Source: Acidobacteriota bacterium
GTDB lineage: Bacteria > Acidobacteriota > Vicinamibacteria > Vicinamibacterales > UBA2999
Assembly (NCBI GenBank): GCA_016192845.1
Contig: JACPTI010000077.1
Location: forward strand, 14,080 to 78,079
Direction of reading: 5' to 3'
Length of the DNA: 64,000 nt
The notes under the pieces: model-generated
What the model was told of the DNA's origin: nothing
What the model saw: the letters and a program-made list of their open reading frames with translations, nothing else
The model's database searches: none
Position numbers and translations under genes: made by a program
Part shown: positions 1 to 64,000 of the stretch, one piece after another
Position numbering within the stretch: position 1 is the first letter of the stretch
Layout of the letters: the number at the start of each line of letters is the position of its first letter

Positions 1-251
1 GCCACTCCCGGGCCTGCCGCCACAAGCGAACGCTGGGATTTGCAATCCGCCGCGACGAGGTGCGATTCGTGCGACGCTCAACCTCGCGGATCCCCAGAGC
101 CTTCTCGCGCGGTCAGGCACGCCACATCGGCCACCTCCATAGGGCGTCGCTACTCGACTCAAGCGAGCTTCGATGAGCTTCGGGTTTAGGAGCCGGTTTC
201 ACGTCTTTCCAGCGGTGAGGTCTTGAGGGCTACGTCGCCTCACTCCCCGCC

Positions 252-669
252 GTGTCGCCGCCGCGGCTGCGCCGCGACGCGAGCCGTCGAGACGCGCCGA
301 CCAGCGACAGGATGAAAGCGCGAGCAGGCTCTGGGAACCAGCCAAGGGCTCGCCCTTGATATCCCGATGCTGCGGAGCCTCGCCCTTGGCTGGTTGGCAG
401 TATCTGCTCGGCGCGCTCCGCGCGCCTCGGACCGCTATGCGGACCGGCAACGAGTACGAAATTCGCGTTTGGGGCCGCATAGCGGTCCACGGGGTTGAGC
501 CGCCTTCGAATCGCAGCTCGTTGTCAGGGATGTACGTACGCGGTCGCGACGTGCGAGCGACCGCCAGGCGGCGACCCCCGCGTCCAGCGGTCCGCCCCAG
601 CCCGCGCAGCGCTTTCCGGCGCGTCGAGCCGGCTTGCGAAGCGGCGCGCAGCCGCGGCGGCGCAGACAC
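252..669. repeat. Large imperfect inverted repeat enclosing tri-hairpin copy 1
   Basis: Perfect 17-bp core CGCCGCCGCGGCTGCGC (256-272) / GCGCAGCCGCGGCGGCG (646-662). Imperfect pairing extends over about 252-306 vs 610-669. Confidence 0.6.
335..488 (+). repeat. Tri-hairpin dispersed repeat, copy 1
   Basis: AACCAGCCAAGGGC..GCCCTTGGCTGGTT, then GGCAGTATCT, GGCGCGC-tcc-GCGCGCC, then GGACCGCTATGCGG (429-442)..CCGCATAGCGGTCC (475-488). Homologous to 24637-25013 and 41600-41739. Confidence 0.9.
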
Positions 670-701
670 AGCGAGCCGGGCTAAACAGGGGGCCGGTCGG
701 C

Positions 702-1994
702 CTACAGACGGAAGATGTGCGGCGCCTTGACGCCCTTCAGGGCGTTCCGGGTGTCGACGATGAGCGGGAACCGTTCCACCATCGCGCTGTAGCTGAACGC
801 GCGGTGGTTCGTGCAGATGACGGCGCAGTCTACGCCGTCAGTCCGGTCCTCGGGTACCGAACACAGGTTCAGCCCGCCGTGCTGCAGCTTCGGCACGTGC
901 GGGTCCGTGTAACTCAGCGCCGCGCCGCGGCGGTGCAGCAGCTCGAGAATGTCGAGCGCGGGTGACTCGCGGATGTCGCTGACGTCTTTCTTGTACGCGA
1001 CGCCGAACAGATGCACGCGCGAGCCGTTGATCGCCTTGCGCACGGTGTTCAGCGCCTCGCCGATTCGCTCCACGACGTAAGCCGGCATCGACGCGTTGAC
1101 GTGACCGGCCAGCTCGATGAAGCGGCATTCGAATCCGTTCTGCCGCGCCTTCCAGGACAGGTAATGGGGATCGATGGGAATGCAGTGCCCGCCCAGGCCC
1201 GGGCCGGGATAGAACGGCATGAAGCCGAACGGCTTCGTGCTGGCGGCGTCGATCACCTCCCACACGTCGATGTTCATGCGGTGGGACATCAGCGCAATCT
1301 CGTTCACGAGGCCGATGTTCACGGCGCGGAAGGTGTTCTCGAGCAGCTTCACCATCTCCGCCACCTGCGTCGAGCTGACGGCAACGACCGTCTCGATGAT
1401 CGCGCCGTACAGATCGCAGGCGAGCTCGGTGCTCAGCCGGTTCACACCGCCGATCACCTTCGGAATGGTGCGCGTCGTGTAGGTGGGGTTGCCGGGATCG
1501 ACGCGCTCGGGTGAAAACGCGAGGTAGAAGTCGACGCCGGCCTTGAGACCGCCCTCCTCGAGCGCCGGCTGGACCACCTCGTCGGTCGTGCCCGGATAGG
1601 TCGTCGACTCGAGGATGACGAGCTGCCCCGGCCTGAGATGCGTCTTCATGGCATCGACGGCCTGCACGACATACGACAGGTCCGGGTCCTTCGTCTTGCG
1701 CAGCGGCGTGGGCACGCAGATGTCGATCGTGTCCATGTCGCGGAGGTGCGACATGTCGGTCGTCGCCCGCAGCCGGCCCTCGCGCACCGAGGCGGCGATG
1801 TCATCGTCCCTGACGTCGAGAATGTAGCTGCGGCCCGCGTTGATGTCGTCGACCTTGGCCGCGTCGATGTCGAAGCCGGTCACGTCGAAGCCGCGTCTCG
1901 CGAACTCGGAGGCCAGCGGCAGCCCCACGTACCCGAGCCCGATGACGCCCACGCGGGCGGACCGATCGCGAATCTTGTCCTTCAGCGTCGTCAT
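702..1994 (-). CDS. Nucleotide-sugar dehydrogenase (UDP-GlcNAc/UDP-glucose 6-dehydrogenase, WbpA/WecC family)
   Basis: GLGYVG Rossmann motif, CVPTP, LESTTYPG, SPERVDPG, KLLEN, GPGLGGHC, YKKDVSDIRESP. Start set at MTTLK (1994). Confidence 0.92.
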   Translation of the reverse strand: MTTLKDKIRDRSARVGVIGLGYVGLPLASEFARRGFDVTGFDIDAAKVDDINAGRSYILDVRDDDIAASVREGRLRATTDMSHLRDMDTIDICVPTPLRKTKDPDLSYVVQAVDAMKTHLRPGQLVILESTTYPGTTDEVVQPALEEGGLKAGVDFYLAFSPERVDPGNPTYTTRTIPKVIGGVNRLSTELACDLYGAIIETVVAVSSTQVAEMVKLLENTFRAVNIGLVNEIALMSHRMNIDVWEVIDAASTKPFGFMPFYPGPGLGGHCIPIDPHYLSWKARQNGFECRFIELAGHVNASMPAYVVERIGEALNTVRKAINGSRVHLFGVAYKKDVSDIRESPALDILELLHRRGAALSYTDPHVPKLQHGGLNLCSVPEDRTDGVDCAVICTNHRAFSYSAMVERFPLIVDTRNALKGVKAPHIFRL

Positions 1995-2004
1995 GCCTGC
2001 CTGC

Positions 2005-3883
<1,879 letters not shown>

Positions 3884-3926
3884 TCGTGATTCGCGCGCGC
3901 CATCGTACCATTTTTGCGAGACCATC

Positions 3927-5030
3927 ATGGAGACATCCCGGATCGACATGGCCGTCATCGGCGCCGGCGTCGTCGGACTCGCGGCGGCGTGGGCCTTTGC
4001 GCGGCGCGGGCACAGCGTCTGCGTGCTCGAACGCGAGCCGCGCCCCGGGATGGCTACCAGCACGCACAACAGCCAGGTGATCCACGCGGGGATTCACTAC
4101 CCGCCCGGAACGCTGAAGGCGCGCTACTCGGTCGAGGGCGCGCGCATGCTGTACGAGTTCTGTGCCGCGCACGGTGTGCCGCACCGCCGCTGCGGCAAGC
4201 TCACCGTCGTGCAGGACGACCACGAGCTCGACGCGCTCGAGGCGCTCCGGGCGCGCGGCGAAGCGAACGGCGTCGAGGGGCTCCGCCTCGTCGATCGGGC
4301 GTTCGTTCGCGCGAGGGAGCCGCACATCCGCGCGCGGGCCGCGCTCTACTCCCCCAACACCGGCATCATCGAAGCGGAAGCGCTGGTGCGCGCGCTCGTG
4401 AAGCTGTGCGCCGCGCACGACGCCGCGATCCTGTCCGGCACGCCGCTCGTCGCCGCCGGCGCCACCCGCACGGTGCTCGAGCTGCGCACGCCGGCCGAGA
4501 CGATCGCGGCGCGCGTCGTCGTGAACGCGGCCGGACTCTACGCCGACGAGGTGTCCGCGATGCTCGGCGGCGAAGCGTTCCGCGTCTATCCGTGCCGCGG
4601 CGAGTACGCGGAGCTCGTCCCGTCCAAGCGCGGCCTCGTGAACGGCCCGGTTTATCCGCTGCCGCACGCCTCGGGCCATTCGCTCGGCGTGCACCTCACC
4701 AAGACCACGCACGGCAACGTGACGCTCGGCCCGACGTTCGGCTTCCAGGCGCGCAAAGACGACTACGAGGAGAACCGGCTGCCCGTGGAGTCGTTCCTCG
4801 AGCCGGCGCGGGAACTGCTGCCCGAGCTGCGGCTGGAAGACCTGCGTCTCGGCGGCAGCGGGATCCGGCCGAAGCTGCACCCGCCGGAGCAGTCGTTCGC
4901 GGATTTTCTGATCCGGCGCGATCGGCAGTGCCCGCGCCTCGTGCACGCCGCGGGAATCGAGTCGCCCGGCCTGACGGCCTGTCTCGCGATCGGCGAGGCG
5001 GTTGCGACCCTGGCTGCGGAAGTCCTGTAG
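3927..5030 (+). CDS. NAD(P)/FAD-dependent oxidoreductase (L-2-hydroxyglutarate oxidase LhgO-like)
   Basis: IGAGVVG FAD motif, [38 protein letters not shown]. Start at METSR. Confidence 0.88.
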
Positions 5031-5135
5031 GGCTGTGGGCTGTGGGCTGTGGACTCAGGGCTGCGGGCGGGTTGCCACCGTCCGCCCAAAGCCCGAAGCC
5101 AGAAGCCAGGAGCCCAAAGCCTGAAGCCCACAGCC
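5031..5135. repeat. Heptamer tandem array with inverted arms (GGCTGTG)n / (AAGCCCA-like)n between convergent genes; may act as a terminator
   Basis: ggctgtg x3, central hairpin GGGCGG..CCGCCC, then aagcccg aagccag aagccag gagccca aagcctg aagccca cagcc. Confidence 0.85.
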
Positions 5136-5998
5136 TAGTGCCGGTGGTTTCGCAGACGCAGCCAGCACCGCGCCGACAGCAGCGCGCGCGCCAGCAGCCG
5201 GCGCGGCCACGAGTGCGCGGCGACGTGCGTCGCGTAGTACAGGTAGGCGCTCTCGTGGAAAGCCCGAATCGCCGCGGCCCGGGCGTTGCGGCTCGACTGG
5301 CCGACGCGATGGACCGCGGTGGCGCCGGGCACGTACCGGACTTCAAAGCCCTGGCTGCGCAGGCGGCGGCAGAGATCCGCGTCCTCCCAGTAGAGGAAGT
5401 AGCGCTCGTCGAACCCGTGCACGGCGTGCAGCGAGGCGCGGCGCGCCAGGATGCACGCGCCCGACAGCCAGTCGACCTTGACGCTCGTCTTCCCTTTCCG
5501 CACGGCCGCATCGCTGATCACGTTGCGCCTGGAGACCGGCAGGCCCGGCAGCGCGCGGCGCAGCAGCGTCGTGCGCCCGAAGAGGCCCGTGAACATGTCC
5601 GGGTCGCCGCGGGCGTTCCCCTGCTCCGACCCGTCGGGGTCGAGGATGCGCGGGCCGGTCATCGCGCACGTCTCCGAGCGCTCGAGCTCCCGCCGGAGCG
5701 ACGCGAACGCGCCCTCGATGAGCCGGCAGTCGGGATTCATGATCAGCACGAGCGGCCCCGACGTGGCCGCAAGCCCCTGGTTCACGCCCCGTGCGAATCC
5801 GACGTTCCGTTCGTTCCGGAGGAGCCGCACCCGCGGGCCGAACTCGCCGGCGATGTCGCCGCTGCCGTCGCAGGAGGCGTTGTCGACCACGACGGCTTCC
5901 CAGTCGGCGGGGCCGAACTCGCCGGCAATCGACTGCAGGGCGCGCCGGATCTCCATGCCGGCGTTGTAGTTGACCACGATGGCGCTGACGTCCGGCAC
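5135..5998 (-). CDS. Glycosyltransferase family 2 (rhamnosyltransferase-like)
   Basis: VSAIVVNYN, VVDNASCDGS, NVGFARGVN, MNPD, WLSGAC, FDERYFLYWEDADLC. GTG start at 5998. Confidence 0.9.
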   Translation of the reverse strand: MPDVSAIVVNYNAGMEIRRALQSIAGEFGPADWEAVVVDNASCDGSGDIAGEFGPRVRLLRNERNVGFARGVNQGLAATSGPLVLIMNPDCRLIEGAFASLRRELERSETCAMTGPRILDPDGSEQGNARGDPDMFTGLFGRTTLLRRALPGLPVSRRNVISDAAVRKGKTSVKVDWLSGACILARRASLHAVHGFDERYFLYWEDADLCRRLRSQGFEVRYVPGATAVHRVGQSSRNARAAAIRAFHESAYLYYATHVAAHSWPRRLLARALLSARCWLRLRNHRH

Positions 5999-6000
5999 GT

Positions 6001-7002
6001 CTACGACGCCCTCCGCGCCAGCCCCGCGTCGAAGCGCTTCTCGCGCGCTTTCGCCGCCAGCCAGCGCCGCTCGAGGTGCGCCTCGATCGCGCGCACGGGC
6101 ACGCGTCTCGTGCGCTGCACCGCGGCGCGCTTCCGCCACACCTGCGGCAGGCCGGCGACCGCCGCCGCCTTCGCTCTGAGAAACGTCCCGAGCAGGCCGA
6201 ACCGCGCGAAATGCGCCGCGCCCGCCGCGTTGTAGAGCAGGTGACCCGGGAGCGTCCGTGCGAGCAGCCCCGCGGGCGTGTTCTTCAGATAGAGCCACTC
6301 CAGGTTCCGCTGCCCGTGAAACACCGCGAACGCGCTCACCCGGCCGATCGTCGCGCTTCCATGATGCCGGACGAGGGCGTCGGCAACGTACCGGCAGCGG
6401 TACCCCCGGAGCCGGGCGCGATACGACAGATCGACGTCCTCGTGGGAGGCGAAGAAATCCTCGTCGAAACCGCCCAGCTCGTCGAACACCGCTTTCGAGA
6501 TCAGGCAGGCGGCACCACAGACGCCGAACACTTCTGCGGACTCGGCCGCAAGATGCGCGGGAGCGCCGTGATGGCGCTTGAACGCTCCGCCCCACCGGAA
6601 GAGCCCGTCGCCGGCGCTGTCGACAATCGCCGGATCGTGCATGTACACAATGCGCGAGGTGGCGAGGAGGAAACCGGTCTGCGGATCGATGCCGTCGCGC
6701 AGCGTCCGCAGCCACCGCGGGTCGGGGATGGTGTCGTTGTTGAGGAACGCCACGAAACGGCCACGGGCCTCCCGCGCCCCGGCGTTGTTGCCTCCGGCGA
6801 AGCCGCAGTTCTCCCGCAGCGCGACGATCCGGACGCGGGGAAACCGCGCGCGCACGAAGTCGACGGTCCCGTCGGTGGATGCGTTGTCCACGAGGATGAT
6901 CTCGGCGTCGATCCCCTCCTGGACCGCGACGGCCTCGAGGCACGGCTGGAGGTACTCCCGGCCGTTCCAGGTGGCGACGACCACCGACACTTCAGGCAAC
7001 AC
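6001..7002 (-). CDS. Glycosyltransferase family 2
   Basis: VSVVVATWNG, VDNASTDG, GFAGGNN, LNND, GGFDEDFFASHEDVDL. Confidence 0.9.
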   Translation of the reverse strand: MLPEVSVVVATWNGREYLQPCLEAVAVQEGIDAEIILVDNASTDGTVDFVRARFPRVRIVALRENCGFAGGNNAGAREARGRFVAFLNNDTIPDPRWLRTLRDGIDPQTGFLLATSRIVYMHDPAIVDSAGDGLFRWGGAFKRHHGAPAHLAAESAEVFGVCGAACLISKAVFDELGGFDEDFFASHEDVDLSYRARLRGYRCRYVADALVRHHGSATIGRVSAFAVFHGQRNLEWLYLKNTPAGLLARTLPGHLLYNAAGAAHFARFGLLGTFLRAKAAAVAGLPQVWRKRAAVQRTRRVPVRAIEAHLERRWLAAKAREKRFDAGLARRAS

Positions 7003-8134
7003 GGCGATACACGTCCAGGGTCATGCGAGCGGTGCGCGCCCAGGTGAACTGCGCCGCGCGGCGCAGCCCCGCCTCGCGCATCCGGACGCGCCGGGCGCCG
7101 TCGTTCACGATGTCGACGATCGCCCGCGTCCACGCGTCGCGCTCGACGGGATCGAGGAGCAGCCCCCCGTCGCCGACGACTTCCGGAATCGAGGCCGCGC
7201 GGGACGCGACGACCGGCGTCCCGCTCGCCATCGCTTCGAGCAGCGGCAGCCCGAACCCCTCGTAGAGCGACGGATACACGAGGGCGGTGGCGTGCCGGTA
7301 CAGCGCGCGGAGCTGCCGATCGCCGACGCTCGCGAGCGGCACGACCGCCTCCGGCGCGCCGGCCTGCGCTGCCAGCGCCCGCAACGCCCCGCCGGCGCCG
7401 CGGTCGGTGCCGACGAGCACGAGAGAGATCGCCGGGCGCGCCTCAGAGCGGCGGCGCGCCGCCAGCACCGCCTCGACCAGCATCGGGAGGTTGCGCCGTT
7501 CGTGCAGATCGCCGACGTGCAGCAGGAACGGCGCCATGACGCCCGCGGGGATCTCACCGGGCGGGCCGGGTTCGTCCGGCCGAAAGGTCTCGTCGACGCC
7601 CAGAGGCGCAACGGTGATCCGCTCCCGGGGGATGTGGTAAGCGGCCGAAATCTCTGACGCGGAAAACGCGGAGACGGTCAGGATATGCGAGGCCGCGTGC
7701 GCGCTGCGGCGGTAGAACGTACGGCGCATCCAGTCGCGGCGATAGGGATACCACTGCGGATGCAGCTCGTAGCTGACGTCATGGATCGTGAGCACGGTCG
7801 GGACGGGCGACCAGAACGGCGCCGTATAGGCCGGCGCGTGAATCACGTCGACAGCGGCGCGCCGTGCGGCGCGAGGAATGCCGACGAGGGTCCACCCGAG
7901 GTTGGTGGGGGGATGGGGCGGTTCGTCGACGTGGCCCGTCCCGGGCGGCAGCGCGCTCGAATCGCGCCCGCCGAGCGCCACCACGTCGATCGGCTCCCCG
8001 AGCGCGAGCAGCCCGCGCACCAGCCCGGCGACATACCGGCGGATGCCGGGCGCCGGCGAGGCGAAGGCGCGGCCGTCGATACCGACGCGGAGCCTGGCGC
8101 CGTCGCTTCGCGTCTTTACTCCCACGGGCCACAT
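6992..8134 (-). CDS. Glycosyltransferase family 4 (GT1 domain, mannosyl/rhamnosyltransferase-like)
   Basis: RVGIDGR, LTIHD, YPSLYEGFGLPLLEAMASG, FTW. Start uncertain (8134 or slightly downstream). Confidence 0.88.
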   Translation of the reverse strand: MWPVGVKTRSDGARLRVGIDGRAFASPAPGIRRYVAGLVRGLLALGEPIDVVALGGRDSSALPPGTGHVDEPPHPPTNLGWTLVGIPRAARRAAVDVIHAPAYTAPFWSPVPTVLTIHDVSYELHPQWYPYRRDWMRRTFYRRSAHAASHILTVSAFSASEISAAYHIPRERITVAPLGVDETFRPDEPGPPGEIPAGVMAPFLLHVGDLHERRNLPMLVEAVLAARRRSEARPAISLVLVGTDRGAGGALRALAAQAGAPEAVVPLASVGDRQLRALYRHATALVYPSLYEGFGLPLLEAMASGTPVVASRAASIPEVVGDGGLLLDPVERDAWTRAIVDIVNDGARRVRMREAGLRRAAQFTWARTARMTLDVYRRVA

Positions 8135-8139
8135 CGAGC

Positions 8140-8216
8140 GGGGCCCCCAGCGCGCACGCCTCCACCCCGCCGCGCAGGCGTGCGCGGCGGGGGCCCCGGT
8201 CCTGCGCGCTGGGGTG
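8140..8216. repeat. Nested GGGGCCCC..GGGGTG palindromic element (one copy inserted antisense in the loop of another)
   Basis: Outer GGGGCCCCCAGCGCGCA (8140-8156)..TGCGCGCTGGGGTG (8203-8216). Inner reverse-orientation copy at 8163-8197. Same family at 19948-20049. Confidence 0.85.
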
Positions 8217-8220
8217 CCAG

Positions 8221-8280
8221 ACACAGAGACACAGAGGACAATTCTATTTTCTTTTCCTCTGTGTCTCCGCGTCTCTGTGG
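8221..8280. repeat. CACAGAGA-type inverted repeat with AT-rich loop
   Basis: ACACAGAGACACAGAGGA..TCCTCTGTGTCTCCGCGTCTCTGTG. The loop contains a minus-strand TAGAAT (8241-8246). Confidence 0.7.
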
Positions 8281-8299
8281 CCCGTGGGAGCGACAGCGC

Positions 8300-10093
8300 C
8301 TACCGGATGTCCATGTACAGCCGCCGAACGGGCCGGTTCAGCCCGGCGCAGATCTCCCGAATCCGGTATTCGATGGTGCCGTTGATCGACGGGCTGCTGA
8401 GCACCACCTCGTCGATGGCGTACTTCCGGAGCATCTGCTCCAGCTCGTCGAGGGTGCCGCGCACCGGCACGCCCATGATCCACCGGTGCGCCTTCATCGG
8501 GTCGTCGTCGATGAAGGCGATGGGATTCATCTTCCACCTCGGGTTGGCGCGCATCTCGCGGACGAGCGTCTGGCCGAACGCGCCGGCGCCGTACACCAGC
8601 ACGCGCCGGTTCCGCTTGCTGCGTGTCGCCGCCACCAGGTTCATCGTCTTGAAGGAGGCGCGCGTGGCGACGATCGCGACCGCGAGCAGCAGCGCGTCGA
8701 GCACGAAGACCGCGCGGGAGAAGCCGACGAGGCGATAGAGGTAGGCCGCCGTCAGGACCGACAGGAGCGAGCCGAGTCCGACGCCGCGCAGCACGGCGGC
8801 CACGTCGCGAAGCCCGAACGTGAACCACGAGCGCTGATACAGCCCGGAGCCGTACAGCGCGGCCAGCTTGCACCCGAGCACGACGGGCAGCGATGACGTG
8901 AAGTACGGCAGAAAAATGTCGAGCGCCTCGCCCTCGAACCGGAGCCGGTACGCGAGGTAGTAGCAGACCGTGATCAAAACGAGATCGAGCAGCACCTCGG
9001 CGGCGTGCCACCGGAACGCCAGGTCCTTCAGAAACGGCGCGAACGACGACTTCTGCAGCGCCACGAAGTCTTCGGCGTTGTAGGCCGGTACGCGGGCCAG
9101 GTAGATGCCGATCAGGATGAGCACCACGCCAAAGGCGGCGACGAGCGGGAGCATCGGCTCCACGCCGCGGCCCAGTACGAGCACCCAGGCCGTCGTGCCA
9201 CCGGCAATGCCGACCAGGTAGAGAATCCTGACGGCGCTCCGCTCCGAGAATCCGAGCGACACGAGCCGGTGCGAGACGTGATCGGTGCCGCCTTTGGTCG
9301 CCTTGCGCCCGGCGAGCCGGCGCAGCACGAGCACGAATCCGGTGTCGAACAGCGGCACGACCAGAATCAGCACCACGATGACGGCCGGGCTGATGAAGGC
9401 GAGCGGGGCGTTGTAAATCGGCACGAGCGACGCGGCGCCGAGCAGGGCGCCGATGAAAAGGCTGCCGCAGTCGCCCATGAAGAGACGGGCGCGGCTGCGG
9501 TTCCAGTACAGGAAGCCCAGCAGCGCCCCGGCCAGCGCGGTCAGCAGCACGACCAGCGTCGGTCCCAGGATCCCCGCCAGCAGGGCGGCCAGAAACACGG
9601 CCGCAATCAGGCCGATGCCCGCCGCCAGCCCGTCCATGTTGTCGAGCAGGTTGAGCGCGTGGCAGATGCCCGCGAACCAGACGGTCGCAACCAGCGTGTA
9701 GACCGACGGCAGCGCACCCTCAGGGCCGAGGCCCGCCAGCGCAAAGACGAGGAAGGCACCGATCGCGAGCGATCCAACCAGCTTCGCCACCGGCGACAAC
9801 TGCAGGCGATCGTCCAGCACGCCGACGACGAACATCGCGAGCGCGGCGAGCGGGACGGCCAGCCACTGCTCCGCCGACAGCAGCAGGTCGGGGCGGAACA
9901 CGATGGCCGCAAAGCCGGCCATCGTCCCCGCCGCGATGGCGATCCCTCCCATCGTCGGCGTCGGGGACGAATGCCAGCGATCCGGCCGGGGCGGCACGAC
10001 CGCGCCGCGCGCCGCCGCCAGCCGGCGCACGAACGCGCCGCCGGCCAGGCTGCACGCAGTGGCGACGGCGAACACAACCGCCAGAAACACCAT
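8300..10093 (-). CDS. MraY/WecA-like polyprenyl-phosphate HexNAc-1-P transferase fused to a C-terminal TM + CoA-binding (Rossmann) domain
   Basis: PTPTMGG, GVLDD, NLLDNMDGL, FMGDCGS, DHVSHRL, many TM segments. C-terminus has LVYGAGAFG..FIDDDP..K..I.GVPVRG. Confidence 0.88.
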   Translation of the reverse strand: MVFLAVVFAVATACSLAGGAFVRRLAAARGAVVPPRPDRWHSSPTPTMGGIAIAAGTMAGFAAIVFRPDLLLSAEQWLAVPLAALAMFVVGVLDDRLQLSPVAKLVGSLAIGAFLVFALAGLGPEGALPSVYTLVATVWFAGICHALNLLDNMDGLAAGIGLIAAVFLAALLAGILGPTLVVLLTALAGALLGFLYWNRSRARLFMGDCGSLFIGALLGAASLVPIYNAPLAFISPAVIVVLILVVPLFDTGFVLVLRRLAGRKATKGGTDHVSHRLVSLGFSERSAVRILYLVGIAGGTTAWVLVLGRGVEPMLPLVAAFGVVLILIGIYLARVPAYNAEDFVALQKSSFAPFLKDLAFRWHAAEVLLDLVLITVCYYLAYRLRFEGEALDIFLPYFTSSLPVVLGCKLAALYGSGLYQRSWFTFGLRDVAAVLRGVGLGSLLSVLTAAYLYRLVGFSRAVFVLDALLLAVAIVATRASFKTMNLVAATRSKRNRRVLVYGAGAFGQTLVREMRANPRWKMNPIAFIDDDPMKAHRWIMGVPVRGTLDELEQMLRKYAIDEVVLSSPSINGTIEYRIREICAGLNRPVRRLYMDIR

Positions 10094-10100
10094 CACGTCC

Positions 10101-11858
10101 TCAGCGGCCGGCGAGGCCCCCGCGGGGTTCCACCGCATACGCCCGCGCCGCCGGCTGGACCCCGGCGGCCCTGTCGCCGGCCTCCATCACGAAAGGCCGC
10201 CTGCTCAAGATACCGTTGCAGATTGTATCCAGTCCGCCGGAGGCGCCGGGCAGGAGCTGCGCCAGCCGCTCCAGCCGCAGCCGGTAGATGGGAAACCCCG
10301 CCTTTGGATCGATGAACGGCAGCGGAATCATGCGATTGAAGAAGAAGTGGTAGGCGTAACGCCGGGCGCGCGCCAGCTGCGTCCCGTCGAGCCGACCCGG
10401 GAAAGGCAGCCGCGCCAGGATCCTGAAGTATTCCGCCGGCGAGCTGGCGTCGTCGGTGAGGCCCTTGCTCCGGATCCACGCCTCGCCGGCCACGATGACC
10501 GGCAGCCCGATGCTGGTGAGCTCCACGCCCATCTTGGTCCCATAGATGATCGCCGCATTGCACAGCGACATGAGCGCGTAGGTGCTCATGCCGCTCTCGG
10601 GCGGCACGACGAGGATGTTCGGCGCCAGCTGCGGGAGGCGCCTTCGAAGCTCGGCGAGCACGGGCTGGCGCGACGGCGGAAACCCGCTGATCTCCGCCGG
10701 GTGCACGCGAACGAGCAGCTGCAGGTCCGGGCGCGTGGCGAAGTACTCGCACGTCTGCACGAGCCATTCGAGCATGCCGGGGAACGCGTTCGCGGGATAG
10801 TGGAGCTGCGCGTCCCACGTCACGTTCGTCAGCAGGCCGATGACCGGCTTCGACCGATCCAGGCCGAGGCGCCGGGCGATCTCCTCCGGGTCCTGGCGGC
10901 GCGGCCGGTGGAACACGATCCAGTCGAACAGGCCGTCGCGGCGGCTCGACAGATATTTCGTCAACTCGCGATCCTGGGCGGGTGACAGCTCCAGCCGCTC
11001 CCAGTGCTCGCGCGGCTCGGTCATCAGCGTGTGATGGTACGTGTCGTCATGGCTGAAGATGAATCGCCGCTTCCGGTACGCCACGTTCCAGGTGACGACG
11101 TGCACGCCTTCGCGGCGCGCCACCTCGCCGACGATGCCCCAGGGCACGTAGATGCCGTGGGTCAGGACGGCCGACGAGAACGCGACGGCGCGCAGCAGGC
11201 GCCGCGACGCGAACGCCGTCAGGAGCGCCGACTCGAGATAGCGCCGGAGCACCGGCTCCGCTTCCCGCTCCGCGTCGAGCGAGCCGGCCGCAAAGAAGCG
11301 CAATGCGCCGGCGTACGCGTGCTCCCCGATCGCCAGATCGTCGAGCGTCAGTGCCCGAATCGACTCGCGCGGCACGCTGGAAGCGAGGCGGCGCGCCTCG
11401 GCCCGATCGTCCGGGGTGAGCCACTCCGAGTACCGGTGGACCTTGAGGCCGAGCTGCGCGTAGACGCGTTCGGCCGGCCACGTGCAGTCGCGGCAGAGAT
11501 CGCGGCTCGGGCCGTGCTCCACGAATCTGGAGACGTCGGGATAGAGCGACGCGTCGCATTCCGCGCACGCCGTCATCGCGCCGTCGCAGAGCAGCGCGTG
11601 GACCTCGGCGCCGCGGAGCGTGAGCGCGGCGGCCAGCGCGCTTTCGAGCGTGATCGCGTGCGCGTGGGAGCCGATCGCGGTCGCCATCAGCACGCGCGGG
11701 CCGCCCGGGGCGGCCGCGCGGGCCGCCGCCCAGCGCGCCGGGTCGGCCGCCAGGACCGCACGCCAGTCCGGGTAGGCGTCGAACCGCGCGTGATACCAGC
11801 GCCGGGCCAGGCGGGTCGCACGCCACAGGCGGGGGAATTTTCGAATTGCGTGCTTCAT
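10101..11858 (-). CDS. Capsule polysaccharide synthesis/modification protein (KpsS/Capsule_synth-like GT-B) with N-terminal Cys cluster
   Basis: LLTNVTWDAQ, LLVRVHPAE, GTKMGVE, G.PVIVAG. N-terminal LCDG..TACAECD..LCRDC. Start at MKHAI. Confidence 0.7.
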   Translation of the reverse strand: MKHAIRKFPRLWRATRLARRWYHARFDAYPDWRAVLAADPARWAAARAAAPGGPRVLMATAIGSHAHAITLESALAAALTLRGAEVHALLCDGAMTACAECDASLYPDVSRFVEHGPSRDLCRDCTWPAERVYAQLGLKVHRYSEWLTPDDRAEARRLASSVPRESIRALTLDDLAIGEHAYAGALRFFAAGSLDAEREAEPVLRRYLESALLTAFASRRLLRAVAFSSAVLTHGIYVPWGIVGEVARREGVHVVTWNVAYRKRRFIFSHDDTYHHTLMTEPREHWERLELSPAQDRELTKYLSSRRDGLFDWIVFHRPRRQDPEEIARRLGLDRSKPVIGLLTNVTWDAQLHYPANAFPGMLEWLVQTCEYFATRPDLQLLVRVHPAEISGFPPSRQPVLAELRRRLPQLAPNILVVPPESGMSTYALMSLCNAAIIYGTKMGVELTSIGLPVIVAGEAWIRSKGLTDDASSPAEYFRILARLPFPGRLDGTQLARARRYAYHFFFNRMIPLPFIDPKAGFPIYRLRLERLAQLLPGASGGLDTICNGILSRRPFVMEAGDRAAGVQPAARAYAVEPRGGLAGR

Positions 11859-11863
11859 AGAAT

Positions 11864-11945
11864 CAGGAGGAAGGAGACAGGAGGCAGGAGACAGAAGGAG
11901 ATTCACGAACGTTCTATCTCCTGCCTCCTGCCTCCTTCCTCCTAC
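11864..11945. repeat. Heptamer tandem array with inverted arms (AGGAGRC)n / (CTCCTGC)n
   Basis: caggagg aaggaga caggagg caggaga cagaagg, spacer, then ctcctgc ctcctgc ctccttc ctcctac. The right arm encodes the C-terminus of the HAD gene. Confidence 0.85.
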
Positions 11946-12633
11946 GCGCCGTGGATCGTTCGCCGTCGATGAGGGCGACGAACTCCTCCACCGCCGGCAG
12001 CTCCTCGAACGCGCGCCAGGGATCATACGCCTGCAGCTCCTCGAGCGTGTAGCCGCCGGTGGCGACCGCAATCGTGCGGGCGCCGATCGCCCCGGCGCAT
12101 TCGATGTCGTGCGGCGTGTCGCCGATGACAAAGATTCTATCCTCGGCGACCGGGGCGGCGCGGCGCGCCAGCTGCAGCGCACGCGCCGCAATCGCCGACC
12201 GTGCCCCGGCGTCTTCGGCAAACGCGCCGTCGGCAAAGTACTCCATCAACCCGAAATAGGTGAGCTTGGCGCGCGCGCCGCCGCGCGTATTGCCTGTCAG
12301 CAGGTACGAGCGGACGTCCGGCCGGTCGCGCAGGTGTTCGAGAATCTCGCGCACGTTGGGGAGCACGTACCCGGCCTTGCGCGGGAGGCTCGCCGGCAGC
12401 AGCTCCTCGTACCGCCGCACGAGCTGCTCGATGAGGTCCGCGTCGGGCGCGATTCCCAGCAGCTCGAACGTCTTCGCGGCAATCTGGTAGTCGGTGAGCC
12501 CCGCCGTACGCACTTCCACCTTGAGGTCGAACTGGCGGCCGGTCAGCTCCTTGACCGAGTCGCTCCACGCGTACATGCCGGCCCGGCGCGTCGTGATGAG
12601 CGTGCCATCGATGTCCCAGAACAGGACCGTCAT
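11914..12633 (-). CDS. HAD-superfamily phosphatase
   Basis: Motif I LFWDIDGTL, motif II LLTGN, motif IV VIGDTPHDI. Confidence 0.9.
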   Translation of the reverse strand: MTVLFWDIDGTLITTRRAGMYAWSDSVKELTGRQFDLKVEVRTAGLTDYQIAAKTFELLGIAPDADLIEQLVRRYEELLPASLPRKAGYVLPNVREILEHLRDRPDVRSYLLTGNTRGGARAKLTYFGLMEYFADGAFAEDAGARSAIAARALQLARRAAPVAEDRIFVIGDTPHDIECAGAIGARTIAVATGGYTLEELQAYDPWRAFEELPAVEEFVALIDGERSTARRRKEAGGRR

Positions 12634-14600
12634 ACGAGCTGAGACACCCCCGGGCGAGGCCGCCGCTCGACGGCGCCGCGGAACGCGCGTGCGAGCGACG
12701 CAATATCGAGCCCATGATGGGCCAGCACCTCGTCATTGGTGCCGCACTCCGGAAGCTCGGTGACGCCCACCCGCGTGACGCTCACGGGTGGATCGAGCGC
12801 GAGCTCCGCGAGCGCGGCGGCAATCATCTCGCCCTGCCCGCCCCGCACGTAGTGGTTGTCGAGCGTCACGACGGCGCGGCGGCGTCCGATGGTGTCCGCC
12901 AGCCACCCGGGATCGAGCCTGTTGAGCCACGGCAGGTTCACGAGGCGCGTGGTGGCGCCGGTCGCCTGTTTCAGCTCCTCGGCGGCCTGCCAGGCGTTCG
13001 ACAGCAGCCACGGCCCGTAGCCGAAGACGACGAGGTCCTCGCCGTCCCCGACAACCCACCCCCTGCCCGGCCGCACCGGCTGCCCCGCGGGATAGCAGAA
13101 CGGCACCGGCCATTTGACGGAAACGAGCCGCAGGTACGCGCTTTCGCCGGCGGTATGGACGAAGTACTCCACCAGCGCGTGCACTTCGGCTTCCAGGCAC
13201 GGTTCGGCCATCAGCAGATGCGGCACCGACGCCAGCGCCGCGATGTCGCGAACCGACTGGTGTGAATGACCGGGACCGCCCGGCAGCAGGCCCGCCAGCG
13301 ATCCGACGTAGATCACCTTCGAGCCCTCGCTGCACTGGTTGTAGATCTGCTCGTTCGGCCGCGCCGCGAGAAAGCAGGCGAACGAGTGCGCGACCGGCAG
13401 CGCGCCGCGCCGCGCCATGCCGCAGGCCATCGAGACCATGTCCTGCTCGGCGATGCCGCATTCGATGAACCGCTCCGGGTACTTCTGCGCGAACGGGACC
13501 AGTCCGCAGTCCTTGACCAGATCGGCGTCGAGCACGACCAGACGTGGATGCCGATCGCCCTGGTGCAGGAGCGCATCGCGGTACGCGGCAATCAGGTTCT
13601 CGGTGACGCGCGGCTCGCGTCGCGCCGGCCGCTGTCCGGCGACCGTTGCGAGCGCGCCGAGCCCCGCGTCCCTGAAGAGCTGCGCGGCGCGCGCGACGAG
13701 CTCCTGCGAGCCGCGGGCGTACTCGTCCTCGGTCGGCGCACCGGAATGATAGGCGTACAGCTCACCTTCCTTGAGCGCCGAGCCCTCCATGAACGAGACG
13801 CCCTTCCCCTTGACCGTGTCGGCAACGATCGCCTTGGGCCGGTCGCTGATGCGATCCAGGCTCCGGAACGCCGCCTGGAGCGCGGACATGTCGTGCCCGT
13901 CGCACCGGGCCACGTGCCAGCCGAACGCCCGGAGCTTCGCCTCGAGATCGCCGAGATCGCTCACCTGCGCCACCCAGGTGTCGGACTGGATCTTGTTGTG
14001 GTCGATGACGACGACGATCTCGCCCAGCCGATCGCGCGCGGCCGAGGCGAGCGACTCCCAGAACTGCCCTTCCTGCAGCTCGCCGTCGCCGGTAAGCGCG
14101 AAGATGCGGCGGGGACGCCCGGCGAGGCGGTTCGCCATCGCCATCCCTTTCGCCTTCGACACGCCCATGCCGAGCGAGCCGGTGTTCGCCTGGATGTACG
14201 GCGTCTCGACGTGCGGGTGCCCCGGCAGCCCGTGCAGCCGGCGCAGCGCGTCGACCTTGTCCTCCGGCAGCAGGCCGAGTCCGATCAGCACGGCGTACAG
14301 CGCGGGCGCGTCGTGCCCCTTGGACGAGAAAAAGATGTCGCACGCCTCCGGCCCTCTGTCGAGGTCGCGGAGCTCGTTCAGAAACAGCCAGCTCATGATG
14401 TCGAGCGAGCTGAAGCTCGTGCCGATGTGCCCCGACCACGCGCGGGCGATCATGTAGAGCACGTTGATCCGCGCCAGCGCCGCGAACACCGCCGCGGTCT
14501 GCGCTGCCGGAAGCTTCGCGCCGAGGACGCGGCGGAACTCCGAGACGGGGACGCGGACGAGCTCGTCGCTCGTTACCTGATCGAGTTGCTGTTCGCCCAT
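12630..14600 (-). CDS. Transketolase-family ThDP enzyme (N- and C-terminal halves fused)
   Basis: GHIGTSFS, SKGH, TGSLGMG, GDGELQEGQFWE..N ThDP motif, TVKGKG, GIAEQDM, GHSHQ. Confidence 0.9.
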   Translation of the reverse strand: MGEQQLDQVTSDELVRVPVSEFRRVLGAKLPAAQTAAVFAALARINVLYMIARAWSGHIGTSFSSLDIMSWLFLNELRDLDRGPEACDIFFSSKGHDAPALYAVLIGLGLLPEDKVDALRRLHGLPGHPHVETPYIQANTGSLGMGVSKAKGMAMANRLAGRPRRIFALTGDGELQEGQFWESLASAARDRLGEIVVVIDHNKIQSDTWVAQVSDLGDLEAKLRAFGWHVARCDGHDMSALQAAFRSLDRISDRPKAIVADTVKGKGVSFMEGSALKEGELYAYHSGAPTEDEYARGSQELVARAAQLFRDAGLGALATVAGQRPARREPRVTENLIAAYRDALLHQGDRHPRLVVLDADLVKDCGLVPFAQKYPERFIECGIAEQDMVSMACGMARRGALPVAHSFACFLAARPNEQIYNQCSEGSKVIYVGSLAGLLPGGPGHSHQSVRDIAALASVPHLLMAEPCLEAEVHALVEYFVHTAGESAYLRLVSVKWPVPFCYPAGQPVRPGRGWVVGDGEDLVVFGYGPWLLSNAWQAAEELKQATGATTRLVNLPWLNRLDPGWLADTIGRRRAVVTLDNHYVRGGQGEMIAAALAELALDPPVSVTRVGVTELPECGTNDEVLAHHGLDIASLARAFRGAVERRPRPGVSQLV

Positions 14601-15409
14601 TCTGCCTCGTAGGGGGCCTGCGGCACCGGCGGCAACACGACCTCACCCTCGGCGATCAGGCGTTCGGCGACGATCCAGTCGTGCCGGTCGTTGATGTCGA
14701 ACCCCTCGTACCCCTCCGTGAAGAACGGCACGAGCACGTCGCCGGCGATCGTGCGCCGCTCGACGACGACGCGCGTCCAGGCGATCTCGAGGGATGCGTT
14801 CTGGACGTACACCGGGGGGAGTGCCTGGTACGGCGTACTGTGCCACGGCCGTCCGCCTTCGCCGCCCGACGGCTTCGGCGAGACAGGTCCGCTTTCGGTG
14901 CGCGGCAGCTCCGGCGAGACAAACCCCTCCGACAGCAGCGGCGTCATCCGGTCGCCGTTCACGATCCACATCTTGCCCGGATGCTGGCCGCACTTCTCCA
15001 CCGCCCGCAGCGAGTCGACGCCCTCCTGTGCGAGGAACCGCGCCCATGCGCGGCGGATCGTGGCGGCGGTGCGGAACGGGCTGGTCGGACGCAGGAGGCT
15101 GAAGCAGTCCCACGTGCGCCCGCAGCGCGCGAGCTCGGCGAGCGTGTACTCCACCCACTCGATGTCCGGCGACGTATCGCCGGCGAACTCCGCCGGCCGC
15201 AGGAACGGGACCTCCGCGCCGTAGTGCCTGGCGATCGCGGCGGTCTCCTCCGAGTCGGTCGAAACGATCACCGATTCGAAGATGCCGCTCGCGAGCGCCG
15301 GCGCGATCGTATAGGCGATGATCGGATGCGCTCCGAGCCGCCGTACGTTCTTGCCCGGTACCCGTTTCGAACCGTGGCGTGCGGGAACGAGCGCGACCGC
15401 GCAGGGCAT
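14573..15409 (-). CDS. neuA: Acylneuraminate (CMP-ulosonate) cytidylyltransferase, copy 1
   Basis: PARHGSKRVPGKN, VSTDS, PFLRP, LRPTSPFR, DIND..D. Carries a 24-aa repeat-derived insert. Confidence 0.88.
   Translation of the reverse strand: MPCAVALVPARHGSKRVPGKNVRRLGAHPIIAYTIAPALASGIFESVIVSTDSEETAAIARHYGAEVPFLRPAEFAGDTSPDIEWVEYTLAELARCGRTWDCFSLLRPTSPFRTAATIRRAWARFLAQEGVDSLRAVEKCGQHPGKMWIVNGDRMTPLLSEGFVSPELPRTESGPVSPKPSGGEGGRPWHSTPYQALPPVYVQNASLEIAWTRVVVERRTIAGDVLVPFFTEGYEGFDINDRHDWIVAERLIAEGEVVLPPVPQAPYEAEWANSNSIR
14851..14922. repeat. Two tandem 36-bp palindromic units inserted in frame in neuA
   Basis: GTCCGCCTTCGCCGCCCGACGGCTTCGGCGAGACAG (14851-14886) and GTCCGCTTTCGGTGCGCGGCAGCTCCGGCGAGACAA (14887-14922). 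Confidence 0.8.
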
Positions 15410-16914
15410 CAGACCTGAGCCGGGTTGTGGTTGATATAGACCGTTTTCAGATCCGAGTACACATCGAGCGCCTGCGTTCCGGCTTCCCGCCAGCCGTTGC
15501 CCGACTGCCGCAGCCCGCCGAACGGCAGGTGGGGCTCGCTGCCGTAGGTACCGCCGTTGACGGACGCGACGCCCGACTGAATCCGGCCGATGAACGCCAT
15601 CGCGCGGTTGAGGTTCTGCGTGTGAATCGACGCGGTCAGGCCGAACGGCGAGTCGTTGGCGAGCGCGATCGCCTCTTCGAAGTCCTTGACGCGATACAGG
15701 CAGGTGATCGGGCCGAACAGTTCGGTCCTCGAGATCTCGTCGTTCGGCCCGACGTGCTCGATGATCGTCGGCGCCACGAAGAAGCCGTTGCCGTACCGCT
15801 CACCCGTCAGCCGGTGGCCCCCCGTGAGCACGACCGCGCCGGCGGCTCTCGCCCGCTCGACGGAGGCGAGCATCGACGTCATCTGTGCCTCGTTGATCAC
15901 CGGGCCGTAGTCGTCGGTGTCGGCGGTGCCGACCTTCAGCTTCTTCGCCGCGTCGACGAACATCTGCCTGAAGCGGTCGTACACCGCATCGAAGACGATG
16001 ATCCGGCTGCCGGCGGCGCACCGCTGTCCCGCGTTGCTGAAGGCGGAGCCGAGCGCCCAGGTCACCGCGTTCTGCAGATCGGCGTCGTCGCAGACGATGA
16101 GCGGATTCTTGCCGCCCAGCTCCAGGCACGTTTTCGCCAGGCGGCGTCCCGCCGTCTCGGCAATCCAGCGGCCGACCTCGCACGAACCGGTAAAGCTGAT
16201 CACCGCGACGTCGGGATGCTCGACGAGCGGCGCGCCGGCTTCCTCGCCGAACCCGTGCAGCGTGGTGTAAACGCCGTCGGGCACGCCCGCTTCGCGCGCC
16301 AGCACGCCGAACGCCCAGGCCGACAGCGGCGTGTCCTCGGCGGCCTTCAGGATGGCGGCGTTGCCGCAGAGCAGCGCGGGAAACGCCTTCCAGGCGACGT
16401 TGGCAATCGGCGTGTTGGCCGCAATGATGAGGCCCGCGACGCCGAGCGGCTGCCGCACGACCATCGCTGCCTTGTTCGGCACGGCGCTCGTCGTTGTCTG
16501 CCCGTAGAAGCGGCGTCCCTCGCCGGCGACGAAGAAGCCCATTTCGATGGCGGCATCGGTCTCGCCGAGCGCGTCCTTTCGCGATTTGCCCGTCTCTCGG
16601 GCGACGAGCTCGGCGATGGCGGATCGGCGCTCGCGCATGAGGAGCGCAATCTGGCGCAGGATCTCGCCGCGCCGGACCACGGTGGCCCCCGCCCAGGCGG
16701 GCTGGGCGGCCTTGGCGATCCCGACCGCCACGCGCACATCGTCGGCCGTCGAACGGACGACGCGGCAGATGGTGCGCCCCGTGGCCGGATCGATCTTCTC
16801 GAACGTGCGGCCGCCGACGGCGAGGGCATCGTGCCCGCCGATGTGGTTTGGAATCACCGACGGAATGGCGCCGACGTCGTTGTGCGCCGGCTGCGTGGCG
16901 AGCGAGACGGTCAT
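15409..16914 (-). CDS. Aldehyde dehydrogenase family protein
   Basis: ETGK, SFTGS..VG, LELGGKNP, NAGQRC (catalytic Cys), ELFGP, PFGG..QSG.GWRE. Start at MTVSL. Confidence 0.93.
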   Translation of the reverse strand: MTVSLATQPAHNDVGAIPSVIPNHIGGHDALAVGGRTFEKIDPATGRTICRVVRSTADDVRVAVGIAKAAQPAWAGATVVRRGEILRQIALLMRERRSAIAELVARETGKSRKDALGETDAAIEMGFFVAGEGRRFYGQTTTSAVPNKAAMVVRQPLGVAGLIIAANTPIANVAWKAFPALLCGNAAILKAAEDTPLSAWAFGVLAREAGVPDGVYTTLHGFGEEAGAPLVEHPDVAVISFTGSCEVGRWIAETAGRRLAKTCLELGGKNPLIVCDDADLQNAVTWALGSAFSNAGQRCAAGSRIIVFDAVYDRFRQMFVDAAKKLKVGTADTDDYGPVINEAQMTSMLASVERARAAGAVVLTGGHRLTGERYGNGFFVAPTIIEHVGPNDEISRTELFGPITCLYRVKDFEEAIALANDSPFGLTASIHTQNLNRAMAFIGRIQSGVASVNGGTYGSEPHLPFGGLRQSGNGWREAGTQALDVYSDLKTVYINHNPAQV

Positions 16915-16920
16915 CGGTAC

Positions 16921-16926
16921 ATCATA
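16921..16926 (-). promoter_or_regulatory. Putative -10 element (TATGAT) 6 nt upstream of the ALDH ATG, suggesting a leaderless transcript
   Basis: Minus strand reads CAG-TATGAT-GTACCG-ATG. No SD sequence next to the ATG. Confidence 0.4.
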
Positions 16927-16990
16927 CTGGCGCGCGGCGTGCGGCGACGCTCTTCCCCTTTCTATCGCGCCTATCGCGCGGCCGCGCCCG

Positions 16991-17803
16991 CTACCACGCC
17001 GTGAAACCGCCGTCGACGCGCAGCTCGTGTCCGGTGACGTACGCCGACGCGCGCGACGCAAGAAACAGGAGCGGCCCTTTCAGGTCGTCGGGCTGGGCCA
17101 TCCGGCCGAGCGGCACCCGCGCCGCGTACTTCGCCAGGAACCGCTCGTCCTGCCCGCCCAGAACCCCCCCGGGTGAGAGCGCGTTGACGCGGACGCCGCG
17201 CGAGCCCCACAGGGTCGCGAAGTATTTTGTCATGTTGACGAGGGCTGCTTTCGAGGCCCCGTAGGCGGGCGACTTGAGGAACGGCAGATGGCCCGGCAGG
17301 TGATCGTAGAGCCGCTGGTCGGGCGACACCGACGCGTACAGCGATCCGATGTTGACGATCGAACCTTCCCCGCGCGCCGCCATGCGGCCCCCGACGACCT
17401 GGGTCACCTGGAACGTCCCGAGGAGGTTCACCTCGACCATCCGCCGGAACTGCTCGATCGACAGATCCTCGATGCGCGTGCGGTTGGCGCCCGCATCGGG
17501 CGGCTGATCGATCCCCGCGTTGTTGACGAGCACCGACGGCTCGCCCAGCCGGCCGATGACCTCCTCGAGGGCGCTCTCAATCGACCGCCGGTCGGTCACG
17601 TCGCAGTCAACGCGGCTCATCCGATCGCCCGCCCGGTCCGCCAACGCCTTGTAGGCGGCCGAAACGGGCGCGCCGGCCAGCTCGAGCGCCGCGACGCGGG
17701 CACCGGCGTCGACGAGCGCCTCGGCCCAGACCGGCCCCAGCCTGCCGCAGGCGCCGGTCACGATCGCGGTCTGGTTGTCGAGTCGGAAGGAGCCGTCGCT
17801 CAC
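16991..17803 (-). CDS. Short-chain dehydrogenase/reductase
   Basis: VTGACGRLG, LVNNAG, NIGSLY, YGASK, RVNALSPGG, VDGGFTAW. Confidence 0.92.
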   Translation of the reverse strand: MSDGSFRLDNQTAIVTGACGRLGPVWAEALVDAGARVAALELAGAPVSAAYKALADRAGDRMSRVDCDVTDRRSIESALEEVIGRLGEPSVLVNNAGIDQPPDAGANRTRIEDLSIEQFRRMVEVNLLGTFQVTQVVGGRMAARGEGSIVNIGSLYASVSPDQRLYDHLPGHLPFLKSPAYGASKAALVNMTKYFATLWGSRGVRVNALSPGGVLGGQDERFLAKYAARVPLGRMAQPDDLKGPLLFLASRASAYVTGHELRVDGGFTAW

Positions 17804-18876
17804 GAACGCGCGAGCTCGGGGTTCGGCTCGCTGAGCACTTCGAACGACAGGAAGTCGTCTTCGTAGAGCGCCTTCACCGTCATGCGGCCGAGTACCTTGT
17901 CGAGCTCATAGGGCGGAATGCCTCCGCCGGGAGACTTCATGACGATGTCCGCCGGGCCGAGGATGTGTCCAGGCGGAAGGTCGCGCGCCACGACCAGGCT
18001 CTTGCCCATCTTGATGATCGGCGCCTTTTCGCTCTCGTAGATCTTCTTCACGCCGTCGCCGAGCGCCCGGTACGTGCGCTCGAGGTCGCGCACCATCTTG
18101 CGCAGTCCGACCGGCTCCAGCGAGAACGCATGGTCGGTCCCCTTCATCGCGCGATTCAGCGTGAAGTGCTTCTCGACGATCCGCGCGCCGAGCACGTAGG
18201 CCGCCACCGGCATCGCGATCCCGTTGTCATGGCCGGAATAGCCGATCACCGCGCCGGGGAACCGCTCGCGGTACTGCTCCACCACCCGCAGGTCCAACTC
18301 CTCGAACGCCGCCGGGTACCCTGCCGTGCACTGCAGGATTGCCAGCTGCGGGTTGATCGGCATGATCGTGTCGTAGGCGCGCTGCACGTCTTCGATGAGC
18401 GCGCCGCCCGTCGAGAGGATCATGGGCTTGCCGAACCGGGCCACGTGCTCGAGCAGCGGGGTGCTCTTGAGGTCGCCCGAGGCGATCTTGTACGCCGGCA
18501 GGTCGAGCGCCGCCAGGAAGTCGGCGCTCGCCATGTCGAAGGCGGTCGCGAAAAACTCGATCTCGAGCTCCCGGGCGTACCGCTGTAGTTCCTGGTATTC
18601 CTTCAGGCCGAATTCGAGGAACTCGCGGTGCTCCCCGTACGTGGCGCCAAAGCTGTTCTCGTTGTCGTACGGCTTGTTGTACGCGGCGCGCGTGTAGAGG
18701 CCGCGGTTGTCGCGCTTCTGCAGCTTGACTGCATGCGCGCCGGCCAGCTTCGCCTCGCGGAACAGCTCGCGCGCCTTCTGCAGGCTCCCCTGATGGTTGT
18801 GGCCGATCTCCGCGATGACGTAGCACGGCGTGTGACCGCCGATTTCATGCCGCCCGATTCTCAGCGTTCCTGCCAA
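17800..18876 (-). CDS. neuB: N-acetylneuraminate synthase family (NeuB/SpsE), copy 1, KLQKR type, with SAF domain
   Basis: IAEIGHNHQG, KLQKR, KIASGD, LSTG, QCTAGYP, GYSGHDNG, EKHFTL..GTDH. TTG start at 18876 with AGGAG SD. Confidence 0.92.
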   Translation of the reverse strand: MAGTLRIGRHEIGGHTPCYVIAEIGHNHQGSLQKARELFREAKLAGAHAVKLQKRDNRGLYTRAAYNKPYDNENSFGATYGEHREFLEFGLKEYQELQRYARELEIEFFATAFDMASADFLAALDLPAYKIASGDLKSTPLLEHVARFGKPMILSTGGALIEDVQRAYDTIMPINPQLAILQCTAGYPAAFEELDLRVVEQYRERFPGAVIGYSGHDNGIAMPVAAYVLGARIVEKHFTLNRAMKGTDHAFSLEPVGLRKMVRDLERTYRALGDGVKKIYESEKAPIIKMGKSLVVARDLPPGHILGPADIVMKSPGGGIPPYELDKVLGRMTVKALYEDDFLSFEVLSEPNPELARS

Positions 18877-18887
18877 GGTTCCCGCTC

Positions 18888-19814
18888 CTACAACCGAACG
18901 ACCGATCGCAGCTGCGCGACCAGCTGATCCCACCCGTAGCGGGTGTGCGCGATGTCGCGGGCCGCCAGGCCGATGCGCCGCGTCTCATCGAGGTCCGGCA
19001 GCCGGTCGCAGCAGTTGATGTCGATCACGTTTCTCATGTGCACGAGACCCGCCGGCGAGTGACCGTCCAGGTTCGTGATGACCGCACAGCCGCTTTCCAT
19101 CGCGGCGTTCACCGTCGTGTTGTTCGCGCGCAGCCCCTTCTCGAAGAAGGCCGCGATGTACGTGCAGTCAATCAGATGGTTGTACACCGCGGTATCGGAC
19201 AGATAGCCCATGAAGTACACATGACGGTCGAAGATCGACTGGAGCTCCTCGAACCGGACGACGAACGACCCGTCGAAGCTCGTGTTCTCGTGGAGCGCCG
19301 TGGAGACGTACACCGAATAGCTCTTGCCCGTCGCCTCCAGCAGGTCGCGCAGCCGGCGGTACAAGGGCACGCGGATCTTGTGGGCCATCCCGAAGGTGAA
19401 CACCGAGAGATCGGTGCGCTGGTACCGCTGCGGACCGAGAATCGTGCCCGGGCAGAACATCTCCTGCAGATCGGGACGCGCCGGGCGGAGCGTCCGGGCG
19501 AGCTCCGCGTTGGCGACCGAGACGCGCGCCGCCGCCGCCAGCAGCCGCTGCTCGACGGGGGTGCCGTCGAACGCGTGCAGGAACAGTTCGAAGCACCCCG
19601 CATGCGCGCGGCCCCAGGCATCGAGGTCGGCGGCGTCCGATTCACTGAACTCCGACAGCTTGATCGAGAGCAGCGGACGCCGGTACCGGGTCAGCGCGCC
19701 GTCGCGGATGCCCACCACGGGCAGGCCGAGATGCCGCGCCAGGATCATGTTGAACTTGGCGATCCCACACGTCCACGGATTCAGGTGGTACCCGGCAACA
19801 CAGTCAATCATCAC
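18888..19814 (-). CDS. Hypothetical protein, probably a divergent GT-B glycosyltransferase
   Basis: Clean 308-aa ORF with GC-rich codon use. CGIAKFN near the N-terminus and NNTTVNAAMESGCAVITN resemble GT4 C-terminal motifs. Confidence 0.6.
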   Translation of the reverse strand: MMIDCVAGYHLNPWTCGIAKFNMILARHLGLPVVGIRDGALTRYRRPLLSIKLSEFSESDAADLDAWGRAHAGCFELFLHAFDGTPVEQRLLAAAARVSVANAELARTLRPARPDLQEMFCPGTILGPQRYQRTDLSVFTFGMAHKIRVPLYRRLRDLLEATGKSYSVYVSTALHENTSFDGSFVVRFEELQSIFDRHVYFMGYLSDTAVYNHLIDCTYIAAFFEKGLRANNTTVNAAMESGCAVITNLDGHSPAGLVHMRNVIDINCCDRLPDLDETRRIGLAARDIAHTRYGWDQLVAQLRSVVRL

Positions 19815-19832
19815 GCCTCAGGCGCAGCAATG

Positions 19833-19896
19833 GTAGCGAAGCTTCGCCTCAAACCGCCGAGTCACGGCACCTGCGAGACAGGCGAATCTTCGCTAC
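19833..19896. repeat. GTAG-type REP doublet (REPIN-like)
   Basis: GTAGCGAAGCTTCGCCT (19833-19849) and AGGCGAATCTTCGCTAC (19880-19896) are inverted with 1 mismatch. Each is GTAG followed by a short palindrome. Confidence 0.75.
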
Positions 19897-19910
19897 TAGT
19901 GGAGCGGCCT

Positions 19911-19916
19911 ATTCTA
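19911..19916 (-). promoter_or_regulatory. Putative -10 element (TAGAAT) for the downstream sub-operon starting at 19814
   Basis: Minus strand GCGG-TAGAAT-AGG in one of the few long intergenic gaps. Confidence 0.35.
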
Positions 19917-19947
19917 CCGCACGTCGCGAGACGGCGGGCCGAAAGCC

Positions 19948-20049
19948 GGGGCCCCCATCGCGCCCGCGCGATGCGGGGTCCCCACCGCGCACGCCTGCGC
20001 GGTGGGGTGCTGGTGGGGTGGCGTCGCGCGGACTTTGCGCGTTGGGGTG
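19948..20049. repeat. Nested GGGGCCCC..GGGGTG palindromic element, second locus
   Basis: Inner GGGGTCCCCACCGCGCACGCCTGCGCGGTGGGGTG (19975-20009) lies within outer GGGGCCCCCATCGCGC..TTTGCGCGTTGGGGTG. Confidence 0.8.
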
Positions 20050-20053
20050 CCAT

Positions 20054-21775
20054 TCAGACGAAACATGGAAGCCCGAGCCTCGCGTCCATACGGGCCGCTT
20101 TGCGGTCGACGGCCACCAGCACACGGAACCGCGGCCGGTCGTCGACGGTGATCACGCCGGCGTCGCGGTACCGTGCGGCGAGGTACCGCGAAACCAGGGG
20201 GTACTGTTCGTCGAAGTAGCCAAGCTCCTCGATGTCGGCGATCACGACCGGCACCGACTCGCGTGAGAGCCGCTCGAGCGCGCGTCGCTGAAACGCCTCC
20301 GAGGTGTAGAGCGACAGCTTGAACATCGCCTGGCCGGCCGCGAAACGGCGCCTCGCGAACACGTGGATCTCGTGAACCGGTCCGATCCCGAGCACGCGAT
20401 CGTCGGGACCCGTGCACTCGGCGACGTACCGGGCGGCGCGCAGCGTGCCCACTGCGTCGGCGTCGGTCCAGACGGCCGGCGGGACGCGCGCCAGTTCATC
20501 GCGCACCGCGCGATACCGCCGTACCGTTTCCTCCCAGGAGTCGGAGAGACCACCGGTGTCGAGCTCGCGGGCAACCTCGGAGAGCACCGAGCTTGTGCCG
20601 AGGGCGACGACGAGCAACGCGATCGGCGCCGCCACGACGGTCCGGCGGACGATCGTGGACGTCCAGAGCGGCGCGGCCCCGGCAACCCAGGCTGCCAGCA
20701 GCACGACGGCGACGACGCCGTCGCCGAAGCGCTCGGCGAGGTTCGCGCGAAGAAACGACATGTTCACGAACACCGTCATGACGAGCAGGCCGATCGCGGT
20801 GGCGCGGGCGTCCCGCGTGGGCCGTGGTCCATGCCGCGACGCGAGGCGGCCCAGCAGCACGGCGCCCGCGACGACCGGCACCGCCCAGAACACGTAGTAC
20901 GTCACCACTTCCAGATTCGAGCGCGCGAACGGCGCCGACGGATCCAGTGGCGGGAGCCTGAGATTTGTTCGAGCCTGCTCGGCCGCCACGGTGGCGGCGG
21001 CGTCGCGGACGTACTGCGGCAGCCCCTCGTACACCTGAATCCACACGGCGGACGGCAGCAGGCACACGACCGTCAGCGCCACATAGACCGCGGCGTGCCG
21101 GGCCGCGAGCCGCCATCGATCGGGATCCCGCGCCAGGAGTGCGGCGATGACGGCGCCAGCGACGTAGATCCCGAGGTCGTGGCGGAACAGCCCAGCCGCG
21201 GCAGTGACGAGAGCGGCCAGGCCGAGCCGCACCGGCGTCGGCCGCAGGGCGGACGCGCGGACCAGCCACAGACCGAGAGCCAGCGCCAGCACCTTCGGGT
21301 AGTTGTACAGCTTCGGTACCGTGGTGACCGCCACCGCCGTCGCGACGAGCGCCACCGACCATCGCCTGGACAGATCGAGCGCGAGGACGAATACGAGGGC
21401 GTGGGCGAGCGCCAGCAGGCCGACGGCGAGGTACGCCTCCGACAGCAGCGTGCGCCCGCCGAGCTGCTGCGCCCAGGCAGATACCGCGTAGGTGAGCGCC
21501 GGCCACGCGCCCCGCAGCTCGGCGTCGGCGAAGTCGCGCAGCGGCTGCTCGCCCGCGAGCAGGCTGTCGGCGCGAACGAGGTAGATGAAGTGATCGTTGT
21601 CGAAGCCGCCCAGCGAGCTGCCGAGCGCGTTGAAGCGGAAGAGGAACGCCATGGCGGCGACGGCGCACGCGCCCGCAGCGGCCAGAGCGATCTGGCGGGC
21701 GTTCCACCACCGTCGTCCGGCGGCATCGGGCGCGCGCGTGGCCGCTGCCCGTGGATCAGCAGCGCCAGCCGACAT
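20054..21775 (-). CDS. Polytopic membrane protein, possibly a GT-C fold transferase (ArnT/PMT-like)
   Basis: About 11-12 hydrophobic segments, acidic first loop FDNDHF..GEQPLRDF.D, soluble C-terminal domain. Confidence 0.65.
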   Translation of the reverse strand: MSAGAADPRAAATRAPDAAGRRWWNARQIALAAAGACAVAAMAFLFRFNALGSSLGGFDNDHFIYLVRADSLLAGEQPLRDFADAELRGAWPALTYAVSAWAQQLGGRTLLSEAYLAVGLLALAHALVFVLALDLSRRWSVALVATAVAVTTVPKLYNYPKVLALALGLWLVRASALRPTPVRLGLAALVTAAAGLFRHDLGIYVAGAVIAALLARDPDRWRLAARHAAVYVALTVVCLLPSAVWIQVYEGLPQYVRDAAATVAAEQARTNLRLPPLDPSAPFARSNLEVVTYYVFWAVPVVAGAVLLGRLASRHGPRPTRDARATAIGLLVMTVFVNMSFLRANLAERFGDGVVAVVLLAAWVAGAAPLWTSTIVRRTVVAAPIALLVVALGTSSVLSEVARELDTGGLSDSWEETVRRYRAVRDELARVPPAVWTDADAVGTLRAARYVAECTGPDDRVLGIGPVHEIHVFARRRFAAGQAMFKLSLYTSEAFQRRALERLSRESVPVVIADIEELGYFDEQYPLVSRYLAARYRDAGVITVDDRPRFRVLVAVDRKAARMDARLGLPCFV

Positions 21776-22844
21776 CGATACGGCGGAGCGCCCGGAGGTC
21801 GAGCGAAGTGAACTCGGCCGCTCCGACGCGGGCGCCCGCGAGACGCGCGATCATCAGATGCGGCCGCAGCAGGGCGTCGTCGGCGTAGACGGCGACCGTG
21901 GGCACCCCCATGAACGGGGCGAGCCACGCCAGACCGCCGCAGGTGCCGAGGAAATACCTGGCGTGGGCGGCCAGCGCCGACTGCACGCCCAGGTTCGTGC
22001 GCGGCGTCATCCATTCGCGGGCGCTGCGCACACCCGGGATGTCGTCGAACGTGTAGTCACGATGATCGTCGACCGCCAGGCCGGTCTCCAGCACGACGAC
22101 CGGTGTCCGCGCGGCGACCGTGCGCACGAGCGACCGGAGCATCTCGACGTTCTCGTCCGTCTCAGGAAGGGCCGTGCCGCTGTAGAACTTGACCGCCACG
22201 TATTCTTCCGGCAGATCCGCAAGCGCAGGACGTGGCGGCTTCGGCATCGCCGCGAAATCGGCGCGTGTGAGGAGAAAATCGACCGGCAGGTTCCCCTGCC
22301 AGACCTCGCGAAACAGCCGGAACAGCAGCGACGGGTGAAGGACGGCGGCCGGCGACGCCCCGTCGACCCGCTGCAGGAGCCACTGGTCGAGCGGGCCGGG
22401 ACGCGACTGCTTCCTCCCGCCGCCCTCCTCCGCCATCTGGCGTGCCTCGTTGCGGGCGGTGAGCTCGCCGGGCGAGAGGAGGTCGAACAGGTCGACATAC
22501 CGCGCCGCGATGCCGTCGTACCAGTGCTCGACGCCGCCGCGCGACACCACGGTGAGACGTTCCGGCGCCACGCGGTACCGGTCCTCCACCCAGCGGAGGA
22601 ACGGCAGCCAGTACAGCGCCTCATAGCCGACCTCGCCCAGCCATGGGCCGGCGACGATCGGATGGCGGCCAGAGACGAGGCGCACAATCTCCTGCTCGAC
22701 CTCGTGCGCGGCCGCGAGCATCGCGCGGTGCTCGGCCGCGCGCGTGCGGCGGCGCGCCAGGCGCACGAGCGGCTTGTGGATGCCCAGCAGGCGCACGATC
22801 GCCTTGCGGCTCAGGTTGCCGACGGCCGTTGCGAGTTGGGGCAC
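21756..22844 (-). CDS. Uncharacterised module-B protein (GPW..EVG.E.LYW family; putative glycosyltransferase)
   Basis: GPWLGEVGYEALYWLPF, SRGG..HWY, LHPS, YVAVKFY, NL.VQ, FLGTCGG. One of 5 paralogous domains in the window. Confidence 0.75.
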   Translation of the reverse strand: MPQLATAVGNLSRKAIVRLLGIHKPLVRLARRRTRAAEHRAMLAAAHEVEQEIVRLVSGRHPIVAGPWLGEVGYEALYWLPFLRWVEDRYRVAPERLTVVSRGGVEHWYDGIAARYVDLFDLLSPGELTARNEARQMAEEGGGRKQSRPGPLDQWLLQRVDGASPAAVLHPSLLFRLFREVWQGNLPVDFLLTRADFAAMPKPPRPALADLPEEYVAVKFYSGTALPETDENVEMLRSLVRTVAARTPVVVLETGLAVDDHRDYTFDDIPGVRSAREWMTPRTNLGVQSALAAHARYFLGTCGGLAWLAPFMGVPTVAVYADDALLRPHLMIARLAGARVGAAEFTSLDLRALRRIDVGWRC

Positions 22845-22854
22845 GAAGATGTCG

Positions 22855-23973
22855 TTACGCCGGAGCCGCGGCGGGGATGCCGGTGCGAATGACGTCCGCG
22901 ACGATCTCGATCTGCCGTTCCGTCAGCTCCGGGAACATCGGCAGCGACAGCACCTCGGCGGCCAGCCGCTCGGCCACGGGAAAGTCGCCGCGGCGGTAGC
23001 CCAGATCGCGGTAGGCGGGCTGGAGGTGCACGGGAACCGGATAGTGGACGGCCGTCTGCACGCCGGCGTCGGCGAGCCGGGCCTGCAGCGCGTCGCGCCG
23101 CGCCGCGCGGACCGCATAGACGTGAAACACGTGGCGCACGCCGTCGCGAGCGCGCGGCACCGCCACGGCGGTGTCGCTCAGGCACCGGGCGTACGACGCC
23201 GCATGCGCGCGCCGCGCCTCGGTCCAGCGCTCGAGATGGCGCAGCTTCACCTCGAGCACGGCGCCCTGCAGACCGTCCATCCGGTAGTTGAAGCCGCGCA
23301 CCGCGTGCGTATACCGCGTCTGCTCGCCCCAGCTCCGCAGGAGCCGGACGCGCGCCGCCAGCCCGGGATCGCTGGTCACGACAGCGCCCCCCTCGCCGCA
23401 GGCGCCGAGATTCTTGGTCGGATAGAAGCTGAAGCAGCCGAGCGTGCCCATCGATCCGCACCGGCGGCCGCGGTAGTCCGCGCCGTGCGCCTGGCACGCA
23501 TCCTCGACGACGGCGATCCCGCGGCGGCCGGCGATCTCGAGAATCGGATCCATGTCGGCGGGCTGGCCGTAGAGATGAACGGGGACGATCGCCGTGGTCC
23601 GCGGCGTGACGGCAGCCTCGAGGCGTGCCGGATCCATCGTGCAGTACGTGTCGTCGACATCCACGAACACCGGCTTCGCGCCCGCGCACTCGATGGCGGC
23701 GACGGTCGCGACGAAGGTGAACGGCACCGTGATGACCTCGTCGCCCGGCGATACGCCCGCCGCCAGCAGCGCCAGGTGCAGCGCGCTCGTGCCGCTGTTG
23801 ACGCCAACCGCTTCCGCGGCGCCGCAGTACGCCGCAAACGCCCGCTCGAAGCTCGACACCGCCGGCCCCAGCGCACACTGCCCGCTGTCGAGGACACGCT
23901 CCACGGCCGCGTCGATGTCGGCCTTGATCGACCGGTACTGGGCCTGGAGGTCGACGAGCGGAACGCGGGTCAT
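22855..23973 (-). CDS. DegT/DnrJ/EryC1/StrS PLP-dependent sugar aminotransferase
   Basis: VNSGTSAL, PVHLYGQ, EDACQAHG, FSFYPTKNLG, LSLPMFPEL. Start at MTRVP. Confidence 0.95.
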   Translation of the reverse strand: MTRVPLVDLQAQYRSIKADIDAAVERVLDSGQCALGPAVSSFERAFAAYCGAAEAVGVNSGTSALHLALLAAGVSPGDEVITVPFTFVATVAAIECAGAKPVFVDVDDTYCTMDPARLEAAVTPRTTAIVPVHLYGQPADMDPILEIAGRRGIAVVEDACQAHGADYRGRRCGSMGTLGCFSFYPTKNLGACGEGGAVVTSDPGLAARVRLLRSWGEQTRYTHAVRGFNYRMDGLQGAVLEVKLRHLERWTEARRAHAASYARCLSDTAVAVPRARDGVRHVFHVYAVRAARRDALQARLADAGVQTAVHYPVPVHLQPAYRDLGYRRGDFPVAERLAAEVLSLPMFPELTERQIEIVADVIRTGIPAAAPA

Positions 23974-24632
23974 ACCTTCTCCAGCACGAGCACGCGCCCC
24001 TTCTTGCCCCAGTCCATTCGGGCCTCCAGGTCGGGCCGCGACCGGCATCCCTCGAGGACGAACAGCAGGCGCAGCAGGTCCTTGTTGAGGAGCGTGATGT
24101 GCGTCGGATCGACGTCGAACTGCGTGGTGAAGTCGAGCAGGCTCGCCGGTTGCGGATGGAAGCGCGTGGTGACGTAGATGAACTTCGAGGTCATGCGGGC
24201 CATGTTGGCGACCGCCTGCCGCACCTGGAGCACGGTCAGGTGCTCGAGCACTTCGCGACAGACGACCAGGTCGTACGCGTTGGCCGGCTTGAGCGTCGGG
24301 TCGGTGACCTGCCCGATGGTGATGCGATCGCGCACCTCCGGGGTGGCCAGGCGCCTGCTGCTCTCGGCGAAGTCGATCCCCTCGACGTCGACGCCGATCT
24401 CCCAGAGCAGGTGCATCAACGCACCGGGGCCGCAGCCGAGGTCGAGCACCTTCTCCGGCTGGAACACCTCCTTGATGAGAAACGGGTTCTTCGCCTCGAT
24501 CCGGCGCCGCGTCTCCAGCGAGTAGTTGTTGCCTTCGGCGCGCCAGTCGCCCGTCCAGTACTCGGTGTCGTAGTGCCCGGACGCGACGGCCTGCTGCTCG
24601 TGCACCCGCGCTTCAAACTCGTGGATGTTCAT
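23970..24632 (-). CDS. Class I SAM-dependent methyltransferase
   Basis: VLDLGCGPG, GID, YDLVVCREVLEHL. Confidence 0.88.
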   Translation of the reverse strand: MNIHEFEARVHEQQAVASGHYDTEYWTGDWRAEGNNYSLETRRRIEAKNPFLIKEVFQPEKVLDLGCGPGALMHLLWEIGVDVEGIDFAESSRRLATPEVRDRITIGQVTDPTLKPANAYDLVVCREVLEHLTVLQVRQAVANMARMTSKFIYVTTRFHPQPASLLDFTTQFDVDPTHITLLNKDLLRLLFVLEGCRSRPDLEARMDWGKKGRVLVLEKV

Positions 24633-24636
24633 CTTC

Positions 24637-25013
24637 GGACCGCTATACGGCTCCTATTTCCTGACACCGGTTGCGTTGGCGCAGTCGTGGCGCGAATCCG
24701 GCTCCGGTCGCCGGACCGCGCTGCGAGGACGCTGCAGGCCGCTGGCCGGCCAGCTCCGTGAGCTGGCCTGGTCCCCCGAGTCTTCTCGCGCGGTCGGGCG
24801 ATCGGGATCGGCGACCTCCGAACGGTTTCGCGCCACAACTGCGCCAACACAACGCCCGGGGGATTAACGAAGATCTTGTAACCGCTCCGCGTCCTGAGGT
24901 CCGAGCCGTATAGCGGTCCTAGGCGCGCGGAGCGCGCCAAGCAGATACTGCCAACCAGCCAAGGGCTCGGCTCGCACACAACGGGATATCAAGGGCGAGC
25001 CCTTGGCCGGTTC
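24637..25013 (-). repeat. Tri-hairpin dispersed repeat, copy 2, with a ~250-bp expanded loop
   Basis: Perfect 17-bp IR GGACCGCTATACGGCTC (24637-24653) / GAGCCGTATAGCGGTCC (24903-24919), followed by GGCGCGC-gga-GCGCGCC, CAGATACTGCC and the CCAAGGGCTCG..CGAGCCCTTGG hairpin. Confidence 0.9.
24670..24853. mobile_element. MITE-like palindromic insert with 31-bp terminal inverted repeats
   Basis: 24670-24700 vs 24823-24853 match at 28/31. Further internal pairing. No convincing ORF. Absent from the loops of copies 1 and 3. Confidence 0.55.
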
Positions 25014-25444
25014 TGCTGCTCGGCAAACTGCTCGAGGATCCGGCTGGAGGAGTCGAGCACCGTATCCAGATAGACGATCTCGATGCCGTGCTCGCGGCAG
25101 ATGGCGACCTGCTCGGCCGGCAGCCGCCCGTCCCAGTCCTTCCCCTTCACGTAGTAGCGCGGCTGAAGCTCGCGCAACACGGTTTCCGTGTCGAACGGGT
25201 TGACGTGCGTGTATGTGATGTATCGGATGGCATCGACGATCGCCGCACGCTGGTCTTCCGGCAGCAGCGGCGGGTGCTTGGTCCGCACGTACTCGTCGCA
25301 CGCGACGTTGCACAGGAGCGGCACGCCCAGCGCGGCCGCCGCCCGGAAATACTCGATATGGCCGCGGTGCAGCGGATCGAAGGCGCCGTCCACCATCGCG
25401 ACGCGGCCCCGGTACGCCTTGAGCGCCTCGAACGCGACGATCAC
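24989..25444 (-). CDS. Cytidylyltransferase, HIGH family (TagD/RfaE domain II-like)
   Basis: DGAFDPLHRGH, YVKGKDW, DSSS. GTG start overlaps the upstream stop. The last codons are supplied by the repeat. Confidence 0.85.
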   Translation of the reverse strand: MIVAFEALKAYRGRVAMVDGAFDPLHRGHIEYFRAAAALGVPLLCNVACDEYVRTKHPPLLPEDQRAAIVDAIRYITYTHVNPFDTETVLRELQPRYYVKGKDWDGRLPAEQVAICREHGIEIVYLDTVLDSSSRILEQFAEQQNRPRARP

Positions 25445-26577
25445 GACCGGACCAGCAGCCCCTTCTCGCTCAGCTCGTCGAGCGCCCGGTCGAAGAAGTC
25501 GACCGCCACGTCCGGCGTCGTGCGCGCCCACTCAATCAGTTCCGCGAACCCCTTCTCGAGCGACACCTTGGGCCGGAAGCCGAGCGTCGCGACCGCCCTC
25601 GAGATGTCGGCGGTGTTGTGCCGGATGTCGAACCGGCGGCCCGTCTGCGTGACGAGCGGCTCGATATCGGTGCCCAGCAGGCGATTGAGCAGCCGCGCGA
25701 TCTCGAGAATCGTCACGGTCTCGCCGGAGCCAACGTTCACGGGCAGGAAATCCGCGCCGCTCTTCTCGAGCATCAGCACCAGGCAGTCGACGGCGTCATG
25801 AATCGACACGAAGTCGCGGAGCTGGCCGCCGTCCTCGAAGACCACCGGCTGCCGCCCGTTCAGCAGACGGCTCAGCCAGATCGCGGCGACGCCCGCGTAC
25901 GGATTGCTCAGGCTCTGGCGCGGCCCGTACACGTTGAAGAACCGCGGCGCGACGGCCGGAATGCCGTACGTCTTCCCGATGAGCAGCACCATCTCCTCCT
26001 GGTGGTACTTCGTCATCGAGTAGATGTTGTCGCGGTACAGCGGCTTGTCTTCCGGCGTCGCAATCGAGACGACGCCCGCGCGGCACACGGGGCAGCGCTG
26101 TTCCCAGTCGCGCGCCGCCAGCTGCGCTTCCGGACGGATCGGCGGCGCCACGACGCCATGGGCCTCGCACCGGTAGGCGCCCTCGCCGTAGACGCCAATG
26201 GACGAGGCCACGAGCACCTTCTGCACGCGATGTTTTGCGTTCACCAGGATATCGAGCAGCAGCGCGGTGCCGCGGGTGTTCACGTCCACGTAGCGGTCGA
26301 TCTGATACATGCTCTGGCCGACGCTCACGGCGGCGGCAAAGTGCACGACCGCGTCGGCCGCGAGGACGAGCGGCTCGAGCACCGACCGATCGCGCACGTC
26401 GCCGCGCACGTACGCCGCCCGCGGGTTGGCGTACGACGGCCACGCGCCCGACCGGTGCACCTGCGGCTCGAGGTTGTCGAGCACCGTCACGCGGTACGCG
26501 CGAGCCACCAGCGCGTCGACGAGGTGCGAGCCGATATAGCCGGCGCCTCCCGTCACGAGAATGGTCCTCATTTCCAC
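25441..26577 (-). CDS. NAD-dependent epimerase/dehydratase
   Basis: LVTGGAGYIGSH, HFAA.VSVGQS, YSMTK, RFFNVYGPRQ, EDGGQLRDFV. Confidence 0.92.
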   Translation of the reverse strand: MEMRTILVTGGAGYIGSHLVDALVARAYRVTVLDNLEPQVHRSGAWPSYANPRAAYVRGDVRDRSVLEPLVLAADAVVHFAAAVSVGQSMYQIDRYVDVNTRGTALLLDILVNAKHRVQKVLVASSIGVYGEGAYRCEAHGVVAPPIRPEAQLAARDWEQRCPVCRAGVVSIATPEDKPLYRDNIYSMTKYHQEEMVLLIGKTYGIPAVAPRFFNVYGPRQSLSNPYAGVAAIWLSRLLNGRQPVVFEDGGQLRDFVSIHDAVDCLVLMLEKSGADFLPVNVGSGETVTILEIARLLNRLLGTDIEPLVTQTGRRFDIRHNTADISRAVATLGFRPKVSLEKGFAELIEWARTTPDVAVDFFDRALDELSEKGLLVRS

Positions 26578-26589
26578 TCCTGTCGGCTG

Positions 26590-26606
26590 TCGGGGTCAGA
26601 CCCCGA
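26590..26606. repeat. GGGGTCAGACCCC short palindrome overlapping a stop codon
   Basis: TCGGGGTC-A-GACCCCGA. Contains the TGA of the module-B gene. Confidence 0.55.
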
Positions 26607-27591
26607 ACACCTGCAGCAGATCGCGCGCCCCGATGGCGGTAAACGCCGACGCCGCCATCTGCAAGTGCGACCGCGAGAATCCGTCGGCGTCGCCGTAGTA
26701 CGACGTCGACCGCACGCCGTAGAACGGCGCCAGGTACGCAAAGCCGCCGTAGGTGCCGACGAAGGCGTCGGCGTGCGCAACGATGGCGCTCTGGACGTGC
26801 AGGTTCTGCGACGGCGGGGCCGTGCCGGCCATATCCACAACGCCGTACGTCGTCACCGCGCACGCGCCGTGGTCGTCGATCGCCACACCGGCCGACAACG
26901 ACACCACCGGCCCGCGGTCGGCGAGCCGCGCCAGCTCGGCGCGCACGAAGGCCCGATTTTCCTCCGTCGCCGGAAAGCAGTCGTTGAAGTAGAACTTCGC
27001 CGCGACGTACCGCTCGGGCAGATTGAGACCGGTCATGCGCGGCGGCCGCTCGAGCCGCTGGTACCGCGTGTGCCGGTGGATCCAGTCTTCGTCGAGATGG
27101 CGCCACCAGAACGGGTTCATCAGATCGTACATGACCGACGGGTGCAGGACCGCTGTTGCCGCCGGCAACGAGGCTCGCACGCGGTCGAGCAGCTGCCGCT
27201 CGCGCTGTGTCAGGCGCGTCTGCTTCTGCTCGCCAGCCTCGCCCACGTGCGCCTCGCGCCATTGCCTGACCACGTCCGGCTGCACGTAGTCGAACACTTC
27301 GTAGTACCGCCCCGCGATCGGCGCGTACCAGGACCACGTGCCTCCGCGCGACAGAACGGCCAGCCGCTCGGGGGGCACGTGGAACTCGGACGCGAACCAG
27401 CGCAGGAACGGCGCCCAGTAGAGGATCTCGAAGCCGACCTCGCCCAACCACGGCCCCGCCAGAATCGGCCGGCCGCTTGAGGCCAGCGCCGCGAGGCGGT
27501 GCCGGATCCGCGCGCCGCGGTACCGACCGACGGGGCCGGCCGCGCGGCGGCGCACGGCCCGGGGGATCAGCCGTCGAAGCGGACCCTGCAC
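26596..27591 (-). CDS. Uncharacterised module-B protein
   Basis: GPWLGEVGFEILYWAPF, SRGG.WSWY, LHPS, YVAAKFY, NLHVQ, FVGTYGG. Start uncertain (GTG 27591 or ATG 27657). Confidence 0.75.
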   Translation of the reverse strand: MQGPLRRLIPRAVRRRAAGPVGRYRGARIRHRLAALASSGRPILAGPWLGEVGFEILYWAPFLRWFASEFHVPPERLAVLSRGGTWSWYAPIAGRYYEVFDYVQPDVVRQWREAHVGEAGEQKQTRLTQRERQLLDRVRASLPAATAVLHPSVMYDLMNPFWWRHLDEDWIHRHTRYQRLERPPRMTGLNLPERYVAAKFYFNDCFPATEENRAFVRAELARLADRGPVVSLSAGVAIDDHGACAVTTYGVVDMAGTAPPSQNLHVQSAIVAHADAFVGTYGGFAYLAPFYGVRSTSYYGDADGFSRSHLQMAASAFTAIGARDLLQVFGV

Positions 27592-27621
27592 CTCCCCCGT
27601 TACAATCTGTTTCGCGCCTGT

Positions 27622-28314
27622 ATGGGCCACACTATCTGCGATACGCGCCCCCGACATGCACCGGCCGCACTGCCCCAGATAACCCTTGTGGCGATCGACG
27701 GCACGAGGAATCCGGCGGCCACGGAAGCGTCGCTCGCACGAGCGAGCGCGGAGCTGACGTTCGGGCACGTGCTGTTCTTCGCTCCCGCCAGGCCCAATAG
27801 CCGGCCGGAACTGTACGAGCGCTGCGAGTGGATCGAGATACCGCCGAAGTCGCTGAAGCAATACAACCAGTTCTGCCTGACGGAGCTCCACGTCCACATT
27901 CGGACCACCCATTGTTTGACGGTACAGTCCGACAGCTACATCGTGAATGCCGCCGCCTGGGACGACGAGTGGCTGCAGTACGACTACATCGGCGCTCCGT
28001 GGCCGCCGGGCCACAGCGGAACCGAGTATCGCGTCGGGAACAGCGGGTTCTGCCTGCGCTCACGGAAGCTGCTTCAGGCGACGTCGACGCTGCCGACCGA
28101 CTCGTATGTCTGGCGCGGCAAGCTGAAACAGGGCTGCCGGGACGACGTGATCACCTGTGTGATGTATCGTCAGCACCTCGAGAGCCTGGGACTGCGGTTC
28201 GCGCCGGTCAGCGTGGCCGCCAGATTCGCCTTCGAAAACCCGACGCCCGAAGCACCAGCGCTGAACGGGCAGTTCGGCGTCCACGAATACCGCAGGCGGA
28301 GCCACCCGGTCTAG
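27622..28314 (+). CDS. DUF5672-like protein (putative glycosyltransferase)
   Basis: VQSDSY, YDYIGAPW, VGNSGFCLRSRKLL, A..FAFE, FGVH. TACAAT at 27601-27606 upstream. Start uncertain. Confidence 0.78.
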   Translation: MGHTICDTRPRHAPAALPQITLVAIDGTRNPAATEASLARASAELTFGHVLFFAPARPNSRPELYERCEWIEIPPKSLKQYNQFCLTELHVHIRTTHCLTVQSDSYIVNAAAWDDEWLQYDYIGAPWPPGHSGTEYRVGNSGFCLRSRKLLQATSTLPTDSYVWRGKLKQGCRDDVITCVMYRQHLESLGLRFAPVSVAARFAFENPTPEAPALNGQFGVHEYRRRSHPV

Positions 28315-28350
28315 TTAGATTCCGGCCGTCATCGCGCCGAGTACTCAGGG

Positions 28351-29418
28351 TCATGGATCCGGGAGCCCCTCGATGTCCTCGACCCCGAGGACCTGGTCGG
28401 CCTCCACGGCGCGTGTGAGGCGGCGGCCGATCACCTTCTCCAGGCGCTCGGGCGCCAGACCGGTGCCCGGCTTCTTGATCGCGAGATGCTCCCGGGCGAG
28501 GCGCGTGCCCGCGGGAAGCGCCGTACGTGCGACGAGGCTTCGCGTGAAGATCCGCCGCAGCGGGACCCTCTCCCGCGCGGCGGCATCCTTGTCGACCGGA
28601 TTGGCGCGCATCCGCTCGATGAAGCGGACGCCGTCGACCAGCTGCCGCAGCTCCGCGGTGGTGACCGACGCGACGACATCGGGTCCGAACATCTCACGCG
28701 AGAGCGCCACGTGCACCTCCAGCAGATCGATGCCGATCGCCGCCGCCGCCAGCCCCGCGTAGATCGTCGCCGAATGGTCCGACAACCCGACCCAGCAGCC
28801 GTACCGCTCGCGGTAGTGCGGGATGAGGTTCAAGCCGACCTGCTCCGGCGGGCAGGGGTACGCCGTGGTGCACTGCAGCACGCCGAGGGGAACGCCGCGC
28901 GACTTCACCCGCGCCACCGCCGCATCGATCTCCGCCAGCGGACTCATACCGGTCGACAGGACGACCGGGATGCCCGTCCGCAGCACCCGCTCGAGGAGCT
29001 GGGCGTTCGAGGTCTCGCCGGACGCGATCTTCCAGAAGGGCTGCCCGATGCGCTCCAGCATGTCGACGGCTTCGACCGAGAACGGCGTCGAGACGAACAG
29101 CACGCTCCGCTCCCGGCAGTGGGTCGCGAGACCGCGCCACTGCTCCTCGGTGAACTCCGTCCGCTTCCAGTACTCGTACCGCGAGCGGTCCTGGCGGCTG
29201 AACGCGACCCGGAACGGCTCCGACGGCGTGCTCTCGGCGGCGGCGATGTGCGTCTGAAACTTCACCGCGTCGGCGCCGGCGTCCGCAATGGCGTCGATGA
29301 AGGCGTGGGCCAGGCCGAGGCTCCCGTCGTGCGTCAGCGCCACCTCGCCCATGACGAGGCAGCGGCCGTCCCCGAGCTGGGCGAGGGCCGGATGGTCCGT
29401 CGTCCTCGAATGGGTCAT
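28351..29418 (-). CDS. neuB: N-acetylneuraminate synthase family (NeuB), copy 2, KFQTH type, with SAF domain
   Basis: GEVALTHDG, AVKFQTH, STPFS, KIASGE, STGMS, CTTAYP, GLSDHS, KKPGTG. Confidence 0.92.
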   Translation of the reverse strand: MTHSRTTDHPALAQLGDGRCLVMGEVALTHDGSLGLAHAFIDAIADAGADAVKFQTHIAAAESTPSEPFRVAFSRQDRSRYEYWKRTEFTEEQWRGLATHCRERSVLFVSTPFSVEAVDMLERIGQPFWKIASGETSNAQLLERVLRTGIPVVLSTGMSPLAEIDAAVARVKSRGVPLGVLQCTTAYPCPPEQVGLNLIPHYRERYGCWVGLSDHSATIYAGLAAAAIGIDLLEVHVALSREMFGPDVVASVTTAELRQLVDGVRFIERMRANPVDKDAAARERVPLRRIFTRSLVARTALPAGTRLAREHLAIKKPGTGLAPERLEKVIGRRLTRAVEADQVLGVEDIEGLPDP

Positions 29419-30959
29419 CAGACGTCAGTGGGCTGGTGCGAGCGGGCGGCCGCCGCCAGGCGCGCCTGCCGCGCAGGATCGAGCTCGCGCGGCGTTCGCG
29501 TCAGCCGTGTGCCGAGGAGCAGCGAGCCGCCGCGGGCGGCCGCGCCGAGCATGACGCGGAGCCAGGTCCGCCTGCCGGCGGCCGCGGGGGCGACCACGCA
29601 GGTCCCCAGCGCCTCGACCGCCTCGATGAAGACCGGCGCGGCCGGGCTGTCGAGACCCCGCGGCCGGACGAACGCTTCCAGAAAGGGCCGGTACGGGTGG
29701 ACCTCCGCTGGACGCCGGCGAAGCGCCGCCCCCAGTTGAGCGAGGTGCTCCTGTGCGGTGTCGGCCACCCGGACGATGCCGCCGCCGACCTGCAGCAGAT
29801 AGCGGAAGTGAGCCGTGCCCATCTGATTGTCGTGGAAGCGCGGTACCAGTACGGTCAGCACATCGCGGCCGACGATTGCCGCTTCGAGAAACGCGCTCGT
29901 ATTCAAGCCGACGACCGCCGCGCTGTGGTACAGCGAGTCGAAATAGTCGGCACGGGAAGGCTCGTCGACCGCGTTGCCTCCCCACACCGCCACCGGCCCG
30001 AACGCGGACAGGTCCACGCCGCACCACGCAGCCGCGCCTGAGGGATACGGCCGGATCAGCACGCTCGCTCCGGCCACCACCGGATCGGCGCAGCCGCGCA
30101 GCCAGCCGAGCCACTCCCGGACGAAATCAATCTCGGGGAGGCTGCCTTTGATCAGGCCGGTACAGACGTACAGCACGATCGGCCGGTCCACGGGGAGACC
30201 GAGCTGGGCGCACAGATCGTCACGACCGCGCGTGGGCCGACGGCTGAACCAGTGATCGAAGCACTGTGCGCCGGTCACCACGACCCGCTCCGGCGGAACG
30301 CCGTGCACCTGCACGGCCTCGCCGCGCTGGGTCTCGTTCCAGACGAACACGCGGTCCGGGTAGTCGCGCAGCAGCGCTTTGCTCGTAAGGTGATCCCAGC
30401 TCCAGACGGCGAGCCCGCAAGGAATGCTCAGTTGCCGCGCCGCGCGGACGTAATCGATTTGCTGGGACCCCAAATCCACGAGCGGCGTGATGAGCAGAAC
30501 GTCGGGAGCGTGCCCGGCCAGGTACTCGACGATCGACGCGGGCGGGGGCACGGCGGCGTCGACGGCATGCAGGCACCGGGCGTACAGCCGGCGCCAGCGA
30601 AGGCCGCCGATGAGCGGCGGGTCGGCGCACGCGGCCAGCAGCCGGGGCGTGCGGTTTCGCGCCCGGACGCGACGCAGCGGAGCGGTGTCGTAGAACGGAT
30701 CGAGGTAGCGCAGGTAGTCGAGGCCAAGCCGCAGCCGGCGCGCCGCGCCGCTCCAGGTGTCGGGGCGTCGGGGCGGCACCATGCCGGAGGTCACGTCCGG
30801 CCATCCCGCGGTGAGGGCCTTCACGGCCGCGTCGCCGCCCAGCTTGTCCTCCACCTCGACTGCGAGGTGTACCCGATGTCCCCGCTCCGCCAGCGACCGG
30901 ATCGCCGCGTCGTAGTTGCGGAAGTACGTGCAGTGGCGCGCGATGAAGAGAATCTTCAC
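29418..30959 (-). CDS. Module-A putative GT-B transferase (SWDH type)
   Basis: RNYD, DYLRY, TPLVD.GSQQ.DY, SWDHLTSK, WNETQ, TGAQCFD.W, RPYP, YFDSLYHSAAVVGLNTSA. GTG start at 30959. Confidence 0.8.
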   Translation of the reverse strand: MKILFIARHCTYFRNYDAAIRSLAERGHRVHLAVEVEDKLGGDAAVKALTAGWPDVTSGMVPPRRPDTWSGAARRLRLGLDYLRYLDPFYDTAPLRRVRARNRTPRLLAACADPPLIGGLRWRRLYARCLHAVDAAVPPPASIVEYLAGHAPDVLLITPLVDLGSQQIDYVRAARQLSIPCGLAVWSWDHLTSKALLRDYPDRVFVWNETQRGEAVQVHGVPPERVVVTGAQCFDHWFSRRPTRGRDDLCAQLGLPVDRPIVLYVCTGLIKGSLPEIDFVREWLGWLRGCADPVVAGASVLIRPYPSGAAAWCGVDLSAFGPVAVWGGNAVDEPSRADYFDSLYHSAAVVGLNTSAFLEAAIVGRDVLTVLVPRFHDNQMGTAHFRYLLQVGGGIVRVADTAQEHLAQLGAALRRRPAEVHPYRPFLEAFVRPRGLDSPAAPVFIEAVEALGTCVVAPAAAGRRTWLRVMLGAAARGGSLLLGTRLTRTPRELDPARQARLAAAARSHQPTDV

Positions 30960-32185
30960 AGCCGGGCGTCCACGCGCCCACCCGTCAGGAGGCTGCCGGC
31001 GTTTGCCGGATCGAGCGCCCGCAGGTCCGTGACGGCGAAGCGGCCGGCGTCGAGCTTGTGGTACGCGCGCATCGCGACCGCGATGTGGGCGTGCAGCCAC
31101 TGCGGGTCGACGAACATCGCCGCCGTATCGACGCCGAGCCGCGGTGCGAGCCAGGTGATGCTGCCGCACGTCCCGACGAATGCGCGCGCGCCCGCGGCAA
31201 CTTGCGTCTGCACTCCGAGATTCGTCTGCGGCGTCATCCAGGGGCGGGCGCTGATGACGTCGGCGCCGCCGAATCGGTAATCGGCGTGGTCGTCTGCGAG
31301 GAGGAGGCCCGTGTCCAGCAGCACGACCGGCAGGCGCTCAGCGAGACTCGAGACGATGCTCCTGAGCACGCCCCGGATCTGCGGCGTGTCGGGGAGCGAC
31401 TGCGCGCCGTAGAACTTCACCGCGACGTACTCCCGCGGCAGGAGTGCCGGGTCGATCATCGGGGTCGCGGCGTGCGTCGTGAACCGCGTGTGCGCGTCGA
31501 CAAACCCCATCGCCCGGTGCCCGGACCAGTACAGCGTGAACAGCCGGTACATGAGTCCGGGGTGAATGACGTCGAACTCGCGGGTCCCGAGGTGCCGGGC
31601 AACGGCCACGAGGATGTCGGCGTCGAGCGGCGACGGCTCGACATGTTTGGTCATCCCCCGCTCGGCGTTGCGCCGCGCGAACTCGGCCGGCTCGACGTGA
31701 TCCCAGATCTCCACGTAGCGGGATGCCACGCCCTGATACCAGCTGGCCACGCCGCCGCGTGAAACGGCGACCAGACGATCCTCCGGCAGCCTGAACGCGG
31801 CTTTGACCCAGTGGAGGAACGGCACCCAGTACAGCGTCTCGAATCCCACCTCCGAGATCCACGGCCCTGCGACGAGCAGGCGTCCGCGTCCGACGATCGT
31901 TTCGAGCTCTCCTTCGACGTCCCACGTGGCGCGAAAGAAGCTCCATTGCTCCTCGAGCTGACGCTTCCGCCGGAGTGCGGTGCGGACGGGGCGCCGCACG
32001 CGGCGGAACCAGCGCTTCGCGAGATTCACGACATCGTCGCGAACGCCCTCGCCGGCGCGGCGGACGGCGTGACGCGCATCCGTGATCCCTTCCTGGCCCA
32101 CCTTGACCCCCCACCGGAGGCGACCGGCGACCTGCCGCAGCCGCTTGCGCGCGAGGTTGCGCGCCGCGGTCTGCCAGCCCGTCAC
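30956..32185 (-). CDS. Uncharacterised module-B protein with an Arg-rich N-terminal extension
   Basis: GPWISEVGFETLYWVPF, SRGG..SWY, IHPG, YVAVKFY, NLGVQ, FVGTCGS. Confidence 0.78.
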   Translation of the reverse strand: MTGWQTAARNLARKRLRQVAGRLRWGVKVGQEGITDARHAVRRAGEGVRDDVVNLAKRWFRRVRRPVRTALRRKRQLEEQWSFFRATWDVEGELETIVGRGRLLVAGPWISEVGFETLYWVPFLHWVKAAFRLPEDRLVAVSRGGVASWYQGVASRYVEIWDHVEPAEFARRNAERGMTKHVEPSPLDADILVAVARHLGTREFDVIHPGLMYRLFTLYWSGHRAMGFVDAHTRFTTHAATPMIDPALLPREYVAVKFYGAQSLPDTPQIRGVLRSIVSSLAERLPVVLLDTGLLLADDHADYRFGGADVISARPWMTPQTNLGVQTQVAAGARAFVGTCGSITWLAPRLGVDTAAMFVDPQWLHAHIAVAMRAYHKLDAGRFAVTDLRALDPANAGSLLTGGRVDARL

Positions 32186-34845
32186 GTCCGGACACCCTCC
32201 AGGACCGGCGAGGCGATGCCAAAGCCCAGTCGCACGACGTCAACCGCCCGGATATCGAGCTCGACGAAGGCGCCGCACCGGAGGCCCGAGAAGACGCGCT
32301 TGGCCACCTCGAGGTGATCGAAGCGGAAGCCCGAGGCGTGGGAGTAGAACGCGATCGTGCCGGTCCCGGCGAGCGGCGCGAGATAGCAGAAGCCGCCGTA
32401 CGTGCCGACGAACGCCTGCGCGTGCCGGATGACCTGCGTCTGCACCGCCAGGTTGTCGATCGGGCGCATCAGGTGGTCGATCGTGTGGATGCGCCCCCTG
32501 AGGTCGGACGGGAAGTCGTCGTGGTCGTCGTACCGATCGGCCGTGTTGAGCAGCACCACGTCGATGTGCTGCGCCAGGTCCGCGAGAAACCTCGCCGCAA
32601 ACGCCCTGTTCGCCGCCGTCGGCGGCAGCGCGACGTTACCGTAGAACTTCGCGGCCACATAGCGCGCCGGGAGCTGCCCGCGCAGCGCGAACGGTTCCAT
32701 CGGCGGCAGCGGTGAGAAGCTGGTGAACGTCTCGACGATCGTGACCGGCGCGCGCTGAAACCAGAACTGCTCGAAGAGCCGGTACATCGTGGACGGGTGC
32801 AGGATCTCGGCCCCGCGGAGCCCCCGTGCGGCGGTCACCCGCGCGATGATCTCCCGGTCGAAGCTCGACACGTCGAGGTGCTTCATCCGGCCGGACTGCT
32901 CTGCAATCCGCTCCTCGTTCCGCCGGCGGAACTGCTCGGGCGTGTAGTACGACAGGATGTCTTCGTAGTTGGCCGTCAGGTGCGAGTACCACGGCGCGGC
33001 CCCGCCGCGCGAGATGACCACGAGCCGCTCCGGATCGAAGTTGCCGTACGTCTTGGCCCAGGCGAGAAACGGAATCCAGTAGAGGAGCTCGAAGCCGGTT
33101 TCCGAGAGCCACGGCCCGACGAGAATCGGCTTGTCGCTCCGGCCGAGCAGCGTGACGAGCTCGCGCGTCTCGAGGGCCTCGGGGACGTCCCAGACCCACG
33201 ACCGTTTGGCCGGATCGCGGTGCCGCCCGGGCTTCGGCGTCAGCGCCGACGGTGGAGACGGCGCCACCACGCCCGGGCGCTTCGACCCGAGCTGCCGGAT
33301 GGCGAACCGCTTCAGGTCCCCCAGCACGCGGCGCTTCCACACCCTGTAGTCCTTGCGGATGCGACTGCGGAGGTGCTTCCACCACAACTGCGCGGGCGTG
33401 CGCAACGCGACGAGCGCGACGGCCGGGTACAGCGGCACGCGCAGGAGGAATTCCCTCCAGCCGAGGCGCTCAGGCGCCGGCGCCGGCGCCGCCACGACCC
33501 GCTCGAGCGCATCGACGAACTGCGGCGTCGCGGCGACCTCGGCCCCGAGGGGACGCACGAACATCACGGCGAAGTCGCGTGACTGCGAGTCGATCTCCCC
33601 CTCGCCGCGCAGGGAAGCGGCGAGCAGCCGCGCGTGCTCGTCGAGCGACCGCGCGGCGCGCAGCAGGCCCGCGAGAAGGTACCGGAAGTGGAGCGTGCCT
33701 TCCTGATTTCTGGTTGAGATTTCCGGCACCAGCACGGTATGCGCCGGTCTGCCGATGACCGCGGCCTCGAGGAACGCGCTCGTGTTCAGCCCCACGACCG
33801 CGGCGCTGTAGTAGATGGAGTCGAAGTAGTCGTCTTTCGCCTCGGCGTCGACCGGATGAGCGCCCCAGAACGCCACGTTCCGGTAGCCGGTGAGGTCGAC
33901 CCCCTGCCACTCCTTCAGGCGGGCCGGGTGCGGCCGCACGAGAATCCCGATGTCCTTCAGGCGCGGGTCGTCGCTCGATCGCAGCGTTTCGATCCAGTCG
34001 AGGACGAACGAAGGCTCGTCGGCCGTGTTGTGGAAGAGCGCCGAGCAGACGTACAGCACGAACGGCCTGTCCGAAGGGAGTCCGACGCGCTCGCAAAAGA
34101 CCTCTCGGCTGCGTGACGGACGGCGCCCCCACCACTGGTCGTAGCACTGCGCGCCGGTGACGATGATTTTCTCCGCAGGCACACCGTGCATCTCGATCGC
34201 CTCGGTGCGCTGCACGTTGTTCCACACGATCACCGCGTCGGGTACGAAGCGCAGCAGCGACTTCGTCGAGAGGTGGTCCCAGCTGCAGACCGGGAGCACG
34301 GTGCGCGTGCCCAGCACCTTGGCGGCGCGCACGTGGTCGATCTGCGGCGATCCAAGGTCGACGAGCGGCGTGACGAGCACGGCATCGGGCTGATGCGCCG
34401 CAATGAACTCCTCGGTCGCCTTCATGCGCGGGAGCGCGCGCTCGAGCGCGCGGAGGAGGCGCGCCAGCCGCTGGCGGCCGCGATCGCTCCCGAAGAACGA
34501 CAGCGTGAGGAGCGCGAGCACCACACGCGGCGTCCGCTGCCGGGCGCGCGCCAGCAGGTGCGGCGTGGTCGCATAGAGCGGTTCGAGGTAGCGCAGGTAA
34601 TCGAGCCCGTGACGGATCCGCCGCGTCAGATCGAACCAGGGGCCGACATGCCGGGCCGGTGACTCGCCCATCGAGAGCTGCTCGGGATACCGCGCCACGA
34701 GCCGCTCGATCATCTGCCGGCCGCCCATCGATTCTTCGACGTCGGCGGCCATGTGCACGCGGTGGCCGCGCCGGGCGAGATCCTCGATGGCGGCCTCGAA
34801 GTTGCGCAGGTACGACCAGTGGCGGGCAAAGAACAGCAGCTTCAT
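32182..34845 (-). CDS. Module A + module B fusion (887 aa)
   Basis: N-terminal SWDHLSTK/RPHP domain. C-terminal GPWLSETGFELLYWIPF domain. Confidence 0.82.
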   Translation of the reverse strand: MKLLFFARHWSYLRNFEAAIEDLARRGHRVHMAADVEESMGGRQMIERLVARYPEQLSMGESPARHVGPWFDLTRRIRHGLDYLRYLEPLYATTPHLLARARQRTPRVVLALLTLSFFGSDRGRQRLARLLRALERALPRMKATEEFIAAHQPDAVLVTPLVDLGSPQIDHVRAAKVLGTRTVLPVCSWDHLSTKSLLRFVPDAVIVWNNVQRTEAIEMHGVPAEKIIVTGAQCYDQWWGRRPSRSREVFCERVGLPSDRPFVLYVCSALFHNTADEPSFVLDWIETLRSSDDPRLKDIGILVRPHPARLKEWQGVDLTGYRNVAFWGAHPVDAEAKDDYFDSIYYSAAVVGLNTSAFLEAAVIGRPAHTVLVPEISTRNQEGTLHFRYLLAGLLRAARSLDEHARLLAASLRGEGEIDSQSRDFAVMFVRPLGAEVAATPQFVDALERVVAAPAPAPERLGWREFLLRVPLYPAVALVALRTPAQLWWKHLRSRIRKDYRVWKRRVLGDLKRFAIRQLGSKRPGVVAPSPPSALTPKPGRHRDPAKRSWVWDVPEALETRELVTLLGRSDKPILVGPWLSETGFELLYWIPFLAWAKTYGNFDPERLVVISRGGAAPWYSHLTANYEDILSYYTPEQFRRRNEERIAEQSGRMKHLDVSSFDREIIARVTAARGLRGAEILHPSTMYRLFEQFWFQRAPVTIVETFTSFSPLPPMEPFALRGQLPARYVAAKFYGNVALPPTAANRAFAARFLADLAQHIDVVLLNTADRYDDHDDFPSDLRGRIHTIDHLMRPIDNLAVQTQVIRHAQAFVGTYGGFCYLAPLAGTGTIAFYSHASGFRFDHLEVAKRVFSGLRCGAFVELDIRAVDVVRLGFGIASPVLEGVRT

Positions 34846-34897
34846 CCAGGTACTCCAGCGATTTCCGCGGGCCGAGTCGCCATCGCCGTGGGGCCGG

Positions 34898-36745
34898 TCA
34901 CAGCTGGCGGCCGACGACGCGCCCGATGGCGCCCTCGGCGCGACGCGCCAGGCGCTTGGCCGCCACCCCTGCGGTGCGGATCGCGGCCGCGACCTTCCTG
35001 GTCGCCCGCCGCATCCGCTTGCGCGCTTCTCGAGATGACTCGTACCACACGCAGTACACGCGCCGGCCCGTCCGCCTGAGGCCGCTCGTCACGCTGCGGT
35101 GCCAGGCCTCGTGGATCCGGAATGCCAGCGCCCACGTCCGGACCGCCGCCGTGACGAACGGCCGGATCGCGTACACCCAGAGCGGACGATCCTCTGCCAG
35201 GGCCCGCGCGACGCGCGCCAGCACAAATGCGAGGGGGCGCAGCGCCGTCCACCGCCATGCGGCATCGCGTGGAGCCGGACGAGGGAGGCGTGCCAGCGCC
35301 TCGATCGCGCGCGCGAACACGGGGGCCGCCGGAACGTCGATGCCCTGCGGACGGACGAACCATCGCACGAACTCGCCGCCGGCCGCGCCGGCGCTCGTGC
35401 CGCCGCCGATTTCCGCCAGCTGCCGGACGTGCTCGTCGAGGCTTGCAGCCGCCCGGACCAGCCCCGTCCCGCCGACGAGGTACTGAAAGTGGAGCGTGCC
35501 CTCCTGCGCGTGAGCGAACTGCGGGGCCCGCACCGTGAACACCGGCCGGCCGACGATGCCGGCCTCGATTTGTGCGCTGGTGTTGATGCCAACCACGCCG
35601 GCGCTGTAGTACAGCGAATCGAAGTAATCGCGGCGGAAGTCGGGGGCGGTCGGGTCCGTTCCAATCGGCGGCCAGAGCGCGACGTTGCCGAACCCCGACG
35701 CATCGAACGCCTGCCACTGGCGGGCGTTGGCCGGATGCGGCCGAATCAGCACGCCGAGGCGCGCCACGGCGGGATCGGCGCTGGCGCGCACCGCCGCCAG
35801 CCACTCGTCGGCGAACGGCACCTCGTCCGGCGCGATGAACACCGAGGATCCAACGTAGAGCAGGAACGGGCGGCCGGGATCGAGTCCGACCGTCCGGCAG
35901 AAATCCTCACGCGAGCGGCTCGGCCTTGCCTCGAACCACGGGTCGAAGAGCTGCGCACCGGTGACGGCCACCCGCCCGGGCGCGACGCCGTGCAGCTCGA
36001 CGGCCTCCCGCTTCTGCGCCTCGTTCCAGACGACGACATGCTCTGGAATGACGCGGATGAGGCCCTTGCTCGTCAGGTTGTCCCAGCTCGCCACGCATAA
36101 CGCGCTGCGGATGCCGAGCTGCCGGGCGCATTTGATGTAGTCCACCTGCTGCGATCCGAGCTCGACGAGGGGCGTCACCAGCAGCAGATCCGGATTGTGC
36201 TCTCGCACGAATGCCTCGAGCGTCCGGTTGGGCGGGATCGTGTACTCGACCGCCGAAAGCGCGCCTGCCAGCGCCGTCCGCGCCGCCGCGCCCCCGCGGG
36301 CCACGAGGCGGATCCAGCGGCGATACACCTGCGGCACACGCTTCTCGGCGCGGGCGCGCAGCGCCGCGGCGTACGCAAACACAGGATCGAAGAACCGGAG
36401 GTAGTCGACGAGCAGGCGGACCGTGGTCGCCAGGCTCTCCCACGCTTCCTCGCGTCCCTCGCGTGACCAGGGCGACGACGCCAGCGGCGCGCCGCTGCGG
36501 ATTGCCTCGCGGTCGCCCCGGGCGAGGAACTCGCGGACGCTCTCCGGCCGCTCCGGCGTCGAGCCGCAGGTCACGCCGGGCGAGCGCTCCGCCAGCCGTC
36601 TGGCGGTCACATCCTCGCCAAGCTTCGTCCGGCTCACCTCGAAGGCAACGTGCACGTCGTGGCCGGCGGCCGCCAGCGCCTGCAGCGCATCGTCGTAGTA
36701 CCGCACGAAGCCCGGGTGAAGCATCACGAACAGGATGCGACTCAC
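34898..36745 (-). CDS. Module-A putative GT-B transferase (SWDN type) with an Arg-rich C-terminal tail
   Basis: SWDNLTSKG, WNEAQ, TGAQLFDPW, RPHP, YFDSLYYS..VVGINTSA, QEGTLHF. GTG start at 36745. Confidence 0.8.
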   Translation of the reverse strand: MSRILFVMLHPGFVRYYDDALQALAAAGHDVHVAFEVSRTKLGEDVTARRLAERSPGVTCGSTPERPESVREFLARGDREAIRSGAPLASSPWSREGREEAWESLATTVRLLVDYLRFFDPVFAYAAALRARAEKRVPQVYRRWIRLVARGGAAARTALAGALSAVEYTIPPNRTLEAFVREHNPDLLLVTPLVELGSQQVDYIKCARQLGIRSALCVASWDNLTSKGLIRVIPEHVVVWNEAQKREAVELHGVAPGRVAVTGAQLFDPWFEARPSRSREDFCRTVGLDPGRPFLLYVGSSVFIAPDEVPFADEWLAAVRASADPAVARLGVLIRPHPANARQWQAFDASGFGNVALWPPIGTDPTAPDFRRDYFDSLYYSAGVVGINTSAQIEAGIVGRPVFTVRAPQFAHAQEGTLHFQYLVGGTGLVRAAASLDEHVRQLAEIGGGTSAGAAGGEFVRWFVRPQGIDVPAAPVFARAIEALARLPRPAPRDAAWRWTALRPLAFVLARVARALAEDRPLWVYAIRPFVTAAVRTWALAFRIHEAWHRSVTSGLRRTGRRVYCVWYESSREARKRMRRATRKVAAAIRTAGVAAKRLARRAEGAIGRVVGRQL

Positions 36746-37671
36746 AGCGCGCGCTCCGCCTGCACACGGGCCAACCGGCCGTCGCCGATGAACCCGCTCG
36801 CCCCGTCCCACTCGGCCACGTGACGGACGTGTCCCATCGCGACGCCCGCATCCGCGACGGCCTGGCGAAACCGTCTCTGCGCGTCGCTCTCGCGCCACCC
36901 GGTGCGAACGCCCTCCACCATCTCCCCTACCGCGGCGGTGATCTCGGCCGCGCTCGTCGCCCGGTAGCCGTAGTTGCGGGAGTTGCGGAAGTAGCGTTCG
37001 GTCAACAGCTCCTGAATCGCCAGCGGACGGCCGGTGTCGAGATCGACGGCCGTGGCCAGCGTGAAGATGCCATCTCGCCGCACCGGATAGGCCGTGAACG
37101 CGTCGTGAGCGTCGATCCGCAGCGACGGGGTATGGCCGATCAACGCGGCCTGCTGCAGCTCGGCGCTGCTGCAGACCACAAACGCGCTGGTCAGGAGCAG
37201 GTACAGGTCGAGCACTGGCGTTCGGCGGGGGTCTGACGCCACGTCCAGCACATCCCGGCCGCGCAACGGTCCCGCCACGGGGTTGCCGATGCGCACGATC
37301 CGGAAGCCCTCGGCAGACAGGCGCTCGATGGCGTCGGACAACCGGTCGGCGCGCTGCCCTATTTCGACCGTGACAATCGGTTGTCCCGGCACGATTCCAC
37401 ACTCCATCGCGAGCCGGCGGCCGCGCTGCTCGTCATCCGCAGACAGCCGGGTCGGAGCCGCATCGGCGAGCGCCCGCCGATTCCAGCGCGGCACGACGCC
37501 GCGCTGTTCTTCGACCGCAGACCGGCGGAGCGCGCGATCCGCCGCGTGGCGCAGGCGCACCCGGATCTGGTACGGCAGCCGCTCGTCGCCGGCCTGCCGC
37601 CGCAGCTCGCGGTGCCACTCGCGCCAGAACGACGCGGCGAGCACGTGCAGGCGCGGGTATTTCGCCGACAC
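36742..37671 (-). CDS. Putative glycosyltransferase (resembles the TIGR04372 family)
   Basis: GFRIVRIG, DLYLL..AFVVCSS, TSAAEITAAVGEM pattern. Adjacent to a TIGR04371-like methyltransferase. GTG start at 37671 follows the upstream stop. Confidence 0.55.
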   Translation of the reverse strand: MSAKYPRLHVLAASFWREWHRELRRQAGDERLPYQIRVRLRHAADRALRRSAVEEQRGVVPRWNRRALADAAPTRLSADDEQRGRRLAMECGIVPGQPIVTVEIGQRADRLSDAIERLSAEGFRIVRIGNPVAGPLRGRDVLDVASDPRRTPVLDLYLLLTSAFVVCSSAELQQAALIGHTPSLRIDAHDAFTAYPVRRDGIFTLATAVDLDTGRPLAIQELLTERYFRNSRNYGYRATSAAEITAAVGEMVEGVRTGWRESDAQRRFRQAVADAGVAMGHVRHVAEWDGASGFIGDGRLARVQAERAL

Positions 37672-37673
37672 GA

Positions 37674-39833
37674 TCAGGGTGATGGCGAGCCGCCGGAACC
37701 GCGAAGCCCGAGCCGGTGCGTGAGCATCAGCACCTCGTACACCGCGCGGCGCGCCGCGCGGCGCATCCGTCCCCTCGCCGTCCTGGCGCCGACGAGCGTG
37801 TTGTAGACCGCGTGATGGTAGTAGTGCTTGATCTGCTTCTTCAGCCAGAACAGCCGGCTGATCGCGCGGCCGAGCGCATGCGACGTCTCCGTCTTGCGGA
37901 AGTGCCGCCATCCGTAGGTGACCTGGTACCGCAGGAGCATCCCCACCCATTGCCGCCGCGTGAGGTTCAGAAAACGGTGGTTGCGGGCCACGTACTCACG
38001 CCAGAGCACGAAGATGTGCTGCAGCCACGGCGGCCAGGAAAACCAGCGCGGCATTGCGTCCGGCAGCATCAGCGTCGTCGCCTGCCGTTCGATGCTGGTG
38101 CCGTTGGACTGCCGCCGCGACCAGAGCACCTCGCGCACCTGGCGGATGCGGCCCTGCAGCGTGAGCTCGGCGACGAGCAGCCGATCGGGGCGCAGCACCG
38201 GCCGGAAGATGCCGGCCCGCTGAAGCGCATCGAGCCGCATCAGCCCGTACACCATGTCGCCTGCGCCTACGCCTTCGCGGCAGAGGTGCTTCCACCTGGC
38301 GTCAAGGTCCACGTACGCGGCGGTGTCGAACAGACGGGGACCTTTGTCGATCTCCTGCCCGTTCGGCAGCACGCGTCGGGTCACCGGATAGGCGAGTACG
38401 GTCCCCGCATCGGAGTCGAGTTCCGCGACGAGCCGTTCGAGCCACCGCGGATGCCACCAGTCGTGGTCGCTCACCCACGCGAAGTACTCCGCGGAGGGCC
38501 ACTCCCGCGCGGCCGTTTCCGCGACCTCGCGCCAGGTGGCAATCATCGCCTGCCGCTCTGCGTGTCTGATGTACCGCAGGCGGCGGTCGCGCTCGACATA
38601 TCGCCGCGCGATCGCCTCGGTGTCATCCGTCGAGGCGTCGTCCAGCATCAGGAGCGCGAAATTCGAGTACGTCTGCGCCAGCAGCGACTCCAGCGCGTGC
38701 GGCAGCCGTCGCGCGTTGTTGTACAGCGTCATCCCGAGCACGACGCGAGGGCTGCCACCGGCCGCGGTGGACGCCGTCGGGCGTGGCACAGCGGCAACGC
38801 TACGCCGACGGAACGCCGGGGCGAGCCGTCCGACCAGGTGCCGGTACCTCGGTTCGGCGGAAGCGTAGGGTCTGGAGGGCGTCTTGGGCGGCCGCTTCAC
38901 CGCACTTATGTGGTCGGTCTCGAGGACGGCCACCTCGGTGAGATCGTAGGAGTCCGAAAGGGCCAGACTGACGCTCGTCAGCTGCGCGTTGTACGGGGAG
39001 CGCTCGCGATTCAAGCTGTACAGCAGGGGGCAACCGGCCGTCGCCGCCATGGACGCATACCCGCGCACCTGCGCGTCGGTCATCTCCTGAAACGACGCAA
39101 CGTTGATCGTCAGGTCCAGCGACAGCACGGAGGCGAGGCGGCACAGGAAGTTGGGCACGAACACGAAATCGGCATCGCGCCAGCCGTCGACCGCCGACGT
39201 CTCGGACGTGCCCGCGAACAGCAGCCGTGCGTCGGGAAACACGACGCCGAGGTAGGTTGCCGAGAACAGGAACAATTCCGGCAGATCGACGATGACGTAC
39301 GTTGCGCGGGGAAAGAGGGTCCTGAACTGATACGCGAAGCCGCCCCACCCCGCGCCGATCTCGCAGACGACGGGCCGATCGAGCCCTCGGACGGCGTCCA
39401 GCACGCCGCCACGCTCCATGCCGATGAGCACCTCGTAGAACTTCAGTGTGTCGACGTTGAGCAGACGCCCATCGATCGGGTAGCCGAACCCGCCGAGTGC
39501 CGGCGACTCCGGCACGAGCAGGCTGTCGCCGCCGATGGCACGCAGCGCCTGCAGGCGCGCCTTGAAGTGCTCCCGGCGGCCGTCGCGCTTGTTGCGGTAA
39601 TCGTACGGGCGCACGCTCGTGATGTGGTAGGCATGGTGGCGGAGCTTGTTCACGATGAGCGGCGAGGCGTCGATCATGTACTCGATGTACTCGATGTACT
39701 CGAGCTCTTCCGCCCAGTACGCGCTCGGCCTTCCCTCCGCGCTGCCCGCGCCGGCGCGCGTCATGGCCAGCACGGCGTCCCGTGCACGCAGGTAGGACTG
39801 GAATGCTGCTGCCGCCCTCAGGTCCTCCGTCAC
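37674..39833 (-). CDS. Sugar O-methyltransferase-like domain (module C) + GT2 domain (module D) fusion
   Basis: PSAYW, EIGAGWGGFAYQF, VDLPE, INVASFQEM, then PRVVLGMTLYN, DDAS.D, EYFAWVSDHD. GTG start at 39833. Confidence 0.82.
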   Translation of the reverse strand: MTEDLRAAAAFQSYLRARDAVLAMTRAGAGSAEGRPSAYWAEELEYIEYIEYMIDASPLIVNKLRHHAYHITSVRPYDYRNKRDGRREHFKARLQALRAIGGDSLLVPESPALGGFGYPIDGRLLNVDTLKFYEVLIGMERGGVLDAVRGLDRPVVCEIGAGWGGFAYQFRTLFPRATYVIVDLPELFLFSATYLGVVFPDARLLFAGTSETSAVDGWRDADFVFVPNFLCRLASVLSLDLTINVASFQEMTDAQVRGYASMAATAGCPLLYSLNRERSPYNAQLTSVSLALSDSYDLTEVAVLETDHISAVKRPPKTPSRPYASAEPRYRHLVGRLAPAFRRRSVAAVPRPTASTAAGGSPRVVLGMTLYNNARRLPHALESLLAQTYSNFALLMLDDASTDDTEAIARRYVERDRRLRYIRHAERQAMIATWREVAETAAREWPSAEYFAWVSDHDWWHPRWLERLVAELDSDAGTVLAYPVTRRVLPNGQEIDKGPRLFDTAAYVDLDARWKHLCREGVGAGDMVYGLMRLDALQRAGIFRPVLRPDRLLVAELTLQGRIRQVREVLWSRRQSNGTSIERQATTLMLPDAMPRWFSWPPWLQHIFVLWREYVARNHRFLNLTRRQWVGMLLRYQVTYGWRHFRKTETSHALGRAISRLFWLKKQIKHYYHHAVYNTLVGARTARGRMRRAARRAVYEVLMLTHRLGLRGSGGSPSP

Positions 39834-40804
39834 GCGTCCTCCCGGGAGAACGTTTCGGCCGGCGGAGGCTCGGCCGCAGTGTACGGGGGCAGATCGCGCG
39901 TGTCGACCCGTGGCAGCTCGTACCGGTTCTCGCGGCCCGGCTTCACGCGGCGGCGGACCGTGTTGAATGCGAGCGAATAGCCCGACTCGCGCAGGATGCG
40001 CAGCGTCTCGCGCGTGTAGGTGTGCGGCCCCCCCCAGGGGTAGCAGAACGGAACCGTGGCCTGTCCCGTGAGGGCGCGGATCCACGCGACACCGGGACGG
40101 AGCTCGTCCTCCTGCTCGCCGGGCGAGAGGCGCGCGAGCATGCGATGGCTCCGCGTGTGGTATCCAAACGTCATCCCTGCAGCGGCCATCTCCTGAATCA
40201 TCCCGGGATTCAGGTACAGGCGCCCGGCGAACGCCGCCGAATCCCCGATGTAGCGCGTGAACAGCTCTTCCAGCACGCGCTCGGCCTCGGTGAACGGCAA
40301 CTGGTGGCTGACGAAGTGCTTGATGGCGCGGTCGTTGTCATCCTCCCACGGAGCCACGCCGAAGACCTCGGGGCCGGCCGCACGGGGGATTCCCGGCGCA
40401 GCGCAGGCCTGGAGCAACGCGCGGCTGAATGCCTCCACACCGAGACGCGCGAGCAGCAGCTGCACCTTGTGAACGGCAAGCAGCCGCGGCGACGTGCCGC
40501 AGGCGTCCTGCGAGAGGAAGAACGTGCCGCGCAACCCTCGGGCGCGCAGCAGCGGCAGCACGGTGTCGTAATGGTCGATCAAGCCGTCATCGAACGTCAG
40601 GAGGACCGCATTCGGTGGCAGACTCTCCTCGCGGTCGAGCGCCGCCTCGAAGCGCCGCAGGTCGATGACCGTGTACTGTCCCTGCAGCCAATCGAGCTGC
40701 CGATCGAAGAGTACCGGTGCAAGCGCGCGAATGTCGGGAAACGCCGTCGCCGCGCTGTCCCGCACGTAGTGATACATCACCACGAGGCACGTGTGGCCGC
40801 TCAC
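39830..40804 (-). CDS. Polysaccharide deacetylase (CE4/NodB-like)
   Basis: VMYHYVR, LLTFDDG, GYHTRSH..L, FCYPWG, LPRVDT. GTG start at 40804. Confidence 0.9.
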   Translation of the reverse strand: MSGHTCLVVMYHYVRDSAATAFPDIRALAPVLFDRQLDWLQGQYTVIDLRRFEAALDREESLPPNAVLLTFDDGLIDHYDTVLPLLRARGLRGTFFLSQDACGTSPRLLAVHKVQLLLARLGVEAFSRALLQACAAPGIPRAAGPEVFGVAPWEDDNDRAIKHFVSHQLPFTEAERVLEELFTRYIGDSAAFAGRLYLNPGMIQEMAAAGMTFGYHTRSHRMLARLSPGEQEDELRPGVAWIRALTGQATVPFCYPWGGPHTYTRETLRILRESGYSLAFNTVRRRVKPGRENRYELPRVDTRDLPPYTAAEPPPAETFSREDA

Positions 40805-41598
40805 GCTCGGCGCCCTTTCATGACGACGAGCGAGAGCAGCGCATCGCGTGCGGCCTTGTTGCGAAGATAGTTGGCAATCATCCCGGTCTCGAAGTTCGTG
40901 TAGAGGCGGCGTACTGCCGCCGCCGAGAAGTCCGCGCGTTTGTACACACACCCCTCGCCGGTCTGCGCGACGGCATCGACGCCGCCGGCGCCCAGGGCGA
41001 GTGCTGCGTCGCCGAGCGCGCGCGCGGCGGCGACGATCGCCTTGTTCCCGATGTCATGCGGACCGTCGCCGGCACGAATGTCCGGCCTCACGTGGGCGAT
41101 GATCGGACCGGTATCGACGCCTGCATCGAGAAAATGAATGGTCGCGCCGCAGTACTCCGGCTCGCCATTGACGAGGGGCCAGAAGTTGGTCCCCGCGCCG
41201 CGGTAGTACGGGGAGAGGCCGAGGTGGATGTTGATGATGCGTCCGGGAAAGCTGTCGATCATCGGCCGCTTCAGCAGGCCGGTCCCAAACACCAGCACGA
41301 CGTCGGGCTCGAAGCGGCGCATCACCGCGATCTCGTCCGGGTCGTTGCAGCCGCCCGCCGCCACCTGCCGCGACGGCGGCCCGACACCGGTCGCGCCGGT
41401 GAAGTAGGCCTCCTCGGACGCGTCGCGGTCCGCAAAGTGAAGCCTGATCACGCAGGCGTCCTCGTCCGACGCCGCGTATTTGAGCGGATCGAACGCCTTC
41501 TGCTCGCGCCACACGCAGGCAACCTCGAGCCGCGACGCAAGACTGTTCGCCACGTACATGTGGCGTCGGAGAGCACTGGTCAGCACAATCGCCCGCAT
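40801..41598 (-). CDS. Formyltransferase (N10-formyl-THF dependent)
   Basis: INIHLGLSPYYRG, GATIH, GVDTG. Start at MRAIV. Confidence 0.9.
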   Translation of the reverse strand: MRAIVLTSALRRHMYVANSLASRLEVACVWREQKAFDPLKYAASDEDACVIRLHFADRDASEEAYFTGATGVGPPSRQVAAGGCNDPDEIAVMRRFEPDVVLVFGTGLLKRPMIDSFPGRIINIHLGLSPYYRGAGTNFWPLVNGEPEYCGATIHFLDAGVDTGPIIAHVRPDIRAGDGPHDIGNKAIVAAARALGDAALALGAGGVDAVAQTGEGCVYKRADFSAAAVRRLYTNFETGMIANYLRNKAARDALLSLVVMKGRRA

Positions 41599-41599
41599 T

Positions 41600-41739
41600 G
41601 GACCGCTATGCGGCTCGATGCGCGAATTCTGTACTCGTTGTGGCCCGCATAGCGGTCCTAGGCGCGCGACGCGCGCCAAGAGATACTGGCGGCCAGCCAA
41701 GGGCTCTGCCGGGACATCAAGGACGGAGCCCTTGGCTGG
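41600..41739 (-). repeat. Tri-hairpin dispersed repeat, copy 3
   Basis: GGACCGCTATGCGG (41600-41613)..CCGCATAGCGGTCC (41645-41658), GGCGCGC-gac-GCGCGCC, AGATACTG, CCAGCCAAGGGCTC..GAGCCCTTGGCTGG. Fills the intergenic gap to within 1 bp on each side. Confidence 0.9.
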
Positions 41740-41740
41740 G

Positions 41741-43456
41741 TCACTCGCCCTGGCTGCCCGGCAGCTGGCCGCGCCACAGCCCCACCATGTAGAGCGCGCG
41801 ATAGGTCGTCACGGCGATCCGGTGGCGTGTCTTGCGCAGGGTGCTCTTGACCACCTTGCCCGCCCGCATCGCCGTGTCGCGGCGGCGCCGCCACGCCTTG
41901 CGGCGCACCTTGTCGTGCTGCCGCCTCTCCTTCGCCCGCCGCCGCGCGTCCACCGACCGTTCGACGGACGCGGCGTGCTCGTCCAGGGCGTCGGCACGCT
42001 GATCGTTCATCAACCATCGGCCGACGCCGCCGCGCGACCATGCGGCCGCCGCGGTCACCGGCGGACGAAGCCAGACGCCTCGGTCGAGCGACGGATCGGG
42101 ACGCGCGCCCTCGCGGTGCAGCCGTTCGAGCGCGTCCGCGAATGTCGGCGTGGCCGGCGTCTCGAGGCCGGCGGGCCGCACGAAGGTCTTCAGGAACTGC
42201 CGATTCCGCCGGTCGCGCGATCCGTCCAGCGCAATGGCCTCGACCAGCTGCGCGAAGTGCGTGTCGAGATCGGCAGCCGTCCTGAGCGGGCCTCCCTGGT
42301 CGCCTGTCAGGTACCGGAAGTGAATCATCTCCTCCTGATGCATCCGGTACTCGGGCAGCGTAAACGTCAGCACCGGCCGTTCGACGATCGCCGCCTCCAC
42401 GAAGGCGGTCGTCACGAGGCCGATCACGGCGGCGCTGTAGTACAGCGAGTCGAAGTAGTCGCCGCGGGACTCCCGGTCGATCGGGTTCCGGCCGTGAAAC
42501 GCGACGTTCGCGAACCGGTCGAGCCGGATGCCCGTCCATTCCTTCACCCTCTCGGGATGCGGGCGCACCAGCACACCGAGGTCGCGCAGCCGCGGATCCG
42601 GATGGCGGCGCAGCGCCTCGATCCACCGCACCACGAGCGCCGGCTCCGGCGGGTCCGGCGCGGGTGTGAGGGCGGAATGCACCCACAACACGAACGGACG
42701 GTCCGCCCGCAGGCCAACTGCGCCGCAGAAGGCCTCGCGGCTGCGCTCCGGCGTGCGTATGAACCATTGGTCGTAGCACTGGGCGCCGGTCAGGACCATG
42801 CGATCGGCGGGCAGCCCGTGCATCTCGATCGCCTCCTGCCGCTGGACGTCGTTCCAGACGATCACCTGGTCGGGCACGACATGGATCAACGCCTTGCTCG
42901 ACAGATGGTCCCAGCTGAGGATGGCGGCCGACACCGGCAGCTTCAGCGCCCGCGCCGCCTTCAGCAGGTCGAGCTGCTGCGAGCGCGAGTAGGTCAGGGC
43001 GATGAGGACGAGCACGTCGGGAGCATGGCCACGCAGGTACTCGACCATGCGCTCGCTGGTCGGCATCAGACGTTCGAAGCGCGTGAGCGCAGCGAGCGTG
43101 CCCCGGCGGCCGACGACCGGCGCGCGCGTCGCCCACCGGACGATGCGCGCCGTGCGCTCCGCGGCGCGGACCCGCAGCTTGTCCGGATACCGGGGCTCGA
43201 GGGCACGCACGTAGTCGAGCGCCACCCGCATGCGCCGGGCCGCGTCGAACCACGGTTCGTTCTCGAGCGACGGCAGGAGGTCCCACGTGATGCCGGAATG
43301 CCCGGCGGCCAGGCGCTCGACGAGCTGCTCGCCCCCGAGCGCCTCCGGCTCCTCCGCCGTCAGATGCACCAGGTGCCCGCGCGAGGCCAGCTCCAGCACG
43401 ACGGAATCGAAGTTCCGGAACTGCGCCAAGTGGAGCCCTGCGAAGAGAACCTTCAT
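41741..43456 (-). CDS. Module-A putative GT-B transferase (SWDH type) with an Arg-rich tail
   Basis: FRNFD, SWDHLSSK, WNDVQ, TGAQCYDQW, RPHP, YFDSLYYSAAVIG. Start at MKVLF. Confidence 0.8.
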   Translation of the reverse strand: MKVLFAGLHLAQFRNFDSVVLELASRGHLVHLTAEEPEALGGEQLVERLAAGHSGITWDLLPSLENEPWFDAARRMRVALDYVRALEPRYPDKLRVRAAERTARIVRWATRAPVVGRRGTLAALTRFERLMPTSERMVEYLRGHAPDVLVLIALTYSRSQQLDLLKAARALKLPVSAAILSWDHLSSKALIHVVPDQVIVWNDVQRQEAIEMHGLPADRMVLTGAQCYDQWFIRTPERSREAFCGAVGLRADRPFVLWVHSALTPAPDPPEPALVVRWIEALRRHPDPRLRDLGVLVRPHPERVKEWTGIRLDRFANVAFHGRNPIDRESRGDYFDSLYYSAAVIGLVTTAFVEAAIVERPVLTFTLPEYRMHQEEMIHFRYLTGDQGGPLRTAADLDTHFAQLVEAIALDGSRDRRNRQFLKTFVRPAGLETPATPTFADALERLHREGARPDPSLDRGVWLRPPVTAAAAWSRGGVGRWLMNDQRADALDEHAASVERSVDARRRAKERRQHDKVRRKAWRRRRDTAMRAGKVVKSTLRKTRHRIAVTTYRALYMVGLWRGQLPGSQGE

Positions 43457-45141
43457 CCCTGCTTCCGCCCGATCACGCGAAGGTTTTTGCCGTAGGCGCC
43501 GGCGTTGGCGAAGAACTGCAGCAGGTCCGCGATTTCCTCGACCCCTTCGTCGCGCTTGCCGTGCACCTCCCGGCGGTACCAGAGATAGTCGACGAGATCG
43601 AGTCCTTCCGTCGCGAGATACTCGGTGCGCAGTCCCTCGCGCCGCAACAGATCCCGGATGGTCGCCGGCGTGTAGTAGTTCAGGTGGTGCGTCGGCCAGA
43701 TGAAGTGCGCATCCTTTCCCATCAACAACCGCGACGCCGAGTCGTAGTTGGGCACGTACAGAAATACGATGCCGCCCGGCCTCAGCAGCCGGACCGACGC
43801 GCGCAGCGTGCGCACCGGATCGAGCAGGTGCTCGAGCACGTCGAACAGACAGACCGCATCGAAGCTGGCCGGCTCGCATCCTGCATCGTCCAGGGCGACA
43901 TTGCGAAGATCGAGGCCGCGGCTGCGCCCGTACTCGACGGCCGAAGGATTCAGGTCGAGGCCGAGGGCATCCCACCCGCGATCGCGCGCCGCCTCGACGA
44001 CGAACCCCGTGCTGCAGCCGACATCCAGGATCCGCGGGCGCTCGGCGTGCAGATGCTGTGCCATGATGTCGACGCGCTCGCGGCCGAACCGCTCTACGCG
44101 GTACTGATGGCTGCGGATGCCAAGGTCGCGGACGATCTCCTGATACTCGGCCGACCGATACACCTTCTTGTAATGCGCCTCGTCGAAGGTGGGGTTCACA
44201 TAGACGAGATCGCATGCCGAGCAGCGCACGATCCACATGTGATCCTTCTCGAGCTCGAGCGTCGCGTCGTCCGCTCCGCACGTGGGACACGGACGCGGCG
44301 TCAGCAGGTCGTCCGGAATCTTCCCGTGGACGCGCACCAGTTCATCGATCGGGTGCGTCCGCTTTTCAATCAGCTGTTTGTAGGAGTCGCCCGGCCGGAG
44401 CCGGCTGACGTCCACCTTCTGGTACTCGTCCGTGCGGCGGTACGGGATCCGCAGCCGGCCGTCGCCGAGCATCAGCTCCACAAGCGCCAGATCCTCGGGG
44501 CCGTCGACATCGACCGACTCACCGGCCGTCATCACGAGCGGGCGGCAGTCGTCACCGTAGAGGGAGCCCTGTTCCAGCACGCGCGTCCGGACGGCAAGCA
44601 CCGCCGGCCCGTTCCGGGCGTAGACGCGCGGCTTGTCCTGGCGGCGGGCCACCGAGGTGTCGGCGAGGTAGGGACACAGCCGCTCGCCGTCGAGACGCAT
44701 CACCGACACCGGCGTGAACTGATGCGGCACCTCCACCACGCTGACGATCGAATCGGCGCCCGTCTGCTCCAGGAGCTCGATCGCGCGGTCGATGTGCTCC
44801 GCGCGGCGGAGCGGCGACGTGGGCTGCAGCAGCACCACGGCGTCGGCCGCAAATCCCCCGCGCGCCAGCTCGCGCACCGCGTGCTGGAGCACCGGCAGCA
44901 TCGGCGTGTCGTCGGCCGCCAGCCCGGCCGGACGCAGAAATGGCACCTCGAGGCCGAGCGCGCGCGCCGCCTCCGCGATGGCTGCGTCGTCGGTGCTGAC
45001 CACGACACGCGTCAGCCGCTTGCTGGCGCGCGCCGCGTCAGCGGTGTAGGCAAGAAGCGGCCGTCCCGCGACCGGCGCCAGGTTCTTGCCCGGAATCGCC
45101 TTCGAGCCGCCGCGCGCCGGCACGACGCCGAGGACGTTCAT
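43453..45141 (-). CDS. neuA: Acylneuraminate cytidylyltransferase fused to a Zn-ribbon class I methyltransferase
   Basis: PARGGSKAIPGKN, LQPTSPLR, VDVD..ED, then CPTC..CSAC, LDVGCSTG, FDVLEHL, HHLNYY. Start at MNVLG. Confidence 0.85.
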   Translation of the reverse strand: MNVLGVVPARGGSKAIPGKNLAPVAGRPLLAYTADAARASKRLTRVVVSTDDAAIAEAARALGLEVPFLRPAGLAADDTPMLPVLQHAVRELARGGFAADAVVLLQPTSPLRRAEHIDRAIELLEQTGADSIVSVVEVPHQFTPVSVMRLDGERLCPYLADTSVARRQDKPRVYARNGPAVLAVRTRVLEQGSLYGDDCRPLVMTAGESVDVDGPEDLALVELMLGDGRLRIPYRRTDEYQKVDVSRLRPGDSYKQLIEKRTHPIDELVRVHGKIPDDLLTPRPCPTCGADDATLELEKDHMWIVRCSACDLVYVNPTFDEAHYKKVYRSAEYQEIVRDLGIRSHQYRVERFGRERVDIMAQHLHAERPRILDVGCSTGFVVEAARDRGWDALGLDLNPSAVEYGRSRGLDLRNVALDDAGCEPASFDAVCLFDVLEHLLDPVRTLRASVRLLRPGGIVFLYVPNYDSASRLLMGKDAHFIWPTHHLNYYTPATIRDLLRREGLRTEYLATEGLDLVDYLWYRREVHGKRDEGVEEIADLLQFFANAGAYGKNLRVIGRKQG

Positions 45142-45147
45142 ACGATC

Positions 45148-46364
<1,217 letters not shown>

Positions 46365-46384
<20 letters not shown>

Positions 46385-49300
46385 TCTTGGCCGCTCGCTG
46401 CAGGACGACGGTCGCCACGTAGTAGCGGGCGTGGCGCACGTTGCGCAGCAGTACCCGCGGCAGGCGGCGGATCCCGCGCGCCGCCCCCCGCGCGAGGTGC
46501 GGGCCGCGCCCCCCGATGCGCCGCCCGCTGACGCGCACGGCGCGCTGCACTCTGCCGAACACCGTGCGCGGCGAGGGGGCGTCTGCCGCTTCGGCTGCCG
46601 GCTGGGAGGCGGCGCGCCAGATCTGTTCGACCGTCGTCCAGCCCCACATCGCGACGGCGATCGGCCATACGAGCACCCGCAGCGCGCGGGACGTCATCGC
46701 GTCGGGACGCGGCGTCGCGCCCTTCCAGCCGACGCGGGCAATCGCGTCGGCCAGCACGGGTGTACAGGCGCTCGTCTGGCCGTGCGGCCGTATGAACGAC
46801 GCGACGAACTGCCCGGTCTCACGGCGGACGAGCGTCGGATCGCGCAGCACCGCCGCCAGCTGATCGAGGTGCTCGTCGATGGAGCCGGCGACGCGGAGGA
46901 ACCCGCCATTCTCGGGGCGGAGGTAGCGGAAGTGCAGGGTGCCGTCCTGCGTGCCCGCGAACTTAGGCGACAGAATCGACAACACCGGCTTGCGGAGGAT
47001 TGCCGCCTCGATCATCGCGCTGGTGTTGATGCCCACGGCGGCGTGACAGTAGTACAACGAGTCGAAGAGCGACGCCCGCGCCTCCTCGGCCGCCGGCGTG
47101 TACCGCGCGCGCGGCCAGATCGCGACCGGACCGAGGTCGGAGAAGTCCGCCGTGATCCACGCCTCGGGATTGAACGGATGCGGGCGTACGAGCACCGCGG
47201 CCTCGCGCAGCATCGGATCGGAGGCGGCACGCAGCCCTTCGATCCAGCGGCGGACGAACGGCACCTCGTGCACCGACCGCGCGATGAACACCGACGACCC
47301 GGTGAAGAGGATGAACGGCCGTTCATCGGGCAGCCCCACCATTCGGCAGAAGTCCGCCCGCGGCATGCTCGGCTCGCGATCGAACCAGCGGTCGAACAGC
47401 TGCGCGCCCGTCACGATGACGCGATCCGGCGCCACGCCGTGGAGCTCGACGGCCTCGGCCTTCTGCTGCTGATTCCAGACGGTGACCGCGTCGGGCTCCA
47501 CGCGCATGTGCCCCTTGTTCGTCAAGTTGTCCCAGCTCGCGATGCCCGCAATGACCGGAATGCCGGCCGCCCGCGCGGCGCGCACGGTGTCGACCTGGTC
47601 GGAGGCGGCATCGACGAGCGGCGAGACGATGACGACGTCCGGCTTCTGCTCGCGCAGGAAGCGCAGGACCCTGCGGCTCACCGGAACGGCGCGCTCGACC
47701 GCCTGCAGCAGCCGGAACACGCGGGCGAGACTGGACGGCCCCAGAGAGCGGATGCGGTCGAGCGGCCTGAGCAGCGCCGGCAGCACCTTGCGGTACATCC
47801 GGTTGCGGAGCACGGGGGCGTCGGCAAACCGCGGGTCGAGGTACCGCACGAAGTCCATCGTGCCGCGCACGGCACGCGCCAGCGGCGCCCACACGTCCTG
47901 CCGCTCCGGCACCACGCCGGCAACCACGATCCGCCTGTCGTCAATCAGGCCGAGCCGCGCGTGTTTGCGCTCGCGCGGGGAATTCACCGCAATCGAGGCG
48001 GCATGACCGCGGTCGGCCAGCAGCCGTATCGTCGAGTCGTAATAGCGCAGGTACTCGGGGGAGGCCATGGTGAACAGGATTCGCAGTCGGCGGCCCGCAA
48101 CGCCGGTCGCCGGCTGATCCGCGCGGTGCTCCTGCCGACGGCGCGCGGCAACGTGGGCGACCAGGGCGAGCGGGCCCAGGAGCAGGCGCCGCGCGCGGAT
48201 CGACGCCGGGGTCCGCCGCGCCTCCGGCTGCGGGGCCGCCGCCGTGCCTTCGATGGCGTCCACGAACCGCTCCGCTGCAGGCACGTGCAGGCCGTGGGGG
48301 CGTACGAACGCTTCGACGAACGCGCGCCCCTTCGCGGCGTCGTGGTCGCCGCGAAGCGCGCGGGTCACCTGCTCGAGGTGCTCCTCCAGAGTCCGGCCGA
48401 CAGAGAGCAATCCGCCGTTCACATTCTTCAGATGCTGGAAGTGCAGCGTCCCCTCCTGCTGGTCCGCGAAGTCCTCTGCCAGCACCGTAAAGACGGGACG
48501 GCCGATGATGCCCGATTCGATGAGCGCGCTCGTGTTCACGCCGACGGTCGCGACGCTGTAGTACATCGAGTCGAAGTAGTCGGCGCGCGCCTGCCGGTCC
48601 ACCGGATTGGCGCCCGCCGGCGGCCAGACGGCGACCGCTTCGGCTTCCGCAGGGTTGAACTCCCGCCACTGCTCCGCGTTCTGCGGATGCGGCCGGATGA
48701 GAATCGCGGCCCGGCGCAGTTCGGGATCGGCAGCGGTCCGCACCGCTGCAATCCAGCGGCGCACGAACCCGACCTCGTACGGCGCGATGAACGGTGACGA
48801 GCACAGATACAGCAGCAGCGGGCGATCGTCCGGAAGCCCCGCCTTGCGGCAGAACTCCGCTCGAGGGACGCTCGGCTGCTGCGCGAACCAGGCGTCGTAG
48901 GCCTGAGCGCCGGTCACGATCACGCGCGCCGGGTCGACGCCGTGCAGCTCCGCCACCTCGCGCCGCTGCATCTCGTTCCATACGATGACGTGGTCCGGCG
49001 CTTCGTGGATGAGCCCCTTGGTCGTCAGGTGATCCCAGCTGCCGACACCGAGGACGGTGCGGATACCGAGCCGCCGCGAGGCGCGCACGTAGTCCACCTG
49101 GTGCGAACCGAAGTACAGCAGCGGCGTCAGCAGCAGGAGGTCGGGGCGCTCCTCCGCCAGAAGGCGCTCGGCGGATTCGGCCGGCGGGATCGCTCGCTCG
49201 AGCCAGGCGATCAAGCGGCGCCACGCGCGCATGGCCGCCGCCGAACCGATCAGCGGAACCCGCGGCAGACGCGCCGCCGCAGCGGGCGCCTGGCGCTCGG

Positions 49301-49601
49301 CGCGGGCGCGCAGCGTCGGCGAGCGGCCGTATCGGGGATCGAGGTAGCGCCAGTAGTCGAGCGACAGCCGAAGGGCATTCCCCAGCGTCTGCCAGGGCGA
49401 CTGCCTGCGGTCGGCCGCGTACGTGTACGTCACGCGCCCCGGATAGTCGCGAACCAGGGTTTCGACGGTGCGGAAGCCGCCGACACTGTCCTTCCGCTCC
49501 GCGACGAGGTGCAGCTGGTGGCCCCGCTCCGCCAGGAGCCGCAGCGCGGGCTCGAAGTTGCGGAGGAACCCGAAACTGGCGACCGAGAACAACAGCCGCA
49601 T
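46365..49601 (-). CDS. Tandem module A + module A protein (1078 aa; SWDH then SWDN)
   Basis: Two complete repeats of the RNF/DY.RY/SWD/RPHP/NTSA/GTLHF domain. Confidence 0.83.
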
Positions 49602-51940
49602 CAGATATGTGCCGTGGCGGGCAGGTGGACCCGCTTGAACCGGCGCGCGCGTTCGACAGTCACCGTTCCCCAGCCGCCGGCAGCCGCCGCCTGCAGGCGA
49701 TCGAGCTGATCGTCCGGCAACCGCTCGCTGTGATAGACCGTGGCGGGCGTCCCGCAGAACGCCGCGAGAATCGCCAGATCGCCGTAGCCGCCGACGAATG
49801 CCCGGACCCGCGCGAGCGCCTGCATCTGCTTCGGCAACGGTAATCCGTCCACCCGGACCACCTCCTCCTCCGCTGACACCTGCGCAATGAGCTCGGTCAG
49901 GAGCTGCTGATTCTCAGGCGTGAAGGGAAGCGCCGCCGTGAACGCCGCGCTGACCGCGACAGACGATCGCGGAAGCCCATCGCCGGAGGCCGCCACCGAC
50001 CAGTCCAGCCGTTCGTGGCGGAGGAGATCGCGCAGCTGTTCGAGCGCGCGGTCGCTGCGCAGCCGGCGCATGGTCCGGAACAGCAGGAATGGATGCAGCA
50101 CCTGGTGCTCCGAGAGGTCGAACGTCCGTGCCGCGCGCTCGACGATCTCGGCATCGAACGGCGACATCACCGCCTGCTTGGGATCCTGTTCGCTCTGTGG
50201 CACCGTCCGCCGGACCCAGTGGTCGAGCTCCGCCTCCGAAAACAGCGTCTGCGCATCGAGGAACCTGTGTGCAATCGAGCCGTACCACTCCCGCAGGCCG
50301 CCGCGGGAGAGGACGATCAGCCGCTCGGGGGGCAGATCATACGTCGCCGCGATCCATCGCACGAACGGGATCCAGTACAGCAGCTCGTTGGCGATCGAGT
50401 CGCCCCACGGTCCAACAAACACGGGCGCAGCGCCGTGCTGGATTTCTTCGAGCGCGGTCTTCACCGGACGCAGAGACAACGACGTGCCGATGACGGTGGC
50501 GTCGACGGCGGCGCGTCTGAAGGTCCGGCGGCGCACCAGCCAGCGATGAAGGGCCCGCCGCAGCGGCGGATACAACGGGCTCGTCGCCTGCGGCCGCTTG
50601 ACGAGGGCGGCGGCCCGCTCGATCTCGGCCGCGAGAATCGGCGACACCAGGCGCTCGGCCCCGTGCGGGCGCAGAAAGTGCTCCGCGAACGCGCGGCTTC
50701 GGGTTGAAGATGCCGGCTCGCCACGAAGCACCGCCCTCAGTTGAAGGTGATGCTCGCGGAAGTCGCGCGCGATAGTGGCCAGCCCGCCATACGCCTCCAC
50801 GAGGTAGTGGAAGTGGATGGTACCGACCTGCCCCTCGTCGAATCCCGGAATGAGCAGCGTGTGCACCGGCCGGCCGACGATCGCCGCCTCGAGCATGGCG
50901 CTCGTGGTCAGGCCGACGGCGACGTGCGCGTGGTGGATCGAGTCGAACAGCTCCTGGTCGCCGCCCCGGCTGGCATCGAGTGACAGGCCGACGTTCCCGA
51001 GGTCCGACAGATCCACCGACTCCCAGGAGCTGCGCACCGCCGGATGCGGGCGCACGAGGATGCCGCACGTGCGGACGACCTCGTCCTCGGCCGCGCGCAG
51101 CGATTCCGCCCAGCGGCGCACGAGCTCCATCTCGTTCGGCCCGGTCAGCTGCGACGAGCCGAGGTACAGGACCGCGGGACGCGCCGGATCGAGGCCGAAC
51201 TGCGCGAGAAAGTCCTCGCGCGGCGTCGAGACCCGGCGTGCGAAGAAATCATCGAAACGCGCCGCACCCGTGACGACGACGCTGTCGGGCGGGCAGCCGT
51301 GCAGGTCGAGCGCCTCGCGTCGCTGGATCTCGTTCCAGACGAGCACCCGGTCCGGGCGCACGCGCATCAGCCCCTTGTTCGTGAGGTTGTCCCAGCTGAA
51401 CGGGATGAAGACCACCGGGACGCCGAGCCGGTGCGCCGCCTTGACGTAGTCGGTCTGGTACGACTCAAAGGTCACGAGCGGCGTCACCAGGACGAGATCG
51501 GGCCGCTCCTCCCGAAGGAACGCCTCGAAGCCGGGATCGGTCGGCACGAGCTCTTCGCAGAGCGCGAGCGCCTGCGCGGTGAGCCGCCAGTGCCGTTTCA
51601 CCCACGGATGACGCTCGCAGAAGAGCACGAACTCGGTGGGCGCAATCTCGTACGCACGCCGGACGAGGCGCGTCGCCTGGGCGTAGCGCGGGTTGAAATA
51701 GCGGACGTAGTCGCGCGCGCCACGCAGGAGATCGACGAAGTCGCGCCACTCGTCGACGCGCTGAGTGGGATTCACACGGCCGGAAATGCGCGCGTGCTGT
51801 ACCGATTTCGGCAGCTCGAAGCTCCCCTTGCGCAGCCGCCCGGTCAGCCGGATCTCGTGGCCCCGGTCCGCCAGGATGGTGAGCGTCTCGTCGAAGTTGC
51901 GAATGCGGCTCGTGGCGCCGAGCAGAAACAGGATTTTCAT
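49601..51940 (-). CDS. Module A + degenerate module B fusion (779 aa)
   Basis: SWDNLTNKG/RPHP domain, then GPWGDSIANELLYWIPF, SRGG..EWY, LHPF, FVGGYG. Confidence 0.8.
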   Translation of the reverse strand: MKILFLLGATSRIRNFDETLTILADRGHEIRLTGRLRKGSFELPKSVQHARISGRVNPTQRVDEWRDFVDLLRGARDYVRYFNPRYAQATRLVRRAYEIAPTEFVLFCERHPWVKRHWRLTAQALALCEELVPTDPGFEAFLREERPDLVLVTPLVTFESYQTDYVKAAHRLGVPVVFIPFSWDNLTNKGLMRVRPDRVLVWNEIQRREALDLHGCPPDSVVVTGAARFDDFFARRVSTPREDFLAQFGLDPARPAVLYLGSSQLTGPNEMELVRRWAESLRAAEDEVVRTCGILVRPHPAVRSSWESVDLSDLGNVGLSLDASRGGDQELFDSIHHAHVAVGLTTSAMLEAAIVGRPVHTLLIPGFDEGQVGTIHFHYLVEAYGGLATIARDFREHHLQLRAVLRGEPASSTRSRAFAEHFLRPHGAERLVSPILAAEIERAAALVKRPQATSPLYPPLRRALHRWLVRRRTFRRAAVDATVIGTSLSLRPVKTALEEIQHGAAPVFVGPWGDSIANELLYWIPFVRWIAATYDLPPERLIVLSRGGLREWYGSIAHRFLDAQTLFSEAELDHWVRRTVPQSEQDPKQAVMSPFDAEIVERAARTFDLSEHQVLHPFLLFRTMRRLRSDRALEQLRDLLRHERLDWSVAASGDGLPRSSVAVSAAFTAALPFTPENQQLLTELIAQVSAEEEVVRVDGLPLPKQMQALARVRAFVGGYGDLAILAAFCGTPATVYHSERLPDDQLDRLQAAAAGGWGTVTVERARRFKRVHLPATAHI

Positions 51941-52881
51941 GCCGCCGCTTCGTCATTGCGCCGCTGCAGGACGCGGCCGAGCGCGGTACGTGCGAGGACC
52001 TTCCGCCACCATGCTTCGTCATGCACCATCTCGCGCCTGAGCGAGTACCCGAGGAACAGCACCGCATACCAACTGCCCTTCAGGCGGCCGAAGGCGGACC
52101 GGCCATTCCCGCGCGCACCGAAATCCCACAACAGCAGACCGAAATGCTGAATGATCGGCGGCAAATAGCTGTACAGTGGCGGGCGCGCCGAAAACAGCAT
52201 CTGACGCTGCCGCTTCAGACTGAAGTTGCCGGCCACCTCGCGGTACCAGAGCATCTCGGGCACGTGGCGGAACTCCCCGAGCAGCGTCAGCTCCATGAGC
52301 AGCTGCCGATCCGGCGCGAGCACACGCCGGAACACGCCTGCCTGGAGCATCGCGCTGATCCGGAACAGGCCGTACACGGCATTGCCGGCGGTCAGATACG
52401 TGATGGCGCGACGCAAGCGCTCCGTCGGCTTCACCATGCCGACGGTCTCGAACCGGCGGGTAATGAAGCGGCGGTCTTCCTGCGTGTAGATCCGCTGCAT
52501 CTGCGGATACGCCATCACGACCTCCGGACGTTCGTCGAGAGCCGGCACCAGCACCTCGAGCCAGCGCGGATGCCAGATGTCGTGGTCGCTGACCCAGGCG
52601 AAGTATTCGCTGCCGGGATACAGCTGGCGAGCGCGCGTAAACGCCTTCCGCCAGTTGTCGATCATGCCCAGTCGCCCGTCGTTCGCCTCGTACGTGATCC
52701 GCGGATCGAGCGCCGTGTAGGCATCGATGATCGCCTGCACCGCCGGCGACGGGCCGTCATCGACGATGTGGACGGCGAAATCGCGGTACGTCTGAGCGAG
52801 GAGCGACTCGAGGGTGCGCGCGAGCGTATCGGGCCTGTTGTACGCGGCCATGCCGAGGATCACCCGTGGACCGGTGGTCAT
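51937..52881 (-). CDS. GT2 glycosyltransferase (module D)
   Basis: PRVILGMAAYN, VDDG, LGMIDNW, EYFAWVSDHD.WHPRWL, YGLFR, PDR. Start at MTTGP. Confidence 0.88.
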   Translation of the reverse strand: MTTGPRVILGMAAYNRPDTLARTLESLLAQTYRDFAVHIVDDGPSPAVQAIIDAYTALDPRITYEANDGRLGMIDNWRKAFTRARQLYPGSEYFAWVSDHDIWHPRWLEVLVPALDERPEVVMAYPQMQRIYTQEDRRFITRRFETVGMVKPTERLRRAITYLTAGNAVYGLFRISAMLQAGVFRRVLAPDRQLLMELTLLGEFRHVPEMLWYREVAGNFSLKRQRQMLFSARPPLYSYLPPIIQHFGLLLWDFGARGNGRSAFGRLKGSWYAVLFLGYSLRREMVHDEAWWRKVLARTALGRVLQRRNDEAAA

Positions 52882-53939
52882 GCGAGGAGCCGTCTCCAGC
52901 CGACCAGATGCGCCCAGTCCGGCGCGCGTCCCGGCTCGCCGCGCGCCGGCATCGGGTGCGGCCAATACCGCTGCTCGATCGCCCGCCATACTCGACGGGT
53001 GTCGTCGCGCGCATCGCCGCCCGGAAGTACCGAGTAGAAGTATCGCGAACCGAACTCGAAAGCGCGATGCACGTGCGCGGACACGCGCTCGTCGCTCATG
53101 TGTCGCAGCGTCAGAACGTCGACCGTCAGATCGACCCGGGGGGGACGCAGCACCGGCAGCGCGCTTTCCGGCGCGAACACAAAATCGACTCTCTCCCACT
53201 CGCGCCACACCTCATCGGGAGCCTCGGGATCGAAGAGGCGCCATCGGACCCCGGGATAAACGGTCATGAGATACACGGCGGACAGCAGGAACAGGTCGGG
53301 AACGCCGGTAATCAGATAGGTCACGTCGGGGCACAGCGTCTTGAACTGATAGGCAAAGCCACCCCAGCCGCCGCCGATTTCCCACACGATCCGTCGCCCC
53401 GTCGTCCGGCGAAATTCCGGCAGTACAGCCGCATCCTGCAGCGCGGCGAGCAGGTGGAAGTGCTTCAAGGTGTCGGCGTTGTACCGCTCGCCGGCTCTCA
53501 GGTACCCGAACCCGCCGAGCGCCTGCGGCTCCGGCACCAGCAGGTCCTGGCCCAGCTGCTTTCGCAGCACCGCCAAATCGCGCCGCAGTCGGGCGATGAG
53601 ATCGCCAGCCGGATCGTCGTAATCCACCGCCCGCACGCCGCTGATGGGCTCGCACCAGTGGCGCAGCGTCGCGATCGTCTCGGGGGCGGCATCCCAGAGA
53701 TGGGAGAGGGCGGCAATCGTCCGCCGCTCGGGCTCGGTCAGCGACGCGATCTCACCGCTCGTCTCCGACATGCGCCGGGCCCAGTCGCGTACGGCCCCGT
53801 AATGCTCGTACGCGGTGGCCGCGACCGTCTCCAGCGCGAACCGCTCCGCTTCGCGCCGCGCCACACGCACCGCACGCGCCGCGAGCCGCTCCGGAGAGGG
53901 CCCAGGCTCCACCGCCGCCATGTCCGTGGCGCCCTTCAC
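52878..53939 (-). CDS. Sugar O-methyltransferase-like protein (module C)
   Basis: PEP..LGGFG, YN.DTL, WEIGGGWGGFAYQFKTL.P. Start GTG 53939 or ATG 53921. Confidence 0.75.
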   Translation of the reverse strand: MKGATDMAAVEPGPSPERLAARAVRVARREAERFALETVAATAYEHYGAVRDWARRMSETSGEIASLTEPERRTIAALSHLWDAAPETIATLRHWCEPISGVRAVDYDDPAGDLIARLRRDLAVLRKQLGQDLLVPEPQALGGFGYLRAGERYNADTLKHFHLLAALQDAAVLPEFRRTTGRRIVWEIGGGWGGFAYQFKTLCPDVTYLITGVPDLFLLSAVYLMTVYPGVRWRLFDPEAPDEVWREWERVDFVFAPESALPVLRPPRVDLTVDVLTLRHMSDERVSAHVHRAFEFGSRYFYSVLPGGDARDDTRRVWRAIEQRYWPHPMPARGEPGRAPDWAHLVGWRRLLA

Positions 53940-54637
53940 CGTCTGACCAGCGCCACCTGCGCCGTCCGCAGATCCCATGCGGCGAACGCGTCGGTCTGCT
54001 GCATGTATTCGGAAACCGCCTTGGGCACACCCGGGCATTTCTTCGACGCGTAATCGTCGATGACGATGATGCCGCCCGGCGACATGCACGGACCGAAGTA
54101 CTCGAGGCATGCGATCGTCGGCCGATAGAGATCCGTATCGATGTGGACCAGCCGGTATACGGCAGCGGCAAGATGCGGCAGCGACGCCGCGACGTCCCCT
54201 TTGTAGATTTCCAGCTGCCGGAACGCCGACAGATACGCCTGCACGTCCTCGTATCGCGTCTTGCTGAACTTTCCCGGCGCATGGAACGGGTCGTGCTCGG
54301 TGATCGCTGCGACCGGGTGTCCCTCGAACGTGTCGAAGACCCGCATTGGCACTTCGCCGCCCGTGATCGCCACCAACGCGCTGGCGATGAAGTACGCCGA
54401 CCCGCCCTGGTACGTTCCGATCTCTGCAACCGCACCGGGCACGTCGGCGACGTTACGCACCGCCTGCCAGAGGGAATACAGGCATTCGTAGCCGAGCAGC
54501 GTCCGTTCCCGCCGCACTACGGCGTCTGCAAGCTCGAAGAACGCGGACCCTGGCTGGAACTCGAGTGCGTGCCGCGGCTTTCTATACATCGGACGGCGAA
54601 ACCACTGATCGGGATCGCGGGGACGGTCGTTTCTCAT
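53936..54637 (-). CDS. TylF/MycF-family O-methyltransferase
   Basis: GAVAEIGTYQGGS, FDTFEG, VHIDTDLY, GGIIVIDDY, CPGV..AV. Start at MRNDR. Confidence 0.9.
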   Translation of the reverse strand: MRNDRPRDPDQWFRRPMYRKPRHALEFQPGSAFFELADAVVRRERTLLGYECLYSLWQAVRNVADVPGAVAEIGTYQGGSAYFIASALVAITGGEVPMRVFDTFEGHPVAAITEHDPFHAPGKFSKTRYEDVQAYLSAFRQLEIYKGDVAASLPHLAAAVYRLVHIDTDLYRPTIACLEYFGPCMSPGGIIVIDDYASKKCPGVPKAVSEYMQQTDAFAAWDLRTAQVALVRR

Positions 54638-55602
54638 GCGACTTCTTCGGGCCTCCGTGTGACCCGCGGCTGTGTAGCAGCATCGGATCGCGGCTGCGAG
54701 AACCATTTCGCAACCTTCATCCGCCAATCGGATTTCGGGCGTACGATGTCGCGGACGATCGACCACCACAGCTGAATCGCTGCGTACCGAACGCCCGACA
54801 ATCGGCCGAACGCGGGCTTTCCCCTTCCGCGCACGGCGAAGTCCCACAGCAGCGTGGCGGAGTGCTGTACATGGACCGGCAGGTTGGCATGAACAGGTAC
54901 CCCGTCCGGAAAGAAGGCTTTTAGCTGCCGGCGCCGGTCGAACTTCTGCAGGAACTCGCGGTACCAGAGCACTTCCGGCACCTGGCGGAACTGGCCGAAC
55001 AGCGACAGGGCCAGCAGTACCTGCCGATCGGGCAGAATCACGCGGTGGAACACGCCGGCCGCTTCCAGCGCCTTGGTGCGCATGAGGCCGTAGATCATGT
55101 CGCCCGACCGCATGTATCGCGCCGCCTGCCGCATCCGCTCTGCGCGGCTGGTAACGCCGAACGTCTCGAATAGCTTGACCTTCTCGGTCGTCCGGGCGCC
55201 TTCGGCGGTCAACTGCACGTTGTGCGGATACGCGAGCACCACTTCGGGATGCGCGTCGAGCACCGCCACCATCTCCTGCAGCCACCGGGCGTGCCAGACG
55301 TCGTGGTCACTCACCCACGCAAAGTATTCGCTCGCGGGATACAACTCCCGTGCGCGTGCGAACACCCGCCGCCAGTTGCCGACCATGCCCAGGCGGCGGC
55401 TGTTCGCCTCGTAGCTGATGCGCGGGAACTGACGGGCATACGCCTCGATAATCGATGCCGTCTCCCTCGAGGCCGCATCATCGATCGCAACCAGCGCGAA
55501 ATCCTGGCACGTCTGCGACAGCAGCGACTCGAGGGTCCGGGGCAGCGCATCCGGTCTGCCGTACGCCGGAAGCCCCAGCACGACTCTGGGCAAACCGTTC
55601 AC
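54634..55602 (-). CDS. GT2 glycosyltransferase (module D)
   Basis: PRVVLGLPAYG, IDD, LGMVGNW, EYFAWVSDHD.WH.RWL, YGLMR, PDR. GTG start at 55602. Confidence 0.88.
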   Translation of the reverse strand: MNGLPRVVLGLPAYGRPDALPRTLESLLSQTCQDFALVAIDDAASRETASIIEAYARQFPRISYEANSRRLGMVGNWRRVFARARELYPASEYFAWVSDHDVWHARWLQEMVAVLDAHPEVVLAYPHNVQLTAEGARTTEKVKLFETFGVTSRAERMRQAARYMRSGDMIYGLMRTKALEAAGVFHRVILPDRQVLLALSLFGQFRQVPEVLWYREFLQKFDRRRQLKAFFPDGVPVHANLPVHVQHSATLLWDFAVRGRGKPAFGRLSGVRYAAIQLWWSIVRDIVRPKSDWRMKVAKWFSQPRSDAATQPRVTRRPEEVA

Positions 55603-58139
55603 ACCAGAAGGCGTTTCCACCCGAGGAAGTAGGTCCGTTGAACCGGCCCCTCGCCAATCGTCAACGAGAGCCGCCGGGCCAGCGATTCCGGGGCACAGAC
55701 GGGATGAAGCCAGTACAGACGCTCGAGGTCGGGCCGTACCGGCGACGCGAGATCGCCGTCCGGATTTCCAGAGGGACAGACGGACGCGATATACCGGCAG
55801 CCGAGATCGAACGCGCGCCTCACGTGCATCTCGAGTCGCGACGGATGCATTCGTTCGAGCGCCATCAGGTCGATCGTCAGATCCAGTGACGGCGGCTCCA
55901 TCCGAGCGACGATGCTCTCGGGCGCGAAGCCGAAGTCGGTGGCGTCCCACTCGCTCCAGAACGCACGCGGATTCTGCGGATCGTAGAACCGAAACCGGGC
56001 GTCCGGAAACAGCGTCATCAGATACACGGCCGCCGGCAGCAGCACCTCGGGGCGTGCCGTCATCAGGTACGTCACGTTCGGACACAGCGTCTTGAAGTGG
56101 TGGGCGAATCCGCCGGACCCGCCAATCTCCCAGACGGTGCGCCTCGGCGCCGCGCCGCGAAATTCCCTGATCAGGGAGGCGTCCTGCAGCAGCGAGACCA
56201 CCCTGAAGCACCGCAGCGTCTCCTCGTTGTAGCGCCTGCCGCCGCTCTCGAACCCGAAGGCGCCGAGTGCGGCGGGCTCGTCCACCCAGAGCGCGCTGTC
56301 GCCGCGGACGAGCAGCCGGCGCAGGTCACGCTCGAAGCGAGCCCTGACCGGGCGGGGCGCGTCGTCGTAGTCGGCGGCGCGGACGCCGCTGGTCGCCGCG
56401 GTATACCGTCGCAGCTCTGCGATCGTCTCCGGCGCCGCGTCCCATAATGGCGCGAGGGCGGCCAGCAGGCGCCGCTCGGCGGGCGTCGAACCGTTGGCTC
56501 CGGCCTCCGCGTCGCGCAACGGCCGCAGCCGCTCGCGCGCACGGAGATAGGCGTCGAAGGCACGCGCCCTGCACTCGGCGACAAAGGCGGCCTGCCGCTC
56601 GAGCGCCAGCCGCCGCGCGGCGCGCTCCTGCTGATCGCGCTGCTTGGCCGCCTTCCGCGCTTCCAGCGCGTGGTTGGCGCCCTGCCGCGCCTCTTGCATC
56701 GCCGACGCCATGCTGGCCAGCGCCGGCCTGGCCGCGAGGCGCCACCATGGGCCGCGACTGGGCCGCCGGGCGCCGGCGGCGGCCGTCGCCTCGATGGCGA
56801 CAACCAGTTTCGGCGTCGCCGCCACGTCCATCCCGTACGGTCGAACGAACGCTTCCACGAAGCGCCAGCACCTGTCGGCCGCCGCGTCAGGATTGCGCAG
56901 CGCCGTCTCGAGCTGTGACACATGCTCGCTGATTCCGGAGGCGACGTGGAGCAAGCCACCGTTCACCTCCCGCAGGTATCGAAAATGGAGCGTGCCGTCC
57001 TGCGTATCGCGGAATTCCGGGGCGAGCAGCGTGTAGACGCCGCGACCGACGATGGCGCTCTCGATGAGCGCGCTGGTGTTGATGCCGACGACGGCCGCGC
57101 TGTGATGAATGGAATCGTAATAATCGGCGCGCGTGTCCTCGTCAATCGGATTGCCGCCGTCTCGCGGCCAGATCACGACGTTGCCAAAATCGCTGACATC
57201 CGCCGTGGCCCAGCGTTCCGCGTTCTGCGGGTGGGGCCGCACGAGGACTCCGGCGCCGCGCAATGCTGCGGCGGCCGAGCGGACCTCCTGGACCCATCGC
57301 CGGACGAACGGCAGTTCGTTCCCCGCAATGAACCTCGACGAACAGAGATACAGCAGATAGGGATGCCGCGGGTCGAGGCCGACCCGGGCACAGAAAGCCT
57401 CGCGCGAGGCGCGCGGCGTCCAGGTGAACCAGTGGTCGTACGGCGCCGCGCCGGTCACGACCACGCGCTCGGCGGGGACGCGATGGAGCGCGACCGCCTC
57501 GGCCTTCATCGCCTGGTTCCATACCGTGACGAGGTCGAGCGGGTCGTGAATGAGCCCCTTGTTCGTGAGGTTGTCCCAGCTGTACACGCACAGGCCGGTG
57601 CGGATGCCGAGCGCGCGGGCGCTGCGCAGGTAGTCCGACTGCGGCGACCCGGGCTCCACCAGCGGCGTGACGAGCACGAGATCCGGACGGTGATCATGAA
57701 TGAACGCGGAGATCGCCGGATCCGGCGGCAACGCCCGATCGCACGTGCGCAGGAACCGTCCGAGCAGCCAGCGGCCCCGGCGGGTGAGGACGAGGCGCCG
57801 CCATGCTGCCGAGGCGGCGAACACCGGCGCCTTCTGCTCGGCGCGCCACCGCAGCTTGGAAGCGTCCCGGTACTCCGGCCGGAAGTAACGCAGGTAATCG
57901 ATCCCCTTTCGCAGCTCGACGCCGAGCTGCGACCAGGTCGGTGCCGACGGTCCCGGCGGCAGCCCGTGGGTGATCTCCGGATGCTCGCGGCAGAGGCGCC
58001 CGATGAGGTCCCCAGGATCAAGGTACTGGTGCACTTCCGCGGCGACGTGCACGCGGTGCCCGCGTCCGGCGAGCAGGCGCAGCGTCGATTCGAAATTCCG
58101 CACGTACACCGTGCTGCGCATGAAGAAGAGGATCTTCAT
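55599..58139 (-). CDS. Module A + helical linker + degenerate module C fusion (846 aa)
   Basis: SWDNLTNKG/RPHP domain, A/R/E/Q-rich linker, then WEIGGSGGFAHHFKTLCP. Start at MKILF. Confidence 0.82.
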   Translation of the reverse strand: MKILFFMRSTVYVRNFESTLRLLAGRGHRVHVAAEVHQYLDPGDLIGRLCREHPEITHGLPPGPSAPTWSQLGVELRKGIDYLRYFRPEYRDASKLRWRAEQKAPVFAASAAWRRLVLTRRGRWLLGRFLRTCDRALPPDPAISAFIHDHRPDLVLVTPLVEPGSPQSDYLRSARALGIRTGLCVYSWDNLTNKGLIHDPLDLVTVWNQAMKAEAVALHRVPAERVVVTGAAPYDHWFTWTPRASREAFCARVGLDPRHPYLLYLCSSRFIAGNELPFVRRWVQEVRSAAAALRGAGVLVRPHPQNAERWATADVSDFGNVVIWPRDGGNPIDEDTRADYYDSIHHSAAVVGINTSALIESAIVGRGVYTLLAPEFRDTQDGTLHFRYLREVNGGLLHVASGISEHVSQLETALRNPDAAADRCWRFVEAFVRPYGMDVAATPKLVVAIEATAAAGARRPSRGPWWRLAARPALASMASAMQEARQGANHALEARKAAKQRDQQERAARRLALERQAAFVAECRARAFDAYLRARERLRPLRDAEAGANGSTPAERRLLAALAPLWDAAPETIAELRRYTAATSGVRAADYDDAPRPVRARFERDLRRLLVRGDSALWVDEPAALGAFGFESGGRRYNEETLRCFRVVSLLQDASLIREFRGAAPRRTVWEIGGSGGFAHHFKTLCPNVTYLMTARPEVLLPAAVYLMTLFPDARFRFYDPQNPRAFWSEWDATDFGFAPESIVARMEPPSLDLTIDLMALERMHPSRLEMHVRRAFDLGCRYIASVCPSGNPDGDLASPVRPDLERLYWLHPVCAPESLARRLSLTIGEGPVQRTYFLGWKRLLV

Positions 58140-60607
58140 GGCGCCGCCTTGCCGCCGCCGCTGCGCGTGAACACGCCGTACCAGACGGCGTACTCGCCGG
58201 CTTTCGTCTTCAGAACGATCTTCGAGTCGAGCCGCAGTCCGTGGCACTCGAGGACGTCGGTCACCGCGCCCGATTGCGCGGTGGAGACCTCCACGAGAAT
58301 CGACTGCAGCGCGGGCGACGACAGCGTGCGCGGGGCGCCCTCGAGCACCGCCAGCTCTCCGCCGTCGACGTCGAGCTTGATGTGATTCGGCAGCGGCAGG
58401 CGGACCCATTCGACCAGGTCGTCCAGGCGGAATCTCATCACCGGCTGCTGATAGAGCGTCGGGCCGTCCTCGGGCTGGCCGGGGCCGAGCACGTGTCGCG
58501 CGGCGCCGGGCTCGAGGTCGCGCAGGCTGAACACGTCCATCGCCGTCGTGTCGGCGAGCGCCACCGGCATCGGCGTAATCAGCGCGCCCACGCCGTTAAG
58601 CACGATGTTGGTGCAGAGCGACGCCACGCTCGCGTAGCTCGCCTCAAACGAGAAGACGCGGGCCGCGCCGCCCGGCTTCTTGGCGGCCACCAGCGAGTAA
58701 ATGCCGACGTTGGCGCCGATGTCGTACAGCACCTCGCCCGCCCCGATACGCGTGTGAATCCAGTCGACGGTGAACGGCTCCTTCTTGCAGGCCCGCAGGC
58801 GGAATTCTTCGCCCTTCGTCAGGACCTGGATGTAGATGTCCGCCTCCTCGTAGGCAACCCTCCGCGGCCGGCTCGCCGCGTGCATGTCGACGAACGAGCT
58901 CCGGGGAATCTGGTGCATGACCGCCCGCAGTAGCTCGCGGCGCTTGATCGAGCCAAGGGCCGCAAAGTCGGCCGCGAGCGCCTGGACCGGATCGCGTCTC
59001 GTCGCCAGCGCCTCCGCGCGCCGCGCCCGCCGCTCCTCTTCCTTGCGGGCCTGCGCCGCCAGGCGTTCGGCCACCCGCGCGCGGCGCCGCGCCTCGCGCG
59101 CGGCCTTCTCCGCCTCGCGGGCCGCCCTCGCCTCCTGCGCCGCGCGCGCCTCGCGTTCGAGCTCCCCGGCCCGCCGCGACAGCCGCGGCCGGATGAGCGG
59201 CGCCCAGATCGGCGCTCCGCTGCCAGCGCGTGCGGGCTCGGCCGCTAGCGCTTCGAGTGCTTCGACCAGGCGCGGCGTGGCGGGCACATCGACGCCGTAC
59301 GGCCGCACGAATGCCTCGACGAACCGTCGGCACTGGACGTCTTCGGCGTCGGGCTCCCGCACGGCCGCATCCAGGTGGGCGAGGTGCTCGTCGAAATCGC
59401 GCGCGACGCGCACGAGGCCCCCGTTGACGCTCCGCAGGTGACGAAAGTGCAGCGTCCCCTCCTGCGTGTCGCGGAACTCGGGCGCGAGCAGCGTGAAGAC
59501 GCGGCGCCCGAGGATGGCGCTCTCGATCTCGGCCGTCGTGTTGACGCCGACGACCCCTGCGCTGTGGTACATGGAATCGAAATAGTCGCTGCGCGAGTCG
59601 GCGTCGACCGGGGCCGCGCCCGCAGGCGGCCACACCACCACGCCGCCGAAGCTGCTCAGGTCGGCGTTCTGCCATTGCTCCGCGTGCTGCGGATGGGGGC
59701 GCACGAGGATCCCTGCGGCGCGAAGCGCCTGGAACGGTGCGCAGCGGACCTGCTGCGCCCACTTCTGGACGAACGCAGCCTCGTCGGGGGCGACGAACTT
59801 CGACGAACACACGTAGAGGAGATACGGACGGTCGGACGGCAGCCCGATGTGCGAGCAGAACGCCTCGCGCGCCCTGCTGGGACGCCACTCGAACCAGTGG
59901 TCGAAGGCCGCCGCGCCCGTGACCACGACACGATCGGCGGGGATGCCATGGAGCTCGACCGCCTCGCGCTTCATCGCCTCGTTCCAGACGGCGACGAGGT
60001 CGACCGGCCCGTGGATGAGGCCCTTGTTGGTCAGGTTGTCCCAGCTGGCGACGCAGTGCGCCGAGCGGACGCCGAGCGCGTGCGCGCTCCGGACGAAATC
60101 GGCCTGCGGGGAACCAGGTTCGATCAGTGGAGTGACGGCCATCACATCGGGACGGTGCTCGGCGATGAAGGCATCGATCGCCGGATCGCGCGGAATGGCG
60201 CGATCCATCACACGCAGCCACGCCCCCAGCGCCCGGCGGCCCACCGGCGCACTCGCGAACCCGTACTCGGCCCTCGCGAGAATCGCCGGCGAGACCTCGC
60301 GTGCGGCGCGATCCCGCAGCTTCGACGCGTCACGGTACTCCGGTCTCAGGTACCGCAGGTAATCGAGACTGAGGCGCAGTTCGCGCCCAAGCAGCCCCCA
60401 CCCGTCCGTGCGCACCGGAGCCTCGCCGTACGAGAAGTTGGCGTAGCGGTCGGCGAACCGTTGCGGCGTGTCGACCGGATCCAGCAGCGTGTTCTTGTCC
60501 TTCTGAAACGCGACGTGGACGCGATGCCCGCGATCGCACAGCATCCGCAGGGTCGATTCGAAATTGCGAACGTACCCGGAATGCCGCATGACGAAGAGAG
60601 CTTTCAT
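58136..60607 (-). CDS. Module A + coiled coil + FkbM methyltransferase fusion (823 aa)
   Basis: SWDNLTNKG/RPHP domain, ELEREARAAQEARAAREAEKAAREARRR..EEERRARR linker, YDIGANVG, FEA, IKLDVDGGE. Confidence 0.85.
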   Translation of the reverse strand: MKALFVMRHSGYVRNFESTLRMLCDRGHRVHVAFQKDKNTLLDPVDTPQRFADRYANFSYGEAPVRTDGWGLLGRELRLSLDYLRYLRPEYRDASKLRDRAAREVSPAILARAEYGFASAPVGRRALGAWLRVMDRAIPRDPAIDAFIAEHRPDVMAVTPLIEPGSPQADFVRSAHALGVRSAHCVASWDNLTNKGLIHGPVDLVAVWNEAMKREAVELHGIPADRVVVTGAAAFDHWFEWRPSRAREAFCSHIGLPSDRPYLLYVCSSKFVAPDEAAFVQKWAQQVRCAPFQALRAAGILVRPHPQHAEQWQNADLSSFGGVVVWPPAGAAPVDADSRSDYFDSMYHSAGVVGVNTTAEIESAILGRRVFTLLAPEFRDTQEGTLHFRHLRSVNGGLVRVARDFDEHLAHLDAAVREPDAEDVQCRRFVEAFVRPYGVDVPATPRLVEALEALAAEPARAGSGAPIWAPLIRPRLSRRAGELEREARAAQEARAAREAEKAAREARRRARVAERLAAQARKEEERRARRAEALATRRDPVQALAADFAALGSIKRRELLRAVMHQIPRSSFVDMHAASRPRRVAYEEADIYIQVLTKGEEFRLRACKKEPFTVDWIHTRIGAGEVLYDIGANVGIYSLVAAKKPGGAARVFSFEASYASVASLCTNIVLNGVGALITPMPVALADTTAMDVFSLRDLEPGAARHVLGPGQPEDGPTLYQQPVMRFRLDDLVEWVRLPLPNHIKLDVDGGELAVLEGAPRTLSSPALQSILVEVSTAQSGAVTDVLECHGLRLDSKIVLKTKAGEYAVWYGVFTRSGGGKAAP

Positions 60608-60637
60608 CGGTCCGAGCAGAATGGCCGGCGGGGCCGG

Positions 60638-61462
60638 TCAGCGCCGCACGAACAGGGCATCCGCCACCCGCGGAAAGGTGCCGGGCGGGCGATGCTCGAC
60701 GACGTTCGCGAGTTCGTAGCCCAGCCGATCCATGAAGGCCGCCACCACGCGCACGCGAGAGTCGGCGGCGTCGGCTTCGATCAGCTCCGTATAGACCTCG
60801 CACCGCGACGACGACAGCACCTCCACCGCCCCGGCAAGCACCTTGTCCTCGACGCCGTCGACGTCCAGCTTGATCCGCGTCGGCCGCGGCAGCCCCAACA
60901 TGCGCACGAGGTCGTCCAGCCGGAACGTCAACACGTGTTCGATGGCTGCCGGCGTGAACGGCCGCCGCGCGTGGTCGAGCGCCTCGCCAACGGCATGCGA
61001 CGCGCTGCCCGCGCCGAGGCGCGACCGGTAGAACGGCCGCACGCCCGTCTCGTCGAACAGCGCAACCTGCAGCGGCGTCACGACCCCGGCGAGGCCGTTT
61101 GCGAGAATGTTGCGGACGAGCGCCGCAAAGCTGTCGAAGGCCGGCTCGAAGGCGATGACCGGCGTGCGGCCGCCGTGCAGGCGCGCCGCGATGAGCGATA
61201 GACCGCCGATATTGGCGCCGATGTCGAAGAAGACGTCGCCCGCGCCGAACGAGGCGAGCCACCTGACGAGCGGCTCCTGCTGCACGCGCCGCCGCCTGGC
61301 TCGCTTGTACTCGGAGAGCGATCCGAGGGTGAAGCGGAGGCCGTCCTCGTTCTCGAAACCCGCGGTCGCCTGCAGCTCTTCGAGCAGGCGCAGGCGGAAC
61401 CTGATGGGCAGCGTGACCGCCTCGTCGAGCAGCTGCCGGAACTTCTCTTCCCCCGCCCTCAC
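60638..61462 (-). CDS. FkbM-family methyltransferase
   Basis: FFDIGANIG, AFEP, RLDDL, IKLDVDGVE. Paralog of the FkbM domain in the adjacent gene. Confidence 0.88.
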   Translation of the reverse strand: MRAGEEKFRQLLDEAVTLPIRFRLRLLEELQATAGFENEDGLRFTLGSLSEYKRARRRRVQQEPLVRWLASFGAGDVFFDIGANIGGLSLIAARLHGGRTPVIAFEPAFDSFAALVRNILANGLAGVVTPLQVALFDETGVRPFYRSRLGAGSASHAVGEALDHARRPFTPAAIEHVLTFRLDDLVRMLGLPRPTRIKLDVDGVEDKVLAGAVEVLSSSRCEVYTELIEADAADSRVRVVAAFMDRLGYELANVVEHRPPGTFPRVADALFVRR

Positions 61463-61483
61463 CTCATGCCGCTCCCGTAGGCT

Positions 61484-61765
61484 TCACCCGTCACGGCGCG
61501 CGTCGCTCGTGCGGTTCGCGGCAATCTTGTCCGCCCGGCGCCGCCGGCGGCGCGCGCTCTCACGCGCTTCCGCAACAACCGCCGCGGCCCGCTCGATGCG
61601 CTCGCGCGCATCCAGGGCGACCGCGCGCAATTCGCGAACAGCGCGCCCGTACACTTCGAGGACGGGCGTCACGCTGACACCCTGATGTTCGTCCCAGCCA
61701 TCGCCGCGTCGGACGCGATCGAGGAGGATCAGGACGGATTCGAGCGGCGGGTCCGGCGTGTTCAC
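61484..61765 (-). CDS. Small hypothetical protein (93 aa, helical, Arg-rich C-terminus)
   Basis: Fills the gap between wzm and the FkbM gene in operon orientation. GTG start 4 nt after the wzm stop. Confidence 0.45.
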   Translation of the reverse strand: MNTPDPPLESVLILLDRVRRGDGWDEHQGVSVTPVLEVYGRAVRELRAVALDARERIERAAAVVAEARESARRRRRRADKIAANRTSDARRDG

Positions 61766-61769
61766 AGTC

Positions 61770-62648
61770 TCACAGCCGATCGATTGTGGATGACTCGTTG
61801 ACGGTGAAGAACCAGACGCCTGCGGCCATCGCCGCAACCGCCACCACGAACGACGTGGCCAGCGGAACGAGCGGCACCTCGCCGACGCCGAGAATCCCCC
61901 ACCGGAACGTCGCGACCACGGACGCCATCGGGTTGACGAAGATCAGCCAGCGATGTTCGGGCGGGACGAGCGAAATCGGGTAGAACACGGGCGTCAGGTA
62001 CATCCAGAACTGCATGAAGTACCGCAGCCCGAACCGAGTCTCCTTGTGCCGCGCCTGGAAGACGCACGTCCAGAGCACCACGCTCAACGCGCAGAACACG
62101 GCGAAGACGCTCATCAGCAGCGCAACGAGCAGCGTCGGGCCCACCCGAACGTAGAGCACGCCATCCTTCCAGACATAGAAGAGCGCGACGAGCGTCAGCA
62201 GCACCATGTAGATGACGAAGTAGGCCGCCGCCGGGGCGACCGACGCGACCGGCGAAATCAGCCGCGGGAAGTACAGCCGTTTGATCAAGCTCTTGTGTTG
62301 GTCGAGGCACTTGGTCCCGAACAGGATCGAGCGGTCGAACAGACTCCACGGCACGAAGCCGGTCATGAAGAACAGCACGAACGGCACGCCGTCCGACGGG
62401 AGCCGTAAGAGCCCGCCGAACACGAAGCCACCGACCAGAATCGGGAAGAGCGGCCGCGCAAACAGCCAGAAAATCCCGAGCGTCATGCCTTCATACATGT
62501 CCTTCACGGTGCGGACGGCCAGGAACCACAACAGCCGTCGGCACCGCCAGATCTCGACCGCCCGCGCGGCGGTTCCCTCCCGCTGGGGCTCGATGACCCA
62601 GGGTGCGGCGGTCGAATGGGACGCCGCCCCTTCAAAACCGTGCGACAC
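61770..62648 (-). CDS. wzm: Polysaccharide ABC transporter permease
   Basis: LGIFW...P, LIKRLYFPR, WMYLTPVFYP, NPM...V..FR; about 6 TM segments. Confidence 0.92.
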   Translation of the reverse strand: MSHGFEGAASHSTAAPWVIEPQREGTAARAVEIWRCRRLLWFLAVRTVKDMYEGMTLGIFWLFARPLFPILVGGFVFGGLLRLPSDGVPFVLFFMTGFVPWSLFDRSILFGTKCLDQHKSLIKRLYFPRLISPVASVAPAAAYFVIYMVLLTLVALFYVWKDGVLYVRVGPTLLVALLMSVFAVFCALSVVLWTCVFQARHKETRFGLRYFMQFWMYLTPVFYPISLVPPEHRWLIFVNPMASVVATFRWGILGVGEVPLVPLATSFVVAVAAMAAGVWFFTVNESSTIDRL

Positions 62649-63921
62649 CCTGCACCCCTTCCGGCTGCTCGTCGACTCGCTGGAACTTCCACCGGAACTG
62701 CGGCGTCAGATACCCGGACGCCCGGACGTCCTTCTCGCGGCGCTCCGTCCCGTCCGGCGCGTACACGATGAACGAGAGCGGCTCGCCCATGAGCACGTAC
62801 TGGCGGCGCCCCTCGCCTTCGCGCGCGACCGTCAGGCTCGGCACCACGCTGTAGGTCATCTCGTTGAAGAATCGGTGCGGCAGCCGCATGAGCGCCTCCC
62901 ACATGCCGCCGGTCCTGAACACGCGCATCCCCAGGGGATCGGCCGTCCGAAAGATCAACTGCCCGCGCGCCCGCACGTCGTACGCCGCGCAGGCGCACAG
63001 ATGATTTTCGAGCAGCTCGAACCGCATGCGCAGATACGTCATCTCGTTCGTCGGCATCCCGCGCACTTCGCGGCCGTCCTCCGTCACGACCTTGACGTCG
63101 TGGATGATGGCGAATCGGTTGACGTGGCGGCCGCGCTCGGAGCCGGTCATGCCCCGCGCCCACACCGAAGTCTGGTAGTCCGCGACGACCTCCTCCGAGT
63201 CGCCGAACCCGAGCACGCGGCCGGCATTCAGCCAGAGCGTCCGGTCGCAGACGCGCACGATCGCTTCCATGTCGTGCGACACGAACAGCACCGTGAGGCC
63301 CCGTTCCGCTTCCTGCTTCACGCGTTCGAGGCAGCGCTCCTGAAAGCTCTCGTCGCCGACCGCCAGGATTTCGTCCGCAAGCAGAATCGACGGCTCCATG
63401 TTGATGGCGACCGAAAACGCCAGGCGCAGATACATACCGCTCGAGTAGTGCTTGAGCGGCGTATCCACGAACGTGTCGACCTCGGCGAACTCCAGGATCT
63501 GGTCGAAGCGGCGCGTCACGACCGCACGGGGGACGCCCAGCATCGCGGCGTTCAGGAAGATGTTCTCCCGGGCGGACAGATCCGGATCGAAGCCGGCGCC
63601 GAGCTCCAGCAGCGACACGACCCGACCACTGCCGACGACCCGGCCTTCGGTCGGCGTGATGATCCGCGCGAGGATCTTCAGGAGCGTGGTCTTGCCCGCC
63701 CCGTTGGCGCCAATCACGCCGAGCACCGTGCCCGGCTCGACAAGGAACGAGACGTCGCGGAGCGCCCAGAACTCGCGCGACTGTTCCCGTTCCTGACCGT
63801 TGGTCGTCGACCGTCGTACGCGCACGGCGAGCCGGCGCAGGACGCCCGTCGGTGTTCGCTCGTCGGCGCTGCTCGCAAGCTCGTATCGCTTGCCGAGCCC
63901 CTCGACGATGAGCTGGTTCAT
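62632..63921 (-). CDS. wzt: Polysaccharide ABC transporter ATPase with a C-terminal extension (Wzt_C-like)
   Basis: FWALRDVSF, GANGAGKTT, LLELGAGF, YSSGM..RLAF, LADE.LAVGD, VSH, plus about 170 extra C-terminal residues. Confidence 0.93.
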   Translation of the reverse strand: MNQLIVEGLGKRYELASSADERTPTGVLRRLAVRVRRSTTNGQEREQSREFWALRDVSFLVEPGTVLGVIGANGAGKTTLLKILARIITPTEGRVVGSGRVVSLLELGAGFDPDLSARENIFLNAAMLGVPRAVVTRRFDQILEFAEVDTFVDTPLKHYSSGMYLRLAFSVAINMEPSILLADEILAVGDESFQERCLERVKQEAERGLTVLFVSHDMEAIVRVCDRTLWLNAGRVLGFGDSEEVVADYQTSVWARGMTGSERGRHVNRFAIIHDVKVVTEDGREVRGMPTNEMTYLRMRFELLENHLCACAAYDVRARGQLIFRTADPLGMRVFRTGGMWEALMRLPHRFFNEMTYSVVPSLTVAREGEGRRQYVLMGEPLSFIVYAPDGTERREKDVRASGYLTPQFRWKFQRVDEQPEGVQGVARF

Positions 63922-64000
63922 CCGCGCCGCCTGGCGGGATCGCCCCCCGCCGACCCGCGCTCCGCCGGGAGAACGACCCCGGCCAGATCGACCAGGGGCG
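63918..64000 (-). CDS. Probable 3' end of an upstream gene truncated by the window edge
   Basis: Open frame PLVDLAGVVLPAERGSAGGDPARRRG* whose TGA overlaps the wzt ATG (ATGA). Confidence 0.35.
   Translation of the reverse strand, partial: PLVDLAGVVLPAERGSAGGDPARRRG

Follow-up and report, generated by a model that had tools for sequence, protein, structure and literature searches.

The DNA stretch analysed here (the window) comprises 64,000 nucleotides from a bacterium of the order Vicinamibacterales and holds three full copies of a short non-coding sequence. Copy 1 (336..489, plus strand; nhmmer match C24:14409-14571, model positions 8-182) was read in the sequence as hairpin A (338-393), a linker (394-409), a GC hairpin (410-426) and hairpin B (429-488), and is antisense to its flanking minus-strand genes. 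Copy 2 (24637..25012, minus strand) lies in sense inside a minus-strand sugar operon, between a cytidylyltransferase-like gene (24989..25444, minus strand; Pfam CTP_transf_like, E 4.9e-14) and, directly downstream, a methyltransferase gene (23970..24632, minus strand; Pfam Methyltransf_23/25/11, E 1.6e-12). Copy 3 (41599..41740, minus strand), also in sense, occupies the whole gap from the TGA (41743-41741) of a gene for 571 amino acids with no Pfam family (41741..43456, minus strand), which ends at its 5' edge, to the ATG (41598) of a formyltransferase gene (40801..41598, minus strand; Pfam Formyl_trans_N, E 8.5e-18). As the sequence-only reading had claimed, the 3' end of copy 2 is 4 nt from the methyltransferase ATG at 24632, the formyltransferase ATG is 1 nt past the end of copy 3, and copy 2 lends the upstream gene its stop codon (TGA 24991-24989). 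This TGA is placed inside the hairpin A loop, and the final 8 codons of the cytidylyltransferase-like gene are encoded by copy 2 as well. The formyltransferase N-terminus MRAIVLT is kept in relatives without the element.

The fixed order of hairpin A, linker, GC hairpin and hairpin B was found again in all three window copies. They have in common the hairpin A arms CCAGCCAAGGGC...GCCCTTGGCTGG, the linker CAGTATCT and the central hairpin GGCGCGC-NNN-GCGCGCC, while the hairpin B stem of copies 1 and 3 (...CTATGCGG/CCGCATAG...) differs from that of copy 2 (...CTATACGG/CCGTATAG...). The compensatory changes in hairpin B that had been noticed between these copies are thus present in the sequence, and covariation holds across the family. 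Among 80 non-redundant copies 95.8% of the stem cells pair, compared to 92.2% in shuffles, none of 500 shuffles reaching 95.8%; when the partners were slid, pairing fell to 28-40%, and changes on both sides were seen in 12 of 36 pairs. The hairpins are 55-75 nt long with conserved loops, in which the consensus shows the motifs CCCTTGATATCCC and ACGAGTAC..AATTC. The ends are sharp (AA|CCAGCC ... GGTCC|AA), with AA at both junctions in most copies and an information content that drops to zero beyond AA..AA. A short duplication within hairpin A was present in 5 copies.

Copy 2 is not a plain copy, as a second, low-copy repeat family is nested within its hairpin B loop on the minus strand (approximately 24656..24865). 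This insertion of about 210 nt forms a long hairpin (-138.5 kcal/mol) and is skipped by contigs of other copies; relatives of it were found at C33:6718-6876 (79% over 161 nt), in C85, C96 and C141, and at window positions 91-138.

The sequence-only reading had counted three copies, which proved far too few. With nhmmer we obtained 167 matches in the source genome that merge to 102 non-overlapping loci, 39 of them full, 20 with hairpin A only, 25 with hairpin B only and 18 other; an earlier scored scan had given 41 matches among 179 candidates. The element measures 140-180 nt and has no coding capacity. Hairpin A, the linker with the GC hairpin, and hairpin B are modules that are also found singly and have edges that coincide with the hairpin feet, and one copy resembling the B-only type is the product of a 42-nt internal deletion. 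Another copy (C3) is split by an unrelated IS carrying its own inverted repeats, and at 10 loci a contig ends no more than 50 nt away. In the contigs of four DNA sequencing runs the copies gave depth spikes and copy 3 was bridged; no empty allele was seen.

Outside the source genome the element is patchy among Vicinamibacterales genomes, with matches in 15 of 301 genomes of the order and in 6 of 19 families. A contig scan, which used the central GC-hairpin pattern itself to find loci in metagenome-assembled genomes (MAGs), gave at least 114 stretches, and 77 of the 80 loci listed were labelled as Acidobacteria or Vicinamibacterales MAGs. In a genome of another genus (G007) copies are 96% identical to copy 1, although the flanking genes are only about 73% identical. 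No match at gathering score was obtained in Rfam over the whole window, and sub-threshold matches were hairpin noise only, the best one on copy 1 being a miRNA-precursor model at 29.8 bits versus a threshold of 91. No match to an IS end was found either. No description of the repeat content of Vicinamibacterales was found in the literature on Vicinamibacter repetitive elements or, judged by title, on acidobacterial MITEs; of the latter papers, PMC11602168 deals with phages of Acidobacteriae only.

Sites turn over rapidly between congeners. In the 1 Mb covered by the comparison with the nearest relative (G001), 2 of 11 mapped sites of the source genome (G000) were occupied, none of 8 sites mapped from G002 was occupied in the source genome, and several copies of G001 correspond to empty sites there. 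The copy 3 site is filled in G001 and empty in G003 and G023, and the junction orthologous to copy 2 carries no full copy in G001 and G003, where the two genes overlap by ATGA. Congeners thus have empty sites orthologous to filled ones, and conservation is lacking at most sites. Comparison of empty and filled pairs (75-92% identity) showed no clean target duplication and is compatible with none or with 1-2 bp.

From these results we conclude, with good confidence, that the three stretches belong to a family of non-coding three-hairpin interspersed repeats, a non-autonomous mosaic mobile element of Vicinamibacterales. Such a mobile element was one of the options of the sequence-only reading, and it is borne out by about 100 dispersed loci, empty orthologous sites, the patchy distribution and the closely alike copies in another genus.

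The orientation bias suspected from copies 2 and 3 was found at tight junctions, all gene contexts being taken from a crude gene caller of our own. A tight stop-element-start placement was seen for 12 of 29 sense copies versus 1 of 27 antisense copies in the source genome (Fisher p 0.001), and for 3 of 12 versus 1 of 11 in G007. Sense genes ended no more than 15 nt from the 5' end of the element in 14 of 24 cases, and antisense genes no more than 15 nt from its 3' end in 6 of 34. Target asymmetry was rejected as the sole cause, since the ratio of AA to TT at tight junctions (195 to 92, or 2.1 to 1) predicts only about 2 to 1. Reading frames that enter the element stop within 15 codons in 42% of cases in sense versus 17% in antisense, and remain open through the whole element in 25% versus 50%.

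Two orthologous copies were far better conserved than their flanks, which counts against a decaying selfish insert. Copy 3 and its G001 orthologue share 135 of 141 bases, compared to 502 of 600 and 531 of 599 in the flanks, and a second pair (C105), also with G001, shares 117 of 120, compared to 522 of 600 and 509 of 587; these two pairs, both with G001, carry the whole comparison. The identity of 95.7% for copy 3 (element versus flanks, p 0.0005) is similar to that of the following gene at its codon positions 1-2 (94-95%), position 3 reaching only 77.5%. The C105 pair is conserved to a like degree and keeps private variants at 97.5% identity.

It is rather unlikely, but worth weighing, that some copies, including copies 2 and 3, were adopted by the host as a cis-acting RNA spacer in operons that would work only in sense; such a spacer could serve in RNA processing or as a stabilising structure, or it could act on the downstream gene by uncoupling or setting its translation. 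The sense bias, which exceeds the target asymmetry, and the coding-like conservation with its retained private variants point in this direction. So do the other hairpin repeats that in other genera are carried at the same stop/ATG junction, and the same-strand gene beyond the 3' end in 35 of 44 MAG loci, for which gene calls are noisy. However, the orthologous pairs number only two, and congeners failed to share 9 of the 11 sites mapped in one comparison and all 8 in the other. Over all co-directional contexts, sense and antisense copies are equally frequent (29 to 27 in the source genome, 12 to 11 in G007), and the downstream-gene bias in G007 was not significant (22 to 14, p 0.24). The fold energy is also alike on the two strands (-85.1 versus -85.4 kcal/mol), the sense fold being more stable in 39 of 80 copies.

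Several signals that such a spacer might carry were looked for. A stop-to-start read-through frame was rejected, as the position of the upstream in-frame stop was inconsistent among 22 copies whose 3' edge bears an ATG. An outward promoter or leaderless start was rejected too, as neither copy 3 nor a young copy showed a sigma-70-like site and the 3'-arm TATAGC lacks the final T. As to a terminator, copy 3 offered only one weak 5-pair site and the young copy no site at all. An argument for strand-specific structure came from the excess of G-U over A-C on RNAalifold pairs (17 versus 7), and was abandoned because whole-element folds showed no strand difference and had A-C mismatches more commonly on the sense strand (51 versus 22). 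A Shine-Dalgarno motif preceded 29% of crude starts versus 12% in a control window, which is too rough an estimate to use.

A more specific proposal, which we consider unlikely, is that a subset has become a domesticated RNA module between cistrons whose action depends on orientation. Fitted in sense precisely between stop and start codons of sugar-pathway operons and kept by purifying selection, it would decide what becomes of the next cistron in place of a Shine-Dalgarno sequence; the family as such would owe its spread to an enzyme that reads hairpins and belongs to a kind so far unlinked to such repeats.

Alternatively, the copies might serve as duplex DNA binding sites for a host protein, for instance a nucleoid or topology factor as has been proposed for BIMEs, so that the sequence would matter and the RNA would not. 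The central GGCGCGC-NNN-GCGCGCC and the flanking CAGTATC are nearly invariant (5 of 7 central pairs never vary), the loop motifs are conserved and the fold is symmetric between the strands, all of which would fit such sites. The invariance of the central hairpin is, however, in part a consequence of having used that pattern to find the MAG loci, patchy distribution and rapid site turnover speak against a housekeeping role, and no protein candidate was found. We regard this explanation as very improbable.

As to how the mobile element spreads, neither a mobilising enzyme nor a full-length parent was found. In the source genome (a draft) no A...B pair encloses a gene, so no parent IS with the same ends was detected, and the listed matches of five copy-rich relatives, which are draft genomes as well, included no parent element. 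Terminal inverted repeats were not found either: the 5' end reads AACCAGCC and the reverse complement of the 3' end TTGGACCGC, the inverted repeats being the internal hairpins. GAAC/CAAG-like flanks are a lead towards IS91-type rolling-circle mobilisation, and this route was rejected, the genome holding only two Y2 transposase fragments, away from any copy.

Mobilisation of the REP/REPIN or IS200/IS605 type, in which a tyrosine HUH transposase (RAYT, TIRYT, TnpA) moves single-stranded DNA via two end hairpins, appears quite improbable. It would agree with the hairpins at both element ends, the lack of terminal inverted repeats and of an evident target duplication, and the two Y1_Tnp (RAYT-like) genes of the source genome; Acidobacteria carry RAYT-like 'TIRYT' genes with repeat families of their own, according to the part of PMC3733652 that deals with them. 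However, both Y1_Tnp genes (C80 and C134) are flanked by unrelated palindromes (GGGGTCAGACCCCGGTGA, and GGTCCGGCTAAAGCCGGAC...GTAC) instead of the element, contrary to the idea that copies might flank a RAYT gene, and no GTAG or CGTC tag is present at the hairpin feet in the consensus of 80 copies. Across 41 genomes the presence of Y1 was not correlated with the element; the copy-rich G021 (85% complete) gave no Y1 match, whereas the element-free G004 and G008 gave three each.

For the non-autonomous mobile element that we favour, we propose that an enzyme provided in trans copies it at the DNA level. Since terminal inverted repeats are absent and no target duplication is clear, this enzyme probably reads the hairpins. 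Copies would then persist only at harmless sites. A sense element would quickly close an incoming reading frame and could be tolerated directly against a stop or start codon, which would explain the exact fit of copies 2 and 3 between cistrons. Any effect on operon expression, which the sequence-only reading had thought of as tuning, would be a by-product, except perhaps in a few retained copies.

Vicinamibacterales are abundant and barely cultured bacteria of soil and groundwater, and the family breaks their assemblies, as the loci at contig ends illustrate. It also rewrites gene ends, copy 2 having replaced a gene's final codons together with its stop codon, and it parts genes that in relatives overlap by ATGA, which affects annotation and operon reading. 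The family further provides a natural experiment on how, and in only one orientation, a gene tolerates a 150-nt hairpin block immediately ahead of its start codon.

Among known repeats, BOX, RUP and SPRITE of Streptococcus pneumoniae resemble the element in being short, non-coding and intergenic with extensive secondary structure, as given in the sections on these repeats in Croucher et al. 2011 (PMC3049150). The same sections describe BOX as boxA-boxB-boxC modules in varied combinations, lineage-confined, judged parasitic, with no sure transposase and able to modify gene ends; recombinable modules, confinement to a single lineage, the lack of a sure transposase and altered gene ends are all seen in our element. 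The likeness is one of build and behaviour, and no relation in sequence is claimed. According to PMC3049150 (Table 1), BOX, RUP and SPRITE are enriched between convergent genes, whereas full copies of the element have this position in 1 of 35 cases in one count, and in 3 of 34 and 3 of 35 in further counts, which is no more than the baseline of 14.4%. Unlike in BOX, no tandem middle modules were present in 80 aligned copies.

MIRUs lie between operon cistrons with ends overlapping the neighbouring genes, have G-C-rich inverted repeats, carry small open frames that bridge two genes and form tandem arrays, as stated in the MIRU section of Delihas 2011 (PMC3184786), which summarises Supply et al. 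1997. The intercistronic site, the ends overlapping genes and the G-C-rich inverted repeats recur in the element, and the sense placement across stop and start is found in the tight-junction subset only, overall orientation not being fixed. Unlike the MIRUs so described, the element has no consistent bridging frame and occurs as single copies in both orientations.

BIME and REPIN are mosaics of palindromic units. The element resembles REP, BIME and REPIN in its mosaic of such units, its dispersed extragenic placement, the lack of an evident target duplication and stems that are kept palindromic. A REP-type palindrome measures 20-40 nt and bears a GTAG or CGTC tag, according to the definition in Di Nocera et al. 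2013 (PMC3733652). Our hairpins are longer, lack this tag, and have their conserved loops, and the RAYT-like genes are flanked by other repeats.

MITEs such as Correia/NEMIS are non-coding and insertion-polymorphic, have terminal inverted repeats and are possibly co-transcribed with their neighbours. The element matches them in size and copy number, encodes nothing, varies in its insertion sites and may likewise be co-transcribed; it differs in lacking terminal inverted repeats, a proven target duplication and a parent IS with the same ends. MITEs are among the subjects of the general review PMC3184786. Overall the element is mobile DNA of an ordinary sort, even if a few copies fit between genes with odd neatness, and we read it as resembling BOX, BIME and MITE elements in the way it works while being a member of none of them.

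The three-hairpin element represents a genuine family of non-autonomous mosaic repeats in Vicinamibacterales, with a well-defined structure. In the window the sequence was read at copy 1 (336-489, +), copy 2 (24637-25012, -) and copy 3 (41599-41740, -), and all three have the fixed order proposed by the sequence-only reading: first hairpin A (CCAGCCAAGGGC ... GCCCTTGGCTGG), next a linker containing CAGTATCT, then a GC hairpin of 7 bp (GGCGCGC-NNN-GCGCGCC), and last hairpin B with the arms GGACCGCTATRCGG ... CCGYATAGCGGTCC, in which an A/T versus G/C difference between copies is compensated. Its account of the gene junctions also held. Copy 2 ends 4 nt ahead of the methyltransferase ATG and gives the cytidylyltransferase-like gene its TGA from the loop motif CCCTTGATATCCC. 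Copy 3 fills the space from a TGA to the ATG of the formyltransferase gene, leaving 1 nt free on each side. Both lie in sense orientation within a minus-strand gene run that extends, by our own gene calls, from window position 5135 to beyond 64000. Pfam matches in this run are to sugar-nucleotide and polysaccharide enzymes (DegT aminotransferase, epimerase/dehydratase, GT2, deacetylase, methyltransferases, cytidylyltransferases and a formyltransferase). The polysaccharide cluster also contains three large genes, at 41741-43456, 32182-34845 and 46365-49601 (all -; 571, 887 and 1078 aa), that had no Pfam family at E 1e-5. DNA contigs from sequencing runs over 23800-42500 showed depth spikes at the element copies, and copy 3 was bridged in two runs.

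The family proved much larger than the three copies first claimed. An nhmmer profile built from 24 full copies gave 167 hits in the own genome, a draft of 4.5 Mb in 153 contigs with 67.8% G+C and 92% completeness, and these merged to 102 loci. Of these, 39 are full, 20 have only hairpin A, either by itself or together with the linker and GC hairpin, 25 have only hairpin B, and 18 are truncated in other ways. Ten of the loci are no more than 50 nt from the end of a contig. A separate DNA search of this genome yielded 179 candidates and 41 scored matches. Mean identity over the whole length was 88.7% among the 15 best-scoring full copies, and the 3' 110 nt varied at few positions only in 15 copies compared. 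Per-position information content showed sharp edges (5' AA|CCAGCC, 3' GGTCC|AA) with no conservation beyond either, and the element has no terminal inverted repeats. In keeping with the view that it was undescribed, Rfam gave no match at gathering score across the window, the sub-threshold matches being miRNA-hairpin noise only, and no published description was found in a limited search of the literature on Vicinamibacter and acidobacterial repeats.

The compensatory changes were upheld in an alignment of 80 non-redundant full copies from the own genome, a relative of the same genus (G001) and MAGs, the MAG copies having been retrieved by a search pattern in which the GC hairpin and the hairpin B 5' arm are fixed. 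A 36-pair structure was paired in 95.8% of alignment cells, which are not independent events because the copies fall into subfamilies; shuffled alignments paired in 92.2%, none of 500 attaining the observed value, and pairing dropped to 28-40% when partners were slid by 1-3 columns. Both partners had changed in twelve pairs (6.7 ± 1.2 in shuffles), with examples in hairpin B (G-C 41, A-U 31, G-U 6), hairpin A (C-G 67, U-A 10) and the GC hairpin (G-C 73, C-G 6). Since both strands fold equally stably (antisense -85.4 versus sense -85.1 kcal/mol, sense being more stable in 39 of 80), the structure does not favour RNA over DNA.

Comparison with relatives, a check that the sequence-only reading had proposed, revealed filled and empty sites. 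G001, with 88% identity over 1.2 kb, carries the element at the copy 3 junction. The junction is empty in G003, also of the same genus, where it reads ...GACTGATGGCGATGCGC..., and in G023; in G007 and G009 unrelated hairpin repeats occupy the same stop/ATG gap. At the copy 2 junction the two genes overlap by ATGA in G003 and G001. As about 20 nt resembling the element's 5' end are retained there in G001, this site may have lost a copy. Among 11 own-genome copies with both flanks placed in the 1 Mb of G001 that was compared, two were filled in G001; several G001 copies have empty sites in the own genome, and none of eight mapped G002 copies was filled there. The divergence of empty and filled pairs is too great for the presence or absence of a 1-2 bp target duplication to show. 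The orthologue of one full G001 copy, on contig C105, lacks 42 nt internally and therefore looks like a B-only copy. A copy on contig C3 is split in its hairpin B 5' arm by an IS (180-2416; 581-aa DDE transposase) that has inverted repeats of its own, CCCACTTTCCGCAGGTCA, and a duplication of 6 bp, CTATAC.

Shared copies were far more conserved than their flanks. Between the own genome and G001, copy 3 is identical at 135 of 141 positions versus 502/600 and 531/599 in the flanks, and the adjacent gene at 188, 190 and 155 of 200 for codon positions 1, 2 and 3; the C105 copy is identical at 117 of 120 versus 522/600 and 509/587. Conversion from other copies is unlikely for the C105 pair because private variants are shared. 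This conservation is the strongest sign that some of the retained copies may matter to the host; it was seen in two pairs, which were selected by survival.

An orientation bias was confirmed where gaps are short. By our gene calls (3900 genes, 86.6% of the genome covered), both neighbours were called at 79 loci: 29 sense and 27 antisense between co-directional genes, 16 divergent and seven convergent. Tight junctions (both gaps at most 15 nt) accounted for 12/29 sense and 1/27 antisense loci (Fisher p 0.001), and for 3/12 and 1/11 in G007, of another genus. The end of a sense gene fell no more than 15 nt from the 5' edge, or as far as 32 nt into the element, in 14/24 cases, versus 6/34 for antisense genes equally close to the 3' edge (p 0.002); in G007 these were 12/17 and 2/14. 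Of incoming frames, 42% in sense and 17% in antisense met a stop within 15 codons, and 25% versus 50% stayed open through the entire element. Part of the asymmetry thus arises because the element closes sense frames sooner. AA exceeded TT at tight junctions by 195 to 92, which could add a roughly 2:1 orientation bias if AA is the target.

An exact-pattern scan across one genome per species gave at least 114 stretches, and 77 of the 80 loci listed were in MAGs labelled Acidobacteria, Acidobacteriota or Vicinamibacterales. The loci L037, L073 and L069 carry the labels Bifidobacteriaceae (two) and Gemmatimonadaceae (one), which may reflect mis-binning of contigs or a transfer. Among 40 relatives, same-family matches were found in G001, G002, G007, G009, G011, G014, G021 and G023, and the hairpin B part alone in two other families. 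When 301 genomes of the order were searched less deeply, with only two candidates scored per genome, 15 matched, in 6 of 19 families; the count for family f18 takes in the unpublished genome G300. At least 40 copies occur in G007, and some of them match copy 1 at 96% identity; the G007 orthologues of the genes next to copy 3 show 73% identity.

The proposed check for copies flanking a RAYT-type transposase found none. The two RAYT/TIRYT-like Y1 genes of the own genome (C80:47968-48879 and C134:3915-4745, both -; loci L145 and L146) are bordered by their own, mutually different inverted palindromes, GGGGTCWGACCCCGGTGA clusters and GGTCCGGCTAAAGCCGGACGCTACGTAC. One pair carries a GGGGWSAS-type motif, as excerpts of Di Nocera et al. 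(PMC3733652) describe for acidobacterial 'TIRYT' genes. Y1 gene presence did not track the element across 41 genomes, Y2 transposase occurs as fragments only in the own genome, and no gene bracketed by A and B ends was found in the own genome or among the matches listed for five copy-rich relatives.

Other repeats accompany the element. The loop of hairpin B in copy 2 contains a nested member of a second family (24656-24865, -), a long hairpin of about 190 nt (-138.5 kcal/mol; arms GGCGTTGTGTTGGCGCAGTTGTGGCGCGAA / TTCGCGCCACGACTGCGCCAACGCAACC), with relatives at C33:6718-6876 (79%) and on C85, C96 and C141, and a related piece at window 91-138. Genome-wide there are also hairpins in which each arm is a 7-nt unit repeated in tandem, the unit differing from locus to locus (e.g. 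GTTGTCR repeated, then YGACAAC repeated), as at C6:16124-16266 and C1:19194-19289. We counted 851 period-7 arrays and 153 inverted-repeat pairs, 149 of them intergenic; the hairpins often directly follow stop codons and stand beside many element copies, and one occupies copy 3's stop/ATG junction in G009 (L154). We know of no description of such hairpins.

BOX, RUP and SPRITE are, in passages of PMC3049150, over-represented between convergent genes. The Vicinamibacterales element differs in lacking this enrichment: full copies lay between convergent genes in 1/35 cases in the own genome versus a 14.4% baseline (p 0.03), and in 3/34 in G007 and 3/35 among MAG loci, neither significant alone. 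In its way of working it resembles BOX, BIME and MITE elements, and it belongs to none of the three.

Follow-up and report, generated by a model that had tools for sequence, protein, structure and literature searches.

Nine paralogous GT-B modules in an acidobacterial surface-glycan cluster, a candidate nonulosonate transferase branch of the TagF/TagB superfamily

What does a glycosyltransferase-like domain transfer when one gene cluster carries nine copies of it? The question is raised by a 64,000-nucleotide stretch of an acidobacterial contig, hereafter the window, in which an initial annotation had noted a repeated, uncharacterized domain, module A, and had read it as a set of CMP-ulosonate or CDP-polyol transferases. 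The host is a soil acidobacterium, and the array sits in a large surface-sugar gene cluster. Coordinates are those of the window; genes written with two dots, and all module A copies, lie on the minus strand.

Nine copies of module A in eight genes

Alignment and a genome profile search confirm the nine copies of module A, which are spread over eight genes on the minus strand from 29418 to 60607. Copies 1–5 occupy 59204-60607, 56742-58139, 50570-51940, 48201-49601, and 46689-48086, and copies 6–9 occupy 42077-43456, 35252-36742, 33454-34845, and 29565-30959. In the MAFFT alignment of the nine (A1, 513 columns), 65 columns are invariant, and copies 2–9 are 60, 40, 47, 41, 39, 47, 46, and 46% identical to the first. 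The nine-copy profile recovers each copy from the window's genome, on a single contig, with E values of 1e-200 to 1e-224, and the repeat is therefore far beyond chance. The repeat domain is real, but the size first given for it, ~480 aa, was wrong; the copies measure 457–497 aa (median about 466). The motifs listed for it fared unevenly under strict matching. SWD[NH]L[TS].K and RP[HY]P are found in 9/9 copies, the latter as eight RPHP and, in 29418..30959 only, one RPYP. Six others hold in 4–8 of the nine: TGA..[FY]D.W in 8/9, RN[FY] and WN..Q in 7/9, DY.RY and GTLHF in 6/9, and the long DS...NTSA motif in 4/9. TPL..S.Q.DY has the wrong spacing and is found in 0/9; the alignment has TPL....S.Q.D.

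The architectures described initially are borne out. Module A stands alone in 29418..30959 (A at 29565-30959, the RPYP copy), in 34898..36745, which has an insertion of ~30 aa within module A and a basic or amphipathic tail, and in 41741..43456, which has a basic C-terminal tail. It is doubled in 46365..49601 (48201-49601 and 46689-48086) and fused to a second module, B, in 32182..34845 (A at 33454-34845, B at 32185-33213) and in 49601..51940 (A at 50570-51940, B at 49604-50533). In 55599..58139, a linker joins it to a NanM-like sugar O-methyltransferase, as placed by the A1 alignment and TIGR04371 (22.5 bits, sub-threshold), that is paralogous to the gene at 52878 and the N-terminus of the gene at 37674. 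In 58136..60607, a charged Ala/Arg/Glu-rich linker leads to an FkbM methyltransferase (PF05050 43 bits, TIGR01444 69 bits).

Four maximal open reading frames are over-extended, and start codons and 4-nt overlaps place the real starts at 30959, 36745, 43456, and 58139. The 513-aa gene call at 29418..30959 equals P0151 at 100% identity and coverage. The gene 34898..36745 starts with GTG at 36745, its longer reading having the wrong codon GC pattern, and a separate 309-aa gene occupies 36742-37671. The genes 41741..43456 and 55599..58139 start with ATG at 43456 and 58139, each overlapping the upstream stop by 4 nt, while 58136..60607 starts with ATG 30 nt from the upstream FkbM gene. We infer that the module A genes are co-transcribed because they share one strand, 4-nt start/stop overlaps occur at nine junctions, and terminator-like sites, all within coding sequence, show no excess over shuffles (12 vs 7.9 ± 2.8).

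Fold and family placement of module A

The AlphaFold2 model of module A from 58136..60607 is confident (pLDDT 84, pTM 0.86), and its whole-length matches to GT-B structures support the predicted GT-B fold. These include NeuC (Z 22.5, rmsd 4.3 over 338 aligned residues, Foldseek E 1.7e-11), WaaA (Z 19.3), TarL (Z 19.0), TagF (Z 16.1), and polysialyltransferase (Z 14.8). The fold search places module A no nearer to GT38/52/80/99/107, the families first proposed for comparison, than to other GT-B enzymes. UDP-GlcNAc 2-epimerases and GT4/GT28 enzymes outrank the CMP/CDP-dependent enzymes, and GT99 and GT107 chains are absent from the 50 structural matches listed.

The top rank of the epimerases raises the question of whether module A is a transferase at all; it could act as an epimerase or hydrolase of the NeuC/WecB kind, or it could have lost catalysis and serve as a scaffold for the assembly complex. 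Weak PF02350 matches in 3/10 distant homologues (E 0.005–0.17) and the loss of the HP histidine in one copy would fit such a role. We regard it as highly improbable. A genuine NeuC-type hydrolyzing UDP-GlcNAc 2-epimerase is already encoded at 45194..46384 (TIGR03568 383 bits, above the cut-off of 235.9), and the invariant columns among the nine copies, together with the 14 that persist in the wider family, argue for catalysis. Fusion partners such as the GT9-like and methyltransferase domains are characteristic of enzymes that build glycans, and sequence homology leads to TagF/BFO_1060, not to epimerases.

The Pfam scan agrees that module A has no Pfam family. PF04464 does not match any of the nine copies even at E 10, and the same holds for PF05159, PF00534, and PF13692. 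Profile searches of solved structures found no relative, and all homologues among the 120 matches listed are unnamed or 'hypothetical'. Module A is nevertheless tied to described families: it is distantly related to PF04464 (TagF) and NF046086 (BFO_1060), below both cut-offs. All nine copies match NF046086 partially, at 16–53 bits, where the cut-off is 200 (the genome scan gave a best E of 1.8e-8, and 46365..49601 the best per-protein match, E 3.7e-14, 52.6 bits), over an N-domain part of the model, positions about 42–187 of 365. Ten distant homologues match the A1 profile at E 1e-27 to 1e-40; three of the ten pass the Pfam cut-off for PF04464, and 8/9 of those scanned, with L082:7688-9169 left out, match NF046086 at 33–65 bits. 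When a module A alignment (A4) was compared by hhalign with five true TagF-like proteins, their C-domains aligned over 203 columns (probability 94.7%, E 5.7e-8), with RPHP falling on K-x-H-P; hhalign detected no N-domain similarity. The atlas neighbors of module A are clusters with PF04464 in 12–20% of members. These comparisons make module A a new branch within the TagF/TagB superfamily, to which the Tannerella BFO_1060 transferases of pseudaminic and legionaminic acid (Pse/Leg) also belong. The HP motif had been taken as the mark of a cytidine-nucleotide donor domain. Its alignment with K-x-H-P supports this, but the histidine is not invariant, and Y, A, S, N, and L are also found at this position across the wider family.

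Nonulosonate genes and the likely donor

The window encodes two NeuB-type nonulosonate synthases, at 28351..29418 (PF03102 222 bits; TIGR03569 305 bits vs 212 for PseI, both below cut-off) and at 17800..18933 (PF03102 258 bits; TIGR03569 290 bits). One NeuA/PseF-type cytidylyltransferase is fused to a class I methyltransferase in 43453..45183 (PF02348 76.9 bits, PF13489; TIGR03584 142.7 bits, below cut-off), and a second is encoded at 14573..15409 (TIGR03584 126 bits; PF02348 71 bits). DegT and dehydratase genes are also present in the window.

The expected co-occurrence is found across genomes. Among 201 Acidobacteriota genomes, NeuB is present in 16/16 with module A or A-like genes and in 48/185 others, a count that overstates the signal because related genomes are not independent. 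The 16 genomes span 8 taxonomic families, and 11 of them carry NeuB on the contig of the A or A-like genes, no more than about 45 kb away. The eight that carry just one or two A-like genes have NeuB and lack module B. A simple cluster (L078) contains NeuB, a NeuC-like epimerase, a PF02348 cytidylyltransferase, and Wzt; its two A-like genes are its only TagF-type transferases. In the genome G016, A-like genes lie directly beside neuA/neuC/neuB, and on a plasmid of Rhizobium sp. WL3 a full-length A-like gene (E 2e-41) directly follows neuA-like and neuC genes, with a NeuB-family gene nearby. Of 76 related loci, 18 have NeuB no more than 10 kb to either side, among them records from Thermoleophilaceae, Chloroflexota, and Nitrospinota; NeuB was not found in 2/5 module A genomes from other phyla (1.9 and 2.5 Mb, completeness not given). 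The association with CMP-nonulosonate genes is strong in the window, the survey, and the Rhizobium plasmid, and this genomic context favors CMP-nonulosonate donors for module A.

Shared residence in nonulosonate-containing clusters could alone produce this linkage if module A were an ordinary Leloir GT-B enzyme (GT4/GT28-like) using UDP-, GDP-, or dTDP-sugars. PF13439 (Glyco_transf_4) does match 7/9 copies below threshold (best E 9e-4), many GT4, GT28, and GT1 structures match the model at Z 17–21, and the window encodes a UDP-glucose dehydrogenase and RmlB/RmlD-like enzymes. This is distinctly unlikely, as the TagF family, and not GT4, is what the C-terminal donor domain aligns to, the unbroken NeuB count extends over eight families, and L078 has GT4 and GT2 genes besides its A-like pair to account for the NDP-sugar steps.

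Module B and a further activated donor

The initial annotation did not include three stand-alone module B copies, a nucleotidyltransferase, and a KpsC/KpsS-like gene, all of which bear on who transfers what. Module B has five copies in all, two fused to A and three stand-alone. The gene 30956..32185 encodes a GT9-like GT-B glycosyltransferase (AF2 pLDDT 91.2), with structural matches (VIA) to WaaF (1psw, Z 14.7), 3tov (Z 14.5), and WaaC (Z 13.2). The gene 26596..28014 (B region 26599-27489) matches the other B copies at phmmer E 1e-52 to 1e-70, and 21756..22844 matches 30956-32185 at phmmer E 3e-83 (PF01075 Glyco_transf_9 E 0.041, below threshold).

The gene 24989..25531 encodes a small HxGH nucleotidyltransferase, RfaE-domain-II/TagD-like, which is the probable maker of a further nucleotide-activated donor. 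It scores 65.8 bits on TIGR02199 (RfaE-II) and 34.7 bits on TIGR01518 (TagD), both below cut-off, and matches ECT (E 1.2e-9) and TagD (E 1.1e-7) in the PDB. It is kept in 16/76 related loci, of which 16/16 have module B, and is found in 0/7 B-free distant loci (L077-L083). The only other B-free hit is in L089, a separate TagF-like locus, and is weak (E 6.5e-6, 28% identity). The enzyme tracks module B, not module A. The protein encoded by 10101..11858 is KpsC/KpsS-like (PF05159 19.2 bits vs a cut-off of 20; PDB KpsC E 0.08) and is a candidate second ulosonic-acid transferase; among its 120 listed homologues, two have PF05159 and one bears the name 'capsule biosynthesis protein'.

With these genes at hand, module A could consist of TagF-like phosphotransferases that build a teichoic-acid-like polymer from CDP-activated polyol or alcohol-phosphate, while the KpsC/KpsS-like protein or module B attaches the nonulosonates. 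PF04464 is the only above-threshold family link of the distant homologues, and the C-domain alignment and the TarL and TagF structural matches point the same way. We consider this unlikely. The nucleotidyltransferase scores higher as RfaE-II than as TagD, is confined to module B loci (the weak L089 match apart), and is missing from B-free A-like/NeuB loci. No IspD/TarI-type gene was found on the window's contig. The true TagF-like genes of one genome (G071) adjoin an ORF read by eye as IspD/TarI-like. A-like genes, moreover, stand directly beside neuA/neuC/neuB in Rhizobium and G016. Some A copies could still use a CDP-linked donor, because array clusters retain a nucleotidyltransferase of the TagD family.

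Paralogue history and other genes of the cluster

A tree was built from 35 A domains of four genomes, and none of the window copies in it has another window copy as its sister. The sister genome G120 has a 1:1 partner for eight of the nine (100/100 support), and the copy of 29418..30959 has no G120 orthologue and a long branch. By this tree, the window's set consists of old paralogues, in keeping with distinct roles for them. Related genomes differ from one another in fusion partners and gene order, which upholds the proposed domain shuffling.

Further genes encode a fused NanM-like methyltransferase and GT2 (37674..39833; TIGR04371 79.5 bits, above cut-off; PF00535), two GT2 glycosyltransferases (51937..52881 and 54634..55602; PF00535 86 and 73 bits), a NanM-like (52878 to about 53924) and a TylF-like methyltransferase (53936 to about 54634) within 52878..55285, with uncertain starts, and a stand-alone FkbM methyltransferase (60638..61462; PF05050). 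A polysaccharide deacetylase and formyltransferase (39830..41598; PF01522, PF00551) likely serves N-acyl remodeling of the nonulosonate. The ABC exporter noted initially is present at 61770..63921, as an ABC-2 permease (61770-62648; PF01061) and a Wzt/TagH-like ATPase (62632-63921; PF00005). The ATPase has a C-terminal extension of ~180 aa and gives no Wzt_C match; NF050108 and NF010066 are sub-threshold in the exporter region.

Proposed function and comparison with known systems

We favor, with moderate confidence, the reading that module A is a new GT-B family of the TagF/TagB/BFO_1060 superfamily, that its donors are most likely CMP-nonulosonates, and that the nine paralogues build an exported methylated glycan. 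Module A would transfer legionaminic- or neuraminic-type residues from CMP donors at the cytoplasmic membrane face, and the nine copies would have distinct roles, probably differing in acceptor, linkage, or nonulosonate variant. This donor, this location, the nature of the product, and the roles of D190 (SWD), R303, H305, and H387 are what we infer. Partners would be the five GT9-like B modules, probably fed by the RfaE-II-like nucleotidyltransferase, three GT2 enzymes, and at least eight methyltransferase domains, and the A-B fusions may be two-sugar polymerase units. The product would be a nonulosonate-rich methylated glycan exported by the Wzm/Wzt ABC transporter. To our knowledge, this would be the first cluster to combine nine nonulosonate transferases, and module A would add a large new family to a poorly known enzyme class.

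The E. coli K1-type group 2 capsule locus carries neuABC, a polysialyltransferase, kpsS/C, and kpsMT. The window likewise has NeuB/NeuC/NeuA, a KpsC/KpsS-like gene, an ABC-2 exporter, and HP-motif GT-B enzymes in one region, but it adds a WecA-like initiator and many methyltransferases, and the polysialyltransferase (GT38) ranks no higher than mid-list among the structural matches to module A. The meningococcal W/Y capsule polymerases combine a hexosyltransferase with a sialyltransferase. KpsC has two GT107 modules and WbbB has GT99 plus polymerase modules, according to PMC12887879. The window shares with these systems ABC-2 export and tandem or fused transferase modules with one linkage each, including an ulosonic-acid module fused to a second transferase (here A-B, A-A, if module A acts as proposed). 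The module families differ, however, as seen in the missing PF05159 match, and nine A and five B modules per cluster far exceed these systems.

With TagF/TarL/TagB (PF04464), module A shares the GT-B fold, a homologous C-domain with the HP histidine aligned, and the presence of several copies per cluster with an ABC exporter of the TagGH/Wzm-Wzt type; it differs in lacking a PF04464 match and detectable N-domain similarity, and its neighbors make CMP-nonulosonates rather than CDP-polyols. The Tannerella enzymes Tanf_01245 and TFUB4_00887, of which BFO_1060 is listed as a homologue in PMC5420450, are GT-B proteins related to TagB, about 445 aa long, with CMP-nonulosonate neighbors and an HP motif, as in module A; according to the same paper, their deletion strips the Tannerella O-glycan of its Pse or Leg residue. 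Each is a lone gene whose product caps a protein O-glycan, whereas module A forms an array in an ABC-transporter cluster and reaches NF046086 below its cut-off and over part of the model only. D/E-D/E-G is the motif named for the Tannerella BFO_1060 family.

Organization of the array

The window has a G+C content of ~70%, and nearly all of its genes lie on the minus strand. Module A is present in nine copies across eight genes (29418–60607). The copies are 457–497 aa long, share 39–60% identity with the first copy, and have 65 invariant alignment columns. The domain combinations proposed in the initial annotation are all present: module A stands alone in three genes, is doubled in one, is joined to module B in two, and is fused to a NanM-like O-methyltransferase and to FkbM in one gene each. 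Motif counts across the nine copies showed that one of the motifs it had listed was mis-spaced. The maximal open reading frames (ORFs) were too long in four cases; once their starts are corrected, neighbouring genes touch or share 4 nt at nine junctions. This packing would fit a single long operon. Scanning the window for terminators and promoters was uninformative, the terminator signals being no better than in shuffled sequence.

The linkers on the 3′ side of module A in 58136–60607 and 55599–58139 are long, charged, Ala/Arg/Glu-rich and coiled-coil-like in appearance, and separate module A from the methyltransferase domains. They resemble the regions that serve as spacer or ruler in WbdD and WbbB. 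The stand-alone copies of module A have basic or amphipathic C-terminal tails, which may act as membrane anchors. A 309-aa gene (36742–37671, minus strand, third-position GC 0.87) is concealed beneath the over-extended ORF 34898–37402; it has no match in Pfam at E 5.

Fold and size of the module A family

The AlphaFold model of the first copy (pLDDT 84, pTM 0.86) has a complete GT-B fold, which bears out the GT-B-like assignment made earlier from sequence. The top structural matches are UDP-GlcNAc 2-epimerases (Z 22.5), and we regard non-transferase roles for module A as highly improbable; many GT-B transferases come next, among the matches being WaaA (Z 19.3), TarL (Z 19.0), TagF (Z 16.1), and a polysialyltransferase (Z 14.8). 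Foldseek and VIA-align confirm the GT-B fold without separating the CMP/CDP-dependent families from other GT-B enzymes; the fold by itself does not identify a donor. The polysialyltransferase, GT38 structure 5wc6, ranks below many unrelated GT-B enzymes, and chains of GT99, GT107, and GT118 are absent among the best 50 fold matches listed.

Module A does not belong to any Pfam family, and its eight genes gave only sub-threshold GT4/MGDG matches. When the nine domains were scanned at E 10, no donor-specific family was matched and Glyco_transf_4 appeared below threshold only. The possibility that module A comprises ordinary NDP-sugar transferases would find its place here, among the GT4-like matches and the many GT-B transferases of similar fold; we consider it unlikely in view of the nonulosonate gene context described below. 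At the same E-value, there was no match to the Pfam families of the GT38, GT52, and GT80 sialyltransferases or to PF05159 (KpsC/KpsS/WbbB-type; GT107, GT118, GT99). The profiles of the nine window copies and of the 19-sequence alignment gave only chance-level matches to the sequences of solved structures (E ≥ 0.1).

The family is large. A search with the nine-copy profile returned 7,372 representative clusters (50% identity) at E ≤ 1e-3 and 2,177 at E ≤ 1e-30, and some of the matching proteins carry two to four copies. The 120 best homologues of one copy are nameless or annotated as ‘hypothetical protein’. Organism labels are given for three of them (Acidobacteria, Acidimicrobiia, and Vicinamibacterales), none of which has a precomputed Pfam domain. 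The residues invariant in the wider family (numbered as in the 58136 copy) are R14, R78, S188-W189-D190, V207-W208, G231, D236, R247, G255, R303, H387, and G397. In the freely accessible literature, nothing was found that links nonulosonic acid glycosyltransferases to Acidobacteria, the papers listed for nonulosonates and Vicinamibacter do not mention that genus, and those on teichulosonic acid and legionaminic homopolymers held nothing on the module A family; no account of module A or its arrays was found there.

Relation to the TagF/TagB and BFO_1060 families

All nine copies of module A give a partial, sub-threshold match to NF046086 (‘BFO_1060 family glycosyltransferase’). The best score is 52.6 bits (model positions 42–170 of 365), short of the curated cut-off of 200 bits, and in the genome scan the nine copies score 16–35 bits. 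PMC5420450 lists BFO_1060 as a homologue of Tannerella forsythia Tanf_01245 and TFUB4_00887, whose deletion leaves the O-glycan without its terminal derivative of pseudaminic or legionaminic acid. The same paper describes these two proteins as TagB-like with an HP motif and names HP and D/E-D/E-G as the motifs of the family. In module A, the HP motif is found in eight of the nine window copies, one having RPYP instead, and its histidine varies in more distant members; among acidic residues, D190 of the SWD motif is the invariant candidate. Like the BFO_1060 family, module A is encoded beside CMP-nonulosonate biosynthesis genes.

PF04464 (Glyphos_transf, gathering cut-off 22.1 bits) is matched by none of the nine copies, even at E 10. 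Ten distant homologues from other Acidobacteriota genomes match the module A profile with E-values of 1e-27 to 1e-40, and three of these pass the PF04464 cut-off (31, 31, and 29.6 bits). The NF046086 scan covered nine of the ten, all except L082:7688–9169; eight of the nine matched with 33–65 bits, and seven of those eight also match TIGR04396. These homologues bridge module A and the TagF/TagB superfamily. The connection can also be seen when the 19-sequence alignment of module A is compared by hhalign with five TagF-like proteins, which themselves score 59–210 bits on PF04464. The probability is 94.7% (E 5.7e-8) over 203 columns of the C-terminal domain, with the RPHP of module A placed on the K-x-H-P of the TagF family and NTSA..E on D-x-SS. 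In the protein atlas, the clusters neighbouring module A have PF04464 on 12–20% of their members, a lead only. These sequence comparisons tie module A to the TagF/TagB superfamily. Since it falls below both curated cut-offs, it is treated as a new family within that superfamily.

The ORFs of two loci outside the ten distant homologues were scanned with them. At the first, a TagF-like ORF of 582 aa flanked by two NeuB genes (locus L091, G023:C2, 1261–3006) has in its C-terminal half the highest NF046086 score found here (88 bits) and matches PF04464 too; locus L089 gave nothing with NF046086.

Nonulosonate genes and the donor of module A

The window encodes two NeuB-type synthases, one NeuC-type hydrolysing epimerase, and two NeuA/PseF-type cytidylyltransferases. 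A DegT aminotransferase, a dehydratase, a formyltransferase, a deacetylase, a Wzm/Wzt exporter, three GT2 enzymes, and many methyltransferases are also present.

The association of module A with nonulosonate genes, which had been suggested as a check, holds across genomes. In a sample of 201 Acidobacteriota genomes, module A or a distant A-like gene is found in 16 genomes from eight taxonomic families, and NeuB in 64 (one of these, G049, is unpublished). NeuB is present in 16/16 of the genomes with A or A-like genes vs 48/185 of the others, a strong count but not a clean statistic, given that related genomes do not count as independent. For 11 of the 16, NeuB shares a contig with the A or A-like genes, within ~45 kb. 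Eight of the genomes carry no more than one or two A-like genes and lack module B, yet have NeuB. The gene order at one such simpler locus (L078) is NeuB, NeuC-like epimerase, methyltransferase, PF02348 cytidylyltransferase, AsnB-like amidotransferase, Wzt with Wzt_C, GT4, two A-like genes, GT2, two GT4, and O-antigen ligase.

Beyond the phylum, a tblastn search of plasmids gave one weak match, on the Rhizobium sp. WL3 plasmid NZ_CP042825.1 (locus L102). The gene there (WP_147885260.1) encodes a ‘hypothetical protein’ that is A-like over its full length (E 2e-41) and contains SWD and RCHP. It immediately follows neuC and a gene for acylneuraminate cytidylyltransferase, with a NeuB-family gene nearby. 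Of 76 related loci in public genomes, 18 have NeuB within ±10 kb, and these include records from three other phyla. On the other hand, NeuB was not seen in two of the five genomes from other phyla carrying module A, both small and of completeness not given; its absence there counts against a CMP-nonulosonate donor.

On balance, module A is probably a new branch of the TagF/BFO_1060 superfamily at the rank of a family, made up of CMP-nonulosonate transferases, for which we infer the donor, the mechanism, and the product. The nine modules of the array would work together with the GT9-like modules, the GT2 enzymes, and the methyltransferases, and the product would be an ABC-exported, methylated glycan rich in nonulosonates. 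[quoted passage not shown] If the assignment is true, module A would be a very large source of nonulosonate transferases, with its 7,372 representative clusters, and the nine diverged paralogues of one operon would provide chemoenzymatic synthesis with a ready-made set of linkage specificities. Rhizobium sp. WL3 is a cultured organism suited to testing the idea.

Four adjoining ‘hypothetical proteins’ of 449–513 aa are encoded upstream of the NeuB-family gene on the Rhizobium plasmid (NZ_CP042825.1, 478–6327). Three are interrelated at 23–24% identity and one weakly matches the 19-sequence profile (E 2.5e-11); the superfamily may thus have a still more remote branch here. In the window, the genes beside the second NeuB (11914–17803, minus strand) encode a HAD hydrolase, a transketolase-like three-domain protein, the second cytidylyltransferase, an aldehyde dehydrogenase, and a short-chain dehydrogenase, and may form a side-chain or N-acyl tailoring route for a second nonulosonate. 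Between this NeuB and a copy of module B are two minus-strand genes of 308 and 573 aa (18888–19814 and 20054–21775), with no match in Pfam (E 5), NCBIfam, or PDB sequences. A MAG with the label Bifidobacteriaceae also has module A homologues, at 76% and 55% identity, on short contigs (L001 and L019); this looks like a binning error rather than the true host.

Module B and the small nucleotidyltransferase

Module B is more frequent than the two fused copies recognized in the initial annotation. Five copies are counted, three of which stand alone (21756–22844, 26596–28014, and 30956–32185) and two of which form the C-termini of 32182–34845 and 49601–51940. The model of module B is very confident (pLDDT 91), and its closest folds are WaaF 1psw (Z 14.7, rmsd 3.6, 235 aligned residues), 3tov (Z 14.5), WaaC (Z 13.2), and TibC (Z 12.0). 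These matches stand clear of the next GT-B entries (Z ≤ 11), and the fold of module B is of the GT9, heptosyltransferase-like GT-B type. Module B does not belong to a Pfam family. PF01075 (cut-off 22 bits) was not matched at E 0.001, and at E 5 it was matched by one of three scanned copies, with 13.6 bits (E 0.041). In the 201-genome sample, module B is confined to exactly the eight genomes with module A arrays, and in related loci it is often fused 3′ of module A.

A small HxGH nucleotidyltransferase (24989–25531, minus strand) belongs to the TagD family, which keeps alive the alternative that module A consists of CDP-alcohol phosphotransferases. Its PDB relatives are ethanolamine-phosphate and glycerol-3-phosphate cytidylyltransferases. 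It is, however, more RfaE-domain-II-like than TagD-like, with 65.8 bits on the RfaE-domain-II model (heptose-1-phosphate adenylyltransferase) vs 34.7 bits on TagD. The arrays of three related genomes retain the gene at 55–92% identity, and among array clusters with module B its conservation is high across phyla. Homologues occur at 16 of the 76 loci, every one of which has module B, and are absent from the seven distant loci lacking module B (L077–L083). The only other match at a locus without module B is weak (E 6.5e-6, 28% identity) and lies at L089, a separate TagF-like locus. Given this co-occurrence, the small nucleotidyltransferase is paired with module B. That this TagD-like gene supplies module A is less likely, given its company with module B and its better fit to the RfaE-II model. 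An IspD-type gene was not found on the contig of the window. We judge the CDP-alcohol alternative to be rather unlikely, if slightly less so than NDP-sugar transfer.

History of the copies and the proposed assembly line

The cluster is syntenic with that of a genome of the same genus (G120). Two further genera have it in rearranged form, each with nine to ten A modules. A maximum-likelihood tree built from 35 A domains places no two window copies as sisters, which rules out a recent tandem duplication. Eight of the nine pair one-to-one with G120 at 100/100 support, and several groups take in the two further genera as well; the RPYP copy, on a long branch, lacks a counterpart in G120. By this tree, the paralogues are old and individually conserved, which argues for nine separate roles over redundancy.

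A broader reading is possible, and we hold it only tentatively. Module A would be a nonulosonate-transferase family new at the CAZy level, widespread in uncultured soil and water bacteria, and its arrays of nine to ten, conserved in Vicinamibacterales, would be an assembly line for an unprecedented glycan. The A and GT9-like modules would act in order, with one linkage per module. The product would be long, defined, and heavily methylated, with nonulosonate and heptose-like sugars, and unlike described capsules or O-antigens. If the module A enzymes are nonulosonate transferases, common soil Acidobacteria would devote ~45 kb of their genome to a nonulosonate-rich surface polymer, which would bear on soil aggregation, on recognition by phages and predators, and on the prevalence of nonulosonic acids in environmental biomass, for which there is no explanation so far.

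Other genes of the locus

A KpsC/KpsS-like protein of 585 aa (10101–11858, minus strand) scores 19.2 bits on PF05159 (cut-off 20) and is conserved at ~80% identity across many Vicinamibacterales records. It adjoins a WecA-like initiator gene fused to a CoA_binding_3 domain (8300–10138). The pair hints at a lipid linker like that of group 2 capsules, and the KpsC/KpsS-like protein is a further candidate ulosonate transferase. The Wzt-like ATPase (62632–63921, minus strand) has a C-terminal extension of ~180 aa. Unlike the Wzt of the simpler locus L078, it has no match to Wzt_C (PF14524), and the extension may be a new glycan-end-binding module.
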